From positions 1,010-65,009 of the forward strand of contig CAZWPX010000023.1 of the NCBI GenBank assembly GCA_964636125.1: a stretch of 64,000 nucleotides of DNA, written 5' to 3'. A program made the translations under genes and the position numbers. The stretch comes from an uncultured Desulfobacterales bacterium. GTDB lineage: Bacteria; Desulfobacterota; Desulfobacteria; Desulfobacterales; CAJINA01. This document shows, piece after piece, positions 1 through 64,000 of this stretch; position 1 is the stretch's first letter, and each line of letters begins with the position of its first letter. Under the pieces are notes generated by a model that was not told the DNA's origin, made no database searches, and saw nothing but the letters and a program-made list of their open reading frames with translations.

Positions 1-874
1 CGTACCCTTCATCACCGGACGCATGGGAGATAACCAGCTTGGCCTTGAGGTCCAGACGGCTGACCAATTCGATGGCGTGCTCAATGCCTTTGCGCTTCAC
101 CACCCGGGTCGGCTGCAGGATCAGCAGTTCATCGTCCGCCACCCCCAGATCACGCCTGACGTTGCAGGCATACGCATCCCCGGCAGGCATGACGACGTCG
201 CCGGTTACCCTTCCGGCTGTATCCGTGGCGACGGTGGGCGGAGGCCGGTCGAAATCCATCACGTTGGGAATCACTGTTGCGGAGATGCCTGTTCTCAGGC
301 TCAACTGGTTGTCTGCCGAGGTATTGATAACCGCGTGATGGATATGGGGAATATGGGGGGGAAAGGCCATGTTAAGGTATTCCCATATGGCGTTGGTTTT
401 GAAGTTCTGGCGCTCCCAGAAGAAATCATGGTGATGCGCGATGGTGGGAATCCCGGTCTCGGAAATCACCTCGGTCAGGGCCAGGCCCAGCGGAACGTTG
501 AGGGGGATGGTCAACACATTCTCGGGCACCAGCACCTCCAGCTCAAACTTTTCCATAAAGTCGTAGAGGGCATCTTTCATTTCAACTTTGAGGGCCTGGA
601 TCTGTCGGGTGATAGACCGGTCGCGAACCGTGACCCCGTAGCATTGGCTGTGCAGTTTCTTGATGACCGGATGCTTGAAATGGGCCTGCGCATACAGCAT
701 CGATCTTTCCGGCGGCCGATCAAGCTCACCGGCAAAGTAGAAACATTTAAAACCTTCATGTTCCAGAACCTGGGCCCACTTCTCAGTTTCCAGGGAAACC
801 CCGTCGGTGCCCGCAAATCGCGTAGAGATAAACCCCAGGCGATGGACCTTGCCGCAATACCTGCAGACGTTCAT
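1..874 (-). CDS. Glycosyltransferase, GT-B fold (group 1-like); 3' end cut by the window edge
   Basis: Absent from the ORF track because it runs off the left edge. The reverse-strand ATG at 874 is preceded by GGGAGGG. My hand translation reads MNVCRYCGKVHRLGFISTRFAGTDGVSLETEKWAQVLEHEGF...LILQPTRVVKRKGIEHAIELVSRL, which is typical of group-1 glycosyltransferases. The listed + ORF 23..937 is its antisense shadow. Confidence 0.7.
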   Translation of the reverse strand, partial: MNVCRYCGKVHRLGFISTRFAGTDGVSLETEKWAQVLEHEGFKCFYFAGELDRPPERSMLYAQAHFKHPVIKKLHSQCYGVTVRDRSITRQIQALKVEMKDALYDFMEKFELEVLVPENVLTIPLNVPLGLALTEVISETGIPTIAHHHDFFWERQNFKTNAIWEYLNMAFPPHIPHIHHAVINTSADNQLSLRTGISATVIPNVMDFDRPPPTVATDTAGRVTGDVVMPAGDAYACNVRRDLGVADDELLILQPTRVVKRKGIEHAIELVSRLDLKAKLVISHASGDEGY

Positions 875-933
875 GTTGCCCTCCCGTTGGCCCTCACAGA
901 TCCCGGGCGTCTGGAAATGTGGTTGCTTTGCAG

Positions 934-1494
934 TTAAACTTCAGCGTGCCGGAAACAATCCACCAGGTGGTCATTGACCATCCCGGTAGCCTGCATGAAG
1001 GCATAACAGATGACCGGCCCCACAAACTTAAAACCCTCTTTTTTTAAGGCCTTGCTCATACGCTGCGATTCCTCTGTCTGGGCCGGTACCTGATCCAGCG
1101 TTTGCCAGTGGTTGCGTATGGGCCGGCCATCCACAAACTGCCAGATGTACGTATCAAAGCTGCTGAACGCCTGCTGCACTTTCAGGAATACCCGGGCATT
1201 CTCAATGGCCGCAGCAATCTTTAGACGATTGCGGATAATACCTTCATTTTCCAGCAGGCACTGAATTCTGGCGGCGTCGTAACGTGCGATCTTCTCAGGA
1301 TCAAAATCGTCAAAAGCAGCCCGGTAATTTTCACGTTTTCTCAGCACCGTAATCCAGCTGAGCCCGGCCTGGGCTCCTTCCAGGACCAGAAATTCAAACA
1401 GCTGGCGGTCATCGTGCAGGGGGACCCCCCACTGGGCATCGTGATAATCGATATAGAGCGGATCACTTCCTGCCCAGGGGCAACGCATGTGCAT
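934..1494 (-). CDS. tag: DNA-3-methyladenine glycosylase I
   Basis: RCPWAGSDPLYIDYHDAQWGVP...LEGAQAGLSWITVLRKRENYRAAF...GFKFVGPVICYAFMQATGMVNDH is collinear with E. coli Tag. I chose the ATG at 1494 (GGAG 5 nt upstream) over the longest ORF start at 1533. Confidence 0.9.
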   Translation of the reverse strand: MHMRCPWAGSDPLYIDYHDAQWGVPLHDDRQLFEFLVLEGAQAGLSWITVLRKRENYRAAFDDFDPEKIARYDAARIQCLLENEGIIRNRLKIAAAIENARVFLKVQQAFSSFDTYIWQFVDGRPIRNHWQTLDQVPAQTEESQRMSKALKKEGFKFVGPVICYAFMQATGMVNDHLVDCFRHAEV

Positions 1495-1725
1495 GGCGGC
1501 TCCGGTTATAATGGACAAATTGTTTCCAAGCATATAAAACCCAACTTAATTAAAGGAAACAACACAATGGCGGTCAAGTCAAGCAGGAAATACAGTATTG
1601 CCTGCCATATCAGACAAATAGACCGTTTTAGCACAGGAAACCTGACATGAGCACGGCGAATATCACGACGGCGGCACCACTGGCGGAACGCTGCCTGATC
1701 ATCAGGAATTTCAAAGGCGGACATC

Positions 1726-2325
1726 ATGCAAGACAATTACAGCCAGCTTGTAACGGCAAATCTGGATGAACTTTTCTCCGGCACCCCCGGAAACCTGGCC
1801 GCAACACTCCCGGCCGAGGCGGACGGAAACGGTTTCATTTTCCAGGCATTCGGCGAAACATGCCGAATCAGTCCGGACGGTATCACGCTCAAAGGAGTGC
1901 CGCCGGAAAGTATTCTGGGTATCCTGATATCACTTTATGCCCTCCAGGCCACCTCTGAGAAGTGTATTTTCGAGCCATTCCGGGCTTTCAAGGAACTGCC
2001 CGACAGTATGCCCTATGCCGGCGCATTCACCACCCATACCCAGCAGGTCCTGGCACCCTTTGTCGAAAAACTTGAGTCCCGGATCGACGCGCTGACCACA
2101 GCTTTCAATACGAAGCCGTCACCACCCGCAACAGGCGGCGACTTCAGTTTCCGCCTGCAGCCGCTTCCGAAAATCTGGCTTGAGTTCATCTGCTACCTGC
2201 CGGATGAGGATTTTCCGGCGGCCGTGACCTGCCTGTACTCGCAGAACGCCGACCGGTTTCTGACCACCGACGCCCTGGCGGATGTGGGGGAATATACAGT
2301 AAAAAGGATGATCGCGATGCTGTGA
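1726..2325 (+). CDS. Hypothetical protein, DUF3786-like
   Basis: 199 aa. The pattern FKELPDSMPYAGAF ... LPKIWLEFICYLPDEDFPAAVTCLY..ADRFLTTDALADVGE matches my memory of DUF3786 proteins from anaerobes. Not verified by HMM. Confidence 0.55.
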   Translation: MQDNYSQLVTANLDELFSGTPGNLAATLPAEADGNGFIFQAFGETCRISPDGITLKGVPPESILGILISLYALQATSEKCIFEPFRAFKELPDSMPYAGAFTTHTQQVLAPFVEKLESRIDALTTAFNTKPSPPATGGDFSFRLQPLPKIWLEFICYLPDEDFPAAVTCLYSQNADRFLTTDALADVGEYTVKRMIAML

Positions 2326-2337
2326 AGGTAAAAGGAG

Positions 2338-2535
2338 TTATCCGACCGTGACCCGGTAAAGGGCAACCACCACCGGGATGATGACACTGGCCGCAAACAG
2401 GAGGCCTTCGTTGGTTTTCCAGGCCTCGAAGAGGGTCTTTCCGCTGCGTTTACACGCCACATACTTTGCCAGGAATCCCAGCCCCATAACAAGCCACAGG
2501 GTCAATACCGCCACAACCAGGGTAATTGTATTCAT
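2338..2535 (-). CDS. Small membrane protein (2 predicted TM helices)
   Basis: 65-aa ORF with two hydrophobic stretches (ITLVVAVLTLWLVMGLGFLA and LLFAASVIIPVVVALY). No recognisable family. Confidence 0.4.
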   Translation of the reverse strand: MNTITLVVAVLTLWLVMGLGFLAKYVACKRSGKTLFEAWKTNEGLLFAASVIIPVVVALYRVTVG

Positions 2536-2667
2536 TAGACCGGATTCCTGAAACTATAGTGAAGAATCTGATAAGTGCATTCTAATTATCACATGCCAAC
2601 CACCGCCGTGAGTACTACGTTACCGCCTCTCTTTCAAGGCCTTTTCACCACTGAACTGTGAAGCGGG

Positions 2668-3648
2668 TCAAGGATCGCCCACATAGGCCGGCCACAGGTA
2701 ATAGAAACCGGCGTTTTGCGGGGGCGCCCAGTCCAATATTCCCAGGTCCACCAGAGCCGGGGGTTTCCCTTCGGTACCGGTGCTGAGCGGGTTGTAAATA
2801 TTGTCATCGGGAAATTCGGTCCGGCGGTAAATAACCACCCGGGCATCATCGGCCAGGCCGGCCAGTTCCCGGGCTTTTCGCAGGGCGTCATCCAGATACC
2901 CGATCTGGTCCACCAGACCGGCTGCGTGTGCATCATCGGCCAGGTAAATCCGGGCGGTGGCCACCGTTTCCATCTCTTCCGGCTCTATCTTGCGGTGTCG
3001 GGCAACCAGGTCGGCAAAGCGCCCGCCCAAATTTCCAATCAGCGTCTGCATGATTTCAGATTCCTCTGCGGATGGGGTTCGAAAGGGCGAGCCCATATCC
3101 TTGTTGCGACCGGACTTATGAACCGCTACATCAACCCCGACCTTCTCCATCAGACCGGATACTTCGGGCCGCAGAAAAATTGCCCCGATCGACCCGGTCA
3201 CCGTGGTCGGATGGGCCACAATTGCGTCTGCCGGCAGGGCGACATAGTAGCCGCCGGATGTGGCCAACCCCATCATCGCCGCCACAATCTTAACCTTGGT
3301 TTTCTGTTTATAGACCATAATTTCCTGGTAGAGGATATCGCTGGCTGTGGCCGACCCGCCGGGGCTGTTGATTTTCAACACGACCGCCTTGATCTTGGGG
3401 TCCTCGGCGGCCTTTTCCAGGTGGGCCACCACTTTCTGGACCAGACTGGGCAGAACCCGGATAAACCCTTTCCGGGGACTGTCGCTGATAACACCCCGGA
3501 TTGGCACAACCAGGATTTTGTCACCGGATTTCCCTGCCAGGGTGAACTCCTGTAAAGGGTCAGCCGCGTCGGAAACAAGTTTGATGGTGGGTGCGGCGCA
3601 CCCGGTCAATAAGATCAACATCATTAGAAAACCAACCGTTCTCTGCAT
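2668..3648 (-). CDS. sppA: Signal peptide peptidase SppA, 36K type (lipoprotein-like N-terminus)
   Basis: INSPGGSATAS and ATSGGYYVA motifs of the S49 family. I chose the start at 3648 (GGGAGGTG SD), which gives MQRTVGFLMMLILLTGC, a lipobox-like signal. Confidence 0.85.
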   Translation of the reverse strand: MQRTVGFLMMLILLTGCAAPTIKLVSDAADPLQEFTLAGKSGDKILVVPIRGVISDSPRKGFIRVLPSLVQKVVAHLEKAAEDPKIKAVVLKINSPGGSATASDILYQEIMVYKQKTKVKIVAAMMGLATSGGYYVALPADAIVAHPTTVTGSIGAIFLRPEVSGLMEKVGVDVAVHKSGRNKDMGSPFRTPSAEESEIMQTLIGNLGGRFADLVARHRKIEPEEMETVATARIYLADDAHAAGLVDQIGYLDDALRKARELAGLADDARVVIYRRTEFPDDNIYNPLSTGTEGKPPALVDLGILDWAPPQNAGFYYLWPAYVGDP

Positions 3649-3977
3649 GCGTACACCTCCCGCGGGGCTCACGGCCCAGGGTTGCGGTTTGTTGCCAGCT
3701 TAAAGTCCTGTTTCTTTGAAGCGGTGTCGGAATATTACAACAAACAGTCAAAAACAGCAAATCGCGGCATTACCCTGAAACGGCCGGTGGAAGGCCGGTA
3801 TCCCGGCGGCGGCAGGGCCGAATTGAAGAACCCCGGCCTGTTTTGTAAAACAAATGTAAATCCCCGGAAGGTCCTTGAATGATAGGGTTCTTCTGTTTTA
3901 GACAGGCGGTTGCTGAATTGTGCCGATTGCCGCCTGATCGCACCAGGTGATACTACCCGCGCCCCGAGAGGACTGCC

Positions 3978-6900
3978 ATGCATGCTGACAAGCCCGGTAA
4001 CACTGCCCGTGACGAACTGATCCTGCAAAAAACACCCATAGCGGTAATCGGCCTTGCAGGCCTTTTTCCCGATTCAAAAGATATCAATCAATACTGGGAC
4101 AATATTATCAATGAGGTGGACACCATCAAGGATGTGCCGCCCTCGCGCTGGAAGATTGAAGATTATTATGACCCCGACCCCGGCGCTGCGGACAAGACTT
4201 ACAGCAAGCGCGGCGGGTTTATTCCGGATATTGACTTCAACCCCATGGAATTCGGACTGCCTCCCAACATCCTGGAGGTAACAGATGTGTCGCAGCTGCT
4301 GGCCCTGGTGGTGGCCCGCCAGGTGCTCGAAGATGCCGGTTACGGTACAAAGAGCAATTACAATCGCGAAAATATCGGCATCACGCTGGGTGTGGGCGGC
4401 GGCCAGAAACTGATAACACCTCTCACCACCAGGCTGCAGTACCCCATCTGGAAACAGGTCTTAACCAATTCCGGCGTTACTGAAACAGATGCGGATGAGA
4501 TAGTCGCCAAAATTAAAAAGGCTTATGTGGGCTGGGAGGAAAATTCATTTCCCGGCATGCTCGGCAATGTGATTGCCGGCCGCGTGGCCAACCGCCTGAA
4601 CCTGGGCGGTACGAACTGCGTTCTGGATGCCGCCTGCGCCAGTTCTTTGACCGCCATCAAGATGGCTGTCAGCGACCTGCTCGAATACCGCAGTGAAATC
4701 ATGATCGCCGGCGGAATCGACACAGACAACTCCCCTTTTATGTACCTGTCGTTCAGCAAAACCCCGGCGTTTACCCCGGACGACACCAGCCGGCCATTCG
4801 ACATCGACTCAAACGGCATGCTGATTGGAGAGGGCCTTGGTATGGTGGCCCTCAAACGCCTGGAGGATGCCCGGCGAGATCAGGACCGGATCTATGCCGT
4901 TATCAAAGGCATCGGCACTTCCAGCGACGGGCGCTACAAGAGTATTTACGCCCCCCGGCCTGAAGGCCAGGTGAAAGCCCTGCAGCAGGCCTATTTCAAA
5001 GCCGGCTTTCCGCCGCAGTCCGTCGGGCTGGTGGAGGCTCACGGAACCGGCACTGCCGCCGGGGACATGGCCGAATTTTCCGCCCTTAAAACCGTATTTA
5101 CAGCAGACGATCATCCGCACCAGCACATCGCCCTGGGCAGCGTGAAGTCCCAGATCGGGCACACCAAGGCCGCCGCGGGCTCAGCCGGGTTCATCAAGGC
5201 TGCCCTGGCCCTTTATCACCGGGTCTTACCGGCCACCATCAACGTCAAAGAGCCCCAACCCAAAATCGAGATAGAAAGCTCTCCCTTTTATATCAATTCT
5301 GAAACCCGCCCCTGGTTCCCAGCGCCCCAGGGCACCCCCCGTCGGGCAGCGGTCAGCGCCTTTGGCTTCGGTGGAACCAATTTCCACGTGGCCCTTGAAG
5401 AATATGCCCCCCGAACGGATGCAAACCAGAACAGGAACGGGTATCGCCCGCGCAAGCACAGCACCCTGCACCCGGTGGTCATCTCGGGCCCGACCCCTGA
5501 CGCGCTGCTGGAAAAAGTCAAAGGCCTCCACGCAGACCTGACCGCGGAAAACAACGACCAGGCTTTTTATGAACTCGTGCGGGGCAATGGAATCTCGAAA
5601 AGGCCTGCGTCCCATGCACGCTTAGGTTTTCTCTGCGGCGACCATACTGAAGCAGTCAAACTGGCCGACCTGGCGATAAAAGGCCTCACCGCACGGCGCG
5701 GCGAAGCCTGGGAAAGCCCGGAAGGTCTCTTTTATCGACCGGCCGGCCTCGATACCCGGGGTCACGTGGTGGCCCTGTTTCCGGGCCAGGGCTCCCAGTA
5801 TCTGGATATGGGCAGCCGGCTGGCCATGAATTTTCCAGCCGTCATGGACAGCTTTACCCGCATGAACCGCCTGTTCGCAGAAGCGGGCCGCCCCCATCTT
5901 ACCGCAACAGTGTTCCCCATTCCGGTTTTTACTAAGAAACAAAAAAAAGCAAACACCCAGGCCCTGCAGCAGACCGAGATCGCCCAGCCGGCCATCGGCG
6001 CGCTGTCCGTCGGCATGTACACTCTTTTCAAAGCCGCCGGATTCCGGCCGGACTTTACGGCCGGGCACAGTTTCGGAGAGCTGACCGCACTGCATGCGGC
6101 GGGTGTGTTCAGTGCAGACGACTTCTGTTTTCTGGCCCGGGAACGGGGCCGGGCCATGGCAGCCCCGGACGATCAAAATTTTGACGCCGGCGCCATGCTG
6201 GCCGTTGTCGGCGATATTGACAACCTGCGGACAGACCTGCAGGCGATGCCGGACATTGTGATTGCCAACTTCAACTCCGGGCGGCAGGCTGTCGTAGCCG
6301 GTCCGCAACCAGCAATCAAGGCGGCCCGCCAGGATCTCAAGGCCCGGGGATATTCAGTTATTCCCCTGCCGGTTTCAGCCGCTTTTCACACCCCCCTGGT
6401 CGACCACGCCCGCAGACCATTTGCCCGGGCACTTGAAACCGTAAAATTCAAACGGCCTGAGATTCCGGTCTATACCAATACCCTGGCGACCCCTTACCCC
6501 GCAGATCCTGAAAAAATCAGGGACATTCTCAAGGACCATATTCTCAACCCGGTACGGTTCAAAGATGAAATAGACAACATCTACCAGGCCGGCGGCCGGA
6601 TCTTCATCGAATTCGGGCCCAAGAACGTACTCACCAGGCTTGTGGGCAGTATCCTTGCAGACCGGCCCCACACAGCCATCGCCTTGAATACAGGCCGTGA
6701 TTCCAGTGACGTGGAAATGCGGCAGGCGGCCTTAAAAATGTGCGTCGCCGGTCTTGAAATTGAAGACATCGACCCCCATGAAAAAATATTGCCCGAACCC
6801 CCTGGGAAATCGGCCGGACGCATGCAAATTGCCTTGAACGGCAGTAATTATGTAAGCGCAAAAACCAGAACCATTTTTGAGGATGCCTTGAACGACGGTT

Positions 6901-9900
6901 TCACGATCCAGCAGTCTACACCTGCAAGCAGCAGCGCAACGACACCTGCGCCTGCAGTAATCCAGTCAGAATCCACGCCCCCGGCAGTGGACCACCCGGT
7001 ACCACCCCAGGCACGCATAACGCACCCACCCATCTCCTTCGAAAAAGGTGAAACACCTATGAAAAGAGCTGACCAGAACCCCGGTCCGATTGATACCGGT
7101 AAAGGATCCATGGAAAATATCGAGAACAACATTGAACAGTTCTTTAAACACCAGGATGAGACTCTCAAGGTCCACTCCCAGTATCTTTCCGGCATCAAGG
7201 AATACACCGGATTGTTTTATGACCTCATGAAACAGCAGCATGCCCTGCTCAGGGAGCAGCCCGGCTTGGAGCTGCCCGCAGGAATCGAGCGCAGCATGGA
7301 CCTGTTCCACACCCACCAGGGCGACACTCTCAAGGTCCACGGCCAGTACCTGGACAATCAGACAGTTTGTGTCCGTGAAGCACTGGGGCTGATCAAACAG
7401 AAAGTAACCGGGCAGCCTGTCGATAATCTGGTTCGTGGGGCTTCCCGGGTGTCTGCGCCCGGGCCGGTTTCTACCCCGGAAAGCATACAAAGCACACGTG
7501 CAACCCACAACAATCCACCACCAGAGATAGCCCCGGAAGTGACCGGTCCCAGTGAGCCTGAACCTGTGTCAATCGAGCCGGAGCCTGTCATGGAGGCAAG
7601 CAGCACGCTGCCCCCTGCCCCGGACGCCCTGAGCGAGAACGCGTCGATCCCCCTGGCCCCGTCAGCACCGGCTGCGGCACCCGCCCCACAGCCGCCGGAC
7701 ACCGTGCTGGCGGCTGATCTTGAATCTTTGAAAACCGCCATGCTGGCAGTCGTCTCGGAGAAAACCGGCTACCCTGCCGAAATGCTGGAACTGGACATGG
7801 ACATGGAAGCGGACCTGGGGATCGATTCCATCAAACGGGTGGAGATCCTGGCCGGCTTCACAGAGCAATTCCCCGACCTGCCCGAGGCCAACCCCGATGA
7901 GCTGGCCGAATTGAAAACCCTGGGTGAGGTCATCGACAAATACCGCCGGCTGGCCCCGCCGGCAGCCGGGGCACCCGCTGCGCCCGGCACACCTGAAGCC
8001 ACAAGTACCCCGGACCCCATTCAGACGCTGACCCGGGTCATGCTGGAGGTTGTCGCGGAAAAAACCGGCTACCCGGCCGAGATGCTGGAACTGGACATGG
8101 ATATGGAAGCGGACCTGGGGATCGATTCCATCAAACGGGTGGAAATCCTGGCCGGTTTCACAGAGCAATTCCCCGACCTGCCCGAGGCCAACCCCGATGA
8201 ACTGGCCGAACTTAAAACACTGCAGGAAGTCATTGACAAGTACCGCCGACTGGCCCAACCGGCCGCAGCCGAGCCCCCGGCATCTGATCCACGGACAGCC
8301 GCATCCCATCAGCCTGACATGGAGACACTGACCCGGGTGATGCTGGAGGTAGTCGCGGATAAAACCGGCTACCCGGCCGAGATGCTGGAACTGGACATGG
8401 ATATGGAAGCGGACCTGGGGATCGATTCCATCAAACGGGTGGAAATCCTGGCCGGTGTCCAGGAACGCTTTCCACAGCTGCCCGAAGTAGACGCCGATCA
8501 GCTTGCCGGCCTGAAAACCCTGGGAGAGGTCACCGTCTGCATGGCCGCCGCAGGGCCGCAGCCCGCTACTGCGGCACCGGAAGATCAGACCGCCCCACAG
8601 GAGATCACAGCAGGTGCCCGCAGAAGTGTTGGACAGATCCGCAAACTGCCGGCACCGGACACGCTGGTATCCGGCCTGCCGCCAGACGCTGTCTGCCTGG
8701 TTACCGATGACGGCACCCGGGTGACTGCGATGCTGGCCGAAAAACTCTCCCGCCAGGGTCTGCGGGTGGTGGTCATCAGCTACCCGGAAAGCGTGGTAAA
8801 ACGGAAACCAAAGCTTGCCAGCGGTATTGTGCGGCTGACAGTGGCCGATATGCGTGAAGAGAGTCTCCAGGGACTGATCGATACAATCTTGCAGCAATTC
8901 GGCAAAATTGACGGATTTATCCACCTGCACCCGCCGGCCCTGAAAAAATCACGGGAAACACTCGTCTTTCCGGAAAAAGAGATGGCGATGCTCCTGTGGG
9001 TCTTTCTGGCCGCCAAGCACCTTAAACCCCATTTGGCCGCAGACACTGCTTCCGGCCGCAGGTTTTTTATGACCGCCTGCCGGCTCGATGGGCAGTTGGG
9101 GCTGTCCGGCCGGGGATTTGGTCTGGTCTCCGGCGGGCTCTGCGGGCTCACCAAAACCTTAAACCTGGAGTGGGACAGCGTATTCGCCAGAATCGTGGAT
9201 CTGGGCCCTGACAGGCCCCCGGCCGAATCCGCCGCAATCATTGCCTCGGAGCTTTTTGATCCCGACCGCCGGATCGTGGAAACAGCCTACGGGCCGGAAG
9301 GCAGGATAACCCTGGCGGCCCTGGAAGCCGAAGGTGCTTATGAAGTACGCCACAACCGCATTGACGATGCAGCGGTCTTTCTGGTGGCCGGGGGCGCAAA
9401 GGGCGTCACCGCCCGGTGCGCAATTGCTCTCGCCAGCGCCCACAAGTGCCGGTTTATCCTCATGGGACGTTCGCCCTACCAGGCCGTGCCTGATCCAGAC
9501 TGGGCTGCGGGTCTTAAGGATGCAGCCGAGCTGAAGAAAGCGATTATGCTCCAACTGAAACAGGCCGGTGAACCCCCCACCCCCAAAGCAGTGGAGAACA
9601 TGTACCGGGCGCTCGTGTCCCAGCGGGATATCAGCCGAACCCTGGCCGACATCCGCGCGACCGGCTCCCTGGCCGAATATATCTGTGCCGATGTAACCGA
9701 TCAAAAGAGCATCCAGGACCAGCTTGCACCGGTGGTTGACAAGCTGGGTCCGGTGACCGGGCTTATCCACGGGGCCGGCGTCCTGGCGGATCGCCACATT
9801 GAAGACAAGACAGTGGCCGATTTCATGGCGGTTTATACGACCAAGGTAAAAGGCCTGGCAATCCTGCTCGACTGTGTGGAGACGGACCGGCTTACCCACC

Positions 9901-11069
9901 TGGCGCTGTTCTCTTCAGCGGCCGGATTTTTTGGAAACGCCGGACAGGCCGACTATGCCATAGCCAATGAAATCCTCAATAAATCCGCCTTCAGGTTCAA
10001 AGCCCTCAATCCCGCCTGCCATGTGAACACATTCAACTGGGGGCCCTGGGACGGCGGCATGGTGACCCCCGAGCTCAAGCGCATGTTTGCGGATAAGCAC
10101 ATTGCCGTAATTCCCATGGAAGCCGGTTCCCGGCTCTTTGCCAACGAGCTCTCCGCGGCCGACACCACCACCCAGATCATGGTGGGCAGTTCAATGCGGG
10201 CCCGGCCGCAGCCGGGCAGCAGCGAACTGGGTGCCTACCGCATCACCCGTCGTTTGGTGCCGGAGGACAATCCCTTTTTACAAGATCACATGATCGGCCC
10301 AAACCCCGTACTGCCCACAGTGTGCGCCGGTGCCTGGATGGCAGAAGCCTGTGAAATGCTGTATCCCGGGTTCCAGTTTTTTACGGCCACCGGGTACCGG
10401 ATGTTCAAAGGAATTGTATTCGATGGCACCCAGGCCCAACACTACACGCTGGACATCGAAGAGGTCGTAAAGGATGAGGACCACATTAATTTCAATGTCA
10501 CCATATCCAGCCGCAAAAAGAACGGCAAGCCGCTGCACCACTATACGTCCGGCATAGAGCTTGTCAGCCGGATCCCGGAACCGCCCCTTTATAGCCGGGT
10601 TGACTTCGAACCCGCCGGGGCCCTGGAGGGCGGACAGCTGTACCGGAACGGAACGCTGTTTCACGGCCCAATTTTCCAGGGCATTGAACGGGTCATCAAC
10701 CTTGGCGAGCACGGTTTGACAGTCGAGTGCCGCCTCCCTGAAGTGGCCCACAGAGACCAGGGCCAGTTTACGATTGGAACCTTTAATCCGTACGCGGCCG
10801 ACATCCAGTTCCAGTGTATGCTGGTTTGGGTACGCCGCCAGCTGGAGGCGGCCAGCCTGCCGGCCCAGGCCCAAACCGCCGAGCATTACCTGTCGGTACC
10901 GGCCGGCCGTAAATTCTACGTCTCTCTGTCCGTCAAAGCCAGCAGCTCGGCCAGTGTCACGGCCGACATCACCACCCACGACCGGGAGGGGCGTATCTAT
11001 TCAAGAATCGCGGGTGCCACCGTCATTGTCAGTAAACAGCTGGACAGGCTTTTTTCAAAGACGGGATAG
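3978..11069 (+). CDS. pfaA: PfaA-like multidomain PUFA/polyketide synthase: KS-AT-ACPx3-KR-DH
   Basis: KS motifs [15 protein letters not shown] and [8 protein letters not shown]. AT motifs FPGQGSQY and GHSFGE. Three ACPs carry [10 protein letters not shown]. KR has a [12 protein letters not shown] Rossmann motif. The C-terminal PKS-type DH has [13 protein letters not shown]. Confidence 0.95.
   Translation: [2363 protein letters not shown]
7720..8550 (+). repeat. Three tandem ~300-bp ACP-coding repeats inside pfaA
   Basis: The near-identical block [30 protein letters not shown] recurs with 300-nt periodicity; ctggggatcgattccatc occurs near 7813, 8113 and 8413. Confidence 0.9.
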
Positions 11070-11082
11070 TCACAGGGGACCC

Positions 11083-13392
11083 ATGCAAAAATCAATTGCC
11101 ATTGTCGGCATCGCGACAACCTTTGGCCGCACGGACAGCCTGGCCTGTTTTGAGCGCAGGCTTTATGAGGGTGATTTCCCGGCAACCGAACACGCGTTGG
11201 AACCGGGCGGCAAACGCTCAGCCGAGGAACGCCAGGCAGCGATAGAGAGCATCACGGCTGCGGCCACGGAAAACGCAGGGCTGAACCCGGCCCAAGCGAA
11301 GTCAGCCCAGGCCTTCACTGTTGTGGCGGCCGACGCCGGGTTCGACCTCACCGACAATGAGCCTGCAGGATTTGCCACAGAGACCCGGCTCATAGCCGCC
11401 CTGGCAACCGCCCGGCAGCTGCTCGCGGATAAAAAAGCTGCGGCCGTTCAGGTAGCGGCCATGGGCCGCGCCGGCAGCGGCGCTGTTGTCCTTAAAAGTT
11501 TCGACCGGGCTGCCCGGGATCAGGATCGCATTTATGCGGTGATTGACACCCTGGGCCCTGGAACGGTTTTAAGCGCTGACGCCGCCTCAACGGCTGGTTA
11601 CCTGGAAATTTGCGGTCAGAATATAGAGGCGCTGTTCAAGGGGGCAACGCCCCTGGGCAGCAGTTTTAGCAATGCACCCCAGAAGCGCGCCTGTGCGTTG
11701 GGCCGCTCTGATTACATCAGCCCTGATGGGGTTGGCACCCGCCACAATGCCAGCCTGATGGCCGGCCTGATAAAAACGGCCCTGGGCCTGTATCACCACT
11801 ATATCCCGGCCTGTCCGGCCTGGACGGCGCCCGCAAACCGCGACCTTTGGAAAGAGAGCCCTTTTTATGTACCGAACAGTTCGCGCTACTGGTTTAGAGA
11901 CAAAGATCGTGCCGCCCGGAAAGCCGCGATTGTACTGCTAAGCGAAACCGCAGGCGGCCATCTGCTCCTGTCGGAGAGCACTTCCCGGCCTCCGGCAGTT
12001 GGGTCCTACCTGCCCTGTGCCGGTCCCTTCTGCCTGCCGCTGACCGGGAACAGCCCAGCGGATTTAACCACACGACTGGAACAGGTAGAATTACAGCTCG
12101 CCCAAAAGGCCAACCTGCCCGGCTTTTGCAAAGAACAGTATCGCGAATTTTCCCGGAATGAACACGCCCCATACGCTTTGATGCTCGTGGCCGGCACAAC
12201 AGACGCAATGGCCCGGGAAGCCCGGTTCATCCGCAAGATGCTGCCCGGCAGTTTTGACAAACTGGCTGATATCAAGACACCCCGGGGCAGTTATTTCAGC
12301 GCCCGCCCGCTGGGCAGTAAAGGCAAAGTAGCCTTTGTCTATCCGGGCATTGGCAGTGCCTATGTGGGACTGGGGCAAGACCTGTTCCACATGTTCCCCA
12401 CCCTCGCGGGCCAGTTGGGTCAACTGGTCCCCGATGTCGGCCAGGTATTGAAAGCCCGGTCGCTTTACCCCCGTACGATCGCCCCACTTTCCAAAGAGCA
12501 GCTCAAAACCCTGGAACGTCGGCTGCGCAACGATATCATGGCGGTGTCTGAGTGCGGCATTGCTTTTTCAGTGCTATACACCATGATCATGGCCGGATAT
12601 TTCAAGCTGATCCCGGACATGGCCCTGGGTTACAGTATGGGCGAAGCCTCCATGATGGCTTCTCTCGGTGTATGGGAAAACCCCGGGCGTCTCAGCCGGC
12701 GGTTGCGCGAAAACAGCGCCTTCAGAAAAGACCTGCACGCAGAGCTGTCCGCCGTGCGCAGTTCGTGGGGGCTGGAGGCGCCGGCAGCGGGTGAACCCGA
12801 CAAAATCTGGGAGTCGTATACCCTTTTTGCGGACCGGGCTGTGGTCCAGGCAGAAGTAGAACAGGCCGACCGGGTATATCTGACACTGATCAATACCGAC
12901 AACGAGGTCGTCATTGCCGGGGACCCGGCCGCATGTGAGCAAATTGCCATAAAACTGGGCTGCACCTATTTCCCTTTGCACCTCGATCTTGCGATTCACA
13001 GTGAGCCGGCTTCCCGGGTGTATCCTGATCTTGTGGAACTGTACCGCCTGCCGGTCGTAAAAAACAGCCCCATCAAATTTTATTCGTCCTCCTGCTACCT
13101 GCCGGTGCCCCTGCGCAGCAAGGCGGTCGCCCACACCATTGCCAAGGCCTTCTGTGACCCGGTGGATTTTCCGAGACTGGTCCGCAAAACCTGGGACGAC
13201 GGTGCCCGAATCTATATTGAAACCGGCCCGCGCCAGACCTGCTCCTTATGGATCAATGAAATTTTAAAAGATAAACCCTTTGCGGCCGTACCGCTGAATA
13301 TTAAAGGCGCCGGAGACAAACCGGCCCTGGCCCGTGCCATGGCGCAGCTGGTGGGCCAGCGGGTAAAGATAGATCTCGGGTGCCTTTTTTAA
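11083..13392 (+). CDS. PfaB-like protein: degenerate KS-like N-domain + acyltransferase
   Basis: The real start is the ATG at 11083 (MQKSIAIVG), 14 nt after the pfaA stop. The track ORF from 10774 overlaps pfaA. The N-terminal half has a KS fold pattern, but the Cys/His/His sites are replaced (no DxAC; [8 protein letters not shown] where HGTGT is expected). The C-terminal AT has GYSMGE. Confidence 0.85.
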   Translation: [769 protein letters not shown]

Positions 13393-13450
13393 ATGATGCC
13401 GGCCACAGACACAAGCGTCTGCCAAAAGGCGTGGAAGAATATTAACGCAG

Positions 13451-13481
13451 GTCAGGGTGCGAGCGCAGCTAGTTCCCTGAC
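13451..13481 (+). repeat. Conserved intergenic hairpin, copy 1
   Basis: GTCAGGG-tgcgagcgcagctagtt-CCCTGAC. A second copy with the same loop is at 39808..39838. Confidence 0.5.
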
Positions 13482-13543
13482 AGAAGCACACAAACGGGGA
13501 ACCGGGAACCTTGAACCCGGAACCCCGACTCACTAGAGGATCT

Positions 13544-16500
13544 ATGGAAAAGATTGCCATCATCGGTGTGTCCTGCCTGTTTCCGGGAGCCCACAACAGC
13601 TCCGCGTACTGGCAGAACCTGCTGGATGGAAAAAATTTCAAATCCACGGCCACCCGCCGGCAGATGGGCGTCGATCCCAAAGATTACTTTTCAGCGCAGC
13701 CCGGAGAGGCCGACCGCTACTACTGCATGCAGGGCGGTTACATCCGCGACTTTGAATTCGATCCCACCGGCTACCGGCTGCCGCCTGAAGATCTGGCCCG
13801 GCTTGATGACCTTTTCAAGTGGTCACTTTTTGTGTCCCGGAACGCCTTGACGGACAGCGGTTATATAGACAAACCCGCAGCGTTGTCGCAGTGCGGCGCC
13901 ATCCTGGGCAACCTCTCCTTTCCCACCAAGTCCTCCAACCACCTGTGCCTCCCCATTTGCCACCAGGCCGTGGAAGCCTCCCTGCGCAGGTACCCGGACA
14001 ATGAAGATTTTGAACTGGCGCCTTTCAGTCCGCCGCGCACGGTTGCCGACGACAACCTGATGATTTCGGGATATCCAGCCGCCGTGATTGCCCGGGCATT
14101 CGATCTGCAGGGGCCGCATTTTTGCCTTGATGCAGCCTGTGCCTCCTCCATCTATGCGGTCAAACTGGCCTGCGATTATCTTTCCACGGGCCGGGCCGAC
14201 ATGATGCTGGCCGGGGCGGTAAGTGCGGCCGACCCCTTATTTATTCACATGGGCTTTTCCATCTTTCAGGCCTACCCCGCGAACGGAAAATCCTCCCCCT
14301 TCGATAAAAACTCCCGGGGCCTGGTGGCCGGTGAAGGGGCGGGTATGTTTGTTTTAAAGCGCCATGCCGATGCGGTCAGGGACGGGGATAAAATCTACGC
14401 CTCGATCCTGGGTGTCGGGCTCTCCAATGACGGCCGCGGTCAGTCGGTCCTGGCACCAGGCATGGATGGCCAGAACGTGGCCTACGAACGCGCCTATGCC
14501 CAGGCCGCCATCGACCCCAAGGACATTGCCTACGTGGAGTGCCATGCCACCGGCACCTTGCTGGGAGACAAGGTGGAGCTCGATTCCATGGACACCTTCT
14601 TCGGAAAACACGGCGCATCACCGCTGGTGGGTTCCTGCAAATCAAACATGGGGCATCTGTTAACAGCCGCCGGCATGGCCGGTATGCTGAAAACCATCTT
14701 TGCCATGTCTAAGGGCATCATCCCGGCAACCATCGGCCTTGAGGAAGCCATCGGATCAAAAAGCAACGTGATATCGGCCCAACAGATTCCGGTGGTCAAC
14801 ACACCCTGGCCCGGGGCCCCGGAGGCCCGCCGCGCCGCTGTGAACGGCTTCGGATTTGGGGGTGCCAATGCCCATATCATCCTGGAGTCCCCGCCGCACA
14901 GCCCGGAAGGCTCATCTCCGGCGCAAAGTCCGCCCAGGGCCGCCAGCAGGGTCATCCACCTGTTCGAAGATGAGCCGGACAAGGACTGTGCCCCGTGCGC
15001 CCTGGCGATCACCGGTATGGATGCACTGTTCGGCCCATGCCGGGGAATAGCCGAGTTCCGCCGCACCACCTGCGACGGTCTGCAACAGTTTGTCGATCTG
15101 CCTGAAAAACGTTGGAAGGGTATCGATCAATACGACGCGCTCTTGAAAAACTACGGGTTCGGAGACGGCCTGCCGCCCCGGGGTGCCTACGTGGATCATT
15201 TCGACCTGGATTTTCTGGGATTCAAAATTCCACCCAACAAAGATGACCGCCTGATCCCCCAGCAGCTTATGGCCCTCAAAGTGGCCGACAAAGCTATCCG
15301 CGATGCGGAAATTACAGAAGGTGCCCAGGTGGCGGTCCTGGTGGCCATGGGCACTGAGCCCGCCCTGCACCAGTTCAGGTCACGGGTCAACCTTGACACC
15401 CAGATAAAAACCAGTTTTGAAAAAGCGCATGTCGCGTGCGCAGACCCGTCCGGGGAAACCCTTGTAGAGAACATAAAAAACAGCCTCCACGGCGTGGCCC
15501 GCACCAACCGCTACACAAGTTTTATCGGCAACATCATGGCCTCCCGCATTGCATCCATCTGGGATTTTTCCGGCCCGGCCTTTACGGTATCTTCGGAAGA
15601 AAATTCGGTTTTCAAGGCCCTGGACGTGGCCCGGCTGCTGCTGGACGACCGGAACATTGAGGCAGTTGTGGTGGCAGCCGTGGACCTGTCCGGCGGGTTT
15701 GAGCAGGTGCTTTTAAAGAACAGGCGGCTGAAGATCAATACCGGCCGGCCCACCTTGAGTTTTGACCAGGATGTAAATGGCTGGATGGTCGGCGAAGGCG
15801 CGGGCGCGGTAGTGGTCAAACGCCGTGATGATGCCCTGGCGGACAACAGTCGCATCTATGCCACCGTGGACGCATTGGGGTTTGCCGCGGGCGACGATAA
15901 AGACGCGGTCACCCGGGCCTGCCGGCATACCTTTGACTGTGCCGGGATAAATCCGGGTGAGATTGCCTACCTCGAGGTGCACGGCAGTGGCATCGGGGCC
16001 GAAGACGAGGCTGAAATAGCAGGCCTGCTGGAGGCCTACCAGGCACCCGGGTCACCCCTTAGATGCGCCATCGGGAGTGTCAAGGCCAACATCGGACACA
16101 CCTTTGCGGCGGCCGGCATGGCCAGCCTGATTAAAACAGCCCTGTGTCTCTATCACCGCTATATCCCGCCCACACCGGCGTGGTCGGGACCCAAATATCC
16201 GGAAAAGTGGGCCAAGAGTCCTTTTTTTGTACCCACAGAGTCCAGAACCTGGTTTGTGGACGGCTCCGGCCAGACCCGCCGGGCGGCCATCAACTCCATG
16301 GGGGCCGACCACAGCTGCCACCACCTGCTCCTTTCCGATGAACCATCCCAAACCGGGCCCCGACGAGGTTACCTGTCCAGCCTGCCCATGACCCTTTTCC
16401 CCCTGGCGGCTGACAGCCGCAAGGCACTTGAAGGTGAACTGGACGCATTGACAACCGCCCTTTCAGCGGATCAAAAACTCGCGACCACAGCCGGAAAGTT

Positions 16501-19500
16501 TTTCAAACGTTTTAAAACCCGGGAGGCCTGCGAATTCCGGATTTCAATTGTCGGTAAAAGCCGCAGCGAGATATATGATGAAATCGAAACTGCCAAAGTC
16601 GGCCTGCCCCAGGCCTTTGCGGAAAACGGGTCCTGGCGTTCTGAAAACGGGAGTTGTTTTACCTGTGAGCCGTTAGGCCCAGCCGGCAAGGTTGCCTTTG
16701 TTTACCCCGGCGGCTTTAATTCGTATATCGGCATAGGCCACAGTCTTTGCCAGCTTTTCCCGGAAGTACACGAACGTGCCGGGACCTACACCTCCAGCCT
16801 GGGAGAAATTATCGGGCATGATCTTCTAAGTCCCCGGAGTATGAGCACGCTGTCGGACACCGAACTCAAAGAGCTTTCGGAACAGCTGTTCAACACGCCC
16901 TCGGTTATGTTCGAAAGCGGCATCATGTCCGCTATATTGTGCACGGACATTATCAGGGAGAGCTTCGCGGTTTCACCGGACCAGGCCCTGGGTTACAGCA
17001 TGGGCGAGATCTCCATGCTGTTTGCCCTGGGGGTCTGGGATAAGGCGGATCGGATCCGCAAAGCGTTTAACGAATCCTCTGTTTACAAGCTGCGCCTGTC
17101 GGGCTCCATGGAGAATGTCCGCGCGGCCTGGAACCTGGACCCATCCGAATCCGAGAATAAGAAGATATGGTACAGCTACAAGCTGGAAGCGGCGCCGGAG
17201 CAGGTCCGCAGAGCCCTGGAAAAAGACCTGGCCATCTCCAGGGGCCGGTCGGCCTACCTGATATTTGTAAATACGCCCCAGGAGGTGGTGATTGCCGGCT
17301 ATGACCAGGCTTGCAAGCGGGTGATCAGGGATCTGGGCTGCAACTATTTTGAAGTTTCGGTGAGTGACGCCATTCACAGCGAACTGGTCAGGCCGGATTA
17401 CGAAGCCCTGATCAACATGCATCGCCTGCCGGTAAACCCGGTGCCTGATATCGACTTTTACTCCGCCTTTGACTTTGCCCCCATTGTCATGGACAGCGAA
17501 GAGATTGCCCGACGCGTGGCTGACATTTACACCCATGAGATCGATTTCCAGCAACTGATTGAAAAGGCCTACCAGGATGGCGGGCGGATTTTTATTGAGC
17601 TGGGACCGCGCAACAACTGTACCCGCTGGACCGATGAAATCCTCCAGGGGCAGCCACATCTGGCGGTGGCCACCAATGAAAAGGATGTCGATGAACACGC
17701 CACCATTATCAAGGTGATTGCCAGCCTCTTTTGTCACCAGGTTTCCGTGGACCTTTCACCTTTGTACAGTCAGTCAAAAATGAAATCGGTCTCCAAGCGT
17801 CTGCTGAATAAATCCATCGTTCTCGGGGGGCAGACCATTGACGCCCAGATCAATACCGAAAAAAATCGTCAGTTGTTTGCCTCCTTTGGCCGGTATCCGG
17901 TTCTCACTGAACCGGTCGTTGACACCGCGGTCCAGCCCAAAGCGGAAGCGGCCGCCCCCTTGATCACCCCCACTGCAACAGGTACGGAACCCCTTGTGAA
18001 AACTGAAAAGCACTTCAATGCGAATCTTTCCCGGTTGAACACTGTCCACCAGGCGTTTTTAGATCATCGCCTGGACGGCGCCCGCCAGATTCACGATCTG
18101 ATTGAACTTCAGCTCGCCCGGGCAGGCCAGATGCCTGCAGCCGACCCGGATGGCGACACCGGGTCGAATGCCCGGCCCCCTTCCCCGTCGGCCGGGGGGC
18201 AGGCTCAGAGGTTGGGCTTGCCGGTGGTCCCGAAAGCAGTCAAACCACCGGTTCGCCAAGCGGTGGTCTGGGATCAGGCGGACCTGCTCGAGTTCGCCCA
18301 GGGCAGCATTGCCAACGTATTCGGCGAAGAATATAAAATCATCGACAGCTACCCCCGGCGGGTGCGCCTGCCCATGCAGCCCTACCTGCTGGTGTCCCGG
18401 GTAACCAAACTCGATGCCCACTGCCACGAATTCAAGCCCTCTACCATGACAACTGAATATGATATCCCGCGCGACTTCTGGTACTCTGTGGACGGACAGA
18501 TTCCCTGGGCCGTATCGGTTGAATCCGGGCAGTGCGACCTGCTGCTGATCAGTTATCTCGGTATCGATTTCAGCTGCATGGGCGACCGGGTTTACCGTTT
18601 GCTGGACTGCACCCTGACCTTCCTGGAAGACATACCCATGGAGGGCGATACCCTGCGGTATGATATCCGCATAAACTCTTTTTCAAAGAGCGGAGACAGC
18701 CTGCTCTTTTTCTTCAGCTACGAGTGTTTTGTGGAAGAGACCATGGTATTGAAAATGGATGGCGGCTGTGCCGGTTTCTTTACCGATGAGGAGCTGGATG
18801 CCGGCCGGGGGATACGCCACACCGCGAAAGAGCTGGCCGAACGCGCCCGCATCGAAAAGCACTCTTTTACGCCCTATTTGCACTGCAACCGGCAGCAGTT
18901 CGAGAAAGCGGACCTGCTCAAAATAACCCGGGGTGATCTGGGTGGATGTTTGGGCGCCCACTATGCCCGCCCCGGTTACAACCCCTCTTTAAAAATGGCC
19001 ACTGAACAGATGCTGATGCTGGACCGCATTGAATCCATCGATGTGACGGGCGGGGCCTGGGGGCTGGGAAAAATCGTGGCCTGCAAAGAGCTGGCGCCGG
19101 GCCACTGGTACTTTCCCTGCCACTTCAAGGACGACGAGGTGATGGCTGGCTCTCTGATGGCGGAAGGCTGCGGACAATTGCTGCAGTTTTTCCTGCTGTA
19201 TATCGGCATGCACACCCGGGTCCAGGATGCCCGTTTCCAGCCCATCTGGAACCTGCCCCAGAAAGTCAGGTGCCGGGGTCAGGTAACCCCCGCCGACAAC
19301 CTGCTGACCTATCGCATGGAGATCAAGGAAATCGGGCTCACCCCCCACCCCTATGCCGTGGCCGATATCGATATCCTCCTGCAGGATAAAAACCGGGAAG
19401 ATAAGATTGTGGTCGATTTTGGTAGCCTGGGAGTGCAGCTGGTTGAAAAAAGCGCGGATGACCCCTATAAAGCAGTGCTGCCCATGGCAGCAAACGAAAC

Positions 19501-26388: not shown

Positions 26389-27894
26389 CTAAAAAGCACC
26401 AATAACCGTGCCGAACAGATCCAGCACAGGTTTGGGATAAAGTCCCAGCCCCAGGGCCAAGGCCGCCAGGGCCAGCAGGGGCAGGCTCATGGATAGAGAC
26501 GGGTCGGATGGCGGATGGCCTGATACGGATGGTTTTTGCGGGCCAAAAAAGATCCGGATACCGACCAGAAACGTGTACACAAGGGTTAAGATGGTTGAAA
26601 GTACCGCCAGCAGGACGACAAACAGCCCCATGGGCGAGCTGTGAAATGCCTTGAAGGCCCCCACAAACAGTATCCATTTGCCCACAAACCCACTGGTAGG
26701 CGGCAGGGCGGAAAGAATAAGCGCGGCCGAAAACCAGAGTACCCCGGTCAGGGGCATGCGCGACCAGAGGCCCCCCATATCTTTCAGCTTCCGTGACTCC
26801 ACGTGATAAACCAAAATTCCGGCTGTTGAGAACAGGATCGCCTTGCCGATTATGTGGCTTAAGAAATAGAACATGCCCCCCGTGACTCCCCAGACTGTCA
26901 TGACACTTATGCCAAGCACCGAATAAGAAATCTGGCTGATCGTGGAACAGGCGCAGAACCGTTTGACGTCTGTCTGGGCCAGCGTCAACAGGGCCCCGTA
27001 GATCATGGTAGCGGTGGCCAGAATCAGCATGGGGAGAACCAGCGGGGTAAGCTCATTTTGAAGAGGTAAAATCAGGACCCGCACTGCCACGTAAACGGCT
27101 ATATTGGCATAAATCGCCAGCAAGCCTGCGATGCAGGTGGGATGCTCGGCATGCACCCAGGGCATCCAGACGTGCAGCGGTATGATGGCCAGTTTGGTCG
27201 CCAGACCCAGTAAAATGATAACCGCGATCCAGATGGTCACGGGATTGCCCGCCAGACGCGGTAATTCGGCAATTTCGAAACTTCCAATCTGCACGTACCC
27301 CATGATGATGCCGATCAGGAAAAATGTTGCTCCAACAACCCCCCAGAAAAGACACATCAGGGCAACCTTGTAGCGCGTAATATAATCGGAATATCCGAAT
27401 TGTGCCATGATGAAGTAAAGGGGAATAATGGTTAACAGCTCCATGAAAAAGTAGACCGACAACAGATTCGTGGCAAAGGCAACCCCCATAAAACCGGTGG
27501 GGAAGAAAAGATAGAGCAGAAAGAACCGGCGGAAATAGAGATTGTAGACCCGGTGGGAACATTGTCCGTATATAAGCTCGATCCGGTGTTCGACGTAGTG
27601 AAGCGAGTAGATGGCCAGGGCCAGGCAAATCAGGTTGATAATCAGGGCCATAGGCAGGCTTAAACCGTCCGCCAGCATATTAAGACTGACTTCAGGGCCG
27701 ATGAAATACTGCTCACGCAGGACCTCGCCCCCATATACGCGGATACCCGCAAAGCCCAGCAGCAACGTGGTGTAGACGAGCGTGGCGATGGTAATCCACC
27801 CGGGTAAATGGCTTTTCCGGGCGCTGCGGGTGAACCCTGTCACGGCTGCCGCTACCAGCGGCAGGCCCACTATCTGGAGAAGTAAATAGGGCAT
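26389..27894 (-). CDS. MrpD/NuoM/NuoN-family antiporter-like subunit (4th copy, operon-distal)
   Basis: 501 aa and about 14 TM helices. Proton-conducting membrane transporter pattern: HVWMPWVHAEHPTCIAGLLA and FCACSTISQISYSVLG. Confidence 0.85.
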   Translation of the reverse strand: MPYLLLQIVGLPLVAAAVTGFTRSARKSHLPGWITIATLVYTTLLLGFAGIRVYGGEVLREQYFIGPEVSLNMLADGLSLPMALIINLICLALAIYSLHYVEHRIELIYGQCSHRVYNLYFRRFFLLYLFFPTGFMGVAFATNLLSVYFFMELLTIIPLYFIMAQFGYSDYITRYKVALMCLFWGVVGATFFLIGIIMGYVQIGSFEIAELPRLAGNPVTIWIAVIILLGLATKLAIIPLHVWMPWVHAEHPTCIAGLLAIYANIAVYVAVRVLILPLQNELTPLVLPMLILATATMIYGALLTLAQTDVKRFCACSTISQISYSVLGISVMTVWGVTGGMFYFLSHIIGKAILFSTAGILVYHVESRKLKDMGGLWSRMPLTGVLWFSAALILSALPPTSGFVGKWILFVGAFKAFHSSPMGLFVVLLAVLSTILTLVYTFLVGIRIFFGPQKPSVSGHPPSDPSLSMSLPLLALAALALGLGLYPKPVLDLFGTVIGAF

Positions 27895-27898
27895 GGTT

Positions 27899-29668
27899 TT
27901 ATCCGGTCCAATAGATCATGATCCACAATAATACGATGAAAAACAGTAAAATATGTGTCAGGTTAAAAGAGAGCAGCTTGACCTCCGTTTTTAAATAGCG
28001 GGCCCGGGCATGGATGAACTCCGGAAGGGCGGTCAGCTTTTTGTGAAAGAGATAATCGTTTCTCTCTTCAGTGCCCACGGCCCACCGGGGCGATGCTTTC
28101 AAGGTTGTCACGACTCCCAGCAGGGCGCGCTCCATGTTTTCAAAAAAGCGTTGCAGCGGCTTTTCGCAAAAAAGGATAAATTGCCGCCCCGGCAGACGCA
28201 GGAACCAGTCGGCATCCAGATTGACGGCCCGCATTTCAGCCGGGTAGTAACCGGAGAGAACCAGCAGCGTGAAGGCCAGCGCCCCGAACATGAGCAACTC
28301 CAGGACGCCGATCACGTGAAAAGCGGTGTAGGGTATGAAATCAACCGGATACGGCAAAATACGGTAAAGAGGGTCTGGATAGACACCCAAGAACACACAG
28401 ATGAAGGCCGCCATGCCCATGGCCAGGCGCATGTTGATCGGGGGCTCCTTGGTCCGGATGCCGGAATCATGACCGAAAAAGATAAAAAAGGGCACCTTGA
28501 TGCCGGCGTGGTGAAACACGCCCGCGGAGGCGAACAGCAGCATGAACCAGACGATGGTTAAATGCTCCTCGGCCACGGCGGTAATCGTCATGGATTTGCT
28601 GATAAAACCGCTGAAAAGCGGAAAGGCCGAAATGGAGGCCGCCCCGATCATGCAGCAGACCGCTGTATAAGGCATGGTTTTATAAAGTCCCCCAAGGTCG
28701 GTCCCCCTTATTTTACCGGTCATATGCAAGACGGCTCCGGTGGACATGAACAAGAGCGCCTTGTAGATGATATGGCAGAAGGCATGGGCGGCGACACCGT
28801 TCAAGGCCAAGTGTGTCCCGATGCCGATGCCGCAAACCATAAAACCCACCTGGTTGATGAGACTGTAGGCCAGGACGCGGCGCATGTCATTGGCAATCAC
28901 CGCATAGAAAATGGGGAAACAGGTCATAAAGGCGCCCGCCCAGATAAGAAAAGGGGTGCCCGGATAGGTCCTGGCCAGGATGTAGACCGCACTTTTAGTC
29001 GTCAGGGCGCTCATGAACACAGCCCCGGTGACCGTGGCCCGGGGGTAGGCATCCGCCAGCCAGGCGTGCATCGGAAAAACGACGGCGTTTAAACAGAACC
29101 CGATGAATATCAGATAGGTGGAAGGATCGCTCAATCCGATATAGGCAAAGGCAATGGTGTCCCGTTCCAGGAAGTATAAAATAATGCCGGCCAGTAAACA
29201 GAGCCCCCCGAAAAAGTGCCACAGGAAGTATCGCAGGGCGGCCTTGTTAGAGTCCTCGGTCCTGCGTGCGAGGATCAGGAAAACCGAGGCCAGGGCCATG
29301 GCCTCCCAGAAAAAATAGAGCGAAATCAAATCGCCGACAAAGGTCACCCCCAGAGCCCCGCCGGCATAGAACAGGGCCGCGACGTGCTGGCCATCGTCTT
29401 TGACGTGGAGCGCGTAAATTACACCTATCAAGGTGATTAAAACGAAAACATATCCGAAAACCATGCTCAGCCGGTCCACCCGCCCCAGAATGAGGTCCTG
29501 GTTCAAAAAGGGCACAATCCAGTAGGTGCCGCTGTCCATTGCCAGCAGATTGACAAAGGCCAGCACCGGCAGCATGACCAGATAGGCGGCTTTCAGCCGT
29601 CCTTTCAGCACCGGGACCAGGAGCGCCCCGGCCATGAAGATGAATGCGGGCGGCAGAGGCTTAATCAT
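27899..29668 (-). CDS. MrpA/NuoL-like antiporter subunit with a C-terminal amphipathic extension + terminal TM
   Basis: 589 aa with HAWLADAYPRATVTGAVFMSALTTKSAVY and LAYSLINQVGFMVCGIG. The last ~110 aa (…FLRLPGRQFILFCEKPLQRFFENMERALLGVVTTL…LTHILLFFIVLLWIMIYW) resemble a NuoL-type lateral helix plus an anchor TM. Confidence 0.8.
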   Translation of the reverse strand: MIKPLPPAFIFMAGALLVPVLKGRLKAAYLVMLPVLAFVNLLAMDSGTYWIVPFLNQDLILGRVDRLSMVFGYVFVLITLIGVIYALHVKDDGQHVAALFYAGGALGVTFVGDLISLYFFWEAMALASVFLILARRTEDSNKAALRYFLWHFFGGLCLLAGIILYFLERDTIAFAYIGLSDPSTYLIFIGFCLNAVVFPMHAWLADAYPRATVTGAVFMSALTTKSAVYILARTYPGTPFLIWAGAFMTCFPIFYAVIANDMRRVLAYSLINQVGFMVCGIGIGTHLALNGVAAHAFCHIIYKALLFMSTGAVLHMTGKIRGTDLGGLYKTMPYTAVCCMIGAASISAFPLFSGFISKSMTITAVAEEHLTIVWFMLLFASAGVFHHAGIKVPFFIFFGHDSGIRTKEPPINMRLAMGMAAFICVFLGVYPDPLYRILPYPVDFIPYTAFHVIGVLELLMFGALAFTLLVLSGYYPAEMRAVNLDADWFLRLPGRQFILFCEKPLQRFFENMERALLGVVTTLKASPRWAVGTEERNDYLFHKKLTALPEFIHARARYLKTEVKLLSFNLTHILLFFIVLLWIMIYWTG

Positions 29669-29909
29669 AGTAGTCTTCCTTTTTCTTGACCAGTGCGCGC
29701 AGCCCTTTGGCGATGAATATCAAGCTGACGCACCCGATGAACCCGTAGGCCGCAAAAAAGCAGGGGACCTCTTCCCATGCGAAATGGCCGTGCTTGGGAA
29801 CAAACGGATCAATGGCCAGCAGCAAAACCAGGGCGATATAAAAAAAGATCCGGACTCTTTTTTGATTGCGGGCAGAATCGAGAAACGTGAGCTCCTTTTT
29901 CGGCGGCAT
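29661..29909 (-). CDS. Small membrane protein (2 TM) inside the mrp-like operon
   Basis: 82 aa. Its stop overlaps the downstream start by 8 nt. Hydrophobic segments are IFFYIALVLLLAI and FFAAYGFIGCVSLIFIA. Confidence 0.5.
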   Translation of the reverse strand: MPPKKELTFLDSARNQKRVRIFFYIALVLLLAIDPFVPKHGHFAWEEVPCFFAAYGFIGCVSLIFIAKGLRALVKKKEDYYD

Positions 29910-29921
29910 ATCTATTTTCTC

Positions 29922-30113
29922 CTAGTAGTAAAAAAAAGTTACGCCCAGATGGAGCAGGCCAATTAAAACCATGAGAAAAAAAATCTTCTTGTAAAAGGGA
30001 TCGGCGGTATGTGAAAGCTCCATTTTTTCTTCAAATCCGGTGAGCCAGGCGGTAATTTCGCCATCGTCCTGCCGGTAGATGATTTCCTCGCCGTCTTTTT
30101 CAATGCCCGCCAT
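29922..30113 (-). CDS. Small protein with a C-terminal TM, inside the mrp-like operon
   Basis: 63 aa with an acidic N-terminus and IFFLMVLIGLLHLGVTFF. Tightly packed between operon genes (12-16 nt gaps). Confidence 0.45.
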   Translation of the reverse strand: MAGIEKDGEEIIYRQDDGEITAWLTGFEEKMELSHTADPFYKKIFFLMVLIGLLHLGVTFFYY

Positions 30114-30129
30114 TGCGATCCTCGCAAGC

Positions 30130-31644
30130 TTAAGGGTTGAAGAGATTGTTTACCGCAATTTCAACCAGATCCAGGATGAAAAAAGTCCCCGGAAAAAAAC
30201 AAAACACAATCGAAAAAATAGCCGTCAGCGCAAGCGGGACAACCATGAACAGGTAAAGCGGACGACTGGTCTCCAACCTCGCCACGGCTGCGCTGCCCCC
30301 GGCTGTGTCTTCCAGGGGAATGTCAAAAAAGGCGGTTTTCACGATGGGGAAAAAGTAGATCACATCCAGAAGGGAACTGACCAGGATAACACCCAGGAAA
30401 ATCAAATGCCCTGACTGGACGGATCCGAGGCAGAGATACCATTTGCTGATAAAGCCGGCCACCGGCGGTGCACCGCACATCCCGACGGCACCGACTGTAA
30501 AGGCGGCCATGGTGATCGGCATCTGCCGGCCGATACCGGTCAACTGGCTGATGGCTTTCTTGCCGGTGATCACCATGATAGTGCCGGCGCAAAGAAAAAG
30601 TGTGATTTTCATGAAAGCATGAAAAGGAATGTGGATCATGGCGCCTTTAATGCCGAAAGGGCTCAACAAAGCCACACCGAACAGGATGTAGGAAAGCTGG
30701 CTGATGGTGGAATAGGCCAGGCGGCGTTTCAGGTTGTCCTGGCCGATGGCCAGAAATGAGGCCACAATCATCGTAAAGGAGGCCACCCCTCCCAGCAGCA
30801 GACCCAGCCCCAGTTCCGAGAAGAGATCGATGCCGAAGATATGGCACACGATCCTGACAAACCCGAAGACACCGGCCTTGACAACCGCCACGGCATGTAA
30901 AAGGGAGCTGACCGGGGTAGGTGCGACCATGGCGGCCGGCAACCAGGAATGCAGGGGCATCCAGGCCGCTTTCATGGAGCCCAGTGCAAACAGGACAAAA
31001 AGCACGATCAGGGTCCACCGGGGCGCGGTGCTGGTGTCCAGGATACCACCGTCTGTGAATTGGGTTGTGCCGGCCAGGGCATACGTCAAGACCACGGCTG
31101 CGAATAAAAACCAGCCGGAAGCAAGCAGGTAGGTCAGATACTTCCGGGTGGCGGCAAAGGCCTCTTCGTCTTCGTGATGGGCAACCAGCCAGTAGGTGGA
31201 CAGCGTCAGGGCTTCATAAAACACGTAGAAGGTAACCAGGTTTTCAGCCATGGCGATGCAGACCGCCGAGAAGATCGCCAGCGCGAACATGCCGTAGTAG
31301 CGGGTCTGGGCATGCTCCTGCAAAGCGCGCATATATCCGATGGAGTAGAGCGAAACGAGAATCCAGAGAAAGGAGGCGGTGATGGCAAAAAGAAGGCCGA
31401 AGGCATCCACCCTGAATCCCAGTTCAAGCCCGGGACAAATGTCAATCAGGCGCAGCACGATCACTTTCCCGGCCAGAATAGGCGGTGCCATGGAGATGAC
31501 AACGGCAAACAACAGCCCCGCCGCGACCAGGGTGCAGGCCTCCCTGACATTGGGCTGTTTGCGGCAGATATAGATCATGCCGGCGCCCAGCAGCGGACAG
31601 CCCAGCGCCAGGATCGGTTTCAAAGATGCGACGGTTCCGGTCAT
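30130..31644 (-). CDS. MrpD/NuoM/NuoN-family antiporter-like subunit (2nd copy)
   Basis: 504 aa with HSWLPAAMVAPTPVSSLLHAVAVVKAGVF and LAYSTISQLSYILFG. ATGA overlap with the upstream gene. Confidence 0.85.
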   Translation of the reverse strand: MTGTVASLKPILALGCPLLGAGMIYICRKQPNVREACTLVAAGLLFAVVISMAPPILAGKVIVLRLIDICPGLELGFRVDAFGLLFAITASFLWILVSLYSIGYMRALQEHAQTRYYGMFALAIFSAVCIAMAENLVTFYVFYEALTLSTYWLVAHHEDEEAFAATRKYLTYLLASGWFLFAAVVLTYALAGTTQFTDGGILDTSTAPRWTLIVLFVLFALGSMKAAWMPLHSWLPAAMVAPTPVSSLLHAVAVVKAGVFGFVRIVCHIFGIDLFSELGLGLLLGGVASFTMIVASFLAIGQDNLKRRLAYSTISQLSYILFGVALLSPFGIKGAMIHIPFHAFMKITLFLCAGTIMVITGKKAISQLTGIGRQMPITMAAFTVGAVGMCGAPPVAGFISKWYLCLGSVQSGHLIFLGVILVSSLLDVIYFFPIVKTAFFDIPLEDTAGGSAAVARLETSRPLYLFMVVPLALTAIFSIVFCFFPGTFFILDLVEIAVNNLFNP

Positions 31645-33146
31645 GGCCGCACCTCCAGTCCGAAGCTGGTATTAATGGCGCTGACCAGGGGGTCGAAAGC
31701 ACCGGTAATCCAGATAATGCCGATGACAAATGTTAAAACCGCGGTGGACAAAATCGGGATCAGCATACTCAGGGGAGCCTCGGCCACCGGGGGGGCCAGG
31801 GCGGCACTGCTTTCACTATCCGCCCGGATGTACATGATTTCAACAACCCGCCAGAAATAGACGATCATCAGCAGCGTACTGAAAAAAATGACCCCCACCA
31901 ACAGGTACTTCTGGGCATCCAGCGCGGCCAGGAGCAAATACCATTTGGTCACAAATCCCGCGCTGGGCGGCATCCCGATCATGGAGAGGGCGGCGAGTAT
32001 CAGCGCGAAACTGGTATAGGGCATTTTGCGGCTGAGACCCTCGAATTGCCTGATATCCACCAGGCCGGCCTTGTAGATAAACGCTCCGGCCACCATGAAC
32101 ATGCACACCTTGATGACCGCATGATTCAAGATATGCATCAGGCCCGGGGTCAGGCCAAAAGGGGTCAGGGGCGCAAGCGTGACGGCCAGGACGATATAGC
32201 CGACATTGGCAACGCTCGAATAGGCCAGCATTCGTTTAAAATCATGCTGATAGATCGCAAATATGGAGCCGGCCACGATGGCGATGGCGGCTATCGCCCG
32301 CAGGATATCGAACAGCGGCAGGAAAGTGGTGACAAACTCAAGGGTAAAGACCGAAAAAATAATGCGAACCAGCGCATAGACCAATGTCTTGGCCATAGCG
32401 CTGGAAATGATCACACTGACCGCCGAGGGTGCGTAAGTATAAGCATCCGGCTGCCAGGCGTGTAAAGGGAAAAGTGCGATTTTGATGCCGAATCCAATCA
32501 GGATGAAAACAAACGCGGCCTGGATGGCTGTCGATGTGTAAAGGGGCGGCAGTAGAACACGCAGATCTTCCATATTCAGGGATCCGGTCATGATATAAAG
32601 ATATCCTACCCCGATCAGGTAAAAACAGGCGCCGATGGTCCCGAGGATCAGATACCGGAAACTGGCCAGGGTGGCTCTCCCCTTGCCGATGGCAATGAGG
32701 GCGTAACCGCTCAGGGACACGACCTCCAGAAGCACAAAAAGGTTAAACATGTCGGCGGTGACGATGATCCCGAGCAGCCCCGTGATCAACAGAAGGTACA
32801 GGCTCCAGAACAGTGCGACCTTGTCCGGCAGTTCCGCCTCTACGGATCTTCGGCTGTAGACGGCGGCGAGCAGGGACAGGGCTGTTACCAGGATCAGCAT
32901 GCAGGCATTGAAGTGGTCTACCCGGTACTCGATCCCCCAGGGGGGCTGCCAGCCGCCCAGCAGGTACTGGATCGTCCCCTGGGCAACAACGGATTTCAAC
33001 AGGACACAGGCTGAAATAAGGCTGACCCCCAGCGCGACAAGCGCCAGCGAAAAAGCGAAACGTTTCAACCACCAGCCTGACAGGAATATCAGGAAAGATA
33101 TCAGCAGCGGGGCAATAACAACGATAACTGGTAATTGCAGGCTCAT
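31641..33146 (-). CDS. MrpD/NuoM/NuoN-family antiporter-like subunit (1st copy)
   Basis: 501 aa with HAWQPDAYTYAPSAVSVIISSAMAKTLVY and LAYSSVANVGYIVLA. Its start overlaps the stop of the cNMP-binding gene (ATGA). Confidence 0.85.
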   Translation of the reverse strand: MSLQLPVIVVIAPLLISFLIFLSGWWLKRFAFSLALVALGVSLISACVLLKSVVAQGTIQYLLGGWQPPWGIEYRVDHFNACMLILVTALSLLAAVYSRRSVEAELPDKVALFWSLYLLLITGLLGIIVTADMFNLFVLLEVVSLSGYALIAIGKGRATLASFRYLILGTIGACFYLIGVGYLYIMTGSLNMEDLRVLLPPLYTSTAIQAAFVFILIGFGIKIALFPLHAWQPDAYTYAPSAVSVIISSAMAKTLVYALVRIIFSVFTLEFVTTFLPLFDILRAIAAIAIVAGSIFAIYQHDFKRMLAYSSVANVGYIVLAVTLAPLTPFGLTPGLMHILNHAVIKVCMFMVAGAFIYKAGLVDIRQFEGLSRKMPYTSFALILAALSMIGMPPSAGFVTKWYLLLAALDAQKYLLVGVIFFSTLLMIVYFWRVVEIMYIRADSESSAALAPPVAEAPLSMLIPILSTAVLTFVIGIIWITGAFDPLVSAINTSFGLEVRP

Positions 33147-33628
33147 TCTATTTTAAACAGGCCTTTCATGTCCGGATGATGCTGTATCACTTTGAGAAAT
33201 TGCTCCGTGCGATGGTCATAGCGCTTTTTCAGGATTATCAGGAGCCTCTGGCTCAGTAAAAATCCCATCTGCGGATCCTGGGCGCACAGCTTTCTCAACT
33301 GATTGCCGCGTATGGAAAATATTTCACAGGGCTCGGTGCATACGGCGTCGGTGGTGTAGTGCCCCTCCTCGATCATGGTTGACCAGCCGAATGCATAGCC
33401 GGATTTGATGGAACCGACAGAGACGGTGACCAGTTCGGTCATAGTCTGCTCTAAAAGCACCTTGCCCCTTTTGACCATATAAAAGCGATCGGCAACATCG
33501 CCCTGCCTGAAGATGACCTCCTGATCATGGAATGACAGGACATCGACAGACGCACCTACCCGTGCGAGCATATCGTCTTCAAGATAGGTCATGATGACGA
33601 TCTCTTTTAACTCTTCAATGGGAACCAC
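33143..33628 (-). CDS. Stand-alone cyclic-nucleotide-binding (CAP effector) domain protein
   Basis: 161 aa. A strong SD (AAGAGGAGG) precedes it. The pattern VIFRQGDVADRFYMVKRGKVLLEQ...GYAFGWSTMIE...AVCTEPCEIFSIRGNQLRKL is a cNMP-binding beta-barrel plus hinge helix. No DNA-binding domain is present. Confidence 0.85.
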   Translation of the reverse strand: MVPIEELKEIVIMTYLEDDMLARVGASVDVLSFHDQEVIFRQGDVADRFYMVKRGKVLLEQTMTELVTVSVGSIKSGYAFGWSTMIEEGHYTTDAVCTEPCEIFSIRGNQLRKLCAQDPQMGFLLSQRLLIILKKRYDHRTEQFLKVIQHHPDMKGLFKIE

Positions 33629-33660
33629 GGCACCTCCTCTTCTTTATGACGGCAACCGTT

Positions 33661-33827
33661 CAAAAGACCCTTTTGAGACAGCTTTTAGAAGCTGCCTCAA
33701 GAATGAATTTTGGTCCAAGGTCAAGGCGGCCGCGAGGTTCCAACCGGAGGAATACTCCGGTATTTCGAGGATTGGAACCAAGCGCCCAACGCCGAGATTG
33801 GGCCAAAAGACTTTTTTGAGACAGCTT
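33661..33827. repeat. Structured 199-bp gap in the mrp-like operon: 24-nt direct repeats flanking nested inverted repeats
   Basis: The direct repeats are caaaagacccttttgagacagctt (33661-84) and caaaagacttttttgagacagctt (33804-27), 22/24 identical. A GAGACAGCTT-ttag-AAGCTGCCTC hairpin starts at ~33675. GGTTCCAACCGGAG-gaata-CTCCGG...TTGGAACC spans 33736-79. Confidence 0.5.
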
Positions 33828-34223
33828 CTAATCTTCTTCCAACTGGGCCAGAATCTCATCCTCCTCCAGGGTGTGGTACTGCTTGTGCAGCTTGATAATC
33901 AATGCCAGAGCCACACCGAGGGTCGCCACGGCCACGACGATGGCCGTCAGCATCAGTACATGGGGCAGCGGGTTGGCATAATTCACCGCCTGAGCAGCAT
34001 GCGTTTCGATGCCATGTGCATGTTCAATAATCGGTAGCGTGGCTCTATGCTTGGCCCCGATGGAAATAAAAAAGAGGATGACCGCCGTTTGCAAAATGTT
34101 CATCCCGACGATTTTCTTTACCATGTTGTTCTTGGCAATCATGGCGTACAGCCCGACCATCATCAGGACAATGTACACCCAGTAATTCAGCTTGGCGGTA
34201 ATAATCGCAACCAGTTCATGCAT
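33828..34223 (-). CDS. mrpC: Mrp subunit C (NuoK-like)
   Basis: 131 aa. KKIVGMNILQTAVILFFISIG and PLPHVLMLTAIVVAVATLGVALALI are typical of MnhC/MrpC/MbhG. Confidence 0.85.
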   Translation of the reverse strand: MHELVAIITAKLNYWVYIVLMMVGLYAMIAKNNMVKKIVGMNILQTAVILFFISIGAKHRATLPIIEHAHGIETHAAQAVNYANPLPHVLMLTAIVVAVATLGVALALIIKLHKQYHTLEEDEILAQLEED

Positions 34224-34225
34224 AC

Positions 34226-35056
34226 TTATAGCCCTTCATCAAATTTCCCGCCCGAGGAGAGGTTGTAGTAAAGGCTGATCATGGCCGCCATCACAGCCAT
34301 CCCCACGCCGATTTCCACGATGAGAATTCCATGGGAACGGGCGGTCACCGGGTCAACCCCCAAAACGGGAGCAAGCGCGCTGTAATCCAGAAAATTGGCA
34401 CCCTGCAGCAGGCAGAGTCCGCCGGTGGCGGCATACAGGAACACACCCAGGGTACACAGCAGCACTGCAATTTTTTCACCGAGTCTGTGCAAAGATGATC
34501 GCAGGTTATGGGATATGGCGTAGACAATGACCGAGGCGCCCAGAATGACCCCGCCCTGGAAGCCGCCCCCGGGACTGTGATGACCGTGGGCAATGACGTA
34601 CAGGGCGAAAAGCTGGATAAAGGGAATGATCATGCGGCAGGTGGTCTTGACGACAACGCCATGGGGAACCCATTGCAGGTCAATCCTTTCAAAGTCGGCG
34701 GATTCGCGGGGATAGCGGCCGCCCTTTTTTATCCGGAAAGTCGTGCCGGTGGGAATGTGTCGATACATACGATTTTCCGGCTCATCGGTTTTGGTTTGCC
34801 GCAGCAGCAGGAAACAGGCGGCTACCGCTGTAAAAATGACAATGGTCTCGAACATCGTGTCATACCCGCGATAGTCAGCCAGGACTGCGGTGACAATGTT
34901 CGGGACCGAGGTATCTTCAAGGGTATGCTCGATATAGTAAGGTGATACATGTGTATTTGCAGGCGAACCGGGATCGCCCCAGTCGGGAAAATCCAGTGTG
35001 CAGTACATTAAAGAAATGCCGAATATCAGCACAACAACTTTCGCTATGGTGTTCAA
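34226..35056 (-). CDS. mrpB: MrpB/MnhB-domain subunit (MbhE+MbhF-like fusion)
   Basis: 276 aa. NIVTAVLADYRGYDTMFETIVIFTA and HSPGGGFQGGVILGA are MnhB hallmarks. Confidence 0.8.
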   Translation of the reverse strand: MNTIAKVVVLIFGISLMYCTLDFPDWGDPGSPANTHVSPYYIEHTLEDTSVPNIVTAVLADYRGYDTMFETIVIFTAVAACFLLLRQTKTDEPENRMYRHIPTGTTFRIKKGGRYPRESADFERIDLQWVPHGVVVKTTCRMIIPFIQLFALYVIAHGHHSPGGGFQGGVILGASVIVYAISHNLRSSLHRLGEKIAVLLCTLGVFLYAATGGLCLLQGANFLDYSALAPVLGVDPVTARSHGILIVEIGVGMAVMAAMISLYYNLSSGGKFDEGL

Positions 35057-35298
35057 TCCCTGGTTCTCCTTGAAGTTCTGAATACAGCGGCGACAAACAG
35101 CACCGTACTGATGCCGGCCCCCACGGATGCTTCGGTAAAGGCGACATCAACCGCCCCCATGATGGCCCACAAAAGACACATCATGAAGCTGTAAGCCCCA
35201 AAAAGGATGGCCGCCCCCAGCAGGTCTTTCACCGTGATGGCAGCTATGGCGGTAATAACGACCATTAGAAGCACGATCATTTCAATAGCCCATATCAT
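35053..35298 (-). CDS. DUF4040 / MbhD-like small membrane subunit
   Basis: 81 aa with LLGAAILFGAYSFMMCLLWAIMGAVDVAFTEASVGAGISTVLF. 4-nt overlaps on both sides. Confidence 0.7.
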   Translation of the reverse strand: MIWAIEMIVLLMVVITAIAAITVKDLLGAAILFGAYSFMMCLLWAIMGAVDVAFTEASVGAGISTVLFVAAVFRTSRRTRD

Positions 35299-35618
35299 GG
35301 TCTGTTCTTCTCCCTGGTCCAGGGACGCAGGCCGGCTCTGACACCTGCGTCAATGATGGCATGCGTTGCCGTGGGGCTCGTAAAGAAAACGAAGACAACG
35401 ATCAGTATGATCTTAAAAGCGGTTAACAGAGAATGGCCGGTCAAATCCTGGAGGGTGTACAGCGCCATGGCCGACATGGCCAGGACATGTCCGGCGGTGT
35501 CCAGTTTACCCGCCGGGTGCAGGCGGGTATAAAAATCAGGCAACCGGATGATCCCAATAGATCCTCCGGTAAAAAACAGGAGCCCGCCCACGAAAAGCAC
35601 TATGACAATGACATCCAT
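35295..35618 (-). CDS. mrpG: Mrp subunit G
   Basis: GGSIGIIRLPDFYTRLHPAGKLDTAG and FTSPTATHAIIDAG are MnhG/MrpG signatures. Confidence 0.85.
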   Translation of the reverse strand: MDVIVIVLFVGGLLFFTGGSIGIIRLPDFYTRLHPAGKLDTAGHVLAMSAMALYTLQDLTGHSLLTAFKIILIVVFVFFTSPTATHAIIDAGVRAGLRPWTREKNRP

Positions 35619-35623
35619 GCAAA

Positions 35624-35920
35624 CTACCTTTCCCCGGATGGGGGGGCTTCGTCATACAGCCCTTTTCTCTTCTGGAAAAACCTAGAGGCCGCCAGCACGG
35701 CAATAAAATTCAACATGGCGTAAGCCAGCGCAATATCAACAAACATGTCAACCCGCTGGTAAAGCAGCCCGATCAGAACTAGCAGTACGGTCGTCTTGGA
35801 GCCGATGGCGTTGACCCCGATAAGGCGATCGAGAATAGTGGGTCCGGTTACCGCCCGGTAAAGCGGGAGCAGCATAGCCAGGCATAAAAAAATGCCGGTA
35901 TAGAGAAAGAAAATATCCAT
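35624..35920 (-). CDS. mrpF: Mrp subunit F
   Basis: LYRAVTGPTILDRLIGVNAIGSKTTVLLVLIG...DIALAYAMLNFIAVLAASRF is the MrpF/PhaF pattern. Confidence 0.85.
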   Translation of the reverse strand: MDIFFLYTGIFLCLAMLLPLYRAVTGPTILDRLIGVNAIGSKTTVLLVLIGLLYQRVDMFVDIALAYAMLNFIAVLAASRFFQKRKGLYDEAPPSGER

Positions 35921-36510
35921 TATTTTGCGAAAACCTTCGCAATTTTGGCTTCCATTTCACCAGGAAGCGGTTTTCCTGATTCCATATCGATACAGTGTAC
36001 GGAGAACTTTCCTGCGGCCGTCACATGGACCGTGATGGTCCCGGGTGTCAACGTAATGGAATTGGCAAAAGTGGTACGGGCGACATCGCTGGAGAGTTTG
36101 CTGTCGAATTCTATGATCTTGGGATCGATCAGTTCCCGCATACGCGGGTGAAACACCAGGTACATGACATGCAGGTTTGCCAGAAAGATTTGATAAAGCA
36201 GCCATGGAATATAGCCCACAAACCGCAACCATACGAGAGGCAAATTCCGGTCCAGGGGCGCTGGAAAGAGTAAATCCCCGGATAAAAAAGCGACAATACC
36301 GCAGGAAACGGCACCCAAGATCAGATGGAATGCGTCAAATCTCCCTGAAAACACCAGCCACATTGCAAACATTGCCAGGAAGGTCAGCCAGAAGCCTGCG
36401 CCGAACCGCCTCGTTTTGACAGACAGGGGACTGCTTTCGACCTTTATTGATCTCGGCGGGTTGGATTGGGGCAAGCCGTTAGGGTCAGAAGTACGATTGG
36501 AAGTAGGCAT
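35920..36510 (-). CDS. mrpE: Mrp subunit E (with a ~45-aa N-terminal extension)
   Basis: FAMWLVFSGRFDAFHLILGAVSCGIVA...ANLHVMYLVFHP...TFANSITLTPGTITV is the MnhE pattern. It is the first gene of the operon. Confidence 0.8.
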   Translation of the reverse strand: MPTSNRTSDPNGLPQSNPPRSIKVESSPLSVKTRRFGAGFWLTFLAMFAMWLVFSGRFDAFHLILGAVSCGIVAFLSGDLLFPAPLDRNLPLVWLRFVGYIPWLLYQIFLANLHVMYLVFHPRMRELIDPKIIEFDSKLSSDVARTTFANSITLTPGTITVHVTAAGKFSVHCIDMESGKPLPGEMEAKIAKVFAK

Positions 36511-36623
36511 ACCTCAGGCCTCTCATCTTGTTGGCGGCTGTTGAGCAGGTCTAAGTCTCAATCGCAAGAAAAAGCGGATTGCGGTATACAGGTCAGTTTC
36601 AGGTGGCCGGTCTTATTGATTGA

Positions 36624-36639
36624 AGCAATATCCTTGCCA
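36624..36639 (-). promoter_or_regulatory. Putative sigma-54 (-24/-12) promoter for the mrp-like operon
   Basis: The minus strand reads TGGCAA-ggata-TTGCT, with correct GG-N10-GC spacing. It lies ~115 nt upstream of the mrpE ATG (36510). Confidence 0.5.
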
Positions 36640-36866
36640 ACAGCACCACGGTAGCGCATAAGTTAATGGGAATGCCGTCATATAAACGCTTTACCAGTTA
36701 TATCAACACAGTAAATTAATATTCTATCTGGTTTTCGCTTACGAGTTTGTACCTGGGGATCTCTGGCTTGTGAAAATACGCATTTAAATTATTGCACCGC
36801 TATACTATTATTGCAAGCTGATATCTTCGCGAAGTGGTTTCAAGTTACAAAATTCGGTTTTATGGA

Positions 36867-37040
36867 GAGATAGTGGTCTTTCATCCGGGCGTCATCCGCG
36901 GTATGGCCCTCTGTGTGCCCGCAACAGCCCTGGCCCACGCCGACCGCAGTCTCGGTGCCATCGTCCGCCTGGCCGCTGACCTGGGCCTGCCCCTTTGTAT
37001 CGAGAACATGTTCCCCGGCTATGGGGCTTTTATTGAAACC
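36867..37040 (+). pseudogene. Possible remnant of a sugar-phosphate isomerase/epimerase (xylose-isomerase-like TIM barrel)
   Basis: The translation EIVVFHPGVIRG...ALAHADRSLGAIVRLAADLGLPLCIENMFPG resembles the central HPG...A...G..L.IEN segment of that family. Only about 60 aa are present, with no proper start or end. Confidence 0.3.
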
Positions 37041-37044
37041 AAAC

Positions 37045-37308
37045 CTACTTCTTATCTCCCGCCGGGTAAAACCCCTTCTCCTCCATGCACTTATCAGTGA
37101 GATAGCGGACTTCGCCATACGTGCCCCAGTCCTGGGCAGGGTCACGGGTCAGGTTATTCTTGGATTGGCCCTCAGCCTTGCTCACACAGTCCGCGTAAGC
37201 TTCATCCCATTTTGCCTCAGGCACGGTATTGTGTTTCCAACCGTGACCGCAGGCCATGAGCAAAACAGACAACACCAGGCAGCTCGAAATTTTGATGATC
37301 GTATGCAT
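37045..37308 (-). CDS. Small lipoprotein
   Basis: The ATG at 37308 follows AAGGAGG. MHTIIKISSCLVLSVLLMACGHG is a lipobox signal. 87 aa. Confidence 0.6.
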   Translation of the reverse strand: MHTIIKISSCLVLSVLLMACGHGWKHNTVPEAKWDEAYADCVSKAEGQSKNNLTRDPAQDWGTYGEVRYLTDKCMEEKGFYPAGDKK

Positions 37309-37370
37309 GCTAACCTCCTTAAGCTTCTGAATAGACTCCACTGTAATGCTTTTCCTGGATTTAGCAATCA

Positions 37371-37589
37371 TTATTGTGACCGGCTCCCCGAGGCCGGAGG
37401 AATCAGGCTCATGGCTCTTTCAGCCATGGCAGCAATGGTCAGGCTCGGGTTGGCGCCGATATTGGATGAGACAGAGGCACCGTTTATGACAAAGAGCCCC
37501 GGGTAACCAAACACCTGGTGGGAAGTGTCAATGACGCCGTCCGCCGCCGATGATCGCGTAATCGTACTCCATCGTCGTTGATCTCTCAC
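37371..37589 (-). pseudogene. C-terminal remnant of a GMC-family oxidoreductase
   Basis: AADGVIDTSHQVFGYPGLFVINGASVSSNIGANPSLTIAAMAERA matches the conserved GMC C-terminus (VVD...V.G...L.V.DaS..P...gaNP..Ti.A.AeR). The ~500 aa that should precede it are missing. Confidence 0.45.
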
Positions 37590-37695
37590 CGGATCGGTAG
37601 AACCTATCCGGGTCCTCCGCCAGAGGTGGACGGATTAAATCAAAAGTCAAACACCGTTAGTCTCCCCTGCAAAGCTGGGGGTTTACCGATGAATA

Positions 37696-38157
37696 TTAAC
37701 CCAGTGCAAAAACCAGCAGGTTGAGCGTATCCTGATAAATACAGGGGTCCTTGCTCGCCCGCGGTCCGGCCACGTTGAGCACCTCGATACGCTGGAGTTC
37801 GATCCACGAGGCCACCAGGGAGGCGGCATCGTTCAAGTTGCTGTGGTTGTTTAAATCGATTCCCAGCAGCTGTTTGCCCCGCCGCAGGACCACCACCCGG
37901 GTGTAATCCGTCCCGCCGGTGGGCGTTCCCCGGGAAATCAGCAGGGTCCCGTCGGACTCCAGCACATTTTTGTCTGTCCGTTTGCTGTAGCTGTCGGTGG
38001 GCATTTCCACCAGGTTGTAGGTTTCCGGCAGGGACCCGTCTTCGGTGAGTCGTCCTTTGGGGAGCCACCCGCCATGGGGAATGCCCAGTCGTATGGCCGC
38101 ATCCAGGGCTGCCTGGTCCGCACCCGTCTGACCGCCTGATATGATCTTCTTCAGCAT
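37696..38157 (-). CDS. SLOG-superfamily protein, putative molybdenum-cofactor-carrier-like (YpsA-like)
   Basis: Start at 38157 (GGTGAAGG SD). MLKKIISGGQTGADQAALDAAIRLGIPHGGWLPKGR is the N-terminal GGQTGAD Rossmann-like motif of that family. Confidence 0.7.
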   Translation of the reverse strand: MLKKIISGGQTGADQAALDAAIRLGIPHGGWLPKGRLTEDGSLPETYNLVEMPTDSYSKRTDKNVLESDGTLLISRGTPTGGTDYTRVVVLRRGKQLLGIDLNNHSNLNDAASLVASWIELQRIEVLNVAGPRASKDPCIYQDTLNLLVFALG

Positions 38158-38458
38158 GATGCCTTCACCTTTTCTTTTTACCTGGGGCAAAATTGGGAAT
38201 CGTTCGATATGGGTTTGAAAGGCGTGTCATGAATTCTCCACGACCTTTTCTATGCCACGATCTGTAGCACATAGTTGTAAAAATTGGAACTGCGTCACGC
38301 AACCCGCAGTTGACAAGCTCCGCTGTGCTTCAGTAACCTGTCCCGCAATAAACAGCGGTAGTGTTACCTTACAGGTCAGCTTTCAGGCTTATATTAATCC
38401 GTGGAAGCGGCAGCTATATTCTCAATTTGAAAACTTCAACACCATCAACGGAGTGATA

Positions 38459-39790
38459 ATGGCCAGGCCTGCAAAAGGATCCGCCATAAACGGCATCTTC
38501 ATCTTCCTGATTCTATCCGGTATCCTGGCGGCCCTGGCCATGGGAAACATGGAAAAGGTCACCAAGGCTTCATTTGATGCGGCCAAAACCGCAGTGGAAC
38601 TTGCCATCGGCCTGGTAGGGGCCATGGCCCTTTGGCTGGGGCTGATGAAAGTGGTCGAGCAGGCCGGTCTGCTGCTGGTCATTGCCCGGCGCCTTAAACC
38701 CGTGATGACCAGACTTTTCCCGGATGTGCCGGGCGAGCACCCGGCCATGAGCGCCATGATCATGAACATGGCCTCAAATATCATGGGCCTGGGCAACGCG
38801 GCCACGCCCTTCGGCATCAAAGCCATGGAAGAGCTGAACCGCCTGAATCCGAACAAGGGTACGGCCACCCATTCCATGTGCCTATTCCTTGCAATCAATA
38901 CCAGCAGTGTCACCCTGCTCCCCATGGGGGTGATCGCCGTGAGGGCCGGCGCCGGGGCTCTGGATCCGGCCGGCATCTTACTGCCGTCCATTTTTTCTAC
39001 CACCTGCTCAACGCTTGTGGCCATCACTGCGGCTAAAATCCTGGCCCGGGGTTCCGCTCAGAGTCCCCCGCCCCATGAGGCCGCCCGTCTGGAAGCCACG
39101 AATACCGAAAGACAGGCTGCGTTTGAATCCGACACGCCGCAAGAACCACTGACAGCGCAGGGATGGCGACGCCTCTGCCTGCCGGGTTATTTTCTGGTAT
39201 TTTCAATCGCACTGGCAACCTACCTGACCCTGCATATCACCGGTGGGGCCGGCCCGGGTGAGTTCCTCCTGAAACAACTGCCGACCTGGCTGATTCCGTT
39301 CCTCATGGGGCTGTTCGTGGTTTACGGTTTCAGCCGCAGGGTTCCGGTGTATGAAACGGTCTGTGAGGGTGCCAAAGAGGGCTTCAAGGTGGCGCTGCGC
39401 ATCATTCCCTTTCTGGTGGCCATCCTGGTGGCCATTACTGTTTTTCGTTCATCCGGCGCACTGGAGCTATTGATCACAGCCATTGAACCGGCCACCGCCC
39501 TGATCGGCATGCCGGCCGACACTCTGCCCATGGCACTGGTGCGGCCGCTTTCGGGTTCCGGCGCTTTCGGGGTAATGAGCGATATCATCAGCAGCGCGCC
39601 GGATTCGCGCTCAGCCTTTATTGCCAGTATCATGCAGGGCTCCACAGAAACGACGTTTTATGTTCTGGCAGTCTACTTCGGAGCGGTTGGCATCACCCGT
39701 GTTCGCTATGCAGTCACGGCCGCACTGCTGGCTGACCTGGCCGGTTTTCTGGCCGCGGTCTTCTGGGGCAATCTGTTCTATGCCGGTTAA
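38459..39790 (+). CDS. Nucleoside-recognition-domain membrane protein (fused SpmA/SpmB-like)
   Basis: I chose the ATG at 38459 (GGAG upstream); the 69 codons before it in the track ORF look non-coding. The first half has GLGNAATPFGIKAMEEL (SpmA-like). The second half has LVRPLSGSGAFGVMSDI...QGSTETTFYVLAVYFG (SpmB-like). Confidence 0.85.
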   Translation: MARPAKGSAINGIFIFLILSGILAALAMGNMEKVTKASFDAAKTAVELAIGLVGAMALWLGLMKVVEQAGLLLVIARRLKPVMTRLFPDVPGEHPAMSAMIMNMASNIMGLGNAATPFGIKAMEELNRLNPNKGTATHSMCLFLAINTSSVTLLPMGVIAVRAGAGALDPAGILLPSIFSTTCSTLVAITAAKILARGSAQSPPPHEAARLEATNTERQAAFESDTPQEPLTAQGWRRLCLPGYFLVFSIALATYLTLHITGGAGPGEFLLKQLPTWLIPFLMGLFVVYGFSRRVPVYETVCEGAKEGFKVALRIIPFLVAILVAITVFRSSGALELLITAIEPATALIGMPADTLPMALVRPLSGSGAFGVMSDIISSAPDSRSAFIASIMQGSTETTFYVLAVYFGAVGITRVRYAVTAALLADLAGFLAAVFWGNLFYAG

Positions 39791-39807
39791 CCCGTTTCGC
39801 CACTGAG

Positions 39808-39838
39808 GCCAGCGTGCGAGCGCAGAGAGTTCCCTGGC
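39808..39838 (+). repeat. Conserved intergenic hairpin, copy 2
   Basis: GCCAGcG-tgcgagcgcagagagtt-CCCTGGC, 18 nt after the stop at 39790. It shares GTGCGAGCGCAG..AGTTCCCTG with 13451..13481. Confidence 0.5.
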
Positions 39839-39918
39839 ACCTGGATTTTACATTTCTCTATTAAGGCCTTATGATCAGATATCTTATATAGGGGCAACAA
39901 ACCGAAGAGGTGATCTCC

Positions 39919-40218
39919 ATGAAGTTATTTATCGCGGCCTTCCTGTTTTTCACCCTGGCCCCCGCGGCCCAGGCCCAGAGGGGCGACGGCAGTACCTACC
40001 GCTGCCAGAATTCTGAACTTATCCATGTCGGCGACTCAGCCTTTCTCATCAAATTGAAATGCGGACCGCCGACCCACAAAGAGGTGATTAATACCGGCTA
40101 CGGCAAAGGAGGCCAGATTGTAACGGAGTGGTACTACCCGAGGAAGAACGGCTGGTACGGCGTTCTGACGATACGCGCCGGTAAACTCATCAGAATTGGC
40201 ACCATTCAAACAAGATGA
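39919..40218 (+). CDS. Secreted DUF2845-like protein
   Basis: ATG at 39919 (GAAGAGGTG SD) and signal peptide MKLFIAAFLFFTLAPAAQA. YRCQNSELIHVGDSAFLIKLKCGPP...EWYY...LTIRAGKLIRI fits my memory of DUF2845. Confidence 0.65.
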   Translation: MKLFIAAFLFFTLAPAAQAQRGDGSTYRCQNSELIHVGDSAFLIKLKCGPPTHKEVINTGYGKGGQIVTEWYYPRKNGWYGVLTIRAGKLIRIGTIQTR

Positions 40219-40262
40219 ACAGTGAACCTGAGCCCAGCCTTTTTTTTACAGGTTACAGACCA

Positions 40263-40388
40263 TCAGCAGCAACAGGGATCCACACGGCAGCCGCAGGGGT
40301 CTACGTAGTAACAACAACAGCTGGAACTGGAAGTTTCCTCGCTGCTCTCTTCCTTGGTTTCAGTTTTTACATCTTTATCGTTGGACAT
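40263..40388 (-). CDS. Unannotated 41-aa cysteine-rich peptide (metallothionein-like or RiPP-precursor-like)
   Basis: Below the track's size cut-off. A perfect SD (AGGAGGT) lies 6 nt before the ATG at 40388. My codon-by-codon hand translation is MSNDKDVKTETKEESSEETSSSSCCCYYVDPCGCRVDPCCC*. It competes with the low-GC3 + ORF 40215..40403. Confidence 0.45.
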   Translation of the reverse strand: MSNDKDVKTETKEESSEETSSSSCCCYYVDPCGCRVDPCCC

Positions 40389-40432
40389 ATTGTTACCTCC
40401 TGAAATCGGAAAGGTTATTTTGAATTAGTTTT

Positions 40433-40495
40433 GTCATTCCGGCGCATGCCGGAATCCAGCGGTATTACTGGATACCGGATCAAGTCCGATATGAC
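40433..40495. repeat. REP/MITE-like palindromic element
   Basis: GTCATTCCGGCgcatGCCGGAATCCAG...CTGGATACCGGATCAAGTCCGATATGAC has GTCAT/ATGAC termini and an 8-bp ATTCCGGC/GCCGGAAT hairpin. It belongs to the widespread element class that yields spurious VIPA.AGIQ peptides. Confidence 0.6.
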
Positions 40496-40614
40496 GGCCT
40501 ACACATAATAAGTTGCCGGGTTAATACCAGCGGGATGAGCCTGGCGAAAACCGCACCTGAGTTTTTTAGGCATTCGAGAAACTATTAATATAAGCGCAAA
40601 TAACGGGGGTAAAT

Positions 40615-41016
40615 ATGCATCCGCGTCCATGGGTCGGAGTGGGGGTCATCATCACACGCAACGGAAAGATCCTGCTCGGCAAACGCCGTAACGCCCACGG
40701 CGAGGGCACCTGGTGCTGCCCCGGCGGGCACCTGGAATACGGTGAAACCCTGGAAGCCTGCGCCCGGCGCGAAGTCCGCGAAGAGACAGGACTGGAGATC
40801 GTGGACGTTCAGCGCGGCGCCTTCACCAATGACCTGTTTGCTAAAGAGGGCAAACACTATGTCACCCTCTATATGCGGGCCAATTGCCCGACTGGAACCC
40901 CCGCGGTATGCGAGCCCGAAAAGTGTTCAGCATGGGCCTGGTTTTCTCCCAAGGCACTACCCGAACCTCTGTTTCTACCCCTTCAAAACCTGCTCCAAGA
41001 CGGCTATAGTCTCTAA
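40615..41016 (+). CDS. NUDIX hydrolase (MutT-like)
   Basis: The Nudix box GGHLEYGETLEACARREVREETGL is present (GX5EX7REUXEEXGU). Confidence 0.9.
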   Translation: MHPRPWVGVGVIITRNGKILLGKRRNAHGEGTWCCPGGHLEYGETLEACARREVREETGLEIVDVQRGAFTNDLFAKEGKHYVTLYMRANCPTGTPAVCEPEKCSAWAWFSPKALPEPLFLPLQNLLQDGYSL

Positions 41017-41263
41017 AAACTGCCGGCTCCTTTCGGTCAAATCAATTCTGTTTGCCACCCATTTTCCAGACCTTTGCAGGGATATCAAAGCCGACACAAC
41101 CAGATACCCGGGTCTACTATCGCCTTAAAAATCGCAAACTAAGGGCAATCTTCAGGCCACCGAAACCTTAAGACACTGATATTTAATGAATATAATTCCT
41201 ATATCAGTCCTTTACATTTTTGCTTTTTTTGCACATACTTAGTTTACACATTGTTTGTAAGCA

Positions 41264-43054
41264 GTGTGTGTTACCCGGGTAACTTGGAGATCGTTCATCT
41301 ATCCGCTGAAAGGGAACCCGTTGGCCCCAGCAAATAGTCACAATGACGGCTCGCATTCAGGGAAGCTTAAGGACAGCGACCTGTACACGCTCATTGAATT
41401 GGGGAGCACGGTCCATTCTTCGCTCGACTCCCGCCAGGTATTTGCCATGATTATGGAAAATACAAACAAAGTCGCCGACTCGGTGGCCAGTACGCTCTTT
41501 CTTCTGGATGAAAACACCGACGAACTGGTTTTCTGCACGCCGACCGGACCCATCGCTGCACAGCTTGTCAATATGCGGATTAAGCGGGGTCAGGGAGTTG
41601 TCGGGTGGGTCCTGGAGAACGGAAAGCCGGCCAATGTCCCTGATGTATCCCGGGATCCCCGGTTTTTTAAGGAAATCGATACCAACACTGGATTCCAGAC
41701 AAAGGCCTTGTTGTGTGTGCCGCTGAAACTGGCCGGCAGGACCATCGGCGTTCTTGAGGCGGTCAACAAAAAAGACGGCTCCAGTTTTACGAAAAAAGAT
41801 ACCCTGCTGCTTTCAATTTTTGCCGACCAGACGGTGATGGCCATAGAAAATGCCCGGCTGCATGGTGCCCTTGAAAACCAGCTGCAGGAGACCCTTCGTC
41901 TGCAGGAACGCCTCTCGGAAGCTGAAAAAAGTCGTGTCCTGACAAAACTCTCCACAGGCATCGCCCATGACTTTAACAACATATTGAATGCCATTACCGG
42001 TTTTGCAGAAATTTTACATCTGGATGCAGAGGATGAAAAAACCCGTGAGGATATTGATGAAATCCTCAGGGCGTCCCATAGTGCCATGGACCTGGTTGAA
42101 CAGATCCTGGCTTTTACCAAACAGAGCCCGCACAAAAAGTCGCCTGTAAGCAGTCGCAATTGCTTCAAACAGGCTGTCAAGTTGTTCCGGATATTCCTGC
42201 CGCAGAATATTCAAATTCATGAAAACCTGTCCCTCGACAACGCCCAGATCCTGGCGAACTCAACCCAGCTGCACCACGCGATCACACAAATTTTCAAGAA
42301 TGCACGCGACGCCATTGGGCACGAGGAAGGTATCCTGGACGTCACATTTACCGTTGTTAAGCTCGATTCCGTGGCAATATCCTTTTTCCCCGGTTTGAAA
42401 CCCGGCACCTACGTCAAATACACGATTAGCGACAATGGCTGCGGAATGGATCCAGTAACCCTCAATCAGGCTTTTGAACCATACTTCAGCACCAAAATAA
42501 GGACCGTCGGCACCGGGATGGGACTCCCCGCGGTGAAGGGTATCATCAAAGACCATGGCGGTGCTCTGTCAATCAGCAGCGCACCGGGTCAGGGAACCCG
42601 GGTAGAGATTTTGCTGCCCCGGCACGAATCGAAACCGACTGCCCGCCCCCGCGCCCTGGATGAGCTGCCCCGCGGCACAGAAAAAATCATGGTGGTCGAT
42701 GATGAAAAAATCATGGCCAACACCATGAAAAAGATGCTTCAATCTCTGGGTTACCAGGTCGTCACGGTATTCAGTTCAGCCGAGGCTCTCGAAACATTTA
42801 ATGTGGACCCGCACGATTTTGACCTTGTCTTTACAGATTGGGCCATGCCGGGAATCACCGGAGACAGGCTGGCCGAAATCATGGTAGAAACCAAACCGGA
42901 CACGAAAGTCATTCTCTACTCTGCCTTCGATGAAGGTATGACCAAAGAGAACTTCCGGCCGCAGAGCATTCGCCGAACCTTGAAAAAACCGATCAGCATG
43001 GAGAAACTTGCCTTTTCGGTCAGGCAGGTTCTGGACACGCCCCCGGGTGCGTAA
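41264..43054 (+). CDS. Hybrid sensor histidine kinase: GAF-HisKA-HATPase-REC
   Basis: The GAF domain runs LYTLIELGSTVHSSLD...CVPLKLAGRTIGVLEAVNK. The H-box is LSTGIAHDFNNILNAITGF, the G-boxes are DNGCGMD and GTGMGLPAVKGI, and the receiver is MVVDDE...VFTDWAMPG. The start is uncertain: GTG at 41264 or TTG at 41321. Confidence 0.9.
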   Translation: MCVTRVTWRSFIYPLKGNPLAPANSHNDGSHSGKLKDSDLYTLIELGSTVHSSLDSRQVFAMIMENTNKVADSVASTLFLLDENTDELVFCTPTGPIAAQLVNMRIKRGQGVVGWVLENGKPANVPDVSRDPRFFKEIDTNTGFQTKALLCVPLKLAGRTIGVLEAVNKKDGSSFTKKDTLLLSIFADQTVMAIENARLHGALENQLQETLRLQERLSEAEKSRVLTKLSTGIAHDFNNILNAITGFAEILHLDAEDEKTREDIDEILRASHSAMDLVEQILAFTKQSPHKKSPVSSRNCFKQAVKLFRIFLPQNIQIHENLSLDNAQILANSTQLHHAITQIFKNARDAIGHEEGILDVTFTVVKLDSVAISFFPGLKPGTYVKYTISDNGCGMDPVTLNQAFEPYFSTKIRTVGTGMGLPAVKGIIKDHGGALSISSAPGQGTRVEILLPRHESKPTARPRALDELPRGTEKIMVVDDEKIMANTMKKMLQSLGYQVVTVFSSAEALETFNVDPHDFDLVFTDWAMPGITGDRLAEIMVETKPDTKVILYSAFDEGMTKENFRPQSIRRTLKKPISMEKLAFSVRQVLDTPPGA

Positions 43055-43453
43055 ATGAAAATAAATAAGATCGACCATATCTGCATAGCGGTGAAGGACC
43101 TGAATCAGGCCCGCGGCGTCTGGGAACCGGCGCTGGGGAAATCCGCGCCGGACGAAGAATACGTCGATAAACGTGAAAAAATCAAAGTAGCCCGCTATTG
43201 GGTGGGTGAAGTCGGGTTCGAATTGATGGAATCAACCGCTCCCGATGGGGATGTGGCCCGGTTTATCGAAAAGAAAGGTGAAGGCGTGATGCTGATCAGT
43301 TTCAACGTGGACAGCACCCGGGCAGCCATGGATGAATTGCAGCAAAAAGACTACCCCTTTATTGGAGGGACCCGCCCGTTTCGCAATTGCGAATTTGCTT
43401 TTGTGCACCCCCGCAAAATGAACGGTGTCCTGCTGGAGCTCATCGACGCCTAA
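43055..43453 (+). CDS. VOC-family protein, methylmalonyl-CoA epimerase-like
   Basis: IDHICIAVKDLNQA...GFELMES...FIEKKGEGVMLISFNVD...FVHPRKMNGVLLELI is the glyoxalase/epimerase fold pattern. The ATG follows the kinase stop directly. Confidence 0.8.
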   Translation: MKINKIDHICIAVKDLNQARGVWEPALGKSAPDEEYVDKREKIKVARYWVGEVGFELMESTAPDGDVARFIEKKGEGVMLISFNVDSTRAAMDELQQKDYPFIGGTRPFRNCEFAFVHPRKMNGVLLELIDA

Positions 43454-43623
43454 TCCAGGTCCAATTTAGCCCTGCATTTGTTGCAGGATACAACCCCCCG
43501 AAAAAGCTTGTGGCCGCACTCGGGACAAAAATATCGAGCCTCTTCATCCTCAATCCATTTTTGGGTGCCGTGTTGACGCCGGTATGGCACCGAACGTAAG
43601 ATCACCTTTTTACCGACGGCCAT
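43450..43623 (-). CDS. Small zinc-ribbon protein
   Basis: CPECGHKLFRGVVSCNKCRAKL carries a CxxC...CxxC motif. The start is ambiguous (ATG at 43623 with no clear SD, or TTG at 43665 overlapping nfsA). Confidence 0.4.
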   Translation of the reverse strand: MAVGKKVILRSVPYRRQHGTQKWIEDEEARYFCPECGHKLFRGVVSCNKCRAKLDLD

Positions 43624-43647
43624 CGAAAAATTGTCAAGGAAGCAAAA

Positions 43648-44385
43648 ATGAATCCAGTCATGCAATTACTCCAGGCCCACCGTTCCATCCGGAAATTTAC
43701 AAACCAGGCGGTGGACAATCAAACAATAGAGGCTATCGTTCGCTGCGGGCAGGCCGCGGCCACCTCCAGCAACCTCCAGGCCACGACTGTTCTCATCGTC
43801 CGGGACCCGGATACACGCCAAAAAATTGCCCGCCTGGCCGGCGATCAACAGTATGTCGCCGCTGCCGGCGCTTTCCTGGTATTTTGCGCCGATCTCCAAC
43901 GTTCGCAAAGTGCCTGTGAAATGCAAGGCGGCTCGTTTGCACCCGGCATGACCGAGCACTTTCTCATCGCCACCGTGGACGTGGCCCTGTTTGCCCAGAA
44001 CTGTGCCATCGCTGCAGAATCGATGGGGTTGGGCATCTGCTACATTGGCGGAATCCGCAACGACCCCGCCCAGGTGTGCCGCCTCCTGGATCTGCCGGAT
44101 CAGGTCTACCCCGTTTTTGGCTTCTGTCTCGGATTCCCGGCCCAGGATCCCGAAGTCAAACCACGACTGCCGCTTGCAGTCGTGCTCAAGGAGGAACGGT
44201 ATCAGGCTTCGGAGGATGAAAAGGGTATTGGGCTTTACGATAAACAGTTGCGCGATTACTACAGCACCCGTACGGGCGGCACCAAGGACAGCTGCTGGAC
44301 GCAGGAAATGAAAGAACTGGTGGGCAAGGAATCCCGCCCCCACATGCGAGGCTTTCTGAAATCACGCGGCTTTACTATGAAATGA
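43648..44385 (+). CDS. nfsA: Oxygen-insensitive NADPH nitroreductase, NfsA family
   Basis: LLQAHRSIRKFTNQAV...AATSSNLQATTVLIVRD...ESMGLGICYIGGIRN...PRLP is collinear with NfsA/FRP. The SD is AAGGAAG. Confidence 0.85.
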   Translation: MNPVMQLLQAHRSIRKFTNQAVDNQTIEAIVRCGQAAATSSNLQATTVLIVRDPDTRQKIARLAGDQQYVAAAGAFLVFCADLQRSQSACEMQGGSFAPGMTEHFLIATVDVALFAQNCAIAAESMGLGICYIGGIRNDPAQVCRLLDLPDQVYPVFGFCLGFPAQDPEVKPRLPLAVVLKEERYQASEDEKGIGLYDKQLRDYYSTRTGGTKDSCWTQEMKELVGKESRPHMRGFLKSRGFTMK

Positions 44386-44426
44386 GGCTGTTACAATTCA
44401 ACGATTTTTACTAATCGGTGCCCGAC

Positions 44427-45023
44427 ATGGATCTGTTAAAAATCGATTTCACCCAAAGGCTTCTTACAGTCAATGGACTAAACCCCGACGATGTTAAGTG
44501 CTGGTTGTTCTGCCCGGGCATGCTTTTTAATTCGCCGGATAAATGGTGGGGGGATCTGTCTCTGCGGGATTTCCCGCATGAAGGCGTCGATTTCTGCCTG
44601 TACCGGGATCACTCCGGAAAAATTGTTCATCTTGATCACACCACCCGTATCCCGGTGATGCACACCGGAACAGTCAGGGCCCTGTTCACCGATTTTTTGG
44701 GTCAGGCCGTGATAATCGAACATGAAACCGATCAGAAAAGAAAATATCTGTCGGTCTACGCCCACACAACGCCGCGCAGTGAAATCCGGCCCGGTGTCAC
44801 TGTACATGCAGGGGACGTCATCGCAAACATCGCCGATACCAGCCGGTCAAAGGCCGGAATCCACCCCCACCTGCACATCTCGTTTGGCATCCCGACTCCG
44901 GATCTAATCTACGAGCCCTTCATCTGGAACTGCATGCGTGACCCCGGCCTGGTGGCTCTGCTGGACCCGCTTCATATTCTCGATTGGCCCTGGGAACTGC
45001 AGGAAAACGGCTGGTGGTTCTAA
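44427..45023 (+). CDS. M23-family metallopeptidase-like protein (no signal peptide seen)
   Basis: HEGVDF (HxxxD) and HPHLHISF (HxH) motifs are present. An alternative GTG start is at 44418. Confidence 0.75.
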   Translation: MDLLKIDFTQRLLTVNGLNPDDVKCWLFCPGMLFNSPDKWWGDLSLRDFPHEGVDFCLYRDHSGKIVHLDHTTRIPVMHTGTVRALFTDFLGQAVIIEHETDQKRKYLSVYAHTTPRSEIRPGVTVHAGDVIANIADTSRSKAGIHPHLHISFGIPTPDLIYEPFIWNCMRDPGLVALLDPLHILDWPWELQENGWWF

Positions 45024-45147
45024 GTAAAAAAGCCTGGTCCAGAGAGGCTGTGTCGTAATTGGTCAAACCACGTAGGGCACTTGCTTCGCGACGCCTATAG
45101 TTGACGAGTCGCTGCGTTTCGCTGATTTCATCAAATAGGCAATTGTT

Positions 45148-46707
45148 CTATTCCTGATCGAGCACATTCCTCACCATTTTCAGTAGATCCTCCCCCAGAT
45201 AGGGTTTGGAAAGAAACCCCCGGGTCTGAGCTTCGATCTGCTCCCAGCTCAATGTCTCGGGTTTAGTGGCCGAGGTAAGAACCACCTTCACGCCTGGATC
45301 GATCTGCAGCAACTCCTGCAGGCATCTTTCGCCCCCCATATTCGGCATGATCAAATCGAGCAGGATCATATCGATCCGGTTTTTTTCCTCGCGGTACAGT
45401 TTCAGGGCGTCTACCCCGTCCTCCGCCGTCAAAACACTGTAGCCAGCCATTTCCAGGCGCCGTTGCCCAAATAGTCGCATGGACGCCACATCATCCACCA
45501 GCAGAATTGTTTCGCCGCCGGTTTGAACGACATTCGTTTTTTTCTTCTCTACCGCCTTCACAGATCGGGGCGCTGCCGGCAGGAAAATTTTGAACAGGGC
45601 CCCTTTCCCCAGGACGCTCTTGCAGGTGATGAGGCCGTCATGATTCTGTATAATGCCGTACACCATGGCCAGGCCCAGACCGGTACCCTTGTCCGCCCGT
45701 TTGGTGGTAAAAAAAGGATCGAAGATCTGTTCAAGGGTCTCTTTGGCCATGCCCTGGCCGGAGTCGGCCACGCTGATGCAAACATAGGCTCCCGGAACCA
45801 GGTTGGGCTGCGACTTGCAGTAATCCGGGGTGAGGGTGACACTGGCGGTCTGGATGATCAGCTTTCCGCCGTCCGGCATGGCATCCCTTGCGTTGTTGAA
45901 GAGATTCATGAGCACCTGACCGATCTGGCCGGCATCGGCAGCCACCGGGGGCAGCGCTTCCTCGAGATTCAGGATCACCTCCAACTCGCTGGCTATTCCG
46001 TTTTTCACGAGACCGTGGAGCTGACGGACCTGCTGATTCAGATCGATCAGTTTTTTGATGCTTTCCAGTTTCCGACTGTAAGAGAGCATCTGCTGCACGA
46101 TATCGACACCCCTCTGGCAGGCATCAAAGATTGTATTTAATTCAGGATAGCCGGGGTCGTCGTGGCTATGACGGATCATGAGAAGTTCGGTCGAGCCCTG
46201 GATGGCTGCAATCAAATTCTTGAAATCATGGGCGATGCCGCTGGCCAGGGTCCCCACAGCTTCCAGTTTCCGGGCTTGCTGGAGCCGTTTTTCGAGCTGC
46301 CTGCGCTCGTTCGTCAGGCGGACCGCCCGGAGCATGTACCGCACCCGCTGTACCAGGATCATCCATTCGATCGGTTTGGTGATGAAGTCGGTGGCGCCGG
46401 CTTCATAGGCCCGGCTGATCGATTCGACATCCTCCAGGGCCGTGACCATGACCACCGGGATTAAATTTCCGCCCGGCAATTCGCGGATCGCCCGGCAGGT
46501 ATCGTAGCCGTCCATCTCAGGCATCATCACATCCAGCAGCACAATCGCCGGCTTCAACCGCTTGACCGCCTCCAGGCCTTCGACGCCGTTCACAGCTTCA
46601 GACACCGAAAAGCCCGCCTGTTGTAAGGACACTCGGGCGACTTCGCGGAGAATGGTATCATCATCGACAATCAGGATCTGGGACCGGGATTCCTTTTTGG
46701 GGGCCAT
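45148..46707 (-). CDS. Hybrid histidine kinase: REC-HisKA-HATPase-REC
   Basis: The N-terminal receiver has ILIVDDD...[12 protein letters not shown]. The H-box is [18 protein letters not shown], the G-box is DSGQGM...[12 protein letters not shown], and the C-terminal receiver has ILLVDD...[12 protein letters not shown]. Confidence 0.9.
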
Positions 46708-47094
46708 GGTTTTTCCATTTTTAAAGATTCTGTTTATTGCGTTGGTTTATCATGTAAATAGTTAGATTTCCAATCTATACCGCTCTGCAAGTCAAAATCA
46801 AGTACAGAATTTTGCGTATACTAAGTTTTATTAAAATAAGCGGTACGTATTAAGCAGGAGGTAGCGTATCGTAACCAGCATACAGAAACCGTCCACCATG
46901 TAAACCGTGCACATGAGCTCCGTTCAGCCGCTCCATGCAGAACCTCCAAGATTTGTTGATTTGAGCATTCTAAACCCACCAATATCGGTGGAACCAAACA
47001 GATTTATGCCCGCAAATGTTAATTTTTATAGTAGTATCGGGGAAATAATTAGATAAAAAACTGAACTCAGCGCATACATCGGTACTTTTATTGT

Positions 47095-47110
47095 TGGCAT
47101 GCACTTTGCT
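47095..47110 (+). promoter_or_regulatory. Putative sigma-54 (-24/-12) promoter upstream of the giant repeat protein
   Basis: TGGCATgcactTTGCT is a near-perfect match to TGGCAC-N5-TTGCW. It lies 80 nt upstream of the ATG at 47190, in a 480-bp AT-rich divergent region. Confidence 0.6.
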
Positions 47111-47189
47111 ATATACTAATGGGTCTTATACTATACCATACGTTTTAGAAGCATCTGGATTATCTCAACTTCTTTGGTAACGATTTTTC

Positions 47190-50100
47190 ATGAATAAATG
47201 GTTTAAAACCGCCTTGAAAACAATGTGTGATCGCCTGGGGGCAGGCACCCGCGGCGTACCTCGGCCGGTGCCGGGCAAAGCACCGAACGCCGGGCCCAGG
47301 CAGGATTCGTTTCCCGCAGGCATTCACTTCGAGGCCCTGGAACCCCGCCTGCTGCTTTCGGCCAGCGGAGACGGCATTGTTGCGGGTGTGGCCGTCCAGG
47401 CCGCTCCTTCGTCGGAACACGCTGCCATCGAAGCGGAAAACTTTCAATTCAACCAGTTGAACCAGTCGCTATCAACCAATCTCCTGCACACAACTGAAAT
47501 CAAGGAGAGCGGCCTTTCCCAGGGCAACTCAACTCCCCAAGGGAGCAATCCGGTATCCCATCCTGCGGACGCCACCACGACAAACAATGAAAACCAACTG
47601 GTTTCGTCAATACCAGCAGAATCGGTTGACATCCTGACCAGTATAGAAAGCCATGTTCTGGATACGGTCCTCGAACGTTCTGAACTGGTGGTAATCGATG
47701 GGGGCATCCAGGACACCGATACGCTGATAAATGATCTTTTGGCTGATCGAGACGATGGCCGTACGATAGAGGTTGTGATTATAGACCCGGAACAGGACGG
47801 TTTTGAACAGGTCAGTGACCTGCTGGCCACGCGCCAGGGGCTGGATGCGGTTCATTTTGTCTCCCACGGAACGGATCGCGGTGTAAAGCTGGGTGACACG
47901 TGGCTCTATCCGGGTAATCTCGATGACTATGCGGGTGATATCGCCGGATGGAAAGATTCCCTGGCGGCGGAAGCGGATCTACTTTTTTATGGTTGTGATC
48001 TGGCCGCCGGCGAAGAGGGACAGGCCTTGCTCGCTTCTTTGGGCGAATTGACCGGTGCGGACGTTACAGCAAGCGATGATGACACCGGCCATGCGCTTTT
48101 AGGTGGAGACTGGGATCTGGAATACCGGGCAGGCGATCTCGAGACCGCTGTTGCATTCAGCGCAGAACTACAGCATCACTGGGACGGACTCCTGGCGCCC
48201 CCGACTCTCGACCTGGATGTAAACAACAGCTCAGGCGCAGGAGGTAACGATTATCAGCTCACGTATACGGAGGGAGACGTTGCCACAGCCATTGCCGACA
48301 CCGACTCCGATGTTGCCGATGCAGATTCCACCACCTTTGATCACGTGACGCTTTCAGTGAGCGGGTTGTTGGATGGCAACGCCGAGGAGATGGTGCTCGA
48401 CGGAGACACTTTTGCGCTGTCCACGGCGGTTGCAGGTCAGAACACCAGTGGTCTTAAGTACACGGTAACGGTAACAGCGGTACCGGGATCGGGCACGGCC
48501 ACGATGACGATCACCAAGCAGGGCGGTGGGACGTTTACCGAGGTCGAGACCGAAGCACTGATCGAAGAGATTAAATATCGTCATGCCGACGACAACCCGA
48601 GCGACGGCAATCGTACGATCGACATGACGGTCAACGACGGATCAGTCGACAGTGCGGCGGCGCGAACGACGATCAACGTCGATCCGGTCAACGATGCACC
48701 GACCCTGACCGTGTTTTCAGCCCCAATCAAAACGTCGTCCCAAGATGAAACGGTGACCATCACGTTTGGCGACTTGACGACTCAGGGTGATGAGGCAGAT
48801 GTGGACGGCACAGTGGATGCGTTCATCGTCAAGGCGGTATCGAGCGGCACACTGTTGATCGGCGCATCTAAGGGCTCTGCCGCAGCTTGGGCGGCCGGAA
48901 CCAACGACACAATCAGTGGTTTGGATAAAGGGTTCTGGACGCCAGTCAGCGGTGCTACGGGTACGCTAAATGCCTTTACGATGGTTGTCGAGGACAACTC
49001 GGGAGCCGAATCGGCCACCCCAGTTCAGGCGCAGGTATCGGTCACGGCCAATAATGTACCGACGCTGACGGCGTTTGCGGCTCCCATCGATACGACGGCC
49101 GAGGACACACAGGTAGATATCACGTTTGCCGAACTGGTGGCCCAGGGTGATGAGGCGGATGTTGACGGTACGGTGGACGGTTTTGTGGTCAAGGCGGTCA
49201 CGAGTGGCACGCTTTTAATTGGTACGGATGCGGGTAGTGCAACGATCTGGGCAGCGGGCAGCAACGATACAATCGATGCGGCAAACAATGCTTACTGGAC
49301 GCCGGATAGTGATGCGAACGGGACGCTGAATGCTTTTACAGCTGTGGCCTTGGACAACTCGGGAGCCGAATCAGCCACTCCGGTTCAGGCGCAGATAACG
49401 GTGACCGCGGTCAACGATGCGCCCACCGCGACGAACCTGAGTGCCCCGGAGAGCTACACCGAGGACACGGCGCTCAATCTGACCGACATCGTGGTCACTG
49501 ATGTGGACAGTGCCACTGTCACGGTGACCCTGACCTTGTCGGATCCGGCGGCCGGCTCCCTGAGCACCGGCACATCCGGTGCGGTGACCTCGACCTTTGC
49601 GGCCGGGGTGTGGACCGCCTCGGGCGCCCTTGCCGATGTCAACACCCTGCTGGCCGGCGTCACCTTCACCCCGGCGATCAACTACAACAGCAACTTTAAC
49701 ATCGCCACCGGCGTCTCTGACGGTGCGGCCCCGGCGATCACCGGCACCAAGGTCATGACCGGCGCCGCGGTCAACGATGCGCCCACCGCGACGAACCTGA
49801 GTGCCCCGGAGAGCTACACCGAGGACACGGCGCTCAATCTGACCGACATCGTGGTCACTGATGTGGACAGTGCCACTGTCACGGTGACCCTGACCTTGTC
49901 GGATCCGGCGGCCGGCTCCCTGAGCACCGGCACATCCGGTGCGGTGACCTCGACCTTTGCGGCCGGGGTGTGGACCGCCTCGGGCGCCCTTGCCGATGTC
50001 AACACCCTGCTGGCCGGCGTCACCTTCACCCCGGCGATCAACTACAACAGCAACTTTAACATCGCCACCGGCGTCTCTGACGGTGCGGCCCCGGCGATCA

Positions 50101-51311
50101 CCGGCACCAAGGTCATGACCGGCGCCGCGGTCAACGATGCGCCCACCGCGACGAACCTGAGTGCCCCGGAGAGCTACACCGAGGACACGGCGCTCAATCT
50201 GACCGACATCGTGGTCACTGATGTGGACAGTGCCACTGTCACGGTGACCCTGACCTTGTCGGATCCGGCGGCCGGCTCCCTGAGCACCGGCACATCCGGT
50301 GCGGTGACCTCGACCTTTGCGGCCGGGGTGTGGACCGCCTCGGGCGCCCTTGCCGATGTCAACACCCTGCTGGCCGGCGTCACCTTCACCCCAACCGGGG
50401 GCTACGCCGGTGACTTTACCATCGCCACAAGTGCGAACGACGGCACGGCACCGGTGGTGACGGGAGTAAAAAATGTGTCCCTGGCAGCCGCTGCCGATCC
50501 AACGCCGCCGACGCTCCCTGCGGAAGACAATGATCCAGATCCGGTAACTCCGCCCGAGCCCGATCCAGAGACACCTGAAGACGAATCCGCACCCGCGGAC
50601 GTCGCAGAAGAGGCTCCTGCCGAGGCCGAAGCCGAGGCCTTGAATGAAGATGATTCGGGTGATACCGTAACGGCGGTTCCACCGACAGCCGCCGGAGCCG
50701 TGTCTTCACAACAGCGGCTTGCCTCGAACACGCTGCGTGGATTTATACAACGGTCCCTCCGGGGCCTGAGCCTTGAACAGGTTGCGGAGATCGACCTCAA
50801 AGAACTCCGGGAAATGACGGCCGAGACCCAACCGGCCTGGTCTGTTGCCCAGACCCGGGCAGCATCAATGACCTTTGGTACCCGGCTGACTGATTTGGGC
50901 ATTCGGACAGTTCTCGCATTCGATTTCCTGGAAAACTCGCTGGACGGGCTCCAACAAGAAGCAGAGGAAGAGATCGCGCTCAACCAGGTGGTTGCAAGTT
51001 CCGCCATTGCCGTAACGACAGGCCTGTCCGTGGGGTATGTGGCCTGGCTGCTGCGAAGCGGCGTGCTGCTCAGTTCTTTGCTGTCTTCCATGCCGGCCTG
51101 GCGGATTCTGGATCCGTTGCCTGTGCTTGCAGGAAAACTGGACGATTTCGAGGAGACGGACGAAGAATCCCTGGAGACCATCATCGAGCGGCCGTCGCCG
51201 CCTTCCGCCGATGACGACCCGAATGATGCATCTGCCTCTGTGGACGTTGCGGACGAAGTCGTGAAGGACGTGAAAGACGTGAAAGACGTGAAAGACGTGA
51301 AGGAAACGTAA
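47190..51311 (+). CDS. Giant repeat protein: N-terminal LEPR-XLL motif, DUF4347, cadherin-like repeats, acidic/Pro-rich linker, C-terminal TM segment
   Basis: FEALEPRLLLSA lies at 47328..47363. The DUF4347-like block runs ELVVIDGGIQD...DAVHFVSHG...LLFYGCDLAAGEEGQALL...GADVTASDDDTGH..LGGDWDLEY. Repeats of ~120 aa are bounded by VNDAPT. The segment SAIAVTTGLSVGYVAWLLRSGVLLSSLLSSMPAW is hydrophobic. No RTX GGxGxD array was seen. Confidence 0.9.
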   Translation: MNKWFKTALKTMCDRLGAGTRGVPRPVPGKAPNAGPRQDSFPAGIHFEALEPRLLLSASGDGIVAGVAVQAAPSSEHAAIEAENFQFNQLNQSLSTNLLHTTEIKESGLSQGNSTPQGSNPVSHPADATTTNNENQLVSSIPAESVDILTSIESHVLDTVLERSELVVIDGGIQDTDTLINDLLADRDDGRTIEVVIIDPEQDGFEQVSDLLATRQGLDAVHFVSHGTDRGVKLGDTWLYPGNLDDYAGDIAGWKDSLAAEADLLFYGCDLAAGEEGQALLASLGELTGADVTASDDDTGHALLGGDWDLEYRAGDLETAVAFSAELQHHWDGLLAPPTLDLDVNNSSGAGGNDYQLTYTEGDVATAIADTDSDVADADSTTFDHVTLSVSGLLDGNAEEMVLDGDTFALSTAVAGQNTSGLKYTVTVTAVPGSGTATMTITKQGGGTFTEVETEALIEEIKYRHADDNPSDGNRTIDMTVNDGSVDSAAARTTINVDPVNDAPTLTVFSAPIKTSSQDETVTITFGDLTTQGDEADVDGTVDAFIVKAVSSGTLLIGASKGSAAAWAAGTNDTISGLDKGFWTPVSGATGTLNAFTMVVEDNSGAESATPVQAQVSVTANNVPTLTAFAAPIDTTAEDTQVDITFAELVAQGDEADVDGTVDGFVVKAVTSGTLLIGTDAGSATIWAAGSNDTIDAANNAYWTPDSDANGTLNAFTAVALDNSGAESATPVQAQITVTAVNDAPTATNLSAPESYTEDTALNLTDIVVTDVDSATVTVTLTLSDPAAGSLSTGTSGAVTSTFAAGVWTASGALADVNTLLAGVTFTPAINYNSNFNIATGVSDGAAPAITGTKVMTGAAVNDAPTATNLSAPESYTEDTALNLTDIVVTDVDSATVTVTLTLSDPAAGSLSTGTSGAVTSTFAAGVWTASGALADVNTLLAGVTFTPAINYNSNFNIATGVSDGAAPAITGTKVMTGAAVNDAPTATNLSAPESYTEDTALNLTDIVVTDVDSATVTVTLTLSDPAAGSLSTGTSGAVTSTFAAGVWTASGALADVNTLLAGVTFTPTGGYAGDFTIATSANDGTAPVVTGVKNVSLAAAADPTPPTLPAEDNDPDPVTPPEPDPETPEDESAPADVAEEAPAEAEAEALNEDDSGDTVTAVPPTAAGAVSSQQRLASNTLRGFIQRSLRGLSLEQVAEIDLKELREMTAETQPAWSVAQTRAASMTFGTRLTDLGIRTVLAFDFLENSLDGLQQEAEEEIALNQVVASSAIAVTTGLSVGYVAWLLRSGVLLSSLLSSMPAWRILDPLPVLAGKLDDFEETDEESLETIIERPSPPSADDDPNDASASVDVADEVVKDVKDVKDVKDVKET
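49405..50392 (+). repeat. 2.7 copies of a 100%-identical 360-bp (120-aa) tandem repeat
   Basis: A line-by-line comparison shows 49405-49764 equals 49765-50124, which equals 50125-50392 (a partial third unit). Two older, diverged ~120-aa units precede it (~48700-49400). Confidence 0.95.
51261..51305 (+). repeat. 9-bp microsatellite (gtgaaRgac)x5 encoding (VKD)n at the C-terminus of the giant protein
   Basis: gtgaaggac gtgaaagac gtgaaagac gtgaaagac gtgaaggaa. Confidence 0.9.
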
Positions 51312-51314
51312 TTT

Positions 51315-54239
51315 ATGGGCAGGTTGAACGTCAAATTCCGCGTGGTTGCAGGCATGGTCGGTCTGGTGATCAGCCTCATCTTTCTGGCCCTCTATCTCGG
51401 CATCATTCCGGACCGGATCGGCGCGGTGCGAAAAGGACGCACGTCCCTCGCCGAAGCCCTTGCGGTACACAGCGCGGCCCTGGTGATGACGTCCGACTTT
51501 CAGCGCCTGAAAGCCGATCTGGACCTGATTTCAAAAAGAAATCCCGGTCTGCTTTCCCTTGCCCTGCGACGGGCAGATGGCCGCAGCACGATTTCGATCG
51601 GCGATCACGACGGCCAGTGGCAACCCATGCAAGAAAACTTCACGAAAGCCAACCAGATCCGGGTCCCCATATCCGACGGCAAGCAAAACTGGGGGCAGCT
51701 GGAGCTGCGATTCAATCCCCTGCAGGACCAGGGGCTCAAGGGAATCCTCCAAACACCATGGGTCCAGATCGGGCTGTTTCTCGGGATAGGATGCTTTGTC
51801 ACCTTTTACCTGTATCTGGGCAGAGTGCTTCGCCAACTGGACCCCTCCCAGGCCATCCCCGGCAGGGTGCGCGCCGCCCTGGACACCATGGCAGAGGGGT
51901 TGCTGGTCGTTGACCCGAAGGAACAAATCGTGCTCGCCAACAAGTCTTTCGCCGACCTGTTTCAAAGATCACCGGATAAGTTTCTGGGTCACAAGGCCGG
52001 AGAACTGCCCTGGATCGACACGGAGGGGAATAAGATAGAAAAAGAAAACCGCCCGTGGATCCAGGCCCTGAAACAGGGGAAGCTTCAGAGGAAGCAAATG
52101 TTGCGGCTGCAGGTTTCGGCCGACGAGTGGCGGACCTTCAATGTCAACTGCGCGCCGGTATTGGGTTCTGCGGAAAAGCCTGCGGGGGTACTCATCAGCT
52201 TCGACGATGTAACCCAACTCGAGAAAAAAGAGATCGAACTTCGCAAATCCAAGGAAGAAGCCGAAACCGCCAACCAGGCAAAGAGTGTGTTCCTGGCCAG
52301 CATGAGCCACGAAATCCGCACACCCATGAATTCCATTCTCGGTTTCACGGAGATCCTCAAGCGCGGCTATGCCCGCAGCAAAGAAGAGACCCGCCGACAC
52401 CTCAATACCATTCATTCCAGCGGGAAAAACCTGCTGGCCCTGATCAATGACATTCTGGACCTGTCGAAAGTAGAGTCCGGCCGCATTGAGGTGGAAAAAA
52501 CCTGGGACGAGCCCCATCGGATTGCCCAGGAGGTCCTTAAGACTCTGAAAGTCCAATCGGAAGAAAAAGGACTTTATCTCCGATTCAATGCGGAGAGTGC
52601 GCTGCCGCAAAAAATCGAGACCGATCCGACGCGTTTCCGGCAGATTATTTTCAACCTGGTGGGAAACGCCATCAAGTTTACGGAAACAGGCGGTGTGACG
52701 GTCGGCCTGCGCTTTAAGAACAACCGCAGAAGGCCCCTTTTGATTGTCGACATCACCGACACCGGCATTGGAATCCCGAGTGAGAAGATCGGCAGTATTT
52801 TCGACCCCTTCACCCAGGCGGATTCTTCGATAACCCGCCATTTCGGCGGAACGGGTCTCGGCCTTTCCATCAGTCGAAAATTTGCCCGACTGCTGGGCGG
52901 AGATATCCGGGTATCCAGTCAGCCGGATAAGGGCAGCCGGTTCAGGGTTATCCTGGCTACGGGAGACACGACCTCGATTCCTTTTCTCCAACCCGAGGAA
53001 GTGGCCTTGACCCTGGAAGAGACCGCTAAGGCCAAACCTGACCGGTGGCGGCTGAACAGGTCACGCGTCCTGGTGGTGGAAGACGGCGTTGAAACCCGTG
53101 AACTCCTCCGGCTGTTGCTCGTCCAGGCGGGAGTAGACGTGTACGAGGCGGAAAACGGGCTGGAGGGTGTCAGAAAAACCACCACCGAACCCTACGACGT
53201 CATCCTGATGGATGTAAACATGCCGGTCATGGACGGCTTTGCCGCGGCCGGGAAAATGCGGCAGAACGGGGTGAAGTCACCGATCATCGCCATGACCGCC
53301 AACGCCATGAAAGGCTCTGAGCAGGAATGTCTGGCGGCTGGATACTCGGGGTACCTCCCCAAGCCCATCGATATCGACAAGCTCATGCAGATGATGGCGG
53401 ATCTCGTGGGCGGAGACCAGGTCAAGGAAATGGACGATGCGTCCCCCGGCATTCCCGCAATGCCGGAAATCGCTTCCGCGGAAAAGCAAGCAGCACCGCC
53501 GCATCCCCTCGTATCCAGCCTGCCGATCAGCGACCCGGAGTTTCAGAAAATTATTATCCGATTTGAATCCCAGCTTCGCGACAAGCTGAAATCCGCGGTC
53601 CGGGCCCGGGAGCGGGGTGACCTTGCCGAATCGGCTGCCTTCGCTCACTGGCTCAAGGGAGCGGGTGGTACCGTGGGCTTCGCTGAATTTACCGAACCGG
53701 CCCGACAACTTGAACAGCTGGTAAATGAAGGGGCCGATGTATCTGAAATGACCGCGGCATGGAAAGCTATTCGCCGGCTGGCCATCCGCCTTGCTGACAC
53801 TATAGCTGACCTGGCGATATCTGCGGCTACCGGGACCGGAGCAGCAGCATCGCCGACTCCGTCGGAAGCCCCTTCCTCTGCCCACACCGCAGGCACCGCT
53901 GTGACACCTCTGGTTTCCCGCTACGCAGAGCTCCCGGAATTTCAGCCGATTATTCACCATTTCATCGAAACGCTCGATGAAAACCTGTCAAAAATGGAAC
54001 TGGCCTATGTGCAGGAAGATTGGAAACAGCTGGAATCCCTGTCGCACTGGTTGAAAGGGTCAGGTGGTACGGTGGGTTTTGATGCCTTCACAAAACCTGC
54101 AGCGGAGCTCGAAAAATTCGCCAAGGCGCAACAGGCGGACCAGGCCGGAGGAATGCTGGATAAGCTAAAGCGGCTGAAAAACGCAGCCCTGCACCCGGAT
54201 GCAGGTGGACACGGCACAGAGCCGGCATCAATCCTTTAA
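51315..54239 (+). CDS. Hybrid sensor kinase: TM-periplasmic loop-TM, PAS, HisKA, HATPase, REC, 2x HPt
   Basis: It starts 3 nt after the giant gene's stop. The H-box is LASMSHEIRTPMNSILGF, the G-boxes are DTGIGI and GTGLGLSISRKF, and the receiver is VLVVEDG...ILMDVNMPVMDG. Two HPt motifs are present: HWLKGAGGTVGF and HWLKGSGGTVGF. Confidence 0.9.
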   Translation: MGRLNVKFRVVAGMVGLVISLIFLALYLGIIPDRIGAVRKGRTSLAEALAVHSAALVMTSDFQRLKADLDLISKRNPGLLSLALRRADGRSTISIGDHDGQWQPMQENFTKANQIRVPISDGKQNWGQLELRFNPLQDQGLKGILQTPWVQIGLFLGIGCFVTFYLYLGRVLRQLDPSQAIPGRVRAALDTMAEGLLVVDPKEQIVLANKSFADLFQRSPDKFLGHKAGELPWIDTEGNKIEKENRPWIQALKQGKLQRKQMLRLQVSADEWRTFNVNCAPVLGSAEKPAGVLISFDDVTQLEKKEIELRKSKEEAETANQAKSVFLASMSHEIRTPMNSILGFTEILKRGYARSKEETRRHLNTIHSSGKNLLALINDILDLSKVESGRIEVEKTWDEPHRIAQEVLKTLKVQSEEKGLYLRFNAESALPQKIETDPTRFRQIIFNLVGNAIKFTETGGVTVGLRFKNNRRRPLLIVDITDTGIGIPSEKIGSIFDPFTQADSSITRHFGGTGLGLSISRKFARLLGGDIRVSSQPDKGSRFRVILATGDTTSIPFLQPEEVALTLEETAKAKPDRWRLNRSRVLVVEDGVETRELLRLLLVQAGVDVYEAENGLEGVRKTTTEPYDVILMDVNMPVMDGFAAAGKMRQNGVKSPIIAMTANAMKGSEQECLAAGYSGYLPKPIDIDKLMQMMADLVGGDQVKEMDDASPGIPAMPEIASAEKQAAPPHPLVSSLPISDPEFQKIIIRFESQLRDKLKSAVRARERGDLAESAAFAHWLKGAGGTVGFAEFTEPARQLEQLVNEGADVSEMTAAWKAIRRLAIRLADTIADLAISAATGTGAAASPTPSEAPSSAHTAGTAVTPLVSRYAELPEFQPIIHHFIETLDENLSKMELAYVQEDWKQLESLSHWLKGSGGTVGFDAFTKPAAELEKFAKAQQADQAGGMLDKLKRLKNAALHPDAGGHGTEPASIL

Positions 54240-54634
54240 CTATGACGGATTCGAAATCCCGCCTCATCCAGTCGGCATCAATACAGTCGCTGCTTGATGC
54301 AAAAATTATGTCTGCAGTGATTTCTCTGGGAAAAAATCTCGGTATGTTGACCGTTGCCGAGGGGCATTGTGCAGTATGCCGATCTCGAGCACCGAACTTG
54401 AGCTGCTCTTTCACAGCTCGACTCACCAACGACGTGAGCGCGTTCCAGAGGATGGTCGTCCCGAAAAAGATAGGCCGGGTCATCTCGCCCCATAGAGAGT
54501 CTTCTCCCGGTCCACTGAACATGATGATTTTTTCACCGGCAGGCGTTCCCGGGCTGGCCGTATGTTTTTATTATTTATGAAATCAAAAGTGGTATTGTTG
54601 GACAAATGACCTAAAATATTATAAAAGTTGACTC

Positions 54635-55489
54635 ATGATTGCCAAATTCAAATCAAGCCTGTTTCTGATAGCTGTCATCGGGCTCCTGGCTGTCAGCCCC
54701 GCCGTCTCCCATTCGCTGGAAGTTCAGGCGGTAACCATTCCCAGCGCGGACGTCACGCTTTCCTTTGTGGTTTCCGGAAAAATCGCAGAAATTCTCGTCA
54801 AAGAAGGCGACAGTGTGAAAAAGGGTGCCCTGCTGGCTGCGTTGCACGATGATCCTGAACGAATTCAAACCGAGCAATTGAAGGTTCAGGCCGCGGACAT
54901 GACCCGTATCCTGTCGGCAAAAGCGGAACTGGCCCAGAAAATAGTGGACCTGGAAAAGCTCGATGCGGCCAGGAAAAAGGGTGCGGTCAGCGACTGGGAA
55001 GTCGCACATATGAAGCTGAGCGTTCGCATGGCGAAGCTGGCGCTCCAGGCGGCGACAATCGAACATGAGCAATCTCAGCGCCAGTACTCCCAGGCAGTCC
55101 AACAGCTCGAGCGCATGCGCATCGTGTCCCCGATTCCGGGGCGCGTGGAAAAGGTCTCCATTGAGGCCGGAGAAGGGATTGAAAAACTCGGACCGGTGGT
55201 TCAACTGGTCAGGACCGATCCGCTCTGGCTCGATGTCCCGGTCCCCCTGCCCCAGGCAAAGCAGCTGGCCATGGGGCAACGGGCCGCGGTCCGGTTTCCG
55301 GGTGATCCAACCGGTAAATCAACGGATGGTCGGATTGTCTACATCTCGTCCGTCGCAGATGCGGCCAGTGACACCCTGCGGGTCCGTATCGAAGTGGGCA
55401 ATCCTTCCGATCGTCCGGCAGGAGAGCGGGTGACCGTTGGCTTTCCGCTAATTCAAACCGGCAAGGTTGGGGACACTTCCCAAAATTGA
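54635..55489 (+). CDS. HlyD/RND-type periplasmic adaptor (membrane fusion protein 1)
   Basis: The N-terminal signal/anchor is SLFLIAVIGLLAV. It has a lipoyl-like half (VSGKIAEILVKEGDSVKKGALLAAL), a coiled-coil hairpin, IVSPIPGRVEKVSIEAGE and a beta-barrel tail. Confidence 0.85.
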   Translation: MIAKFKSSLFLIAVIGLLAVSPAVSHSLEVQAVTIPSADVTLSFVVSGKIAEILVKEGDSVKKGALLAALHDDPERIQTEQLKVQAADMTRILSAKAELAQKIVDLEKLDAARKKGAVSDWEVAHMKLSVRMAKLALQAATIEHEQSQRQYSQAVQQLERMRIVSPIPGRVEKVSIEAGEGIEKLGPVVQLVRTDPLWLDVPVPLPQAKQLAMGQRAAVRFPGDPTGKSTDGRIVYISSVADAASDTLRVRIEVGNPSDRPAGERVTVGFPLIQTGKVGDTSQN

Positions 55490-55494
55490 AGACG

Positions 55495-57312
55495 ATGAAC
55501 GAACTGCAGCAAACCGAAGGGCCTTTCACCAGGGTTCTCACTCGGGTACTTGCCAGGCAGTGCCGACAGGTGCGGGCGGCCGGCGGCGCAATGCTGCAAC
55601 CCGTCGAAGAGAAACGCCTGCTCCTCCTTGCGGCTTTTCCGCAATCAGACACCCAAAACGGGCTTCCCAAATGGCTCTCCCCTGCCCTGAACACCTGCCT
55701 GGAGGTCCTGTCCAGCGGAAAGGCGGCGATTGTGCCGGAATCCCCGCAGCAGGGGGCCGGCGGACAGACCGGGAGCCGGATCCTTGTCATTCCGATTCAA
55801 AAAAAGAACAATGTCCGGGCAGTGGCTGCATTTCTCGTCCCCGAGCAAAACCCCCGGAGGCTGGCGGTTATAGAAAAGAGGCTGGCCACCACCTCCTTTC
55901 TACTGAACCACTGCGAACTGCAACTGACCCTGGAAAAACACCGGAAGGCGATCGATCGCCTCTCCCTCGCGCTGGGTGTCATTTCAGTGTGCAACCAATC
56001 CAGCCACTTCACGAGCACCGCCATGGCCTTGTGCAACGAGCTTGCCGAAAAATTAAGATGCCACCGTGTCAGCCTCGGCGTTCTGGAAGGCCGCTACGTC
56101 CGCGTCCGCGCCATGAGCCGGACCGACACGTTTCACCGGGAGATGAAGCTGACCCAGGACATCGAGGCAGCCATGGAAGAGTGTCTGGACCAGGACCTGG
56201 AAATCATTCGCCCGGCGGCCGCAGATGCCGTCTACGTCAGCCGCGCAGCCGGGCAGCTTTCCCAGCGGCATGGGCCATCCGCCGTGCTCTGCGTGCCGGT
56301 CCGGATAAACGGCGGCGTGGCCGCCGTCATCACCCTGGAGCGATCTTCGGAGCGGCCGTTTACAAGCCTGGAAGAGATCGAGGCCGTCAGGCTGGCTTGC
56401 GACCTGTGCGCCCCGCGGCTGATGGACCTGCGGGAGAATGCGCGGTGGTTCGGCGCCCGCATGGCCGCAGCGGTTCGAAAAAAAGCAGGGACGATTTTTG
56501 GACCGCAACACACGGGATTGAAGCTGGGGGCCGTCCTCATTTTTCTCATCGCAGTGTTTCTTGTGTTCGCCAGGGGGGAGTACCGCGTCGGCGCCCCGTT
56601 TATCTTCGAGGCCTCGATTCAGCAAGCCGTCGTGGCCCCGTTTGACTCCTATATCAAAAACGTTCACGTGGATCCCAGCGACGCGGTAATCGCTGATCAA
56701 ACCCTATTGGGCGAGCTGGAGACTTCCGATTTGAGACTCGAACAGGCCGCGCTCAAGGCACAGCAGCAGGGGCATCGGAAACAACGTGCAGCCTCGATGC
56801 GCGACGGAAAAACGGCCGAAGCCCAGATGGCCGAGGCTCAGATTGACAAGCTGGCGGCTGAAATCCGCCTCATCGAAGGCCATATCAAACAGGCCGCACT
56901 GGTGGCGCCGATTTCCGGGCGACTCGTTTCGGAAGATCTCAAACGGCGTCTGGGAGCGCCGGTGGAAGCGGGCGACATTCTCTTCGAAATCGCCCGCATC
57001 GAATTACTGAGGGCCGAGCTTTACGTGCCGGAAGATTCGATTGCGCTGGTGAATATCGGTCAGGCCGGTGAATTGGCCGCCGTCGGCCATCCGGATCGGA
57101 AAATTCGGTTTGTGGTGGAACGCATCACGCCCCTCGCCGAGGTAGTCAACCAGGTCAATTCGTTCCGGGTGCGGGCCCGTTTGCACGACAGGCCGAAATG
57201 GATGCGGCCGGGCATGGAAGGCCTTGCCCGGATCGATGTAGGGAAAAAACGCTATGTGTGGATCTGGACCCATCGGTTGACCGACTGGCTCAGGATGAAG
57301 CTTTGGCTTTAA
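55495..57312 (+). CDS. GAF-GAF-TM-HlyD fusion (membrane fusion protein 2 with a cytoplasmic sensor module)
   Basis: About 330 cytoplasmic aa carry two GAF-like units (…ALCNELAEKLRCHRVSLGVLEG…VLCVPVRINGGVAAVITLER…). One TM follows (LGAVLIFLIAVFLVFA), then a HlyD coiled coil and VAPISGRLVSEDL. A TTG at 55486 overlapping the upstream stop is an alternative start. Confidence 0.85.
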   Translation: MNELQQTEGPFTRVLTRVLARQCRQVRAAGGAMLQPVEEKRLLLLAAFPQSDTQNGLPKWLSPALNTCLEVLSSGKAAIVPESPQQGAGGQTGSRILVIPIQKKNNVRAVAAFLVPEQNPRRLAVIEKRLATTSFLLNHCELQLTLEKHRKAIDRLSLALGVISVCNQSSHFTSTAMALCNELAEKLRCHRVSLGVLEGRYVRVRAMSRTDTFHREMKLTQDIEAAMEECLDQDLEIIRPAAADAVYVSRAAGQLSQRHGPSAVLCVPVRINGGVAAVITLERSSERPFTSLEEIEAVRLACDLCAPRLMDLRENARWFGARMAAAVRKKAGTIFGPQHTGLKLGAVLIFLIAVFLVFARGEYRVGAPFIFEASIQQAVVAPFDSYIKNVHVDPSDAVIADQTLLGELETSDLRLEQAALKAQQQGHRKQRAASMRDGKTAEAQMAEAQIDKLAAEIRLIEGHIKQAALVAPISGRLVSEDLKRRLGAPVEAGDILFEIARIELLRAELYVPEDSIALVNIGQAGELAAVGHPDRKIRFVVERITPLAEVVNQVNSFRVRARLHDRPKWMRPGMEGLARIDVGKKRYVWIWTHRLTDWLRMKLWL

Positions 57313-57382
57313 CTCAATTGCCGTCAGGCTCCGCAAAAGACCTGTTCAATAAAACTAAGAATGCACCACTTTTAAAGGTAGG

Positions 57383-59566
57383 TTGACGGTGACCGCAACA
57401 CGCCCGACATTTATCGAATCCTGGTACCGCGTGGCCAATTTGTGCCCGAAGCTGCTCCCGGCGGTGAACGTGCACCGCCAGCATTTCCGGGGCGTCCAGT
57501 GGTACGTTCTCCAGAACCCGGCCAACAATGAATATTTCCGTCTCAGCCACGGGGCCTATCACTTCGCCGCGATGCTCGACGGTCGCCTCACCGTGGACCG
57601 GGTATGGCGGACGTGCATGGACGCATTCGGCGACGAGGCGCCGACCCAGGGCGAAGTCGTCGATCTGCTTACCAGGCTCTATGCGGCCAACCTGCTCCAG
57701 GGCGATGTGGCCCCGGACGTGGAAGCGCTGTTTCAGCGGCATCAGAAGCGCGCGTGGCGGGAAATTAAAGGATTTTTTCGCAATTTCCTTTTCATCCGGA
57801 TTCCCCTGTGGGATCCGGATCGATTCCTGGAAAGATGGGCCCCTGTTTTCGGAAAATTCTTCACGGTCCATGGCCTTTTCCTCTGGGTCGGTATCATGTT
57901 AGCCGGGTTGTGGGCGGTCGGCGGACACTTCGGAGACCTGACCCGGCAGGCCGCGGGTGTTTTGAACCCGAAAAACCTGCCCCTGCTGTACGCCGCGCTC
58001 GTCATCGTCAAAGTGTTTCACGAAATGGCCCATGCGTTTGCCTGCAAACAGTTCGGGATGCGGGCGGGAACCGGGGGCGAGGTGCACCGGATGGGGGTGA
58101 CGTTCCTCGTATTCGCACCGCTGCCCTACGTAGAGGCGTCCAGTGCCTGGGCCCTTAGGGACAAATGGCAGCGGATCGTCGTCGGTGCCGCCGGCATGCT
58201 GGTGGAACTGGCGATCGCTGCGATTGCAGGCATTCTCTGGGTCCGGACCGCCGAAGGGGCCACCGTACATGCCATCGCCTACAACGTGATGTTTGTCGCC
58301 AGTGTGTCCACGCTGCTCTTCAACGGAAACCCGTTCCTGCGATACGATGCCTATTACATCCTGCTGGATCTCCTCGAAATTCCCAACCTCGATTCCCGGT
58401 CCAAAGCCTACCTTGCCTTTCTGGCCAAACGTAATCTGTGGAACCTCAAACAGGTCCATGATCCCAGCCACACGCCGGGAGAACGGGGGTGGCTCGTATT
58501 TTACGCCCTGACCGCCATGGGTATCCGTGTGGCCGTGGCAATAGCGATTGTGCTGTTTCTCGGCAGCCAATTTTTTCTGATCGGGGCGGTGGTTGCGGTC
58601 TTCATGGCTGCAACCTGGATTTTCCTTCCCCTGGGAAACTTGCTGCGCTATCTGGCCATCAGCCCCGAGCTTGCCCGGATCAGACCCCGGGCGGTTGTCA
58701 CCAGCGCAGCCGCAGCCGCGGTCCTTCTCGGGGCCGTCGGCCTCGTTCCCATGCCGGAGCGCTTTCGCATCGAGGGTGTGGTGGAGCCGATCCGCTACGC
58801 GGTCATCCACATGAAAGCCGACGGATTCGTCGACGGGTTCCTCGATTCCGGGAAAAAGACCGGTCCGAACGGCCTCCGCCTGCTTACCGCGGTCTCCCCG
58901 ATTCTGGAAACCCGGCGCGATCAGCTGCATGCCGAACGCCGCCGGCTCCAGGTGCGGCGAAAACACGCCCAGGCCCGTGAGACGGCGGCGGTACAGATTA
59001 TCGCAGAAAAAATCGCCGCCCTGGAAGAAAAAATCGCACGCAACCGCCGGGAGATGGCGGATCTGAACCTGCAAGCACCCATTCAGGGCACCTGGGTGGC
59101 CCCGAACATTGACCGGCTCCGGGGGGTGTACCTGAAGCGGGGTCGACATGTCGGGGTGGTCGCAGATCTGGACGCCCTGAGAATCCGAGCCGTTGCCGGC
59201 CAGACAGTGGCGGCAGAGCTTATTCGGGATGCCGGATCCGCTGTCGAGATCAGAGTCAAAGGCAACCCGAGTGCGACCTACGACGGCCGAATCGAGACGA
59301 TCATTCCGGCGGGACAGGAACGGCTGCCGTCTGCCGCCCTCGGCTATGCAGCGGGGGGCTCGACCCAAACGGCCCTGGATGACCCGGAGGGCCGGCAGGC
59401 CTCCGAACCGTTTTTTGAAATCCTGGTGGTTCCGGATATTCCCGAAGGAAGGCGGCTGATGCCGGGGCAGAGCACGGTGCTGCGGTTTGACACCGCCGCG
59501 AAACCACTGCTGGTACAGGCATGGAAAACCATTTTGCAACTTTTTCAGAGGAGGTTTAAAGCCTAA
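57383..59566 (+). CDS. PqqD/RRE-like domain + M50 (site-2-protease-like) membrane metalloprotease + HlyD adaptor, single polypeptide
   Basis: The N-terminus (WYVLQNPANNEYFRLSHGAYHFAAMLDGRLTVDRVWRTCMDAFGDEAPTQGEVVDLLTRLYAANLL) fits the PqqD-like peptide-binding pattern. HEMAH lies at 58019..58033 within a polytopic region. The C-terminal coiled coil plus LQAPIQGTWVAP is HlyD-like. The start is TTG 57383 or GTG 57389. Confidence 0.85.
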   Translation: MTVTATRPTFIESWYRVANLCPKLLPAVNVHRQHFRGVQWYVLQNPANNEYFRLSHGAYHFAAMLDGRLTVDRVWRTCMDAFGDEAPTQGEVVDLLTRLYAANLLQGDVAPDVEALFQRHQKRAWREIKGFFRNFLFIRIPLWDPDRFLERWAPVFGKFFTVHGLFLWVGIMLAGLWAVGGHFGDLTRQAAGVLNPKNLPLLYAALVIVKVFHEMAHAFACKQFGMRAGTGGEVHRMGVTFLVFAPLPYVEASSAWALRDKWQRIVVGAAGMLVELAIAAIAGILWVRTAEGATVHAIAYNVMFVASVSTLLFNGNPFLRYDAYYILLDLLEIPNLDSRSKAYLAFLAKRNLWNLKQVHDPSHTPGERGWLVFYALTAMGIRVAVAIAIVLFLGSQFFLIGAVVAVFMAATWIFLPLGNLLRYLAISPELARIRPRAVVTSAAAAAVLLGAVGLVPMPERFRIEGVVEPIRYAVIHMKADGFVDGFLDSGKKTGPNGLRLLTAVSPILETRRDQLHAERRRLQVRRKHAQARETAAVQIIAEKIAALEEKIARNRREMADLNLQAPIQGTWVAPNIDRLRGVYLKRGRHVGVVADLDALRIRAVAGQTVAAELIRDAGSAVEIRVKGNPSATYDGRIETIIPAGQERLPSAALGYAAGGSTQTALDDPEGRQASEPFFEILVVPDIPEGRRLMPGQSTVLRFDTAAKPLLVQAWKTILQLFQRRFKA

Positions 59567-59567
59567 C

Positions 59568-61556
59568 GTGATCCAGGTACCGAGCATAAGCTGGCGGATG
59601 CTTTCTCAGGAGCCCTCCCGGGTGGAAATTCCCCGAGGCCTGGACAGAGCGTGGCATCGGGCCGCCGGTGCCGCCGGGAGTGTTTCCCTTCGAACAAAAA
59701 GATTTATCCGCCGGGCGGAGGGTATCGTTTCCATGGACAAGCTCTTTGCGCACCTATCCGACAAAGAGTTGAGTAAAATAATCCCGCCCCTGCGGGATCG
59801 ATTTCGCCTTGGCCGGGACACAGCCGAAGATCAAAACCGGGCCTTTGCCATCGTCCGGGAAGTCGCCGGGAGAACGATCGGCATGCGCCCCTTTACGGTC
59901 CAAGTGGCCTGCGGGCTGGCAATGGAATCCGGCTGCATTGCGGAAATGGCCACCGGTGAGGGGAAAACCCTGGCCGCAACCATGCCCGCCGTTCTGGCGG
60001 GCTGGCGCAACCGGGGATGCCACGTGGTGACGGCCAATGAATACCTGGCCGCGCGGGATGCCGGTTGGATGGCGCCTGTTTACCGGTTCTGCGGATTGAC
60101 GGTCGGATGGGTGGCAAACACCATGGGCCCGGAGCAACGGCGGCGGGCCTACGACGCTCACATCACTTACTGCACAAGCAAGGAGATCGCAGCCGATTTC
60201 CTGCGCGACCGTCTTACCCTGGGCCCCATCCGGGGACTTTCTGCAGCGCTTCTGGCGAAACTGGCCGGACGCGGCCCCGACCGGATCAACGGCCTGGTTC
60301 AAAGCAGCCTGGGGTGTGCCATTATAGACGAAGCCGACGCGGTGCTCGTGGACGAAGCGGTCACACCGCTGATCATTTCAGGTTCCGGGCAGAACCCGGA
60401 CCATGCACAAGCCATTGCCGAAGCCGCTCGTCTGGCCGCGAAGCTTGCGCCGGAAAAGGACTACCGGGTAGATCGGCGATATCACGAAATCACCCTGACC
60501 GCAGCCGGAGAGGCCCGGATGGCCGGGATGGCCGAATCCCTTGGCGGCCTTTGGAGAATTTCCCGGCACCGTGAAGAACTCGTCGTTCAAGCGATCACTG
60601 CCCGGGAATTTTTTGTTCGGGACAAGCAGTATGTCGTCGACAATCAGACGGTGGTCATCATCGATGAATTCTCAGGGCGGCTCATGCCCGACAGGACCTG
60701 GCGTGACGGTCTCCACCAGGCGATCGAGGCAAAAGAGGATCTCGAGATTCATCTGCCCAGGGAAACCCTGGCCCGGATCAGCTTCCAGCGTTTTTTTCGT
60801 CTTTACGGGAAGCTGTCCGGAATGACGGGAACCGCGGCAGAGATTCGAAATGAATTCTGGCAAATTTACCGTCTTCCGGTGGTCGTCATCCCGCCCCGGC
60901 GCGCCTGTCAACGGTCCCTGCGACCGGATCGCATATTTTCAAATAAAGATGCGAAATGGAGGGCGGTCATCGATGAAATCCGCAGCGCGCACGAAATCGG
61001 GCGGCCGGTCCTGGTGGGGACCCGCAGCGTGGCAGCCAGCGAGTCTCTTGGCCGGCAGTTAACCGTCGAAAAGCTGGATCACGAGGTCCTCAATGCCGTC
61101 CGGCATGACGCCGAGGCGAGGATCATCGCCGACGCCGGCCGAAGCGGGCGCATTACCGTCGCCACGAACATGGCCGGGAGAGGAACCGATATCCGCCTGG
61201 GCCCCAATGTAGCCGAGCTGGGGGGACTGCATGTGGTCGCCACCGAGCTTCACGAAACCCGCCGGATCGACCGGCAATTATACGGCCGGTGCGCCCGCCA
61301 GGGCGATCCCGGCAGCGCCCGGGCTTTTGTGAGCCTGGATGACGAATTGCTGCAGCAGCACGCACCTCCGGTCTGGAAAAAAACGGGGTCCGGCACTGGA
61401 GACGGAGGCCGGGAAATCACTTCTGTCTTTTCCCGCCGACGGATCGAACGCGCTCAGCGCCGTGCTGAGCGGGCCGCTTTTCACCGGCGCAGGGAAGTGC
61501 TTCACACAGACCACTGGCTTGACGAACACCTGGGATTTGCGCTTAAAGAAATCTAG
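59568..61556 (+). CDS. SecA-like ATPase, C-terminally truncated paralogue (NBD1-PPXD-NBD2 + first scaffold helix only)
   Basis: It is collinear with E. coli SecA. EMATGEGKTLAA is the Walker A motif (59955-69). Other matching motifs are VVTANEYLAARD, IIDEADAVLVDEAVTPLIISG, RTWRDGLHQAIEAKE, FFRLYGKLSGMTGTA, ATNMAGRGTDI, GGLHVVATELHETRRIDRQLYGRCARQGDPGS. It ends ~40 aa into the scaffold helix (about 650-660 aa, against ~900 for SecA). Start is GTG 59568 or ATG 59598; the track start at 59487 overlaps the previous gene. Confidence 0.9.
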   Translation: MIQVPSISWRMLSQEPSRVEIPRGLDRAWHRAAGAAGSVSLRTKRFIRRAEGIVSMDKLFAHLSDKELSKIIPPLRDRFRLGRDTAEDQNRAFAIVREVAGRTIGMRPFTVQVACGLAMESGCIAEMATGEGKTLAATMPAVLAGWRNRGCHVVTANEYLAARDAGWMAPVYRFCGLTVGWVANTMGPEQRRRAYDAHITYCTSKEIAADFLRDRLTLGPIRGLSAALLAKLAGRGPDRINGLVQSSLGCAIIDEADAVLVDEAVTPLIISGSGQNPDHAQAIAEAARLAAKLAPEKDYRVDRRYHEITLTAAGEARMAGMAESLGGLWRISRHREELVVQAITAREFFVRDKQYVVDNQTVVIIDEFSGRLMPDRTWRDGLHQAIEAKEDLEIHLPRETLARISFQRFFRLYGKLSGMTGTAAEIRNEFWQIYRLPVVVIPPRRACQRSLRPDRIFSNKDAKWRAVIDEIRSAHEIGRPVLVGTRSVAASESLGRQLTVEKLDHEVLNAVRHDAEARIIADAGRSGRITVATNMAGRGTDIRLGPNVAELGGLHVVATELHETRRIDRQLYGRCARQGDPGSARAFVSLDDELLQQHAPPVWKKTGSGTGDGGREITSVFSRRRIERAQRRAERAAFHRRREVLHTDHWLDEHLGFALKEI

Positions 61557-61600
61557 ATTTTAAACACTCACTTTATGGCCCTATTGAAAGGTCGGAGATC

Positions 61601-63667
61601 ATGATTAAACGCTATGGTATATGGGTTGCCGCTGTTCTTTCGATTTTCATCACCATTTCCGTTGCCGGGGGGGAGACCTGCCAACCGATCCTGAACATCC
61701 TGAAAAGCCAGGAATGGAAGCATCGCGACACCAGGGGGGAGATCCATCTCGGCAAGGTCGCGACCCTGCTATATCCCGCCTATACGGTCGCAGCAACCGA
61801 CCGTTACCGGCCGCTCCTCGAGCAGTTGTCCGCGGCCCTGAAAACGCCGGTCAGAAAAGAATACCGGGTCGTTTTGAAGGGATATACAGATTCCCTCGGT
61901 TCACTGGTGGTCAACCAGCGCATCTCCCTGGAACGCGCCCAGGACCTGAAAAAATTGCTGACATCGGATCCATCCATGGCCCTCGACGCCAAAAGAATCC
62001 AAGTAGAGGGCCTTGGGGAGGCCGACCCGGTGGCCTCCAACCAGACGCTTGAGGGGCGGAACCAAAATCGCCGTGTTGAAATTCACATTTACGGCAATGT
62101 GGGAGAGGACGTACGAACGGTCGCTACGGCACCGCCCGCCCCCGTCCCTGTAGCCATGCAAAAGGGAAAACCGGTTATCGCAGGTGCTTTATCGGATAAA
62201 TCTACGTTGCCGTTGTCAATACCGGGGGCACAGACACCACCGGGGCCGGAGACCGTTCGCCTGTCCCTTTTCGATGCCATCCGCCATGGATTGGAAAAAA
62301 ACCTGGAGATTCGGGTGGTCGCCTTTACCCCGCAGCAGGCGCAAGAGGGCATTGCGGATGCGGAATCAGTCTTTGATCCCGAAATTTTCACGGAGGGAAC
62401 CTTCCAGCGGGATCCGAATCTGCAATCGAGCGTCACCCGGGTCGTCATGGAAGATGACAGCCTCCTTCAGACGGGAATTCGAAAGCCCCTTGGCACCGGC
62501 GGCAGCGTGTCCGGCGCCCTGGCAATGAATTACGGGAATCTGATCAACGCCGAGTTCGATCGAACCTACCGGTACACCTTCGCCCCGACCTTTGAAATCA
62601 GGCAACCGCTGCTGAAAAATATCGGCGGCCGGGAAGAAAAGGCCGCCATCAAGATCGCCAACCATCAAATGGGCATTTCCAAAGAGGCGTTTCGTCGGAA
62701 GGTAATCGACATTGCCACCCGGATCTCCAGAGCCTACTGGCGGCTCTACCTGCACCGGGACTATGTGTTGATCGACCGGCAGAATTTCGAAATGGCCGAG
62801 GAGGTCTACCGCCGGGAAACCGTCCGGGTCAAAGAAGGCCTTTCGCAACAGCTTGATGTCGCGCGGGCCCGAAGCAATGCCGAAAGCCGGCGGGGAAACC
62901 TGATTAAATCGAAAGAGCGGTTAAAGGTGGGCACGGACCAGTTAAAGCTCTTGATCAACTGGTCGAATCTGAACATCGACTCGCAGGTAAATATCTTACC
63001 CATCGATGAACCGAGCGCAGAGCCCCTTGATGTGAGCGAAGAAGAAGTCGTTGAAAAAGCGTTCCAGCATCGCCCGGAACTGTTGCAGGCCAAACAGCGG
63101 GTGAGTATCAGTAAGGTCGAAGAAGACCTTTCGCAGCATCTGAAACTGCCGACCCTGGATGTATTCGGGCGGTATGCCGTCAGCGGGTACGGCAGGGAGT
63201 TCTCGGACGCGGTTGACGATACGTCCGTCAACGATGAAGATGCCTGGGCCGCCGGCCTGAACTTTGAATATCCGATCGGCAATCGATCGGTAGTGGCCAA
63301 GGCCCGCATGAAAACGCTCGCGCGCCGTCAGTCGGAAGAACAGGTCGCCCGCCTGCGAAACCAGATCAAACAGGAAATCAAGGAGGTGCTCTCTGCGATT
63401 GTTTATGCCAAAGGTAGAATCGAGTCCACTCAAATAGCGATGGAATCCGCCCGGAGTGTGGTCGAAGGTGAATTCGTACGGTTCGAAATCGGTCAGACGA
63501 CCAATGTGGAACTTCTGCGGGCGCAGGACTCGCTGGCCGCCACCAGCCGCAGTTTCATACAAGCGATTGTGGATTACAATATTGCACTGGCCGAACTGAA
63601 AAGGGTCAAGGGCGAGCTGCACGAGGGGTTGTCGATCGATGAACTCGAAAAGCAAGCCGGAAACTGA
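61601..63667 (+). CDS. OmpA-like peptidoglycan-binding domain fused to a TolC-family outer-membrane channel
   Basis: It has a signal peptide. The OmpA_C pattern is VVLKGYTDSLGSLVVNQRISLERAQDL...GLGEADPVASNQTLEGRNQNRRVEIHIY. Two OEP repeats follow (LSLFDAIRHGLEKNLEI... and ...IVDYNIALAELKRVKGEL). Confidence 0.9.
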   Translation: MIKRYGIWVAAVLSIFITISVAGGETCQPILNILKSQEWKHRDTRGEIHLGKVATLLYPAYTVAATDRYRPLLEQLSAALKTPVRKEYRVVLKGYTDSLGSLVVNQRISLERAQDLKKLLTSDPSMALDAKRIQVEGLGEADPVASNQTLEGRNQNRRVEIHIYGNVGEDVRTVATAPPAPVPVAMQKGKPVIAGALSDKSTLPLSIPGAQTPPGPETVRLSLFDAIRHGLEKNLEIRVVAFTPQQAQEGIADAESVFDPEIFTEGTFQRDPNLQSSVTRVVMEDDSLLQTGIRKPLGTGGSVSGALAMNYGNLINAEFDRTYRYTFAPTFEIRQPLLKNIGGREEKAAIKIANHQMGISKEAFRRKVIDIATRISRAYWRLYLHRDYVLIDRQNFEMAEEVYRRETVRVKEGLSQQLDVARARSNAESRRGNLIKSKERLKVGTDQLKLLINWSNLNIDSQVNILPIDEPSAEPLDVSEEEVVEKAFQHRPELLQAKQRVSISKVEEDLSQHLKLPTLDVFGRYAVSGYGREFSDAVDDTSVNDEDAWAAGLNFEYPIGNRSVVAKARMKTLARRQSEEQVARLRNQIKQEIKEVLSAIVYAKGRIESTQIAMESARSVVEGEFVRFEIGQTTNVELLRAQDSLAATSRSFIQAIVDYNIALAELKRVKGELHEGLSIDELEKQAGN

Positions 63668-64000
63668 GGGTTGGCTATCCTTGTACGGAAAAGCTTCTTG
63701 ATCATTGGATTATCGCAGTAATCTTTTCGCCGGCTGAGACCGAATCTTGTGTTTTTCCATAAACCTGCTATTCTTAACGGGTCCAGTTCATAAATGGCCC
63801 ATGCCAATCTGATCGGCCGCATTAAACTCGATCAAACGTTGCCATTTTTGGATGCGCACGGCCTGAATACTTAAACAACTCCCCAACACTTAACAGTATC
63901 CGTACACAGGTCCCGGCCGCAAATGGTTGAAGATAGCTCCTACATCTATTTTTTCCCTTTTATCTTCGCAGCCCTGTGCATTTTTGTTGTATCACAATAT

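What the first reader, a model, noticed from the sequence alone, without database searches (positions are those of the whole stretch)
26389..36510. Mrp/Mbh-type operon made only of membrane-arm subunits, with four NuoL/M/N-like antiporter proteins
**Seen in the sequence**
- The minus-strand gene order is mrpE-F-G, DUF4040, mrpB, mrpC, a gap, a cNMP-binding protein, D-like, D-like, two small TM proteins, an A/L-like subunit with a lateral-helix-type tail, and D-like.
- No subunit with Fe-S or NiFe Cys motifs, or NuoB/C/D/H/I-like features, occurs in or next to the operon. It ends 3 nt from a convergent gene.

**Established knowledge**
- The E-F-G-(DUF4040)-B-C-D order is the arrangement of the MbhA-H module of archaeal Mbh/Mbx-type complexes.
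- Classical Mrp has two antiporter-like subunits and complex I has three.

**Inference**
- An assembly with four such subunits and no redox module is unusual.
- It could be a high-stoichiometry cation/proton antiporter, or the membrane arm for a catalytic partner encoded elsewhere.
Basis: partly seen in the sequence, partly recalled or inferred. Interest (0 to 1): 0.6.

Follow-up and report, generated by a model that had tools for sequence, protein, structure and literature searches.

The report
Stand-alone Mrp antiporter with four pumps
This is a sodium/proton-exchanger gene cluster of the known Mrp kind that carries four proton-channel subunits instead of the usual two, plus two soluble helper proteins. 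The layout recurs in many uncultured marine sulfate reducers and methane-oxidising archaea, but nobody appears to have studied it.

Summary
Thirteen tightly packed minus-strand genes (26389-36510) encode MrpE, F, G, MbhD, an MbhE+MrpB fusion, MrpC, a cNMP-fold protein, four PF00361 antiporter-like subunits and two small membrane proteins. There is no Fe-S, NiFe or NuoH-like gene in the cluster or its flanks.

It is a group 3 (MrpA-less, Mbh/Mbs-ordered) stand-alone Mrp, and databases already name its subunits Na+/H+ antiporter subunits.

About 100 related loci show a widespread three-pump core, E-F-G-MbhD-MbhE/B-C-D1-D2-s82-L589. The window carries a derived four-pump subtype with an added NuoM-like subunit, D4. 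D4's nearest relatives end a different three-pump Mrp type. The subtype occurs in Desulfobacterales-type genomes, a second bacterial lineage and Methanosarcinales genomes.

All four pumps keep the charged-axis residues, apart from two conserved Lys-to-Asn changes.

- The convergent 219-aa gene is a conserved partner. It is a tandem alpha+beta-barrel protein with no family assignment.
- The cNMP-fold protein lacks the cyclic-nucleotide-binding Glu and Arg.

Synteny gives no support for a redox partner encoded elsewhere. A higher H+/Na+ ratio is plausible but untested.

Verdict: a new variant of a known kind, of moderate interest.

The parts
35920..36510 (-). MrpE/MbhA-like subunit (196 aa)
   Evidence: PF01899 MNHE at 118.5 bits. 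The SITLTPGT motif is conserved in 52 orthologs.
35624..35920 (-). MrpF/MbhB-like subunit (98 aa)
   Evidence: PF04066 at 53.6 bits. The GPxxxDR motif is conserved.
35295..35618 (-). MrpG/MbhC-like subunit (107 aa)
   Evidence: PF03334 at 77.5 bits. The RxPDxYxRxH motif is conserved.
35053..35298 (-). MbhD/MbsD-like subunit (81 aa; part of the MrpA C-terminal domain)
   Evidence: PF13244 at 76.2 bits. The motif AVDVAFTEASVGAGIS is nearly invariant in 47 orthologs.
34226..35056 (-). MbhE + MrpB/MbhF fusion (276 aa, TTG start), built like MbsE
   Evidence: PF20501 MbhE matches residues 32-88 and PF04039 MnhB matches residues 135-260. NCBIfam PRK12507 scores 242.6 bits. The SPGGGFQGG motif is conserved.
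33828..34223 (-). MrpC/MbhG/NuoK-like subunit (131 aa)
   Evidence: PF00420 at 71.5 bits. The NPLPxVLMLTAIV motif is conserved.
33629..33827 (-). 199-nt intergenic gap holding a 24-nt direct repeat and a long hairpin; specific to this lineage
   Evidence: Repeat copies lie at 33661-33684 and 33804-33827, with none expected by chance. Minimum free energy is -77.4 kcal/mol, z = -4.4. The gap is 3-235 nt and unrelated in sequence in relatives. No Rfam match.
33143..33628 (-). Soluble cNMP-fold protein (161 aa, GTG start) with a degenerate phosphate-binding cassette
   Evidence: PF00027 at 59.9 bits. No TM segment. In 21 orthologs the cassette reads SFGWSAM...Y(T/S), so the canonical Glu and Arg are replaced by Trp and Tyr. 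It sits between mrpC and D1 in the Desulfobacterales-type four-pump loci. One or two copies follow L589 in other Desulfobacterota loci.
31641..33146 (-). D1: MrpD/MbhH/MbsH-type antiporter-like subunit (501 aa)
   Evidence: PF00361 at 179 bits. The best solved relative is MbsH (6u8y_H) at 243 bits, followed by MbhH and MrpD. E141, K222, K253, H342/K346 and K401 are present.
30130..31644 (-). D2: antiporter-like subunit with a NuoL/MrpA-type core and no lateral helix (504 aa)
   Evidence: PF00361 at 196 bits and PF00662 at 26.2 bits. Solved relatives are MbhH, NuoL, NdhF and MrpA. It carries the TPVSSLLHA motif. E144, K225, H250, K256, H342/K346 and K401 are conserved in 63-65 of 65 orthologs.
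29922..30113 (-). s63: small protein with a soluble N-terminus and one C-terminal TM
   Evidence: No family match. One TM. Eighteen orthologs share QDDGEITA...EEKMEL.H. It was detected in most four-pump loci and in a few three-pump loci (L019, L020).
29661..29909 (-). s82: two-TM protein that always precedes L589
   Evidence: Found in 82 loci from bacteria and archaea, with the conserved motif FYAVYGF..CV.LI..AK.LR....EDYYD. It overlaps the L589 start, median -11 nt over 105 pairs. Only 7 of 34 members hit PF24838 (8xMP), all below the cut-off.
27899..29668 (-). L589: MbsH'/MrpA-N-type antiporter-like subunit with TM15, a loop, a lateral helix and TM16
   Evidence: NCBIfam PRK12668 at 712 bits against a cut-off of 564. 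The best solved relative is MbsH' (6u8y_X). The AlphaFold2 model shows helices at 491-557 and TM16 at 566-588. MrpA, NdhF and NuoL are the top fold matches. E122, K225, H299/K303 and K358 are conserved, while the TM7 Lys is Asn194 in 77 of 89 homologs.
26389..27894 (-). D4: NuoM/NdhD/MbhH-like fourth antiporter-like subunit (501 aa)
   Evidence: PF00361 at 175 bits. The best NCBIfam match is NuoM, TIGR01972, at 221 bits against a cut-off of 263.8. Solved relatives are MbhH, NdhD1 and NuoM. E152, K234, H347/K351 and K406 are conserved, while the TM8 Lys is Asn264 in 23 of 24 orthologs. It follows L589 at a median of 4 nt in 62 loci. Its sister clade is the terminal subunit of D1-L(675-706 aa)-D4' Mrp operons.
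25726..26385 (+). P219: conserved soluble partner, a tandem ferredoxin-like (dimeric alpha+beta barrel) protein with no family assignment
   Evidence: It lies next to the operon, before mrpE or after D4, in the Desulfobacterales-type four-pump loci with enough flank where it was looked for, and was not found in three-pump or archaeal loci. No Pfam or NCBIfam match. It has an internal duplication, E = 2e-15. The AlphaFold2 model has pLDDT 89.6. Foldseek matches tandem ABM-like proteins and coproheme decarboxylase at TM about 0.6 and about 10% identity. Members give weak hits to PF04673 and NIPSNAP.

Best explanation
**What it is.** The cluster encodes one stand-alone, redox-independent cation/proton antiporter of the Mrp (CPA3) family. 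It belongs to the group 3 lineage, whose gene order and subunit splitting match the membrane arm of archaeal MBS/MBH.

**Proposed parts.**
- MrpE, F, G and the MrpB half of the fusion protein form the Na+ module.
- MbhD, the MbhE half and MrpC form the small connecting proton path.
- Four antiporter-like subunits form a chain of proton paths: D1 (MrpD/MbsH-like), D2 (NuoL-core-like), L589 (MbsH'-like) and D4 (NuoM-like).
- The lateral helix of L589 clamps D2 and D1. D4 probably sits on the free outer face of L589, the face that binds the NuoH-like anchor in MBS.
- The small protein s82 is a fixed partner of L589.

**How it arose.** The four-pump form came from a widespread three-pump core by capture of a D4-type subunit from another three-pump Mrp lineage.

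**Likely consequence.** More protons would move per Na+, giving a higher gear ratio between proton and sodium gradients in marine anaerobes. The two soluble proteins, the degenerate cNMP-fold protein and P219, would act as regulators or accessory factors.

**Shown versus inferred.**
- Shown: gene content, conservation, residue patterns and evolutionary relations.
- Inferred: single-complex assembly, the position of D4, ion specificity, stoichiometry and the roles of the soluble proteins.
For: **Family membership.**
- All Mrp domain types are present and no redox family is.
- The canonical motifs of MrpE, F, G, B, C and MbhD are conserved across 47-59 orthologs.
- L589 passes the NCBIfam equivalog PRK12668. 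Its homologs are named Na+/H+ antiporter subunit D by NCBI and JGI.

**Relation to solved structures.**
- D1's best solved relative is MbsH, and L589's is MbsH'.
- D2 is closest to MbhH and to NuoL/MrpA-type subunits, and D4 to MbhH and NdhD/NuoM-type subunits.

**Functional residues.** All four subunits keep the TM5 Glu, the TM11 His/Lys and the TM12 Lys.

**Operon structure.**
- Genes are tightly coupled. L589 to D4 is a median of 4 nt in 62 loci, and s82 overlaps L589.
- The same order occurs in more than 40 loci from three lineages.

**Origin of D4.** The D4 clade that follows L589 is monophyletic. It is sister to the D4' subunits of D1-L67x-D4' Mrp operons, whose scanned flanks (L134) also held no redox genes.

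**Precedent.**
- A stand-alone group 3 Mrp with the same E-F-G-B-B'-C-D order functions with Na+ in P. furiosus (PMC8415708).
- A cyanobacterial multi-MrpD Mrp is a proven Na+/H+ antiporter (PMC5703873).
Against: - There is no biochemical evidence for this subtype.
- No multimer model could be run, so assembly of all four pumps into one complex is inferred from operon structure only.
- The lateral-helix region of L589 is barely longer in four-pump loci (93-94 aa) than in related three-pump loci (median 88 aa). D4 is therefore not accommodated the way the extra NuoM is in 2M complex I, and it may be loosely attached or not attached at all.
- L589 lacks the TM7 Lys and D4 lacks the TM8 Lys. One or both paths may work differently or not at all.
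- s82-L589 pairs also occur alone in other genomes.
- The L589 structure model is of low confidence, pLDDT 61.
Confidence: 0.55

Rival explanations
1. The cluster is the membrane arm of a respiratory, redox-driven complex of the Mbh/Mbs/Mbx or complex I type. Its catalytic module (NuoH-like anchor, NuoB/C/D/I-like subunits) would be encoded elsewhere in the genome.
For: - The gene order and the best solved relatives (MbsH, MbsH') are those of the MBS membrane arm.
- The TM15-lateral-helix junction, which contacts the peripheral arm in MBS (PMC7684303), carries a motif conserved in all 89 L589 homologs.
Against: - No PF00146/NuoH-like, hydrogenase-like or Fe-S gene lies in the operon or its flanks.
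- Flank clustering of 16 four-pump loci recovered only P219 and sensor-kinase-like genes as recurrent neighbours.
- The scanned flanks of a sister-type locus hold only stress, transport and sensor genes.
- Operon edges are conserved.
- Known respiratory relatives encode the anchor and catalytic genes in the same operon (established knowledge of mbh, mbs and nuo operons).
Confidence: 0.1
2. The genes do not build one four-pump particle. D4, and possibly the s82-L589 pair, are exchangeable or separately acting modules. They could be alternative distal subunits used under different conditions, or an independent transporter.
For: - s82-L589 pairs occur with no other mrp gene within about 10 kb (L051, L056, L047). 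They also occur as a second pair next to a full operon (L057-59, L065). An anammox locus has three L589 paralogs.
- No lateral-helix extension accompanies D4.
- D4-type subunits belong natively to another Mrp lineage.
Against: - D4 follows L589 at a median of 4 nt in 62 loci, which points to co-expression.
- D4 that follows L589 forms one conserved clade.
- D4 keeps the TM5 Glu that normally faces the TM12 Lys of the neighbouring subunit.
- Antiporter-like subunits are not known to be stable on their own, apart from DabB-type systems. The partner family of those systems, PF10070, did not appear in any Pfam scan run here.
Confidence: 0.2
3. The two conserved soluble proteins, the degenerate cNMP-fold protein and the tandem alpha+beta-barrel protein P219, dock on the membrane complex. 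They would make it a ligand-gated or chemically driven ion translocator rather than a plain secondary antiporter.
For: - Both proteins are conserved next to or inside the operon in the Desulfobacterales-type four-pump loci.
- The cNMP-fold protein has a conserved but non-canonical ligand pocket.
- P219 has invariant Cys161-Glu162-Gly163-Arg164 and His202. Its fold is shared with cofactor-binding enzymes.
Against: - Both proteins are absent from the archaeal four-pump loci and from the second bacterial four-pump lineage. They are therefore not needed for the four-pump core.
- P219 changes position and strand between loci.
- There is no recognisable cofactor motif, and the fold matches are at only about 10% identity.
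Confidence: 0.1

Closest known systems
Stand-alone group 3 Mrp of Pyrococcus furiosus (mrpEFGBB'CD; PMC8415708)
   Same: - It has no mrpA gene and no redox module.
- It has the same E-F-G, then MbhD/E-type, MrpB-type, MrpC and MrpD-type order.
- It was shown genetically to use Na+ and to act in pH homeostasis.
   Different: - P. furiosus has one antiporter-like subunit and no lateral-helix subunit.
- The window has four antiporter-like subunits, one of them with a lateral helix. It also has s82, s63 and two soluble accessory proteins.
Membrane arm of the MBS sulfane-sulfur reductase (MbsA-E, G, H, H'; PDB 6U8Y, PMC7684303)
   Same: - MbsD-like is a separate protein, and MbhE+MbhF are fused as in MbsE.
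- D1's best solved relative is MbsH at 243 bits. L589's is MbsH', including the TM15-loop-lateral helix-TM16 arrangement.
   Different: - There is no MbsM anchor and no MbsJKLN catalytic module.
- Two further pumps are present, D2 between D1 and L589 in gene order and D4 after L589.
- The TM7 Lys of MbsH' (K217) is Asn in L589.
Cyanobacterial group 3 Mrp (Aphanothece halophytica mrpCD1D2EFGAB; PMC5703873)
   Same: - It is a stand-alone Mrp with more than one MrpD-type subunit and a short MrpA-C-terminal-type 'A'.
- It has proven Na+/H+ antiport activity.
   Different: It has a different gene order and fewer pumps. Its sequence relationship to the window's subunits was not tested here.
Complex I variants with extra pumps: Nitrospira 2M complex I, rhizobial green complex I, Manganitrophus Complex_I_3 (PMC9040806, citing Chadwick et al. 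2018)
   Same: They add antiporter-like subunits to a conserved membrane arm, with a proposed rise in ions moved per cycle.
   Different: - Those complexes are redox-driven.
- Their extra NuoM comes with a 26-aa insertion in the lateral helix.
- Here there is no redox module and no such insertion tied to D4.
ANME-specific Mnh/Mrp subtype (Sci Adv 2025, PMC12180501; bioRxiv 10.1101/2024.05.23.595608)
   Same: Methanosarcinales genomes (L027, L032, L038, L114) carry D1-D2-s82-L589-D4 operons with 56-68% identity to the window's large subunits. This fits a distinctive Mrp shared among anaerobic methane oxidisers and acquired by horizontal transfer.
   Different: - The papers report MnhBCEFG homologs and do not mention subunit number.
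- It was not shown here that these genomes are ANME or that the loci are the same ones.
- The archaeal loci have F-G-E order and lack the cNMP-fold protein and P219.

Membership tests
Mrp / CPA3 multisubunit cation:proton antiporter | All Mrp domain types are encoded together: MrpA/D-type PF00361, MrpA C-terminal domain (MbhD/MbhE), MrpB, MrpC, MrpE, MrpF and MrpG. | tested here: met
   PF00361 (four proteins), PF13244, PF20501, PF04039, PF00420, PF01899, PF04066 and PF03334 are all above their curated cut-offs.
Mrp / CPA3 multisubunit cation:proton antiporter | Conserved functional residues: the MrpF P...DR, MrpE TPGT, MrpG PDxYxR and MrpB GGGFxGG motifs, and in the large subunits the TM5 Glu, TM7 Lys, TM8 Lys/His and TM12 Lys. 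| tested here: inconclusive
   The small-subunit motifs are conserved. In the large subunits the TM5 Glu and TM12 Lys are present in all four, but the TM7 Lys is Asn in L589 and the TM8 Lys is Asn in D4.
Mrp / CPA3 multisubunit cation:proton antiporter | Na+(Li+, K+)/H+ antiport activity. | not testable with these tools
   This needs heterologous expression or vesicle assays.
Group 3 Mrp (definition in PMC8415708) | No full-length mrpA gene; only mrpD-type genes, sometimes in several copies. | tested here: met
   There is no protein of 700 aa or more that joins an antiporter core to the MrpA C-terminal domain. MbhD and MbhE are separate genes and four PF00361 genes are present.
NCBIfam PRK12668 'Na(+)/H(+) antiporter subunit D' (equivalog) | A whole-protein score above the curated cut-off. 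| tested here: met
   L589 scores 712.4 bits against a cut-off of 564, covering 577 of 584 profile positions. D1, D2 and D4 stay below the cut-offs of their best models.
MBH/MBS/MBX respiratory complexes | A NuoH-like membrane anchor (MbhM/MbsM) in the operon. | tested here: not met
   No such family was found in the 13 genes or in ten flanking genes. None was found in the scanned flanks of the sister type.
MBH/MBS/MBX respiratory complexes | NuoB/C/D/I-like catalytic subunits with Fe-S or NiFe Cys motifs. | tested here: not met
   No Pfam match and no Cx2-5C cluster in any product. The only Cx3C is a single CTEPC in the cNMP-fold protein.
Respiratory complex I, including the 2M type | NuoA, H and J together with the Q and N modules, and a lateral-helix insertion when a fourth pump is present. 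| tested here: not met
   No Nuo-specific families were found. The lateral-helix interval is 93-94 aa with D4 and a median of 88 aa without it.
DAB (DabA/DabB) CO2-uptake system | A PF00361 protein paired with a DabA (PF10070) protein. | tested here: not met
   PF10070 did not appear in any Pfam scan of the operon or its flanks.
Cyclic-nucleotide-binding regulators (CRP/PKA-type CNB domain) | A phosphate-binding cassette with a conserved Glu and Arg (FGE...R[ST]A). | tested here: not met
   The fold matches PF00027 at 59.9 bits. The cassette reads SFGWSAM...Y(T/S) in 21 orthologs, so Glu is replaced by Trp and Arg by Tyr. The canonical motif is quoted from established knowledge.
PF24838 8xMP (for s82) | A score above the Pfam gathering threshold. 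| tested here: not met
   The window protein scores 19.8 bits against a cut-off of 30. Only 7 of 34 family members give any hit.

The most novel reading that the evidence does not exclude
The four-pump Mrp, together with its two dedicated soluble proteins (a cNMP-fold protein with a re-tooled ligand pocket and a tandem alpha+beta-barrel protein of an undescribed family), would be a ligand-controlled or chemically driven ion translocator. That would amount to a new kind of input module on a complex-I-type membrane arm. The pump core would be shared by horizontal transfer between sulfate reducers and anaerobic methane-oxidising archaea, as an adaptation to life at the thermodynamic limit.
Probability: 0.1. 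Interest if true: 0.8.

Novelty: new variant of a known kind. Interest (0 to 1): 0.42.

Why it matters
- **Ion stoichiometry.** In the complex I superfamily the number of antiporter-like modules is thought to set how many ions move per cycle. How the modules are coupled is still debated.
- **A natural series without redox chemistry.** Stand-alone Mrp complexes now span one pump (P. furiosus), two (classical Mrp), three (the widespread core found here) and four (this subtype). The series allows a direct test of whether each added module adds a proton path, and whether a module outside the lateral-helix clamp can still be coupled.
- **Ecology.** The subtype appears in uncultured marine Desulfobacterales-type bacteria and Methanosarcinales archaea. 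These organisms depend on both Na+ and H+ gradients at very low energy yields, so the gear ratio of this exchanger could matter for their energy budget.
- **Two new leads.** The conserved soluble partners are families with no assigned function.

Tried and rejected
- **Source contig.** An exact-sequence look-up of the 589-aa protein's contig found nothing on record. The cluster look-up gave no name or accession. The organism is therefore known only through relatives: L001, a 'Deltaproteobacteria bacterium' MAG, is 77-94% identical across all 13 proteins.
- **AlphaFold2 model of L589.** The 39 homologs used are close (68-92% identity), and the model reached only pLDDT 61. Only its secondary structure and the fold class were used. 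Helix geometry was not measured.
- **s82 as an 8xMP member.** Rejected.
- **P219 family.** The profile found no solved relative by sequence and no Pfam or NCBIfam family. Only weak dimeric alpha+beta-barrel clan hits appeared.
- **Regulatory RNA.** Rfam found nothing credible in the 199-nt gap or the leader. The gap is not conserved.
- **Promoters and terminators.** The consensus scans were no more than modestly above the shuffled expectation, and no site was used in the argument.
- **DAB-type CO2 uptake and complex I membership.** Both were considered and rejected on missing partner genes.
- **Literature.** Five searches found no description of a four-pump stand-alone Mrp. A search for '8xMP' returned nothing relevant. 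The library lacks most subscription journals, so absence is not proof.
- **ANME paper supplement.** The supplementary text is not held. Identity with the 'ANME-specific Mnh' could not be checked.

Full report
**1. What is in the window**

The minus strand from 36510 to 26389 carries 13 ORFs that overlap or lie 2-16 nt apart, apart from one 199-nt gap. Pfam assigns them, in order, as follows:
- MNHE (MrpE)
- MrpF
- MrpG
- MbhD (DUF4040)
- a 276-aa fusion of MbhE and MnhB (MrpB)
- Oxidored_q2 (MrpC/NuoK-like)
- a 161-aa cNMP_binding protein
- two Proton_antipo_M proteins (D1, 501 aa; D2, 504 aa)
- a 63-aa ORF and an 82-aa ORF with no family
- a 589-aa Proton_antipo_M protein (L589)
- a 501-aa Proton_antipo_M protein (D4)

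A simple hydropathy scan gives one TM for the 63-aa product, two for the 82-aa product and none for the cNMP-fold protein. No product has an Fe-S-type Cys cluster.

Ten flanking genes were scanned. They include a solute-binding protein, a partial CdhD-domain ORF, PfaD, a cpYpsA protein, a Gate-domain membrane protein, sensor kinases and a nitroreductase, and two gave no Pfam match. None is NuoB/C/D/H/I-like.

The stop of D4 lies 3 nt from the stop of a convergent 219-aa ORF (25726-26385).

**2. The four large subunits**

Sequence searches against solved structures separate them into four types.

| Subunit | Closest solved relatives |
|---|---|
| D1 | MbsH (243 bits), then MbhH and MrpD |
| D2 | MbhH, NuoL, NdhF and MrpA at similar scores; it also has the N-terminal PF00662 domain and a TPVSSLLHA motif of NuoL/MrpA type, but no C-terminal extension |
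| L589 | MbsH' (6u8y_X), then MbhH and MrpA |
| D4 | MbhH, cyanobacterial NdhD1 and NuoM; its best NCBIfam model is NuoM, below the cut-off |

MbsH' is the MBS subunit that carries TM15, a long loop, the lateral helix HL and TM16 (PMC7684303).

L589 passes the curated NCBIfam equivalog PRK12668, 'Na(+)/H(+) antiporter subunit D' (712 bits against 564). Its AlphaFold2 model is of low confidence (pLDDT 61). The secondary structure nevertheless shows TM15 at 449-471, near-continuous helices at 491-557 and a terminal TM at 566-588. The best fold matches are the helix-bearing subunits MrpA, NdhF and NuoL, aligned over their full length.

L589 is therefore the equivalent of the N-terminal part of MrpA. 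MbhD and the MbhE half of the fusion supply the C-terminal part of MrpA. The fusion of MbhE with MbhF/MrpB is the arrangement of MbsE (PMC8415708).

**3. Channel residues**

Key positions were mapped through the HMMER alignments to MbhH, MbsH and MbsH', then scored in 24-89 orthologs per subunit.
- All four subunits have the TM5 Glu, the TM11 His/Lys pair and the TM12 Lys in the window. Across orthologs these are near-invariant in D2, L589 and D4. In D1 the TM11 pair is His/Lys in only 37 of 67 orthologs.
- D1 and D2 also keep the TM7 and TM8 Lys, and D2 has the NuoL-type TM8 His as well.
- In L589 the TM7 Lys is Asn194 in 77 of 89 homologs. It is Lys only in the alpha- and gammaproteobacterial versions.
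- In D4 the TM8 Lys is Asn264 in 23 of 24 orthologs.

The motifs of the small subunits are conserved across 47-59 orthologs:
- MrpF GPxxxDR
- MrpG RxPDxYxRxH
- MrpE SITLTPGT
- MrpB SPGGGFQGG
- MbhD AFTEASVGAG
- MrpC NPLPxVLMLTAIV

The parts needed for an Mrp-type Na+/H+ module and for four proton paths are thus under selection, with two consistent departures.

**4. Related loci**

A scan of one genome per species with L589 found 418 relatives, and the best 80 loci were mapped gene by gene.

A common core is E-F-G-MbhD-MbhE/B-C-D1-D2-s82-L589, with three antiporter-like subunits. It occurs in these groups:
- Desulfobacterales
- Geopsychrobacteraceae
- an anammox bacterium
- Kiritimatiellia
- Hyphomicrobiaceae, Kiloniellales and Rhizobiaceae
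- Gammaproteobacteria
- Methanosarcinales

The window's layout adds three things to this core: the cNMP-fold gene between C and D1, s63, and D4 after L589. It recurs in 13 full and 7 partial loci labelled Desulfobacterales, Desulfosarcina or 'Deltaproteobacteria'.

L001 is the closest. All 13 proteins are 77-94% identical, and it has the same convergent gene.

A metagenome scan with D4 added 80 loci.
- D4 homologs of 64% identity or more follow L589 wherever the upstream gene is on the contig.
- These fall into three lineages. The first is the Desulfobacterales type, with the cNMP-fold gene and the 219-aa gene. The second is a bacterial type with an extra MbhE/B-like gene between E and F and neither soluble gene. 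The third is an archaeal type with F-G-E order.
- Most D4 homologs of 52-61% identity end a different stand-alone operon, E-F-G-MbhD-MbhE-B-C-D1-L(675-706 aa)-D4'. A few follow an L589-type gene (L126, L141, L151).
- The long subunit of that operon has PF00662 plus PF00361. Its scanned flanks hold only stress, transport and sensor genes.

In a neighbour-joining tree the D4 subunits of the window type, which follow L589, form one clade. That clade is sister to a clade made mostly of D4' subunits (no bootstrap values).

The four-pump operon therefore looks like a hybrid: the D1-D2-s82-L589 core plus a D4 subunit taken from the D1-L-D4' lineage. L589 to D4 spacing has a median of 4 nt in 62 loci, and s82 overlaps the start of L589.

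**5. The lateral helix and the position of D4**

The interval between TM15 and TM16 of L589 falls into length classes:
- 93-94 aa in loci with D4
- 77-100 aa (median 88) in related loci without D4
- 61 aa in the alpha/gamma versions

D4 therefore did not arrive with the roughly 26-aa helix insertion that accompanies the extra NuoM of 2M complex I (PMC9040806).

A helix of about 55-67 residues would be 80-100 Å long. By comparison with complex I, this is enough to clamp L589, D2 and D1 (an inference from general structural knowledge). D4 would then sit outside the clamp, most simply on the free face of L589. That face binds MbsM in MBS. D4's TM5 Glu would then face L589's TM12 Lys. This placement is an inference only.

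The motif after TM15, G-x-Y-P-P-E-x-R-x-x-N-L-D-x-D-W-x-Y-R, is conserved in all 89 homologs.

**6. Accessory proteins**

*s82.* It precedes L589 in every lineage and has a conserved C-terminal EDYYD. It is not a credible 8xMP member.

*s63.* It has a conserved soluble N-terminus and one TM.

*The cNMP-fold protein.*
- It is conserved, but its phosphate-binding cassette reads SFGWSAM...Y(T/S). The Glu and Arg that hold the cyclic phosphate in canonical domains are replaced (the canonical motif is from established knowledge). It probably binds something else, or nothing.
- The 199-nt gap before it is peculiar to this genome. Relatives have 3-235 nt of unrelated sequence there.
- In the window the gap holds a 24-nt direct repeat and folds into a long hairpin, z = -4.4.

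*The convergent 219-aa gene (P219).*
Homologs lie directly before mrpE or after D4 in the Desulfobacterales-type four-pump loci with enough flank in the genome set, and in many of the metagenome loci. None was found in three-pump or archaeal loci.
- It has no Pfam or NCBIfam family. It has 558 homologs, mostly unnamed. It is an internal duplication.
- It gives a confident model, pLDDT 89.6, of two ferredoxin-like beta-alpha-beta-beta-alpha-alpha-beta units.
- Foldseek matches tandem ABM-type 'putative monooxygenases', coproheme decarboxylase/chlorite dismutase and sulfur oxygenase reductase, at about 10% identity and TM about 0.6.
- Members give weak hits to two families of the dimeric alpha+beta-barrel clan. 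Its function is unknown.

**7. Comparison with what is known**

The stand-alone P. furiosus Mrp is mrpEFGBB'CD with one pump. The cyanobacterial cluster is mrpCD1D2EFGAB and is a proven Na+/H+ antiporter.

A Nitrospira paper notes extra NuoM/L-like genes after mrpD (PMC7784846). A study of ANME-3 reports an ANME-specific Mnh/Mrp subtype but does not mention subunit number (PMC12180501 and its preprint).

Five searches found no paper that describes a stand-alone Mrp with four antiporter-like subunits. The library is incomplete, so this is not proof of absence.

**8. Verdict**

The finding is real and correctly read as an Mrp/Mbh-type cluster with four pumps and no redox module. It is a member of a known class and is already annotated as Na+/H+ antiporter subunits. 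It is not a new kind of system.

What is new:
- the defined four-pump subtype and its hybrid origin
- its spread across bacterial and archaeal anaerobes
- the two conserved Lys-to-Asn changes
- the two soluble partners

The reading as a membrane arm for an absent catalytic module is unsupported by synteny. The reading as a higher-ratio antiporter is the best current explanation, but it rests on inference.

I rate it a new variant of a known kind, with interest 0.42.

Noticed in passing
window 3978-22344 (+): A Pfa-type polyunsaturated fatty acid / polyketide synthase cluster with four ORFs. The first is a 2363-aa KS-AT-ACP(x3)-KR-DH protein. The second is an 872-aa ORF with no Pfam match. The third is a 2398-aa protein with two KS domains and two FabA domains. 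The fourth is a 546-aa PfaD-type enoyl reductase.
   Followed up: partly
window 33629-33827 (-): The mrpC-to-cNMP gap holds a perfect-core 24-nt direct repeat (33661-33684 and 33804-33827). The repeat copies pair the ends of a long hairpin with MFE -77.4 kcal/mol and z = -4.4. The gap is not conserved in relatives, so this may be a small inserted repeat element or a transcript-processing site.
   Followed up: partly
L051 9760-11767; L056 3071-5084; L047 6585-8577; L057-L059 and L065: s82-L589 gene pairs occur with no other mrp gene within about 10 kb. They also occur as a second, convergent pair beside a complete operon. A nitrate-reductase-delta-like chaperone gene lies near the pair in L051.
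   Followed up: partly
L066 (Candidatus Anammoxibacter MAG) 7866-17390: This anammox locus has three L589-type paralogs. Two follow the three-pump core in tandem and one lies on the opposite strand.
   Followed up: no
L151 1786-21479: A metagenome contig carries an archaeal-order (F-G-E) four-pump operon. A second trio, D1-L(781 aa)-D4', lies 5 kb downstream. Both D4 lineages therefore coexist on one contig.
   Followed up: no
L589 homologs, TM15-TM16 interval (window residues 472-566): The lateral-helix region is 61 aa in the alpha/gamma-proteobacterial homologs, which keep the TM7 Lys. It is 77-100 aa in the Desulfobacterota, anammox and archaeal homologs, which have Asn at that position. 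All these operons encode at least three pumps.
   Followed up: partly
window 47190-54239 (+): A 1373-aa DUF4347 plus cadherin-like protein is followed by a 974-aa hybrid histidine kinase with PAS, receiver and Hpt domains.
   Followed up: no
window 37967-38037 (-): A sub-threshold Rfam hit to the L2-Alphaproteobacteria ribosomal leader, 24.6 bits against a gathering score of 37.8. It lies inside the cpYpsA gene region and is probably a chance match.
   Followed up: no
L002 (JAIVWA010000391.1): A contig binned as 'Gammaproteobacteria' carries s63-s82-L589-D4 at 67-79% identity to the window. All other close relatives are Desulfobacterales-type, so this may be a binning error.
   Followed up: no

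Follow-up and report, generated by a model that had tools for sequence, protein, structure and literature searches.

The ion-pumping membrane arm of complex I and the Mbh-type hydrogenases are considered to derive from Mrp antiporters, and the Mrp complexes solved so far consist, to our knowledge, of membrane subunits only, without a dedicated sensor. In the sperm Na+/H+ exchanger SLC9C1 and the MloK1/HCN channels, the CNBD is fused to the rest of the protein and its phosphate-binding cassette (PBC) is canonical, and KefF and KefG are ancillary proteins of the KefC/KefB K+/H+ antiporters, KefF being a flavodoxin-like quinone reductase.

As to the composition of Mrp clusters, MrpA to MrpG are the only subunits named in the part of the 2017 Mrp review that deals with cluster arrangements (PMC5703873), and no description of a soluble CRP-like Mrp component was found in the literature or, by term search, in the available text of the same review. 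This agrees with the initial annotation of the locus studied here, which had placed a soluble sensor outside the textbook Mrp/Mbh description. The locus encodes, within an Mrp-like operon, a small protein of the CRP type, as does every related lineage that was sampled; the synteny of its gene and its sensor-like fold suggest that the Mrp-type complex has a soluble partner or regulator not described before.

An Mrp-like operon with a split MrpA

The window, i.e., the whole stretch of 64,000 nt that was analysed, contains an operon on the minus strand whose first gene is mrpE-like (nt 35920-36510, recognised by NCBIfam MrpE models). It is followed by mrpF-like (nt 35624-35920) and mrpG-like (nt 35295-35618) genes, assigned through the syntenic genes of locus L001 (PF04066 and PF03334, respectively) and through tblastn, which for mrpF showed conservation across loci; by a gene for an 81-aa MbhD-like protein, a piece of the MrpA C-terminal region (nt 35053-35298; PF13244, 2.3e-21); by a fused MbhE and MrpB-like gene coding for 276 aa (nt 34226-35056; PF20501 and PF04039); and by mrpC (NuoK-like, nt 33828-34223; PF00420 and NCBIfam MrpC models), directly upstream of the CRP-like gene. 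Downstream of the latter lie two MrpD-like antiporter subunit genes, D1 (501 aa, nt 31641-33146; PF00361, 1.3e-52) and D2 (504 aa, nt 30130-31644; PF00361, 8.6e-58); s63, a 63-aa ORF of the four-pump operon type (nt 29922-30113), without a Pfam match and retrieved by tblastn in L005, L018, L028, L036, L051 and others; s82, coding for an 82-aa small membrane protein (nt 29661-29909; tblastn and called small genes, weak PF24838 match); D3, coding for a NuoL-like antiporter subunit of 589 aa with a C-terminal extension (nt 27899-29668; NF009310, 712 bits, above the cut-off); and D4, for a fourth, NuoM-like antiporter subunit of 501 aa (nt 26389-27894; PF00361, best NCBIfam match TIGR01972). In most loci s82 precedes D3, and in the window it overlaps the D3 start by 8 nt.

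Homologues of MrpB, C, D, E, F and G are therefore gathered in one cluster (F and G by synteny and the Pfam matches of L001), as they are in the single operons of the canonical Mrp (CPA3) systems, MrpA-G, of Bacillus, Anoxybacillus and Dietzia. On the contrary, a single large MrpA is not encoded, being split into MbhD, the MbhE-MnhB fusion and separate PF00361 subunits, including D3; further differences from canonical Mrp are the three or four pumps in place of two, the two small ORFs and the CRP-like protein. The archaeal Mbh, Mbx and Mbs contain an Mrp-like module with which the operon shares the arrangement of its leading genes (E, F, G, MbhD, MbhE/B, C, D) and the Pfam matches to MBH subunits D and E. 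An Mbh/Mbx/Mbs-type respiratory complex was considered and rejected, since neither NuoB/C/D/I-like catalytic subunits of the hydrogenase-type periphery nor a NuoH-like subunit were detected in the operon or in the flanking ORFs, and they were likewise absent in L001, L003, L094, L099 and L101; the only soluble products are the CRP-like protein and a flanking one of 219 aa. Judged by its gene content, the complex is a stand-alone Mrp-like predicted cation/proton antiporter, with three or four MrpD/NuoL-type pumps and a split MrpA.

The 219-aa flanking gene lies on the plus strand (nt 25726-26385) and flanks the operon in 36 of the loci retrieved. Its product, without a Pfam match, is predicted to adopt a tandem ferredoxin-like fold (AlphaFold pLDDT 83; Foldseek matches to ABM-type proteins) and is a possible second soluble partner of the operon complex.

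The 161-aa protein and its remodelled loop

The CRP-like gene (nt 33143-33628, minus strand) starts with GTG and codes for 161 aa. This start is favoured over the internal Met13 because the 12 N-terminal residues (MVxxEDLKxIV) are kept in homologues, and a size of 158-161 aa was observed for most of the 270 homologue matches and for all loci kept from 322 metagenomic relatives. The sole Pfam domain is PF00027, cNMP_binding (residues 32-118), which scores 59.9 bits where the cut-off is 27.5; Pfam detected neither an HTH nor a kinase or channel domain. In the AlphaFold model (pLDDT 91.7), the eight-stranded beta-barrel typical of the cNMP_binding fold superfamily leads into a single long helix at the C-terminus (residues 119-149), and no further element is present. 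Foldseek matched the model to CRP, GlxR and PKG domains with E values of about 1e-12, the top structures being apo-GlxR and M. tuberculosis CRP (TM 0.73-0.80) and the stand-alone Gmet_1532 protein, 3mdp (TM 0.90), and hhalign paired the protein with CRP residues 6-157 at a probability of 95%. The N-terminal sensor domain and the C-helix of CRP/FNR proteins are both recognised by these comparisons. The winged HTH is absent: the protein ends at residue 161, just past the helix D equivalent, with a single helix after residue 119. The initial annotation had described it as only a CAP-type cNMP-binding domain with no HTH, kinase or channel part, and this description is borne out.

In its architecture, the 161-aa protein looks like a truncated CRP/FNR regulator. 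Indeed, it has the beta-barrel, the long C-helix and the helix-D tail in common with the sensor domains of E. coli CRP, M. tuberculosis CRP and C. glutamicum GlxR, but is without their winged HTH, has the PBC Glu and Arg replaced, and is encoded within a membrane-complex operon instead of alone. The tail contains a conserved helix motif (residues 136-153, RYDHRTEQFLKVIQHHPD, nt 33170-33223, minus strand), RTEQFLxxIxxHPD, which hhalign pairs with CRP helix D (GRIAQTLLNLAKQPDA); R136, R140, T141 and P152 are each at least 90% conserved among homologues.

The equivalent of the PBC spans residues 80-95 (FGWSTMIEEGHYTTDA, nt 33344-33391, minus strand). The canonical cassette, FGE...R[ST]A, contacts the ribose 2'-OH through Glu and the cyclic phosphate through Arg. 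Alignments to PKA/PKG-type domains and to CRP indicated that Trp82 replaces the Glu and Tyr91/Thr92 replace the Arg, so that the loop reads FGW82...Y91-T92-T93; no Arg occurs anywhere in residues 80-95, and among 236 relatives Arg is the commonest residue at no loop position. CAP, PKA, Epac and HCN domains that lose this Arg bind cNMP far less well or not at all, and CRP/FNR relatives without it (FNR, CooA, NtcA and CprK) respond to other signals. The 161-aa protein is thus probably not a cyclic-nucleotide sensor, as it had first been labelled, both residues that define such a cassette having been replaced, and the database labels "CRP-like cAMP-binding protein" and "cyclic AMP-dependent transcriptional regulator" are probably wrong on both counts.

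The substituted loop is itself strongly conserved. All of 151 close relatives have FGWSTM (100%), with Y91 at 99% and T92 at 100%, and 85 distant relatives have W in 63% and Y/H in 67% at the positions of Trp82 and Tyr91, respectively. Together with the C-terminal helix motif, the loop forms the most conserved surface of the protein, and for this reason we read the pocket as remodelled rather than decayed, the loop being, by the alignments, under very strong purifying selection. The check that had been proposed, whether the cassette residues for cAMP/cGMP are conserved, therefore came out negative for the canonical pair and positive for their substitutes. A metal or FeS site at Cys97/Cys101 was rejected as a family-wide feature, the two residues being 98% and 92% conserved in the close clade and only 61% and 41% in distant relatives.

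Both in sequence (best single-domain PDB match, 8.4e-9) and in structure (TMt 0.90, rmsd 1.8 A), the protein is nearest to 3mdp (Gmet_1532 of Geobacter metallireducens, 142 aa), a structural-genomics "putative cyclic nucleotide-binding protein" that likewise stands alone and shares the non-canonical loop, "FGvSsLIkpyHYTssA". It is, however, only 26% identical, has Val for Trp82 and is shorter at the C-terminus by about 20 residues, among them the HPD motif.

Gene borders and conserved synteny

The Shine-Dalgarno (SD) site of the CRP-like gene (GAGGAGGTG, nt 33631-33639, minus strand) forms an anti-SD duplex of -13.0 kcal/mol and is, as first noted, the strongest among the 13 operon genes, D2 coming second with -10.6; only 2 nt separate the 9-mer from the GTG, a short spacing. 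At the other end, the TGA stop and the ATG of the first MrpD-like gene (501 aa) share the tetranucleotide ATGA (nt 33143-33146, minus strand), also in accordance with the initial annotation. Coupling into the operon holds on this downstream side only, because 199 nt that include a palindromic element separate the gene from mrpC (nt 33629-33827, minus strand). The palindrome measures 150 nt, most of it in this intergenic region, with arms at nt 33685-33718 and 33798-33831, the outer one extending 4 nt into the end of mrpC, and its predicted RNA fold has -85.4 kcal/mol (z -5.3). A riboswitch or an internal regulatory RNA specific to the CRP-like gene was rejected as the primary reading, since copies of the palindrome are present at other, unrelated positions in the related loci L009 and L025 and the upstream spacer of the gene varies from 5 to 321 nt in relatives. 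A role of the palindromic spacer in segmental mRNA stability is conceivable.

The ATGA overlap is confined to the window and its closest relatives (L005-L007). In the relatives as a whole, the gap to the downstream gene is mostly 1-18 nt (full range -4 to 469 nt), and because intergenic distances vary on both sides, translational coupling does not appear as a conserved requirement. The stoichiometric co-production that had been deduced from the overlap is, as a consequence, poorly founded, the overlap being lineage-specific and adjacency alone conserved.

Adjacency was assessed in relatives retrieved from metagenomes with an alignment of nine sequences. The search returned 322, the best 80 of which were kept (46-75% identity); 65 of these 80 loci had at least 500 nt upstream. 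An Mrp gene lies directly upstream of the CRP-like gene in 64 of the 65 (MrpC in 57, D3 in seven), and D1 lies downstream in 54 of the 62 loci with at least 700 nt on that side. Two gene orders thus carry the gene, D3 being its direct upstream neighbour in the second. More distant members, at 55, 43, 41, 37 and 34% identity, each follow directly after an s82-like and D3-like pair, and in a complete genome of 3.3 Mb that encodes a distant member the order is E-F-G-MbhD-B-C-D-D-s83-D583-cNMP. In L008, a trio of s80, D3 and the CRP-like gene occurs without other Mrp genes in about 6 kb upstream. D3 is therefore the subunit most consistently encoded beside the CRP-like gene, and in the reverse test both independent operons retrieved through D3 alone (2/2) contained it. 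For two relatives at 26% and 38% identity (L097 and L098), tblastn could not be applied to the short upstream fragments, whose C-termini are similar to the "SPVG + terminal TM" end of D3 in L095, a likeness that is suggestive only.

The co-occurrence proposed in the initial annotation is hence well supported: it extends to 64/65 loci, to members of only 34% identity and to the two operons retrieved through D3, far more than chance would give. A degenerate pocket together with an absence of synteny had been named as the finding that would speak against a cNMP-type subunit: the canonical residues are indeed lost, though the loop is conserved, and synteny is very strong. Among the 150 best representatives no fusion to any Mrp subunit was found. 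In one family member, P0163, the domain precedes two PAS domains and a HisKA fragment in a single chain; read-through probably accounts for P0174 and P0255, and P0249, P0253, P0256, P0285 and P0291 have unrelated N-terminal extensions. The CRP-like protein is about 53% identical in loci whose MbhD reaches about 88% and MrpC about 70%, and so evolves faster than the core membrane subunits. Such a rate is unusual for a tightly bound stoichiometric subunit and counts somewhat against one, although the divergence of D1 and D3 equals its own.

Candidate roles and distribution

The reading that we favour, with a probability of roughly one half, is that this HTH-less relative of the CRP/FNR sensors acts as a dedicated, co-expressed partner of the Mrp-like antiporter, with a remodelled loop that is non-canonical for cAMP/cGMP. 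According to this model, the protein would dimerise through its C-helix and the dimer would dock on the cytoplasmic face of the complex, most likely on the 589-aa D3 and its 82-aa companion; the conserved FGWS...YT loop might then sense a small molecule other than cAMP/cGMP, or the redox state through Cys97/Cys101, and the bound protein would modulate ion translocation or complex assembly. The same logic, in which a cation/proton transporter is under the control of a sensor module in the cytoplasm, applies by analogy to SLC9C1, MloK1/HCN and KefF/KefG. KefF in particular is, like the CRP-like protein, a separate soluble product of the operon of its antiporter, but has no CRP fold; moreover, those transporters are CPA1, CPA2 or channels, whereas the operon described here is of the CPA3/Mrp type.

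A more specific form of the partner model is only tentatively put forward, as we hold it to be rather less probable than the general one: a CRP-type cytoplasmic subunit bound to D3/s82 would switch the three- or four-pump complex on or off according to a signal other than a cyclic nucleotide, be it a metabolite or a redox change, the 219-aa neighbour being perhaps a second peripheral component. Such a ligand-gated Mrp, if true, would be the first case of a soluble sensor subunit in any Mrp or complex-I-type membrane arm. More generally, a conserved CRP-type partner would show regulation at the protein level across a whole clade of Mrp machines, would offer a handle for the isolation of an uncharacterised three- or four-pump Mrp variant, and would add a large and well-defined family, marked by the FGWS...YT loop and the RTEQF...HPD tail, to the CRP-fold domains whose signal is not cAMP.

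The same conservation could be read without any ligand. The CRP-like fold would then be the scaffold of a structural subunit or assembly factor, and the conserved loop a protein-protein interface that serves in the construction or stabilisation of the multi-pump complex; loop and C-terminal helix motif suit a contact surface no less than a pocket, the synteny with s82-D3 is kept, and no ligand can be predicted. We consider this unlikely, though the best placed of the alternatives, since P0163 uses the domain as the N-terminal module of a PAS/His-kinase-type protein, which points to a sensory function, and a bare scaffold would not need the whole barrel-plus-lid architecture of ligand-binding CRP domains.

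Retention of the CRP dimerisation helix and of a helix-D-like tail, with the DNA-binding HTH gone, would also suit a decoy that feeds back on transcription, either by forming heterodimers with a full-length CRP/FNR protein through the C-helix or by binding RNA polymerase, and a strong SD of its own with variable spacers could permit separate control of its level. A transcription regulator, however, need not stay in a structural operon through two gene orders and down to 34% identity; the gene invariably has structural genes before it or on both sides and in no case takes the divergent or upstream position that is usual for regulators, and no full-length CRP/FNR-type gene was present among the called neighbours of L001, L003, L094, L099 and L101. 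A decoy appears, on balance, improbable.

Still less credit can be given to the proposal closest to the initial annotation, namely a genuine cAMP/cGMP receptor that makes the antiporter cyclic-nucleotide-gated as a stoichiometric subunit. Its operon membership is conserved, the Pfam cNMP_binding score is well over threshold and the best sequence and fold matches include cAMP- or cGMP-bound domains of PKA, PKG, CRP and GlxR, but the exchange of both contact residues and the Arg-free loop make this reading very doubtful, and no nucleotide cyclase was detected among the 36 window ORFs scanned. An unrelated hitch-hiking gene, for instance the remnant of a degraded regulator, could explain why the protein diverges faster than the core subunits but is hardly credible given the constant length of most homologues, the strict purifying selection on the loop, and the retention of the gene through operon rearrangement and in both D3-seeded operons.

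The carriers of the dedicated partner proposed here, identified by source name only, include Deltaproteobacteria, Desulfobacterales, Desulfosarcina, Thermodesulfobacteriota, Nitrospinota and Pseudomonadota MAGs, as well as the Olavius algarvensis Delta 4 endosymbiont, a name taken from the match of the 219-aa neighbour. The clade is abundant in marine-sediment and symbiont bacteria of the Desulfobacterota type.

A CRP-type domain without helix-turn-helix

The gene at 33143..33628 (minus strand) is an intact ORF coding for a 161-aa protein, here termed cNMP-like, from a GTG start that is supported by the conservation of residues 1–12 in the homologues. In agreement with the initial annotation, which described the product as the binding domain only, the sole Pfam domain was PF00027 (cNMP_binding; 59.9 bits, cut-off 27.5; residues 32–118), and NCBIfam gave only sub-threshold matches, to CRP, FtrB, NtcA, FixK and the cNMP-like insert of family 2B encapsulins. 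An AlphaFold model obtained from a 41-sequence alignment (pLDDT 91.7, pTM 0.82) consists of a beta-barrel followed by a single continuous helix (residues 119–149), with no further element. Foldseek comparison of this model with the PDB retrieved apo-GlxR, M. tuberculosis CRP and PKG/PKA domains (TMq 0.73–0.80), together with 3mdp (TMt 0.90, rmsd 1.8 Å), which was also the top single-domain PDB match by sequence (8.4e-9) and corresponds to Gmet_1532 of Geobacter metallireducens, a 142-aa structural-genomics protein that likewise stands alone. Profile comparison of the family with E. coli CRP (manually entered sequence) gave 95% probability and paired the C-terminal motif RTEQFLxxIxxHPD with 'GRIAQTLLNLAKQPDA' of CRP helix D, the helix with which the DNA-binding domain begins. 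Because the cNMP-like protein, unlike CRP, ends at the helix-D equivalent, the most fitting description is a sensor module of CRP/FNR type from which the helix-turn-helix (HTH) has been lost. Several relatives (P0010, P0019, P0023 and others) are publicly annotated as 'CRP-like cAMP-binding protein' or 'CRP/FNR family cyclic AMP-dependent transcriptional regulator'; these proteins have neither a DNA-binding domain nor the cAMP-contact residues.

Operon organization and conservation among relatives

The operon comprises 13 genes on the minus strand (mrpE-mrpF-mrpG-MbhD-like-MbhE/MrpB-mrpC-cNMP-D1-D2-s63-s82-D3-D4), opening with mrpE (36510–35920), with mrpF, mrpG, the MbhD-like gene and the fused MbhE/MrpB gene lying between it and mrpC (34223–33828), just before the cNMP-like gene. 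Four pump subunits (D1 to D4) follow: the MrpD-like D1 (501 aa), directly after the cNMP-like gene, and D2 (504 aa), then, past the small ORFs s63 (29922–30113) and s82 (29661–29909), the latter overlapping the D3 start by 8 nt, D3 (589 aa; NF009310 at 712 bits, over the model's cut-off) and last the NuoM-like D4 (501 aa). Only a weak match to the 8xMP membrane family was found for s82 (19.8 bits, below cut-off); a small s82-like ORF precedes D3 in most loci, including distant ones where the cNMP-like gene comes last, and s63 is restricted to the four-pump operon type. The first genes are in Mbh order; differently from Mrp, MrpA is split and three or four pump subunits occur across the relatives. 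No hydrogenase-type or NuoH-like subunit was found in or near the operon, so an Mbh/Mbx/Mbs complex was rejected; the complex is Mrp-like (CPA3).

Neighbouring genes are closely packed (junctions of −8 to +16 nt), the one exception being the 199 nt between mrpC and the cNMP-like gene. The latter does have, as initially reported, the strongest Shine-Dalgarno site in the operon (GAGGAGGTG, −13.0 kcal/mol; runner-up D2, −10.6), and its TGA indeed shares ATGA (33143–33146) with the D1 ATG. Beyond the window, this overlap is seen in its closest relatives alone (L005–L007), the cNMP-to-D1 gap elsewhere being mostly 1–18 nt and up to 344–469 nt; thus the proposed translational coupling holds locally and not as a conserved trait, and the conserved property is the co-operonic placement of the gene. 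Stoichiometric co-production, for which the overlap was initially taken to argue, is a conjecture. Between mrpC and the cNMP-like gene, relatives have 5 to 321 nt; in the window this spacer holds a nested imperfect palindrome of ≈150 nt (33685–33831; outer arms 34 nt, inner arms 28 nt), which has a 27-nt direct repeat at its flanks (33661–33687 and 33804–33830) and folds, as RNA, at −85.4 kcal/mol (z = −5.3). Related copies lie at other positions in loci L025 (3138–3263, 4501–4660) and L009 (2955–3073), so the palindrome looks like a small MITE/REP-like repetitive element and not a trait of the cNMP-like gene. Other long hairpin-rich spacers were seen at the same intergenic site in relatives (L017, 321 nt, −141.6 kcal/mol; L085, 221 nt, −83.8 kcal/mol).

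A word-indexed search retrieved 270 homologues, the best 120 of which share at least 66% identity and measure 146–173 aa (nearly all 158–161 aa), and 1.84 billion representatives, searched exhaustively with HMMER, gave dozens more full-length relatives (155–170 aa, 25–55% identity). Scanning metagenomes with an alignment of 9 sequences as query yielded 322 relatives; the best 80 (46–75% identity) were kept, and the window's Mrp proteins were placed on their loci by tblastn. Where at least 500 nt were available upstream (65 loci), the gene directly upstream was mrpC in 57 and D3 in 7, the last one having no tblastn Mrp match in its 793 nt. Where the downstream sequence reached at least 700 nt (62 loci), D1 directly followed in 54 and no Mrp gene was detected by tblastn in 8; five of these 8 have D3 directly upstream, a second order in which the cNMP-like gene closes the series (…D2-s82-D3-cNMP). 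The distant members all directly follow an s82-like and D3-like pair (L008, 55% identity; L091–93, 43%; L089, 41%; L090, 37%; L094–96, 34%), L095 coming from the complete 3.3-Mb genome CP090009.1, with order E-F-G-MbhD-B-C-D-D-s83-D583-cNMP. Conversely, when two D3 homologues were picked regardless of the cNMP-like gene (P0413, P0375), both operons carried it between mrpC and D1. Co-occurrence with Mrp genes was thus confirmed, with an Mrp gene adjoining upstream in 64/65 loci. Taken together, the two gene orders, the distant members and the D3-seeded operons indicate that the gene has been kept through at least one rearrangement, in the three-pump as well as the four-pump operon subtype and across widely diverged sequences; judging from these loci, its most constant co-encoded partner is D3, usually plus a small s82-like ORF.

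In L008, a module of an 80-aa ORF (s80), a 589-aa D3-like gene and the cNMP-like gene (5981–8486) has no further Mrp gene in ≈6 kb upstream, which suggests that D3/s82 and the CRP-like protein may form an independent unit. Usp, YjbR, MCP-signal and LysM proteins are encoded next to it. The genes preceding other distant cNMP-like genes (L095 7671–7970, L097 1–261, L098 2–205) end in G-[LT]-S-P-V-G, one terminal TM helix and a stop, a common pattern suggesting that relatives at 26% and 38% identity may also follow a D3-type subunit; the tail of the window's D3 is unlike it.

The ligand loop and the possible role of the protein

In CAP, PKA, Epac and HCN domains a Glu contacts the ribose 2'-OH and an Arg the cyclic phosphate. 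Both positions are replaced in the cNMP-like protein, whose phosphate-binding cassette is non-canonical: HMMER alignments to PKA/PKG-type domains set FGW82STMIEEGHY91T opposite FGE....R[ST], alignment with CRP sets W82 opposite Glu72 and T92 opposite Arg82, and residues 80–95 (FGWSTMIEEGHYTTDA) contain no Arg in whichever register. With this Glu and Arg absent, canonical cAMP or cGMP binding appears unlikely. The loop shows no decay: FGWSTM is invariant (100%) and Y91 and T92 are conserved at 99% and 100% in 151 close relatives, and W (63%), S83 (64%) and Y/H at 91 (67%) persist in 85 distant full-length ones, where R136, R140 and T141 of the C-terminal helix are also conserved (78–82%). Such conservation shows a pocket or loop remodelled and under selection, which would fit either another ligand or a protein interface. 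A sensory role for the domain is indicated by P0163 (511 aa, metagenomic representative), in which it precedes, with its RTxQF...HPD tail, two PAS domains and a HisKA fragment. P0177 resembles a truncated form of this architecture. A CxxxC pair on adjacent strands (AVC97TEPC101E, 33326–33340), conserved at 98%/92% in the close clade versus 61%/41% in distant relatives, could be a lineage-specific thiol switch.

We consider, with a probability of about one half, that this soluble protein is a partner dedicated to the Mrp-like complex. Dimerized through the C-helix, it would dock on the cytoplasmic side, with D3/s82 as the likeliest site, and the FGWS...YT loop would sense a signal other than cAMP/cGMP, thereby modulating transport or assembly of the complex. 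Functional analogies, although not homologous systems, can be drawn to the sperm Na+/H+ exchanger SLC9C1 with its CNBD, the CNBD-gated MloK1/HCN channels and KefF/KefG, soluble ancillary proteins of the KefC/KefB antiporters. Against a dedicated partner count the lack of any fusion of the domain to an Mrp subunit among the representatives examined and its faster divergence than MbhD, MrpC and MrpF in the same loci, though not than D1 and D3.

The loop, if an interface, would also suit a structural or assembly factor acting independently of any ligand, a reading with a minor share of the probability. A CRP decoy acting on transcription, conceivable for an HTH-less module, is rather improbable given the constant placement of the gene among structural genes. 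The chances are slight for the genuine cAMP/cGMP sensor originally proposed from the domain, whose loop is non-canonical with Glu and Arg replaced; of the initial interpretation, the operon association stands and the cyclic-nucleotide receptor probably does not. An unrelated hitch-hiker gene is scarcely credible.

On this evidence the locus is an Mrp-type operon that encodes, as a conserved soluble component, a CRP-fold protein which is probably no cyclic-nucleotide receptor. A 2017 review on Mrp describes Groups 1–3 and irregular clusters, and its text contains neither 'cyclic' nor 'cAMP' (PMC5703873). Full-text literature search, the incomplete coverage of which leaves absence unproven, found no paper linking a cyclic-nucleotide-binding protein to Mrp, MrpA or MrpD. 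The association is robust, widespread and apparently unreported, and yields, on wholly genomic evidence, a concrete biochemical hypothesis.

Flanking genes

A gene coding for a 219-aa protein (25726–26385, plus strand), with internal duplication and no Pfam match, flanks the Mrp-like operon in 36 of the loci fetched (52–82% identity), lying either convergent past the last pump gene or, where it shares the strand, ahead of mrpE or downstream. Its AlphaFold model (pLDDT 83) has a tandem ferredoxin-like (ABM/Dabb-type) fold, matching the putative monooxygenases 3f44 and 2pgc and the coproheme-decarboxylase/chlorite-dismutase fold (TM ≈0.6); this protein too may be a soluble partner of the complex. 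The 'roadblock/LC7' label in some JGI records is unsupported by this model.

No nucleotide cyclase was found among the window ORFs scanned for domains. Very large plus-strand ORFs (2363, 872, 2398 and 546 aa, the last with PfaD_N, NMO and FabD-helical domains) occupy window 3978–22344, upstream of a CdhD-like gene, and from their sequence look like a PUFA-synthase or polyketide-type cluster. Synteny with locus L001 (116–5562) reaches past the operon, over window 37696–43054, with a cpYpsA gene (37696–38190), a Gate-domain transporter (38252–39790) and a GAF-HisKA-HATPase-receiver hybrid kinase (41264–43054); on the operon's other side, the SBP_bac_3 and CdhD genes likewise recur in L001.

What the first reader, a model, noticed from the sequence alone, without database searches (positions are those of the whole stretch)
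40263..40388. Hidden 41-aa cysteine-rich peptide gene with a perfect Shine-Dalgarno
On the minus strand, AGGAGGT lies 6 nt upstream of an ATG that opens MSNDKDVKTETKEESSEETSSSSCCCYYVDPCGCRVDPCCC. The N-terminal 23 aa are acidic and Ser-rich. The following 18-aa tail contains 9 Cys and a duplicated VDPC(G/C)C unit. It falls below the ORF-track threshold and is masked by a + strand ORF whose third-codon positions are mostly A/T, unlike the genes in this window I read through. It could be a metal- or metalloid-binding peptide (metallothionein-like) or a leader-core RiPP precursor. No maturase is adjacent, which favours the first idea.
Basis: partly seen in the sequence, partly recalled or inferred. 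Interest (0 to 1): 0.55.

Follow-up and report, generated by a model that had tools for sequence, protein, structure and literature searches.

The report
Conserved cysteine-repeat small protein gene
The 41-residue cysteine-rich ORF is a real, conserved gene from a previously undescribed family of tiny tandem-repeat proteins found almost only in Desulfobacterales sulfate reducers; it most likely binds soft metals such as copper the way a metallothionein does, but that function is inferred and untested.

Summary
The ORF at 40263..40388 (-) and its AGGAGGT Shine-Dalgarno are exactly as described, except that the tail has 8 Cys, not 9. It is a real gene. Syntenic relatives keep the frame with pN/pS of 0.08-0.20 while the flanking intergenic DNA is unalignable. 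The overlapping + strand ORF is an unselected shadow (pN/pS 0.75-1.7). The peptide belongs to an unnamed family: 272 clusters, all 'hypothetical', with no Pfam, NCBIfam or PDB match and no mention of the motif in the paper library. Of 48 motif hits in species-representative genomes, nearly all are Desulfobacterales. Members are 41-68 aa, with a disordered K/E/S/D-rich N-part and 1-4 tandem [Y/V]-V-D-P-C-[G/C]-C units, and most end in CCC. Most loci have an extended SD, and many have a terminator directly after the stop. No neighbour is conserved across 53 loci, so no maturase travels with the gene. One clade sits beside CopA-type copper ATPases, HMA proteins or an ArsP-type permease. The best reading is a cytoplasmic metallothionein-like soft-metal (probably Cu(I)) buffer, at about 45 % confidence. 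A RiPP precursor with an unlinked maturase, or another thiol role, remains possible.

The parts
40263..40388 (-). Small-protein gene (41 codons plus TGA): MSNDKDVKTETKEESSEETSSSSCCCYYVDPCGCRVDPCCC
   Evidence: The identical peptide is called in three other assemblies. Syntenic orthologues are P0001/L001, P0002/L003 and L036. pN/pS is 0.08-0.20, and 15-19 of 21-28 differences fall at codon position 3.
40320..40388 (-). N-terminal part (residues 1-23): acidic, Ser-rich and hydrophilic, with no signal peptide or hydrophobic stretch; probably a disordered tail
   Evidence: Family statistics: the N-part is about 25 aa, 62 % K/E/S/D, with net charge ranging from -6 to +7 across members. AF2 pLDDT is below 50 for residues 1-3 and 14-20.
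40266..40319 (-). Cys-rich core (residues 24-41): CCC-YYVDPCGC-RVDPCCC. This is one full heptad unit plus the terminal VDPCCC unit and holds 8 Cys.
   Evidence: The unit consensus is [Y/V]-V-D-P-C-[G/C]-C, and 83 of 120 members end in CCC.
40395..40401 (-). Shine-Dalgarno AGGAGGT, 6 nt before the ATG
   Evidence: GGAGGT is invariant in alignment A1. Most family members have the extended form GGAGGTGAT.
40408..40418 (-). Conserved 5' leader element ATAACCTTTCC just upstream of the SD, of unknown role. It is the only upstream stretch that stays conserved among the window, L001, L003 and L036.
   Evidence: Alignment A1 has invariant columns AACCTTTCC. The upstream sequences are listed.
40436..40473 (-). 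Two adjacent inverted repeats in the divergent promoter region (ATCCAG-N8-CTGGAT and ATTCCGGC-ATGC-GCCGGAAT). They are species-specific and could be an operator or a leader hairpin.
   Evidence: Read directly. Present in L004 (99.9 % identical) and absent in L001, L003 and L036.
40219..40262 (.). 44-nt spacer between the convergent peptide gene and the DUF2845 gene. It holds only a weak hairpin, whereas many relatives carry a strong intrinsic terminator in this position.
   Evidence: folds: L001, L003 and L036 have a GC-rich hairpin plus T-run, and the window has lost the right arm.
40215..40403 (+). Shadow ORF (62 aa) in exact antisense codon register; not a gene
   Evidence: read in this frame, pN/pS is 0.75-1.68 and amino-acid identity is 49-63 % in the five divergent pairs, against 83-88 % on the sense strand. 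It has no equivalent start codon in L001. It has no family hit.

Best explanation
Shown: 40263..40388 (-) is a real protein-coding gene under strong purifying selection. It stands alone behind a strong ribosome-binding site, with divergent and convergent neighbours. It belongs to an unnamed family restricted almost entirely to Desulfobacterales. Members have a variable, charged, probably disordered N-terminal tail of about 25 residues. This is followed by 1-4 tandem heptads [Y/V]-V-D-P-C-[G/C]-C, and most end in CCC. The window's copy is the shortest known, with one full heptad plus the terminal unit. Inferred: the peptide stays in the cytoplasm, since it has no signal peptide or hydrophobic segment. 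There it would act like a metallothionein. The C-G-C and CCC thiolates, unstructured when metal-free, would wrap soft metal ions (Cu(I) the leading candidate; Zn, Cd, Ni or As(III) are not excluded) into metal-thiolate clusters, buffering or sequestering them. The number of heptads would set the capacity, and the hydrophilic tail would keep the Cys-rich part soluble. The gene being real is near certain (about 0.97). The confidence given below is for the metallothionein-like mechanism.
For: Gene reality: two syntenic orthologues carry one extra YYVDPCGC unit each, inserted in frame. The ORF and SD are conserved while the flanks are unalignable. dN/dS is about 0.08 with synonymous sites near saturation, and the antisense frame is unselected. 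Family: the exhaustive HMMER search found 15 clusters at 50 % identity, and the profile search found 272 clusters at 90 % identity. The DNA motif scan gave 48 hits in GTDB species representatives against about 0.5 expected, nearly all Desulfobacterales, including Desulfosarcina widdelii PP31 and the Olavius algarvensis Delta 4 symbiont. Composition: the core is 35 % Cys with CGC, CC and CCC motifs, and members carry 5-12 Cys. Stand-alone unit: most loci have the extended SD GGAGGTGAT and many have an intrinsic terminator right after the stop. No neighbour family is shared by more than 8 of 53 loci. No fold: AF2 on an 87-sequence alignment gave pLDDT 56.7 and pTM 0.17; metallothioneins are reported to fold only on metal binding (PMC7558416). 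Metal link: in one clade of 10 genomes, 6 have a soft-metal transport gene within about 1.2 kb, in several arrangements. CopA-type P1B ATPase is convergent in L030, L046 and L061 and co-directional in L032. L033 has two HMA proteins upstream. L052 has an ArsP_1 permease downstream. Precedent: MymT of M. tuberculosis was likewise a small non-annotated ORF encoding a 4.9-kDa Cys-rich Cu(I)-binding protein (PMC7558416).
Against: No member matches any Pfam metallothionein family, any NCBIfam family or any PDB chain. Every unit has a conserved Tyr, whereas classical metallothioneins are poor in aromatic residues (established knowledge). The conservation of Y, V, D and P suggests more than simple thiolate density. 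The metal-gene neighbours occur in a single clade, so they amount to roughly one evolutionary event, and I would have accepted many kinds of metal gene as a hit, which makes the statistical weight small. The window's own locus has no metal-related neighbour (NUDIX, DUF2845, Gate protein, sensor kinase). No metal-sensing regulator or operator was identified. There are no expression or binding data.
Confidence: 0.45

Rival explanations
1. RiPP precursor. The hydrophilic N-part would be a leader and the Cys/Asp-rich repeats a core, modified by a maturase encoded elsewhere in the genome (for example radical-SAM thioether formation between Cys and Asp, as in ranthipeptides, or another Cys-directed chemistry).
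For: The layout is bipartite, with a variable N-part and a conserved Cys-rich C-part. There is a weakly conserved N-terminal D-K-D-I-K-K motif. Each unit pairs Asp with Cys. One locus (L057) has a B12-binding radical-SAM gene 71 nt downstream on the same strand.
Against: No maturase, protease or exporter recurs next to the gene in 53 loci. The L057 enzyme is absent from the closest relative's locus (L010/L025). The only other radical-SAM neighbour (L018) is convergent and only 24 % identical. That is about what chance would give if, as I recall, these genomes encode many radical-SAM genes. N-part charge swings from -6 to +7, and paralogues within one genome have acidic versus basic tails, which is unlike a leader read by a recognition domain. 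No leader-core cleavage motif was evident. No NCBIfam precursor family is hit by any of 16 members.
Confidence: 0.15
2. A thiol-chemistry role other than metal buffering. Candidates include a carrier or sink for sulfane sulfur or persulfide, a redox buffer, or a scaffold for an Fe-S or other metal-sulfur cofactor specific to sulfate-reducer physiology.
For: The family is restricted to Desulfobacterales, which are sulfate reducers (established knowledge). It has a very high density of adjacent thiols, with CCC at the extreme C-terminus in 83 of 120 members. Redox-related neighbours occur here and there, such as a ferredoxin-thioredoxin-reductase-like protein in L032 and a pyridine-nucleotide-disulfide oxidoreductase in L033.
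Against: No sulfur-trafficking protein family (DsrC/TusA/DsrE) turned up among the neighbours examined. The redox neighbours are single cases. Nothing in the sequence distinguishes this role from metal binding.
Confidence: 0.2
3. Cysteine-sensing leader peptide. Ribosome stalling at the Cys codons would control read-through of the terminator into downstream genes (attenuation).
For: There are runs of Cys codons, and many loci have a terminator hairpin directly after the ORF.
Against: In the window the next gene is convergent (DUF2845, + strand). Across the family, the nearest downstream gene is on the opposite strand in 29 of 47 loci. Non-Cys residues (Y, V, D, P, G) are as conserved as Cys, so selection acts on the peptide and not only on codon content.
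Confidence: 0.02
4. The + strand ORF 40215..40403 is the real gene, or neither ORF is.
For: It is longer (62 aa), starts with an ATG that overlaps the DUF2845 stop codon (ATGA), and would encode a hydrophobic stretch.
Against: Read in that frame, pN/pS is 0.75-1.68 and identity is 49-63 % in the five divergent pairs. It has no start codon in L001 and no family hit. It stays open only because the sense codons used lack TTA, CTA and TCA.
Confidence: 0.01

Closest known systems
MymT, the mycobacterial Cu(I) metallothionein (Gold et al. 2008, as summarised in PMC7558416)
   Same: A small (about 5 kDa), Cys-rich, cytoplasmic bacterial peptide. It is encoded by a short stand-alone ORF that annotation originally missed and is lineage-restricted. 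From my memory of the MymT sequence, not checked here, it also has CxC-type motifs.
   Different: No sequence relationship was detected by any search. MymT is not built of tandem repeats and has no long charged tail (my memory of the sequence, not checked here). Cu binding and Cu induction are demonstrated for MymT and untested here.
SmtA/BmtA bacterial metallothioneins (Pfam PF02069; PDB 1JJD, cited in PMC7558416)
   Same: Small bacterial Cys-rich proteins that bind several metal ions in a thiolate cluster.
   Different: SmtA has a zinc-finger-like fold and uses His as well as Cys (PMC7558416; the His ligands are from my own knowledge). Here there is no Pfam hit for any of 16 members, no PDB hit and no confident fold. 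His is essentially absent from the core.
Eukaryotic Cu-metallothioneins and phytochelatins (modular thiolate peptides)
   Same: They use repeated short Cys-containing units whose number scales metal capacity, have CxC and CC motifs, and are disordered without metal (established knowledge).
   Different: Phytochelatins are made enzymatically and are not gene-encoded. Eukaryotic MTs lack the Y-V-D-P scaffold residues and the charged tail. There is no homology.
Ranthipeptide and SCIFF-type radical-SAM RiPP precursors
   Same: Short precursors with a Cys-rich C-terminal core. In ranthipeptides, Cys is cross-linked to Asp or other residues (established knowledge).
   Different: Those precursors are encoded next to their radical-SAM maturase (established knowledge). 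Here no maturase is linked in 53 loci, and no precursor HMM matches.

Membership tests
Metallothionein (functional superfamily) | Low molecular weight (<10 kDa) | tested here: met
   41 aa in the window and 41-68 aa across the family.
Metallothionein (functional superfamily) | High Cys content arranged as CxC, CC or CxxC motifs | tested here: met
   8 of 41 residues are Cys (44 % of the 18-aa core). The family core is 35 % Cys, with CGC, CC and CCC motifs.
Metallothionein (functional superfamily) | Forms metal-thiolate clusters binding several metal ions | not testable with these tools
   This needs metal titration with ESI-MS or spectroscopy on the peptide.
Metallothionein (functional superfamily) | Few or no aromatic residues (classical criterion) | tested here: not met
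   Tyr (or Phe) is conserved at the first position of most units and makes up 11.5 % of the core.
Metallothionein (functional superfamily) | Little structure without metal | tested here: inconclusive
   AF2 gave pLDDT 56.7 and pTM 0.17 with an 87-sequence alignment. This is consistent with disorder but is not proof.
Known metallothionein sequence families (Pfam, including PF02069 SmtA/BmtA) | Significant match to the family HMM | tested here: not met
   None of 16 diverse members hit any metallothionein model at E <= 1. There is no PDB match.
RiPP precursor peptides | Encoded next to its maturase, protease or exporter | tested here: not met
   No neighbour family is shared by more than 8 of 53 loci, and those 8 form one clade with a proton-antiporter-type subunit. 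Radical SAM appears in 2 loci, one of them convergent and unrelated.
RiPP precursor peptides | Conserved leader recognition motif and leader-core cleavage site | tested here: inconclusive
   There is a weak N-terminal D-K-D-I-K-K preference, but the N-part is otherwise low-complexity with net charge -6 to +7, and no cleavage motif was evident.
RiPP precursor peptides | Match to a described precursor family | tested here: not met
   NCBIfam gave 0 families for 16 members at E <= 1.
RiPP precursor peptides | Mature product is post-translationally modified | not testable with these tools
   This needs mass spectrometry of the native peptide.
Amino-acid-sensing leader peptide (attenuator) | A co-directional regulated gene downstream of the terminator | tested here: not met
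   The neighbour is convergent in the window. The nearest downstream gene is on the opposite strand in 29 of 47 loci.

The most novel reading that the evidence does not exclude
The tandem Y-V-D-P-C-G-C heptads are not a generic metal sponge. On this reading they are a new kind of genetically encoded repeat scaffold specific to Desulfobacterales. One possibility is the precursor of a modified thiol or thioether natural product made by an unlinked enzyme. Another is an ordered peptide-metal-sulfur assembly in which Tyr, Val, Asp and Pro position cysteines from successive repeats around a defined multinuclear cluster used in sulfate-reducer metabolism.
Probability: 0.12. Interest if true: 0.75.

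Novelty: new variant of a known kind. Interest (0 to 1): 0.5.

Why it matters
Characterised bacterial metallothioneins are few, and I found none reported from Desulfobacterales in the paper library. This family is absent from Pfam and NCBIfam and is labelled 'hypothetical' or left unnamed in every source, yet it is widespread in an environmentally dominant order of marine sulfate reducers and in gutless-worm symbionts. If it binds copper or other thiophilic metals, it would reveal how sulfide-producing anaerobes buffer cytoplasmic soft metals. It would also provide a compact modular metal-binding repeat. Because one carrier (Desulfosarcina widdelii PP31) is cultured, the question can be tested directly. 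The case also shows that length-threshold ORF tracks and shadow ORFs hide real small genes.

Tried and rejected
1. A sigma-54 promoter as a family-wide feature. Some clades show GG-N10-GC-like elements, but a strict scan of 45 upstream regions was no better than the antisense control, so this was rejected.
2. A sigma-70 consensus promoter upstream of the gene. None was found on the minus strand between 40400 and 40600.
3. Rfam. There were no hits in the whole window.
It was replaced by an explicit degenerate DNA pattern.
5. Radical-SAM adjacency as evidence for a RiPP. It occurs in only 2 of 53 loci, the two enzymes are unrelated and one is convergent, so I treated it as chance.
6. CopA adjacency as independent multi-clade evidence. 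All cases fall in one peptide clade, so this was downgraded to a weak hint. L020's large neighbour turned out to be glycogen phosphorylase.
7. A second copy in the window. None was found.
8. Structure-based search. It was not run because the AF2 model is low-confidence.
9. Literature. The motif VDPCGC appears in no paper, 'metallothionein' plus 'Desulfobacterales' gave no paper, and the other searches gave nothing relevant.
10. The attenuator idea was rejected on gene orientation.

Full report
OBSERVATION. Reading the minus strand shows AGGAGGT at 40395..40401, a 6-nt spacer, ATG at 40388 and TGA at 40263..40265. The product is MSNDKDVKTETKEESSEETSSSSCCCYYVDPCGCRVDPCCC (41 aa), and the ORF list confirms it. 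The ORF list also shows the overlapping + strand ORF 40215..40403. The only error in the finding is the Cys count: the 18-aa tail has 8 cysteines, not 9. The density is not a chance product of composition. In 100 simulated windows with the same dinucleotide frequencies, no open stretch had 8 Cys in 18 residues, and 7 was reached in only 2 of 100.

IS IT A GENE? Yes.
- A word-indexed search found two relatives. Both keep the motif, and each has one extra YYVDPCGC or YVDPCGC unit inserted in frame.
- Their contigs are syntenic with the window: hybrid kinase, NUDIX, peptide, DUF2845, Gate-domain membrane protein, cpYpsA, Mrp antiporter (window annotation).
- In the DNA alignment, the intergenic flanks are diverged beyond alignment. 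The SD, a short ATAACCTTTCC element and the ORF remain conserved.
- Within the ORF, 15-19 of 21-28 differences fall at codon position 3. Synonymous sites are near saturation (pS 0.58-0.82) while pN is about 0.08, giving dN/dS of about 0.08.
- With the Olavius algarvensis Delta 4 symbiont orthologue (L036) added, sense-frame pN/pS is 0.08-0.20. The same columns read in the antisense register give 0.75-1.68, with only 49-63 % amino-acid identity in the five divergent pairs. The antisense ORF also has no start codon in L001.
- The + strand ORF is therefore a shadow, kept open because the sense codons lack TTA, CTA and TCA.
- The surrounding genes are 70-76 % identical in DNA between the window and L001/L036, so these are different species of one lineage.

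THE FAMILY.
- An exhaustive HMMER scan of 1.84 billion representatives found 15 clusters at E < 1e-3.
- A profile of 16 members (A2) then found 272 clusters at 90 % identity. Every one is unnamed or 'hypothetical protein', and none has a Pfam domain. The few with an organism name are Deltaproteobacteria, Thermodesulfobacteriota or Desulfobacterales MAGs.
- A degenerate DNA pattern for D-P-C-G-C-x-V-D-P-C was run over one genome per GTDB species and gave 48 matches, against about 0.5 expected from its information content. All but one carry Desulfobacterales, Desulfobacteraceae, Desulfosarcina, Thermodesulfobacteriota or 'delta proteobacterium' labels; the exception is labelled Pseudomonadota. 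The hits include the cultured Desulfosarcina widdelii PP31 and the Delta 4 symbiont.
- Nearly all matches lie in 47-59-aa ORFs behind a strong SD, commonly GGAGGTGAT, which is a 9-nt complement to the 16S 3' end.
- In 120 members, length is 41-68 aa (median 50), so the window's copy is the shortest.
- The N-part is about 25 aa and 62 % K/E/S/D, with net charge from -6 to +7.
- The core is 35 % Cys, and the rest is mostly V, Y, D, P and G.
- The unit is [Y/V]-V-D-P-C-[G/C]-C, present 1-4 times, and 83 of 120 members end in CCC.
- Two genomes carry two paralogues, one with an acidic tail and one with a basic tail.

KNOWN FAMILIES.
- Neither the window peptide nor any of 16 diverse members hits a Pfam metallothionein family or any NCBIfam family at E <= 1.
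- A profile search of all PDB sequences found nothing significant.
- The motif does not occur in the paper library, and no paper combines 'metallothionein' with 'Desulfobacterales'.
- AlphaFold2 with an 87-sequence alignment gave no confident fold (pLDDT 56.7, pTM 0.17), so no fold search was run.

CONTEXT.
- The gene is a self-contained unit. In the window it is divergent from NUDIX and convergent with DUF2845. In many relatives a GC-rich hairpin with a T-run follows the stop codon within 10-30 nt. The window's own terminator is degraded.
- Clustering all flanking ORFs from 53 loci found no family shared by more than 8 loci. Those 8 are a single clade with proton-antiporter-type subunit genes upstream.
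- A Pfam scan of the 91 nearest neighbours gave the same answer.
- Radical-SAM/B12 proteins occur twice. One is operon-like (L057) but absent from the closest relative's locus. The other is convergent and only 24 % identical. I regard this as chance.
- The one functional theme is soft-metal transport in one clade of 10 genomes (N-terminus MSD[DHN][TI]KSE). A CopA-type P1B ATPase with HMA domains is convergent in L030, L046 and L061 and co-directional in L032. L033 has two HMA proteins plus RseC upstream. L052 has an ArsP_1 permease downstream.
- These arrangements differ, but they lie within one clade, and many kinds of metal gene would have counted as a hit. I therefore treat this as a modest hint. 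The window's own locus has no such neighbour.

MECHANISM. Shown: this is a conserved, strongly initiated, stand-alone small protein with a disordered charged tail and tandem Cys heptads. Inferred: it is cytoplasmic and acts as a metallothionein-like thiolate-cluster peptide that buffers thiophilic metals. Cu(I) is the leading candidate because of the CopA/HMA neighbours. There is also the precedent of MymT, a 4.9-kDa Cys-rich Cu(I)-binding protein found as a non-annotated ORF in M. tuberculosis (PMC7558416). The same review notes that metallothioneins fold only on metal binding, which fits the lack of a predicted fold. Repeat number would scale capacity. Points against: there is no homology to known metallothioneins. 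An aromatic residue is conserved in each unit. Y, V, D and P are also conserved, which hints at a more specific architecture. I give this mechanism about 0.45.

RIVALS.
- A RiPP precursor with an unlinked maturase (about 0.15) is not excluded. The bipartite layout, the weak DKDIKK motif and the Asp/Cys pairing fit it. The lack of any linked enzyme in 53 loci, the highly variable tail charge and the absence of a cleavage motif argue against it.
- A non-metal thiol role such as a persulfide carrier, a redox buffer or an Fe-S scaffold (about 0.2) cannot be separated from metal binding by sequence alone.
- A Cys-sensing attenuator is contradicted by gene orientation: the nearest downstream gene is on the opposite strand in 29 of 47 loci, and the neighbour is convergent in the window. 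It is also contradicted by selection on non-Cys residues.
- The + strand ORF is rejected.

NOVELTY AND VERDICT. The gene is real, and its family is undescribed in Pfam, NCBIfam, the PDB and the searchable literature. By composition it is best filed as a new, non-homologous variant of the metallothionein kind, with function untested. It is moderately interesting. It is a lineage-specific tandem-heptad Cys peptide in an ecologically important order, and it is directly testable in a cultured carrier, but it does not overturn anything known. Interest 0.5.

Noticed in passing
window 40436..40473 (-): Two adjacent inverted repeats lie about 48-85 nt upstream of the peptide ATG: ATCCAG-N8-CTGGAT, then the perfect palindrome ATTCCGGC-ATGC-GCCGGAAT. 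They are present in the same-species contig L004 and absent from L001, L003 and L036. They could be an operator in the divergent NUDIX/peptide promoter region or a leader hairpin.
   Followed up: partly
window 47190..51311 (+): A 1373-aa ORF contains three identical tandem copies of a roughly 117-aa unit (VNDAPTATNLSAPESYTEDTALNLTDIVVTDVDSATVTVTLTLSDPAAG...). It has a Pro/Asp/Glu-rich region near the C-terminus and ends in DVK repeats. This is visible in the translation.
   Followed up: no
L052 1559..2704 (+): An ArsP_1-family permease gene next to the peptide is split into 65-aa and 313-aa ORFs by a single in-frame stop. This may be a selenocysteine codon. A paper in the library reports unusually large selenoproteomes in a deltaproteobacterial symbiont of Olavius algarvensis (PMC1976440).
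   Followed up: no
L014, L017, L029, L048, L050, L058: about 15-60 nt upstream of the peptide ATG: A clade-specific conserved inverted repeat, (A/G)TGAATTC-N~25-GAATTCA(T/C), lies just upstream of the SD. RNAalifold gives 10 pairs, but only 2 show double changes. An RNA hairpin cannot be told from a protein-binding palindrome.
   Followed up: partly
L019, L026, L028, L031, L034, L047 (about 95 nt upstream of the ATG); L023 (D. widdelii): There are sigma-54-like -24/-12 elements: GGCACGACAATTGTA in one clade and TGGCATGGCAATTGCG in D. widdelii. L021 has a sigma-54 activator gene as the divergent neighbour. A strict family-wide scan showed no enrichment over the antisense control.
   Followed up: partly
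L014/L017 (one MAG) and L048/L055 (another MAG): Two genomes carry two paralogues of the peptide, one with an acidic N-part and one with a strongly basic N-part (...KKDSKKKRDRSKS...). This suggests the tail is tuned for charge rather than for a specific sequence.
   Followed up: no
window 38252..39790 (+); L001, L036, L046, L061: A two-Gate-domain (PF07670) membrane protein lies within 3.5 kb of the peptide in two different peptide clades, in different orientations. This could be residual synteny or a functional link. It is unresolved.
   Followed up: no
window 33143..33628 (-); L001 10756..11235: A cNMP-binding-domain protein gene is embedded inside the Mrp-type antiporter operon, between the MnhC-like and MnhD-like subunit genes. 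The arrangement is conserved in L001.
   Followed up: no

Follow-up and report, generated by a model that had tools for sequence, protein, structure and literature searches.

The locus described here encodes a giant LEPR-XLL protein close to three HlyD-type adaptors, a SecA-like ATPase and a TolC-like channel, and it raises the question of whether these products form one export machine and for which client. A first-pass annotation of the window (the whole stretch of 64,000 nucleotides that was analyzed) had proposed an undescribed secretion system in which the SecA-like protein, and not a conventional pump, powers the export of the giant neighbor.

Organization of the operon

Five genes are tightly packed on the plus strand between positions 54635 and 63667. 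HlyD adaptor 1 (54635..55489, 284 aa) consists of a signal or anchor sequence followed by an HlyD/RND_mfp fold, and it matches TIGR01730 with 122 bits against a cutoff of 94.9. The gene of the second adaptor, GAF-TM-HlyD (55486..57312, 608 aa), starts 4 nt inside the end of the first, and its product has a cytoplasmic GAF-type region (GAF domain, E 3e-8), one TM helix and a periplasmic HlyD domain. The third adaptor gene, PqqD/M50-HlyD (57383..59566, 725-727 aa), follows after 70 nt, and the gene of the SecA-like ATPase (59568..61556, 662 aa counted from GTG 59568) after 1 nt more. The last gene, 44 nt downstream, encodes an outer-membrane factor, OmpA-OEP (61601..63667, 688 aa), with a signal sequence, an OmpA-like peptidoglycan-binding domain (5e-13) and a TolC-like OEP domain (7e-43); in the D. 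alkanivorans outer-membrane factor, the N-terminal module is SPOR. HlyD_D23/HlyD_3 matches were obtained in all three adaptors. The ORFs and their spacing, from the 4-nt overlap to the 70-nt gap, bear out the operon as first annotated, and all of its domain calls are upheld by Pfam/NCBIfam profile matches.

The claim that the window encodes no ABC, RND or MFS pump also stands: no ABC signature was detected across the window in six frames, and no RND or MFS pump was found within it. The window stops 333 nt past the OEP stop codon and the end of the operon lies outside direct view; in the closest relative with flanking sequence (L007/L010, 72% identity), no pump is encoded 3' of the system. The remaining content of the window includes a PUFA synthase cluster, an Mrp-type antiporter and kinases.

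The SecA-like protein

The SecA-like ORF opens at 59487, and the GTG at 59568 is its likely start because it is preceded by GAGGAGG and yields 662 aa, as in most homologues. The protein matches SecA_DEAD (3e-94), SecA_PP_bind (2e-26) and P-loop_SecA (1e-56), and it falls under the cutoff of every SecA2 model. Its motor motifs GEGKT, DEAD and GRGTD are intact, and the motor domain is 39-42% identical to canonical SecA. The alignment to B. subtilis SecA comprises residues 15-607 of 841. The protein retains NBD1, PPXD and NBD2 together with the beginning of the scaffold helix; since the alignment ends at residue 607, the wing domain, the two-helix finger and the C-terminal tail are missing, and the paralogue is a genuine truncation, as had been claimed.

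The degree of identity that the motor domain still has to canonical SecA could point to a two-step route, in which the LEPR region would be an unusual Sec-dependent signal and the chain would pass the inner membrane via SecYEG, powered by the housekeeping SecA or the dedicated paralogue. M50 would then act as a leader or signal-peptide peptidase, and the adaptors and the TolC-like channel would serve only from the periplasm to the surface. Precedents are known: RseP and other site-2 proteases degrade signal peptides, and MacAB-TolC can accept a substrate from the periplasm; moreover, the variants without the SecA-like gene (see below) require an energy source in trans. However, the regions that make contact with SecY (scaffold, wing and two-helix finger) are lost through the truncation, and the equivalent E. 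coli SecA fragment, N68, is known not to be translocation-competent. Additionally, the LEPR N-termini have no Sec-type hydrophobic core, and the RRE domain described below is cytoplasmic, which implies recognition ahead of translocation. We consider such a route unlikely.

The PqqD/M50-HlyD protein

In the third adaptor, an N-terminal PqqD/RRE-like domain (aa ~29-101) precedes an M50/site-2-protease membrane domain with HEMAH at 213-217, NGNPxxxYD at 314-322 and about 7-8 TM helices, and the C-terminal HlyD domain carries an alpha-hairpin. The PqqD and Peptidase_M50 profiles score 21.1 and 26.5 bits in the window protein, slightly under the curated Pfam cutoffs, and match 52/52 and 46/52 homologues, respectively. 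Neither HExxH nor NxxPxxxxD varies among 52 homologues, and both are likewise invariant in distant ones outside this set. In an AF2 model (pLDDT 81), the N-terminal domain is beta3-alpha3, the TM helices form a bundle, and the adaptor part is MexA/MacA-like and includes a hairpin. The proposed fusion of PqqD-like, M50 and HlyD modules was thereby confirmed, with its catalytic motifs and with the PqqD/RRE-type domain ahead of M50.

The best NCBIfam matches of the M50 region are the daptide intramembrane metalloprotease (142 bits) and YydH/LiaK. Together with the PqqD-type RRE, these matches would fit a system that exports and matures a small ribosomal peptide, as in the daptide or epipeptide RiPP pathways, with the giant protein as a bystander. 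This is very improbable, as the matches lie far under the respective cutoffs of 300 and 225, no recurrent precursor peptide or modifying enzyme was found in about 170 loci, and the linkage to LEPR proteins presented below is strong, both statistically and phylogenetically.

Conservation of the system

The synteny search suggested by the first-pass annotation revealed the GAF-HlyD, PqqD/M50-HlyD and SecA-like genes side by side in about 150 loci of Desulfobacterota, Planctomycetota, Proteobacteria (a gammaproteobacterial MAG and cultured Alphaproteobacteria) and untyped metagenome contigs. The GAF-HlyD gene is always immediately 5' of the M50-HlyD gene. Among the best 80 of at least 568 species genomes, the three genes are contiguous wherever the sequence allows, and the HlyD1 and OEP genes lie on the same strand or as a convergent pair. 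The gene for HlyD adaptor 1 is syntenic in 40 loci, and in a second clade, represented by 80 metagenome loci, the gene order is GAF-HlyD, M50-HlyD, SecA-like, HlyD1. Genes for GGDEF/EAL/HD proteins and a hybrid kinase recur near the system.

As the adaptor and OEP sequences are ordinary, they could belong to a conventional tripartite efflux pump with an ABC, RND or MFS part encoded elsewhere, the SecA-like gene being unrelated cargo. However, the SecA-like gene sits between adaptor genes in two divergent clades, and the flanking sequences of about 170 loci yielded no recurring ABC, RND or MFS gene, so that we give this interpretation hardly any probability.

The SecA-like gene is missing, for example, from the operons of Thalassospira marina, Azospirillum brasilense Sp7, L092, L093, L117 and L161, and the adaptor/M50/TolC sets of these operons, which are clearly related to the present one, still adjoin LEPR-XLL or DUF4347 giants. 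It follows that the ATPase is not essential to the basic function of the family, unless it is supplied in trans, and that the conserved partnership joins LEPR-XLL to the M50-adaptor set. As an addition to this set, the SecA-like ATPase is nearly universal without being obligatory, and its putative motor role is not universal. Of the first interpretation, a conserved, pumpless system linked to LEPR-XLL proteins is retained, whereas the motor is absent from some relatives.

The giant protein and the link to LEPR-XLL proteins

The putative substrate is a giant surface-type protein of 1373 aa (47190..51311, plus strand) with LEPR-XLL, DUF4347 and cadherin-like/tandem-95 repeats. Its N-terminal region is basic and contains the motif HFEALEPRLLLSA at aa 46-59, which NF012209 recognizes with 23.5 bits against a cutoff of 17, in agreement with the first reading. 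DUF4347 (aa 166-335, E 1.6e-52) has a CPD-like Cys-protease fold. The C-terminal end comprises a hydrophobic segment and then an acidic tail; an RTX C-terminus is absent. Within the gene, a 100%-identical unit of 360 nt is present in 2.7 tandem copies (49405..50392, plus strand), a copy number that may reflect assembly collapse. A sigma-54-like -24/-12 element, TGGCAT-N5-TTTGCT (TGGCATGCACTTTGCT, 47095..47110, plus strand), is located ~80 nt 5' of the gene; it has one mismatch and, with 6 such matches observed in the window versus 2.5 expected by chance, it is not significant on its own. The gene of a hybrid sensor kinase (51315..54239, plus strand; 2 TM, PAS, HisKA, HATPase, REC, 2x Hpt) follows the giant gene, as previously noted, and begins 4 nt past it; kinase, giant gene and system are syntenic in Desulfobacterota and in the distant locus L091.

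The LEPR motif was proposed in 2004 as a novel export signal of planctomycete cell-surface proteins, and planctomycete proteins with this motif fractionate with the envelope (PMC8567305). One planctomycete has 52 LEPR-XLL genes. The only feature shared among LEPR-XLL proteins is the motif F-E-x-L-E-P-R-L-L-L-S-A, which is near-identical between phyla, the passenger domains being unrelated. In 58 Planctomycetota-type loci, 15 LEPR N-termini were found at <=1.5 kb from the system and 2 in the distal flanks, that is, 0.119 vs 0.0066 per kb (18-fold; Fisher p=3.9e-7), and these neighbors were confirmed with NF012209. In the second clade, a LEPR/DUF4347 gene directly follows HlyD1 in 6/24 assessable loci. 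Where the kinase is present in Desulfobacterota loci, the product of the gene 5' of it has a C-terminal region in common with the giant. In cultured Alphaproteobacteria, all nine intact plasmid loci that were read have a gene for a giant of 4,000-13,000 aa immediately 5', and the LEPR motif was confirmed, by reading or PGAP annotation, in 6 of these giants. Same-orientation giants of this size directly 5' of the system occur in Methylosinus C49, M. ciceri R30, Pseudosulfitobacter DSM 107133 (two loci), Pontibrevibacter, Alisedimentitalea (whose giant, as annotated, has no LEPR motif within the first 200 aa), T. marina and A. brasilense Sp7. A reverse search from the N-terminus of the giant found the M50-adaptor set adjacent in L091, L092 and L093 and the giant-kinase arrangement in L089 and L094; L090 has nothing of the kind inside 10 kb. 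The expected synteny with LEPR-XLL proteins thus holds in several phyla, but that with DUF4347 is not general, the Planctomycetota neighbors having the LEPR motif alone in common. A LEPR gene is adjacent in only about 25-30% of the Planctomycetota and second-clade loci, which, together with the 52 genes of one planctomycete, means that most putative clients would be unlinked.

The position of a conserved motif at the N-terminus of adhesin-like giants also suggests retention and release as in LapA/LapG/LapD. The adhesin would be threaded C-terminus first, its LEPR segment would be held at the inner-membrane complex while the protein is displayed via the TolC-like pore, and M50 would cut upon a GAF or kinase signal. 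The adaptors do incorporate a protease and a sensor of the cyclic-nucleotide type (GAF), the GGDEF/EAL/HD proteins and the hybrid kinase recur nearby, and DUF4347 resembles an autoprocessing Cys protease. Moreover, some LEPR-XLL proteins have RTX-type C-termini, for instance a Vibrio protein whose RTX/serralysin-type C-terminal region is typical of classical type I secretion, which also weighs against the export model set out below. On the other hand, an exporter would still be required, and none is linked besides the present system; N-first threading better suits a SecA-type motor with a preprotein clamp; and the giant of the window is without an RTX C-terminus, though it has the C-terminal hydrophobic segment. 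Such a mechanism is, in our opinion, unlikely.

A candidate export route

Taken together, the system is real and widespread, and it is apparently undescribed: no description of an adaptor/M50/SecA-like/TolC-like system was found in the searchable literature, as the first-pass annotation had supposed, nor did a literature search retrieve a dedicated export machinery for the LEPR-XLL signal. Judging from sequence, the region 54635-63667 probably, on balance, encodes one envelope-spanning apparatus dedicated to LEPR-XLL proteins, which would export the product of 47190-51311 to the surface. In the following model we infer the identity of the substrate, the binding of the motif by the RRE, cleavage, the role of the motor, the direction of transport and the path through the inner membrane. 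On the cytoplasmic side, the PqqD/RRE-type domain of M50-HlyD would catch the unstructured N-terminus with its F-E-x-L-E-P-R-L-L-L-S-A motif. The SecA-like ATPase, in which the DEAD motor and the preprotein clamp are preserved and all SecYEG-coupling parts are lost, could hold the unfolded chain and push it N-terminus first into an inner-membrane assembly of M50-HlyD and GAF-HlyD. No protein-conducting channel is recognizable among the products of the system, and M50 domains are not, to our knowledge, known to conduct proteins. The three HlyD-type adaptors would form a periplasmic tunnel up to the peptidoglycan-anchored TolC-like channel, the leader would be cut off or freed by the intramembrane M50 protease, and gating might be provided by the GAF domains and the co-transcribed hybrid kinase. 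The LEPR-XLL signal has so far been an orphan, and this system is the first concrete candidate for the exit route of LEPR-XLL proteins.

Comparison with known systems

The proposed apparatus resembles type I secretion (HlyB-HlyD-TolC; LapB-LapC-LapE) in its HlyD-type adaptors with an alpha-hairpin, its TolC-family outer channel, its giant repeat-rich adhesin-like clients encoded beside the machine, and the would-be crossing of the envelope in one step. It differs in that an ABC transporter is absent and the linked ATPase is SecA-derived, that it has three distinct adaptors, of which two are fusions with cytoplasmic or membrane modules, and that the conserved client signal is the N-terminal LEPR-XLL and not a C-terminal RTX-type signal. 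In PCAT-type T1SS of bacteriocins, an exporter-borne protease likewise recognizes and cuts an N-terminal leader, as is proposed here; there, however, it is a C39 cysteine peptidase carried by the ABC transporter, with small peptides as clients, whereas here it is an intramembrane M50 with an RRE, fused to an adaptor, and clients reach about 13,000 aa. Common to LapA/LapG/LapD and the proposed apparatus would be a giant adhesin whose N-terminal element contacts the export channel, as well as a dedicated protease that is controlled by a signal of the second-messenger type. However, LapG, a cysteine protease of the periplasm, and LapD, a receptor for c-di-GMP, serve a classical ABC T1SS, whereas M50 and GAF lie here within the adaptors. 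The HExxH/NxxPxxxxD core is common to RseP and to RRE-containing RiPP leader peptidases (the daptide HExxH protease, YydH/LiaK), and the latter also have a PqqD-type recognition element for a short linear leader motif; in contrast to the present protein, they act on small peptides or anti-sigma factors, without a periplasmic adaptor fusion or linkage to SecA-like or TolC genes. Finally, the accessory SecA2 of Gram-positive bacteria and mycobacteria is also a second, dedicated SecA paralogue for special clients, often large surface glycoproteins or adhesins. SecA2 keeps the scaffold and wing and works with SecYEG or SecY2, whereas the SecA-like protein described here ends where the scaffold helix begins and is encoded, without SecY, beside adaptors and a TolC-like channel.

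Organization of the locus in the window

Seven genes, all on the forward strand, occupy positions 47190-63667 of the window, and the domains assigned to their products in the first-pass annotation were all confirmed with Pfam and NCBIfam HMMs. The first gene (47190-51311) encodes a giant protein of 1373 aa, in which the proposed LEPR-XLL motif was detected by the NCBIfam model NF012209 (aa 46-59; 23.5 bits against a cutoff of 17), together with a DUF4347 domain (E 1.6e-52) and cadherin-like repeats. A hybrid kinase with the architecture PAS-HisKA-HATPase-REC-Hpt-Hpt (51315-54239) begins 4 nt downstream of the giant gene and is separated from the first adaptor gene by a gap of 395 nt. The following five-gene block (54635-63667), hereafter the system, encodes a plain adaptor (HlyD1), a GAF-TM-HlyD fusion (GAF-HlyD), a PqqD/M50/HlyD fusion (M50-HlyD, 57383-59566), a truncated SecA (SecA-like, 59568-61556) and an OmpA-OEP fusion (61601-63667). 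Its internal spacings of -4, 70, 1 and 44 nt agree with its initial description as a tight operon. The start of the SecA-like gene was taken as the GTG at 59568, located behind the sequence GAGGAGG, which gives a protein of 662 aa, a length typical of its homologues. An ORF of 112 aa (54242-54580) was rejected as a gene, having neither a family match nor a counterpart in relatives. The sigma-54-like site at 47095 contains one mismatch, and since about 2.5 such matches are expected per window by chance, it carries little weight as a putative promoter.

The nearest match to the window sequence was found in an uncultured Desulfobacterales MAG (98% over M50-HlyD), and the nearest relative with flanking sequence is the Delta 4 symbiont of Olavius algarvensis (72%). 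A tandem repeat of 360 nt (2.7 copies, 100% identity, 49405-50392) lies inside the giant gene. Its copy number may have been collapsed in the assembly, in which case 1373 aa would be a minimum for the giant protein; the relatives of this protein have 2,000-3,350 aa, and the alphaproteobacterial ones 4,000-13,000 aa. The remainder of the window contains a PUFA-synthase cluster, an Mrp-type antiporter, kinases and housekeeping genes. The PUFA-synthase (pfa-type) cluster (3978-22344, forward strand) consists of a KS-AT-ACPx3-KR-DH protein of 2363 aa, an ORF of 872 aa without a Pfam hit, a KS-KS-FabAx2 protein of 2398 aa and a PfaD-like enoyl reductase of 546 aa. The Mrp/Mbh-type multisubunit cation/proton antiporter cluster (26389-35056, reverse strand) includes a gene for a cyclic-nucleotide-binding protein (33143-33628).

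Conservation of the gene set

Relatives of M50-HlyD were detected in at least 568 genomes in a scan of one genome per species. Among the best 80 of these, which span Desulfobacterales, an Acidobacteria-labelled MAG, Phycisphaerae, Sedimentisphaerales, Pirellulales and others, the expected synteny was observed: where the contig is long enough, the GAF-HlyD, M50-HlyD and SecA-like genes directly follow one another in this order, and in the two loci without a SecA-like match the sequence stops within 100 nt after the M50-HlyD stop. The genes of the plain adaptor and the OEP are on the same strand in Desulfobacterota and form a convergent pair directly 3' of the SecA-like gene in many Planctomycetota. 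A metagenome scan with a gammaproteobacterial seed revealed 80 loci that form a second clade, with the genes arranged as GAF-HlyD, M50-HlyD, SecA-like, HlyD1 and the OEP usually located elsewhere. Apart from L117 and L161, no locus of this clade with over about 0.8 kb of downstream sequence lacks a SecA-like gene.

Two-component proteins, a DUF3467 protein and an 832-aa beta-propeller/haem-motif protein are recurrent in the flanks. The DUF3467 protein, a small cytoplasmic protein of about 95-135 aa, is encoded in most alphaproteobacterial loci, where its gene separates the giant gene from that of the first adaptor, and in 12 Planctomycetota loci, where it lies between adaptor genes. Examples from these groups are L044:7665-8039, L176:12744-13064, L180:16793-17098, L185:17681-17977, L187:15457-15798 and L188:15572-15853; no such protein was found in the window. 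It is possibly a dedicated chaperone. The 832-aa protein is encoded divergently from GAF-HlyD in nine Planctomycetota loci (L063:5516-8014 and eight others), and it combines a hydrazine-synthase-alpha-like middle domain with PD40 repeats and a CXXCH motif. A SapC-family protein (PF07277) is encoded inside or beside the system in two roseobacter loci (L181:22260-23081, E 1e-72; L178:1858-2655, by PGAP annotation only). In Desulfobacterota relatives, the interval that separates the system from the giant gene or kinase repeatedly contains genes for signalling proteins of the cyclic-di-GMP type, with the architectures REC-GGDEF-EAL, EAL and PAS-GGDEF-HD (L001:2887-4677, L006:3890-4527 and L094:6775-9216); there are none in the window.

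Absence of an inner-membrane pump

The initial statement that the window encodes no pump was borne out: the ABC signature is absent from all six frames, there is no ABC Pfam hit, and an RND or MFS pump is likewise absent. When all flank ORFs of about 170 related loci were clustered, no recurrent ABC, RND or MFS family was obtained, and thus no pump gene belongs recurrently to the operon in those loci. Regex and hydropathy scans of the flank ORFs for a hidden pump gave only sporadic, non-recurrent matches. The polytopic ORFs of the flanks are sporadic and unrelated, and a single RND operon was observed, in L004.

Linkage to LEPR-XLL proteins

The key result of the analysis is the link between the system and LEPR-XLL proteins, whose adjacency was found in Desulfobacterota, Planctomycetota, the second clade and Alphaproteobacteria. 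In Desulfobacterota, the C-terminal region of the giant protein is found in the gene 5' of the kinase in every distinct kinase-bearing locus, and in the closest relatives this gene encodes a DUF4347 protein of about 2,000 aa. In loci of the Planctomycetota type, large ORFs starting with F-E-x-L-E-P-R-L-L-L-[SN]-A adjoin the system, either upstream and divergent or downstream. Such an N-terminus lies beside the system in 14 of the 51 assessable loci; 15 are located no more than 1.5 kb from the system, as against 2 in the other 303 kb of flanking sequence (0.119 versus 0.0066 per kb; Fisher p=3.9e-7). The model NF012209 matches these neighbours, for example in L033, L035 and L045. Their passenger domains (Ig-like, CARDB, fn3, lectin, CAP and cadherin-like) are unrelated to one another and to DUF4347, the motif being the sole shared feature. 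Of the linkage to LEPR-XLL/DUF4347 proteins that had been anticipated, the LEPR-XLL part is borne out as adjacency, and the DUF4347 part does not hold for the Planctomycetota-type neighbours. In the second clade, a LEPR/DUF4347 gene directly follows HlyD1 in 6 of the 24 assessable loci, and several more follow the SecA-like gene.

A reverse search with the N-terminal 340 aa of the giant protein retrieved DUF4347 proteins of several phyla, nearly all with the motif at the beginning. Six of the contigs were read. The M50-adaptor set is adjacent in L091, a distant complete system with a different gene order, in L092, from a gammaproteobacterium, and in L093; the giant-kinase arrangement of the window is present in L089 and L094, and L090 has nothing within 10 kb. 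Within a genome, LEPR genes are mostly not adjacent to the system.

In cultured Alphaproteobacteria, a tblastn search against plasmids located the system on megaplasmids, in each case directly 3' of a giant gene on the same strand. The giants have 8,847 aa in Methylosinus sp. C49, 10,518 aa in Mesorhizobium ciceri R30, 12,918 and 12,737 aa at the two loci of Pseudosulfitobacter DSM 107133, 10,603 aa in Pontibrevibacter, 8,148 aa in Alisedimentitalea, 4,033 aa in Thalassospira marina and 4,195 aa in Azospirillum brasilense Sp7. By locus tag, systems in this group are GYH34_RS19180-19210 in Methylosinus sp. C49, LRP29_RS31435-31460 in M. ciceri R30, CSC3H3_RS21280-21305 in T. marina and AMK58_RS22620-22640, on plasmid p2, in A. 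brasilense Sp7. Three of the giants are named "LEPR-XLL domain-containing protein" by PGAP, and five were seen to begin with the motif in their N-terminal region; the Alisedimentitalea giant, as annotated, shows no motif in its first 200 aa. The motif of M. ciceri, HFEALEPRLLLSAD, is almost identical to that of the window, HFEALEPRLLLSAS. Aligned across phyla, the motif is Phi-F-E-x-L-E-P-R-L-L-L-S-A-D, located 10-87 residues from the start; in most cases it follows a basic stretch, and a Sec-type hydrophobic core is lacking.

M50-HlyD and the outer-membrane factor

M50-HlyD is a member of a strongly conserved protein family with lengths near 725 aa, for which 5,213 cluster representatives were counted at E<=1e-30 and in which HExxH and NGNPxxxYD are invariant even in members that are 25-39% identical. 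The residues of an M50 (site-2) protease, H213, E214, H217, N314, N316, P317 and D322, show no variation among 52 homologues or among distant ones. The Pfam model Peptidase_M50 matches 46 of the 52 homologues, the window protein scoring 26.5 against a threshold of 27.2, and PqqD/RRE (PF05402) matches all 52 at E<0.01 (best 7e-9), the window protein scoring 21.1 against 23.4. The AlphaFold (AF2) model of M50-HlyD (pLDDT 81) contains an N-terminal domain of three strands (29-35, 38-45, 50-54) and three helices (56-64, 71-85, 89-101), a bundle of long helices at residues 146-454, and a C-terminal adaptor with a hairpin that superposes on MexA, MacA and AcrA. Since a Foldseek search with the whole model returned adaptor structures only, the evidence for the RRE and M50 folds comes from HMMs, conserved motifs and the secondary structure of the model. 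The scores of M50-HlyD are below the equivalog cutoffs of the daptide and epipeptide RiPP proteases (142 versus 300 for NF041824; 36 versus 225 for NF058609).

The outer-membrane factor carries an N-terminal peptidoglycan-binding module, which is OmpA-like in the window (61601-63667) and SPOR in Desulfosarcina alkanivorans (L001:12009-14045). It appears that wall anchoring is conserved rather than the type of domain, the module having been swapped and its role kept.

The SecA-like protein

The SecA-like protein (P0001) aligns to residues 15-607 of the 841 residues of Bacillus subtilis SecA. The two nucleotide-binding domains and the preprotein cross-linking domain are retained, as are the first turns of the scaffold helix; wing domain, two-helix finger and C-terminal tail are all missing. 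Its extent corresponds to the "N68" fragment of Escherichia coli SecA, which is an active ATPase with a polypeptide clamp and cannot drive translocation through SecYEG. The protein does not reach the equivalog cutoffs of housekeeping SecA (620.9 versus 814 bits for NF009538; 611.7 versus 800 for TIGR00963) and is below the cutoff of all four SecA2 models (for example, 551 versus 1085 and 484 versus 930); no SecY-like partner gene was found in the window or the related loci. Compared with B. subtilis SecA, NBD1 contains about 20 extra residues (aa ~203-226 of P0001), and the Walker B box is DEAD, not DEVD. In cultured Alphaproteobacteria the gene is plasmid-borne, an indirect indication that a separate housekeeping secA may be present. 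Its product is variously named by NCBI as 'prepilin peptidase', 'DEAD/DEAH box helicase', 'translocase' or 'SecA' (L176:17222-19138, L181:23074-25098, L180:22186-24147 and L187:19848-21830); the first of these names is a misannotation.

Proposed export route and alternatives

The anatomy of the system and its genomic linkage are observed, and we favour the reading, which we regard as rather probable, that it is a dedicated export route for LEPR-XLL proteins; each of the following steps is one that we infer. The linear LEPR motif would be captured by the RRE, and the clamp and motor of the SecA-like protein would thread the unfolded chain, N-terminus first, into a platform of M50-HlyD and GAF-HlyD. 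The three adaptors would provide the bridge to the wall-anchored TolC-like channel, the leader would be removed or released by M50, and control would be exerted by GAF and the kinase. Comparative genomics lends strong support to the core of the original interpretation, namely an adaptor/TolC machine that has no pump and is tied to LEPR-XLL proteins; the specific roles that it assigned to the SecA-like and M50 modules are plausible candidate roles.

The role of the SecA-like protein is not universal in the family. Relatives without it adjoin LEPR-XLL/DUF4347 giants in T. marina (L185, plasmid pCSC3H3; order DUF3467, HlyD, M50-HlyD, adaptor, TolC), in A. brasilense Sp7 (L184, plasmid p2; order TolC, adaptor, HlyD, M50-HlyD) and in L092, L093, L117 and L161; the plasmids of T. 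marina and A. brasilense Sp7 are not among the 60 listed of the 140 records matching the SecA-like query. The invariant partnership is therefore that of LEPR-XLL proteins with the M50-adaptor set. In these variants, either the motor is supplied in trans (perhaps by the housekeeping SecA) or the SecA-like protein is an add-on, and a Sec-coupled model, in which export would proceed in two steps, is thus possible as well.

Another possible explanation is a C-first, retention-release mechanism like that of LapA/LapG/LapD. It is in keeping with the GAF domains, with the GGDEF/EAL/HD proteins encoded nearby and with the RTX-type C-termini found in some LEPR-XLL proteins. The DUF4347 domain of the giant protein bears on such release. 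This domain (aa 166-335; 47685-48194) has a flavodoxin/caspase-like alpha/beta fold (pLDDT >90 for aa 160-335), and the PDB entry that matches it best is that of Tce1/PA0256, a T6SS effector of Pseudomonas aeruginosa, followed by legumain and caspases. His226-Gly227 is nearly invariant and Cys269 is invariant, and they correspond to the TcdB/MARTX CPD-like dyad that has been proposed for Tce1 (PMC13323088). Therefore, a self-cleaving protease may sit directly behind the leader.

As regards the dedicated export route, we suggest, with a confidence that falls somewhat short of even, that it represents a new type of secretion system in Desulfobacterota, Planctomycetota and Proteobacteria (Alpha and Gamma). 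It would export LEPR-XLL/RRLxxExLExRxLLA proteins by a SecA motor uncoupled from SecYEG, via an inner-membrane platform of adaptor-fused RRE-M50 and GAF modules and a TolC-like channel, without SecYEG or an ABC transporter. If this is true, the route would serve many of the largest bacterial proteins known (up to about 13,000 aa), and the orphan LEPR-XLL/Planc_extracel signal would gain a candidate machine. The putative clients are giant adhesin-like and enzyme-bearing surface proteins, and their hosts include Planctomycetota, sulfate reducers (among them symbionts of gutless worms), rhizobia, Azospirillum, methanotrophs and roseobacters; therefore, an influence of the system on attachment, biofilm and host association is probable. 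Intact loci on plasmids of cultured, genetically tractable Alphaproteobacteria make the proposal directly testable, and an exporter that is guided by a leader and accepts very large unfolded proteins would be of interest to biotechnology.

Comparison with described signals and secretion systems

Judging from the aligned sequences, the planctomycete consensus RRLxxExLExRxLLA (Pfam PF07595) appears to be the counterpart of the LEPR-XLL motif. The PF07595 model gave no match at E<=0.01; the core ExLExRxLL[SA] agrees with both the published consensus and our aligned motif. According to the account in PMC8567305, the RRLxxExLExRxLLA/Planc_extracel motif was put forward as an export signal in 2004. 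In Tuwongella immobilis the motif occurs in 52 genes, among them 8 of the 10 longest, and those of the encoded proteins that are expressed fractionate with the envelope (PMC8567305). In the full-text literature that could be searched, most subscription journals lying outside it, a Vibrio LEPR-XLL/RTX protein was encountered and, as the first-pass annotation had supposed, no paper describes the SecA-like/M50-HlyD system or any machinery dedicated to the LEPR-XLL/PF07595 motif. The finding is real and widespread, and it is undescribed as far as can be told.

To our knowledge, the known adaptor/TolC machines are all driven by ABC, RND or MFS proteins, and all uses of SecA involve SecYEG; a combination of adaptors and TolC with a SecA uncoupled from SecYEG and an intramembrane protease fused to an adaptor would be a new entry in the list of secretion systems. 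The system shares with T1SS the HlyD-family adaptors (three, HlyD_D23/HlyD_3) and a TolC-family outer-membrane factor (OEP, E 7e-43), but the defining ABC transporter, with Walker A and LSGGQ, is missing. Furthermore, T1SS clients carry an uncleaved C-terminal signal or RTX, whereas the 1373-aa protein has no HemolysinCabind/RTX match and ends in a hydrophobic segment and an acidic tail. The 12-TM partner of RND/MFS tripartite efflux (ACR_tran or MFS) is missing in the window as well. The system is thus distinct from T1SS and from RND, MFS and ABC tripartite pumps because it has no inner-membrane transporter. In its proposed working it most closely resembles the leader-cleaving T1SS of the PCAT logic, although it is built from different parts, and the alternative likeness is to the retention-release of LapA/LapG/LapD.
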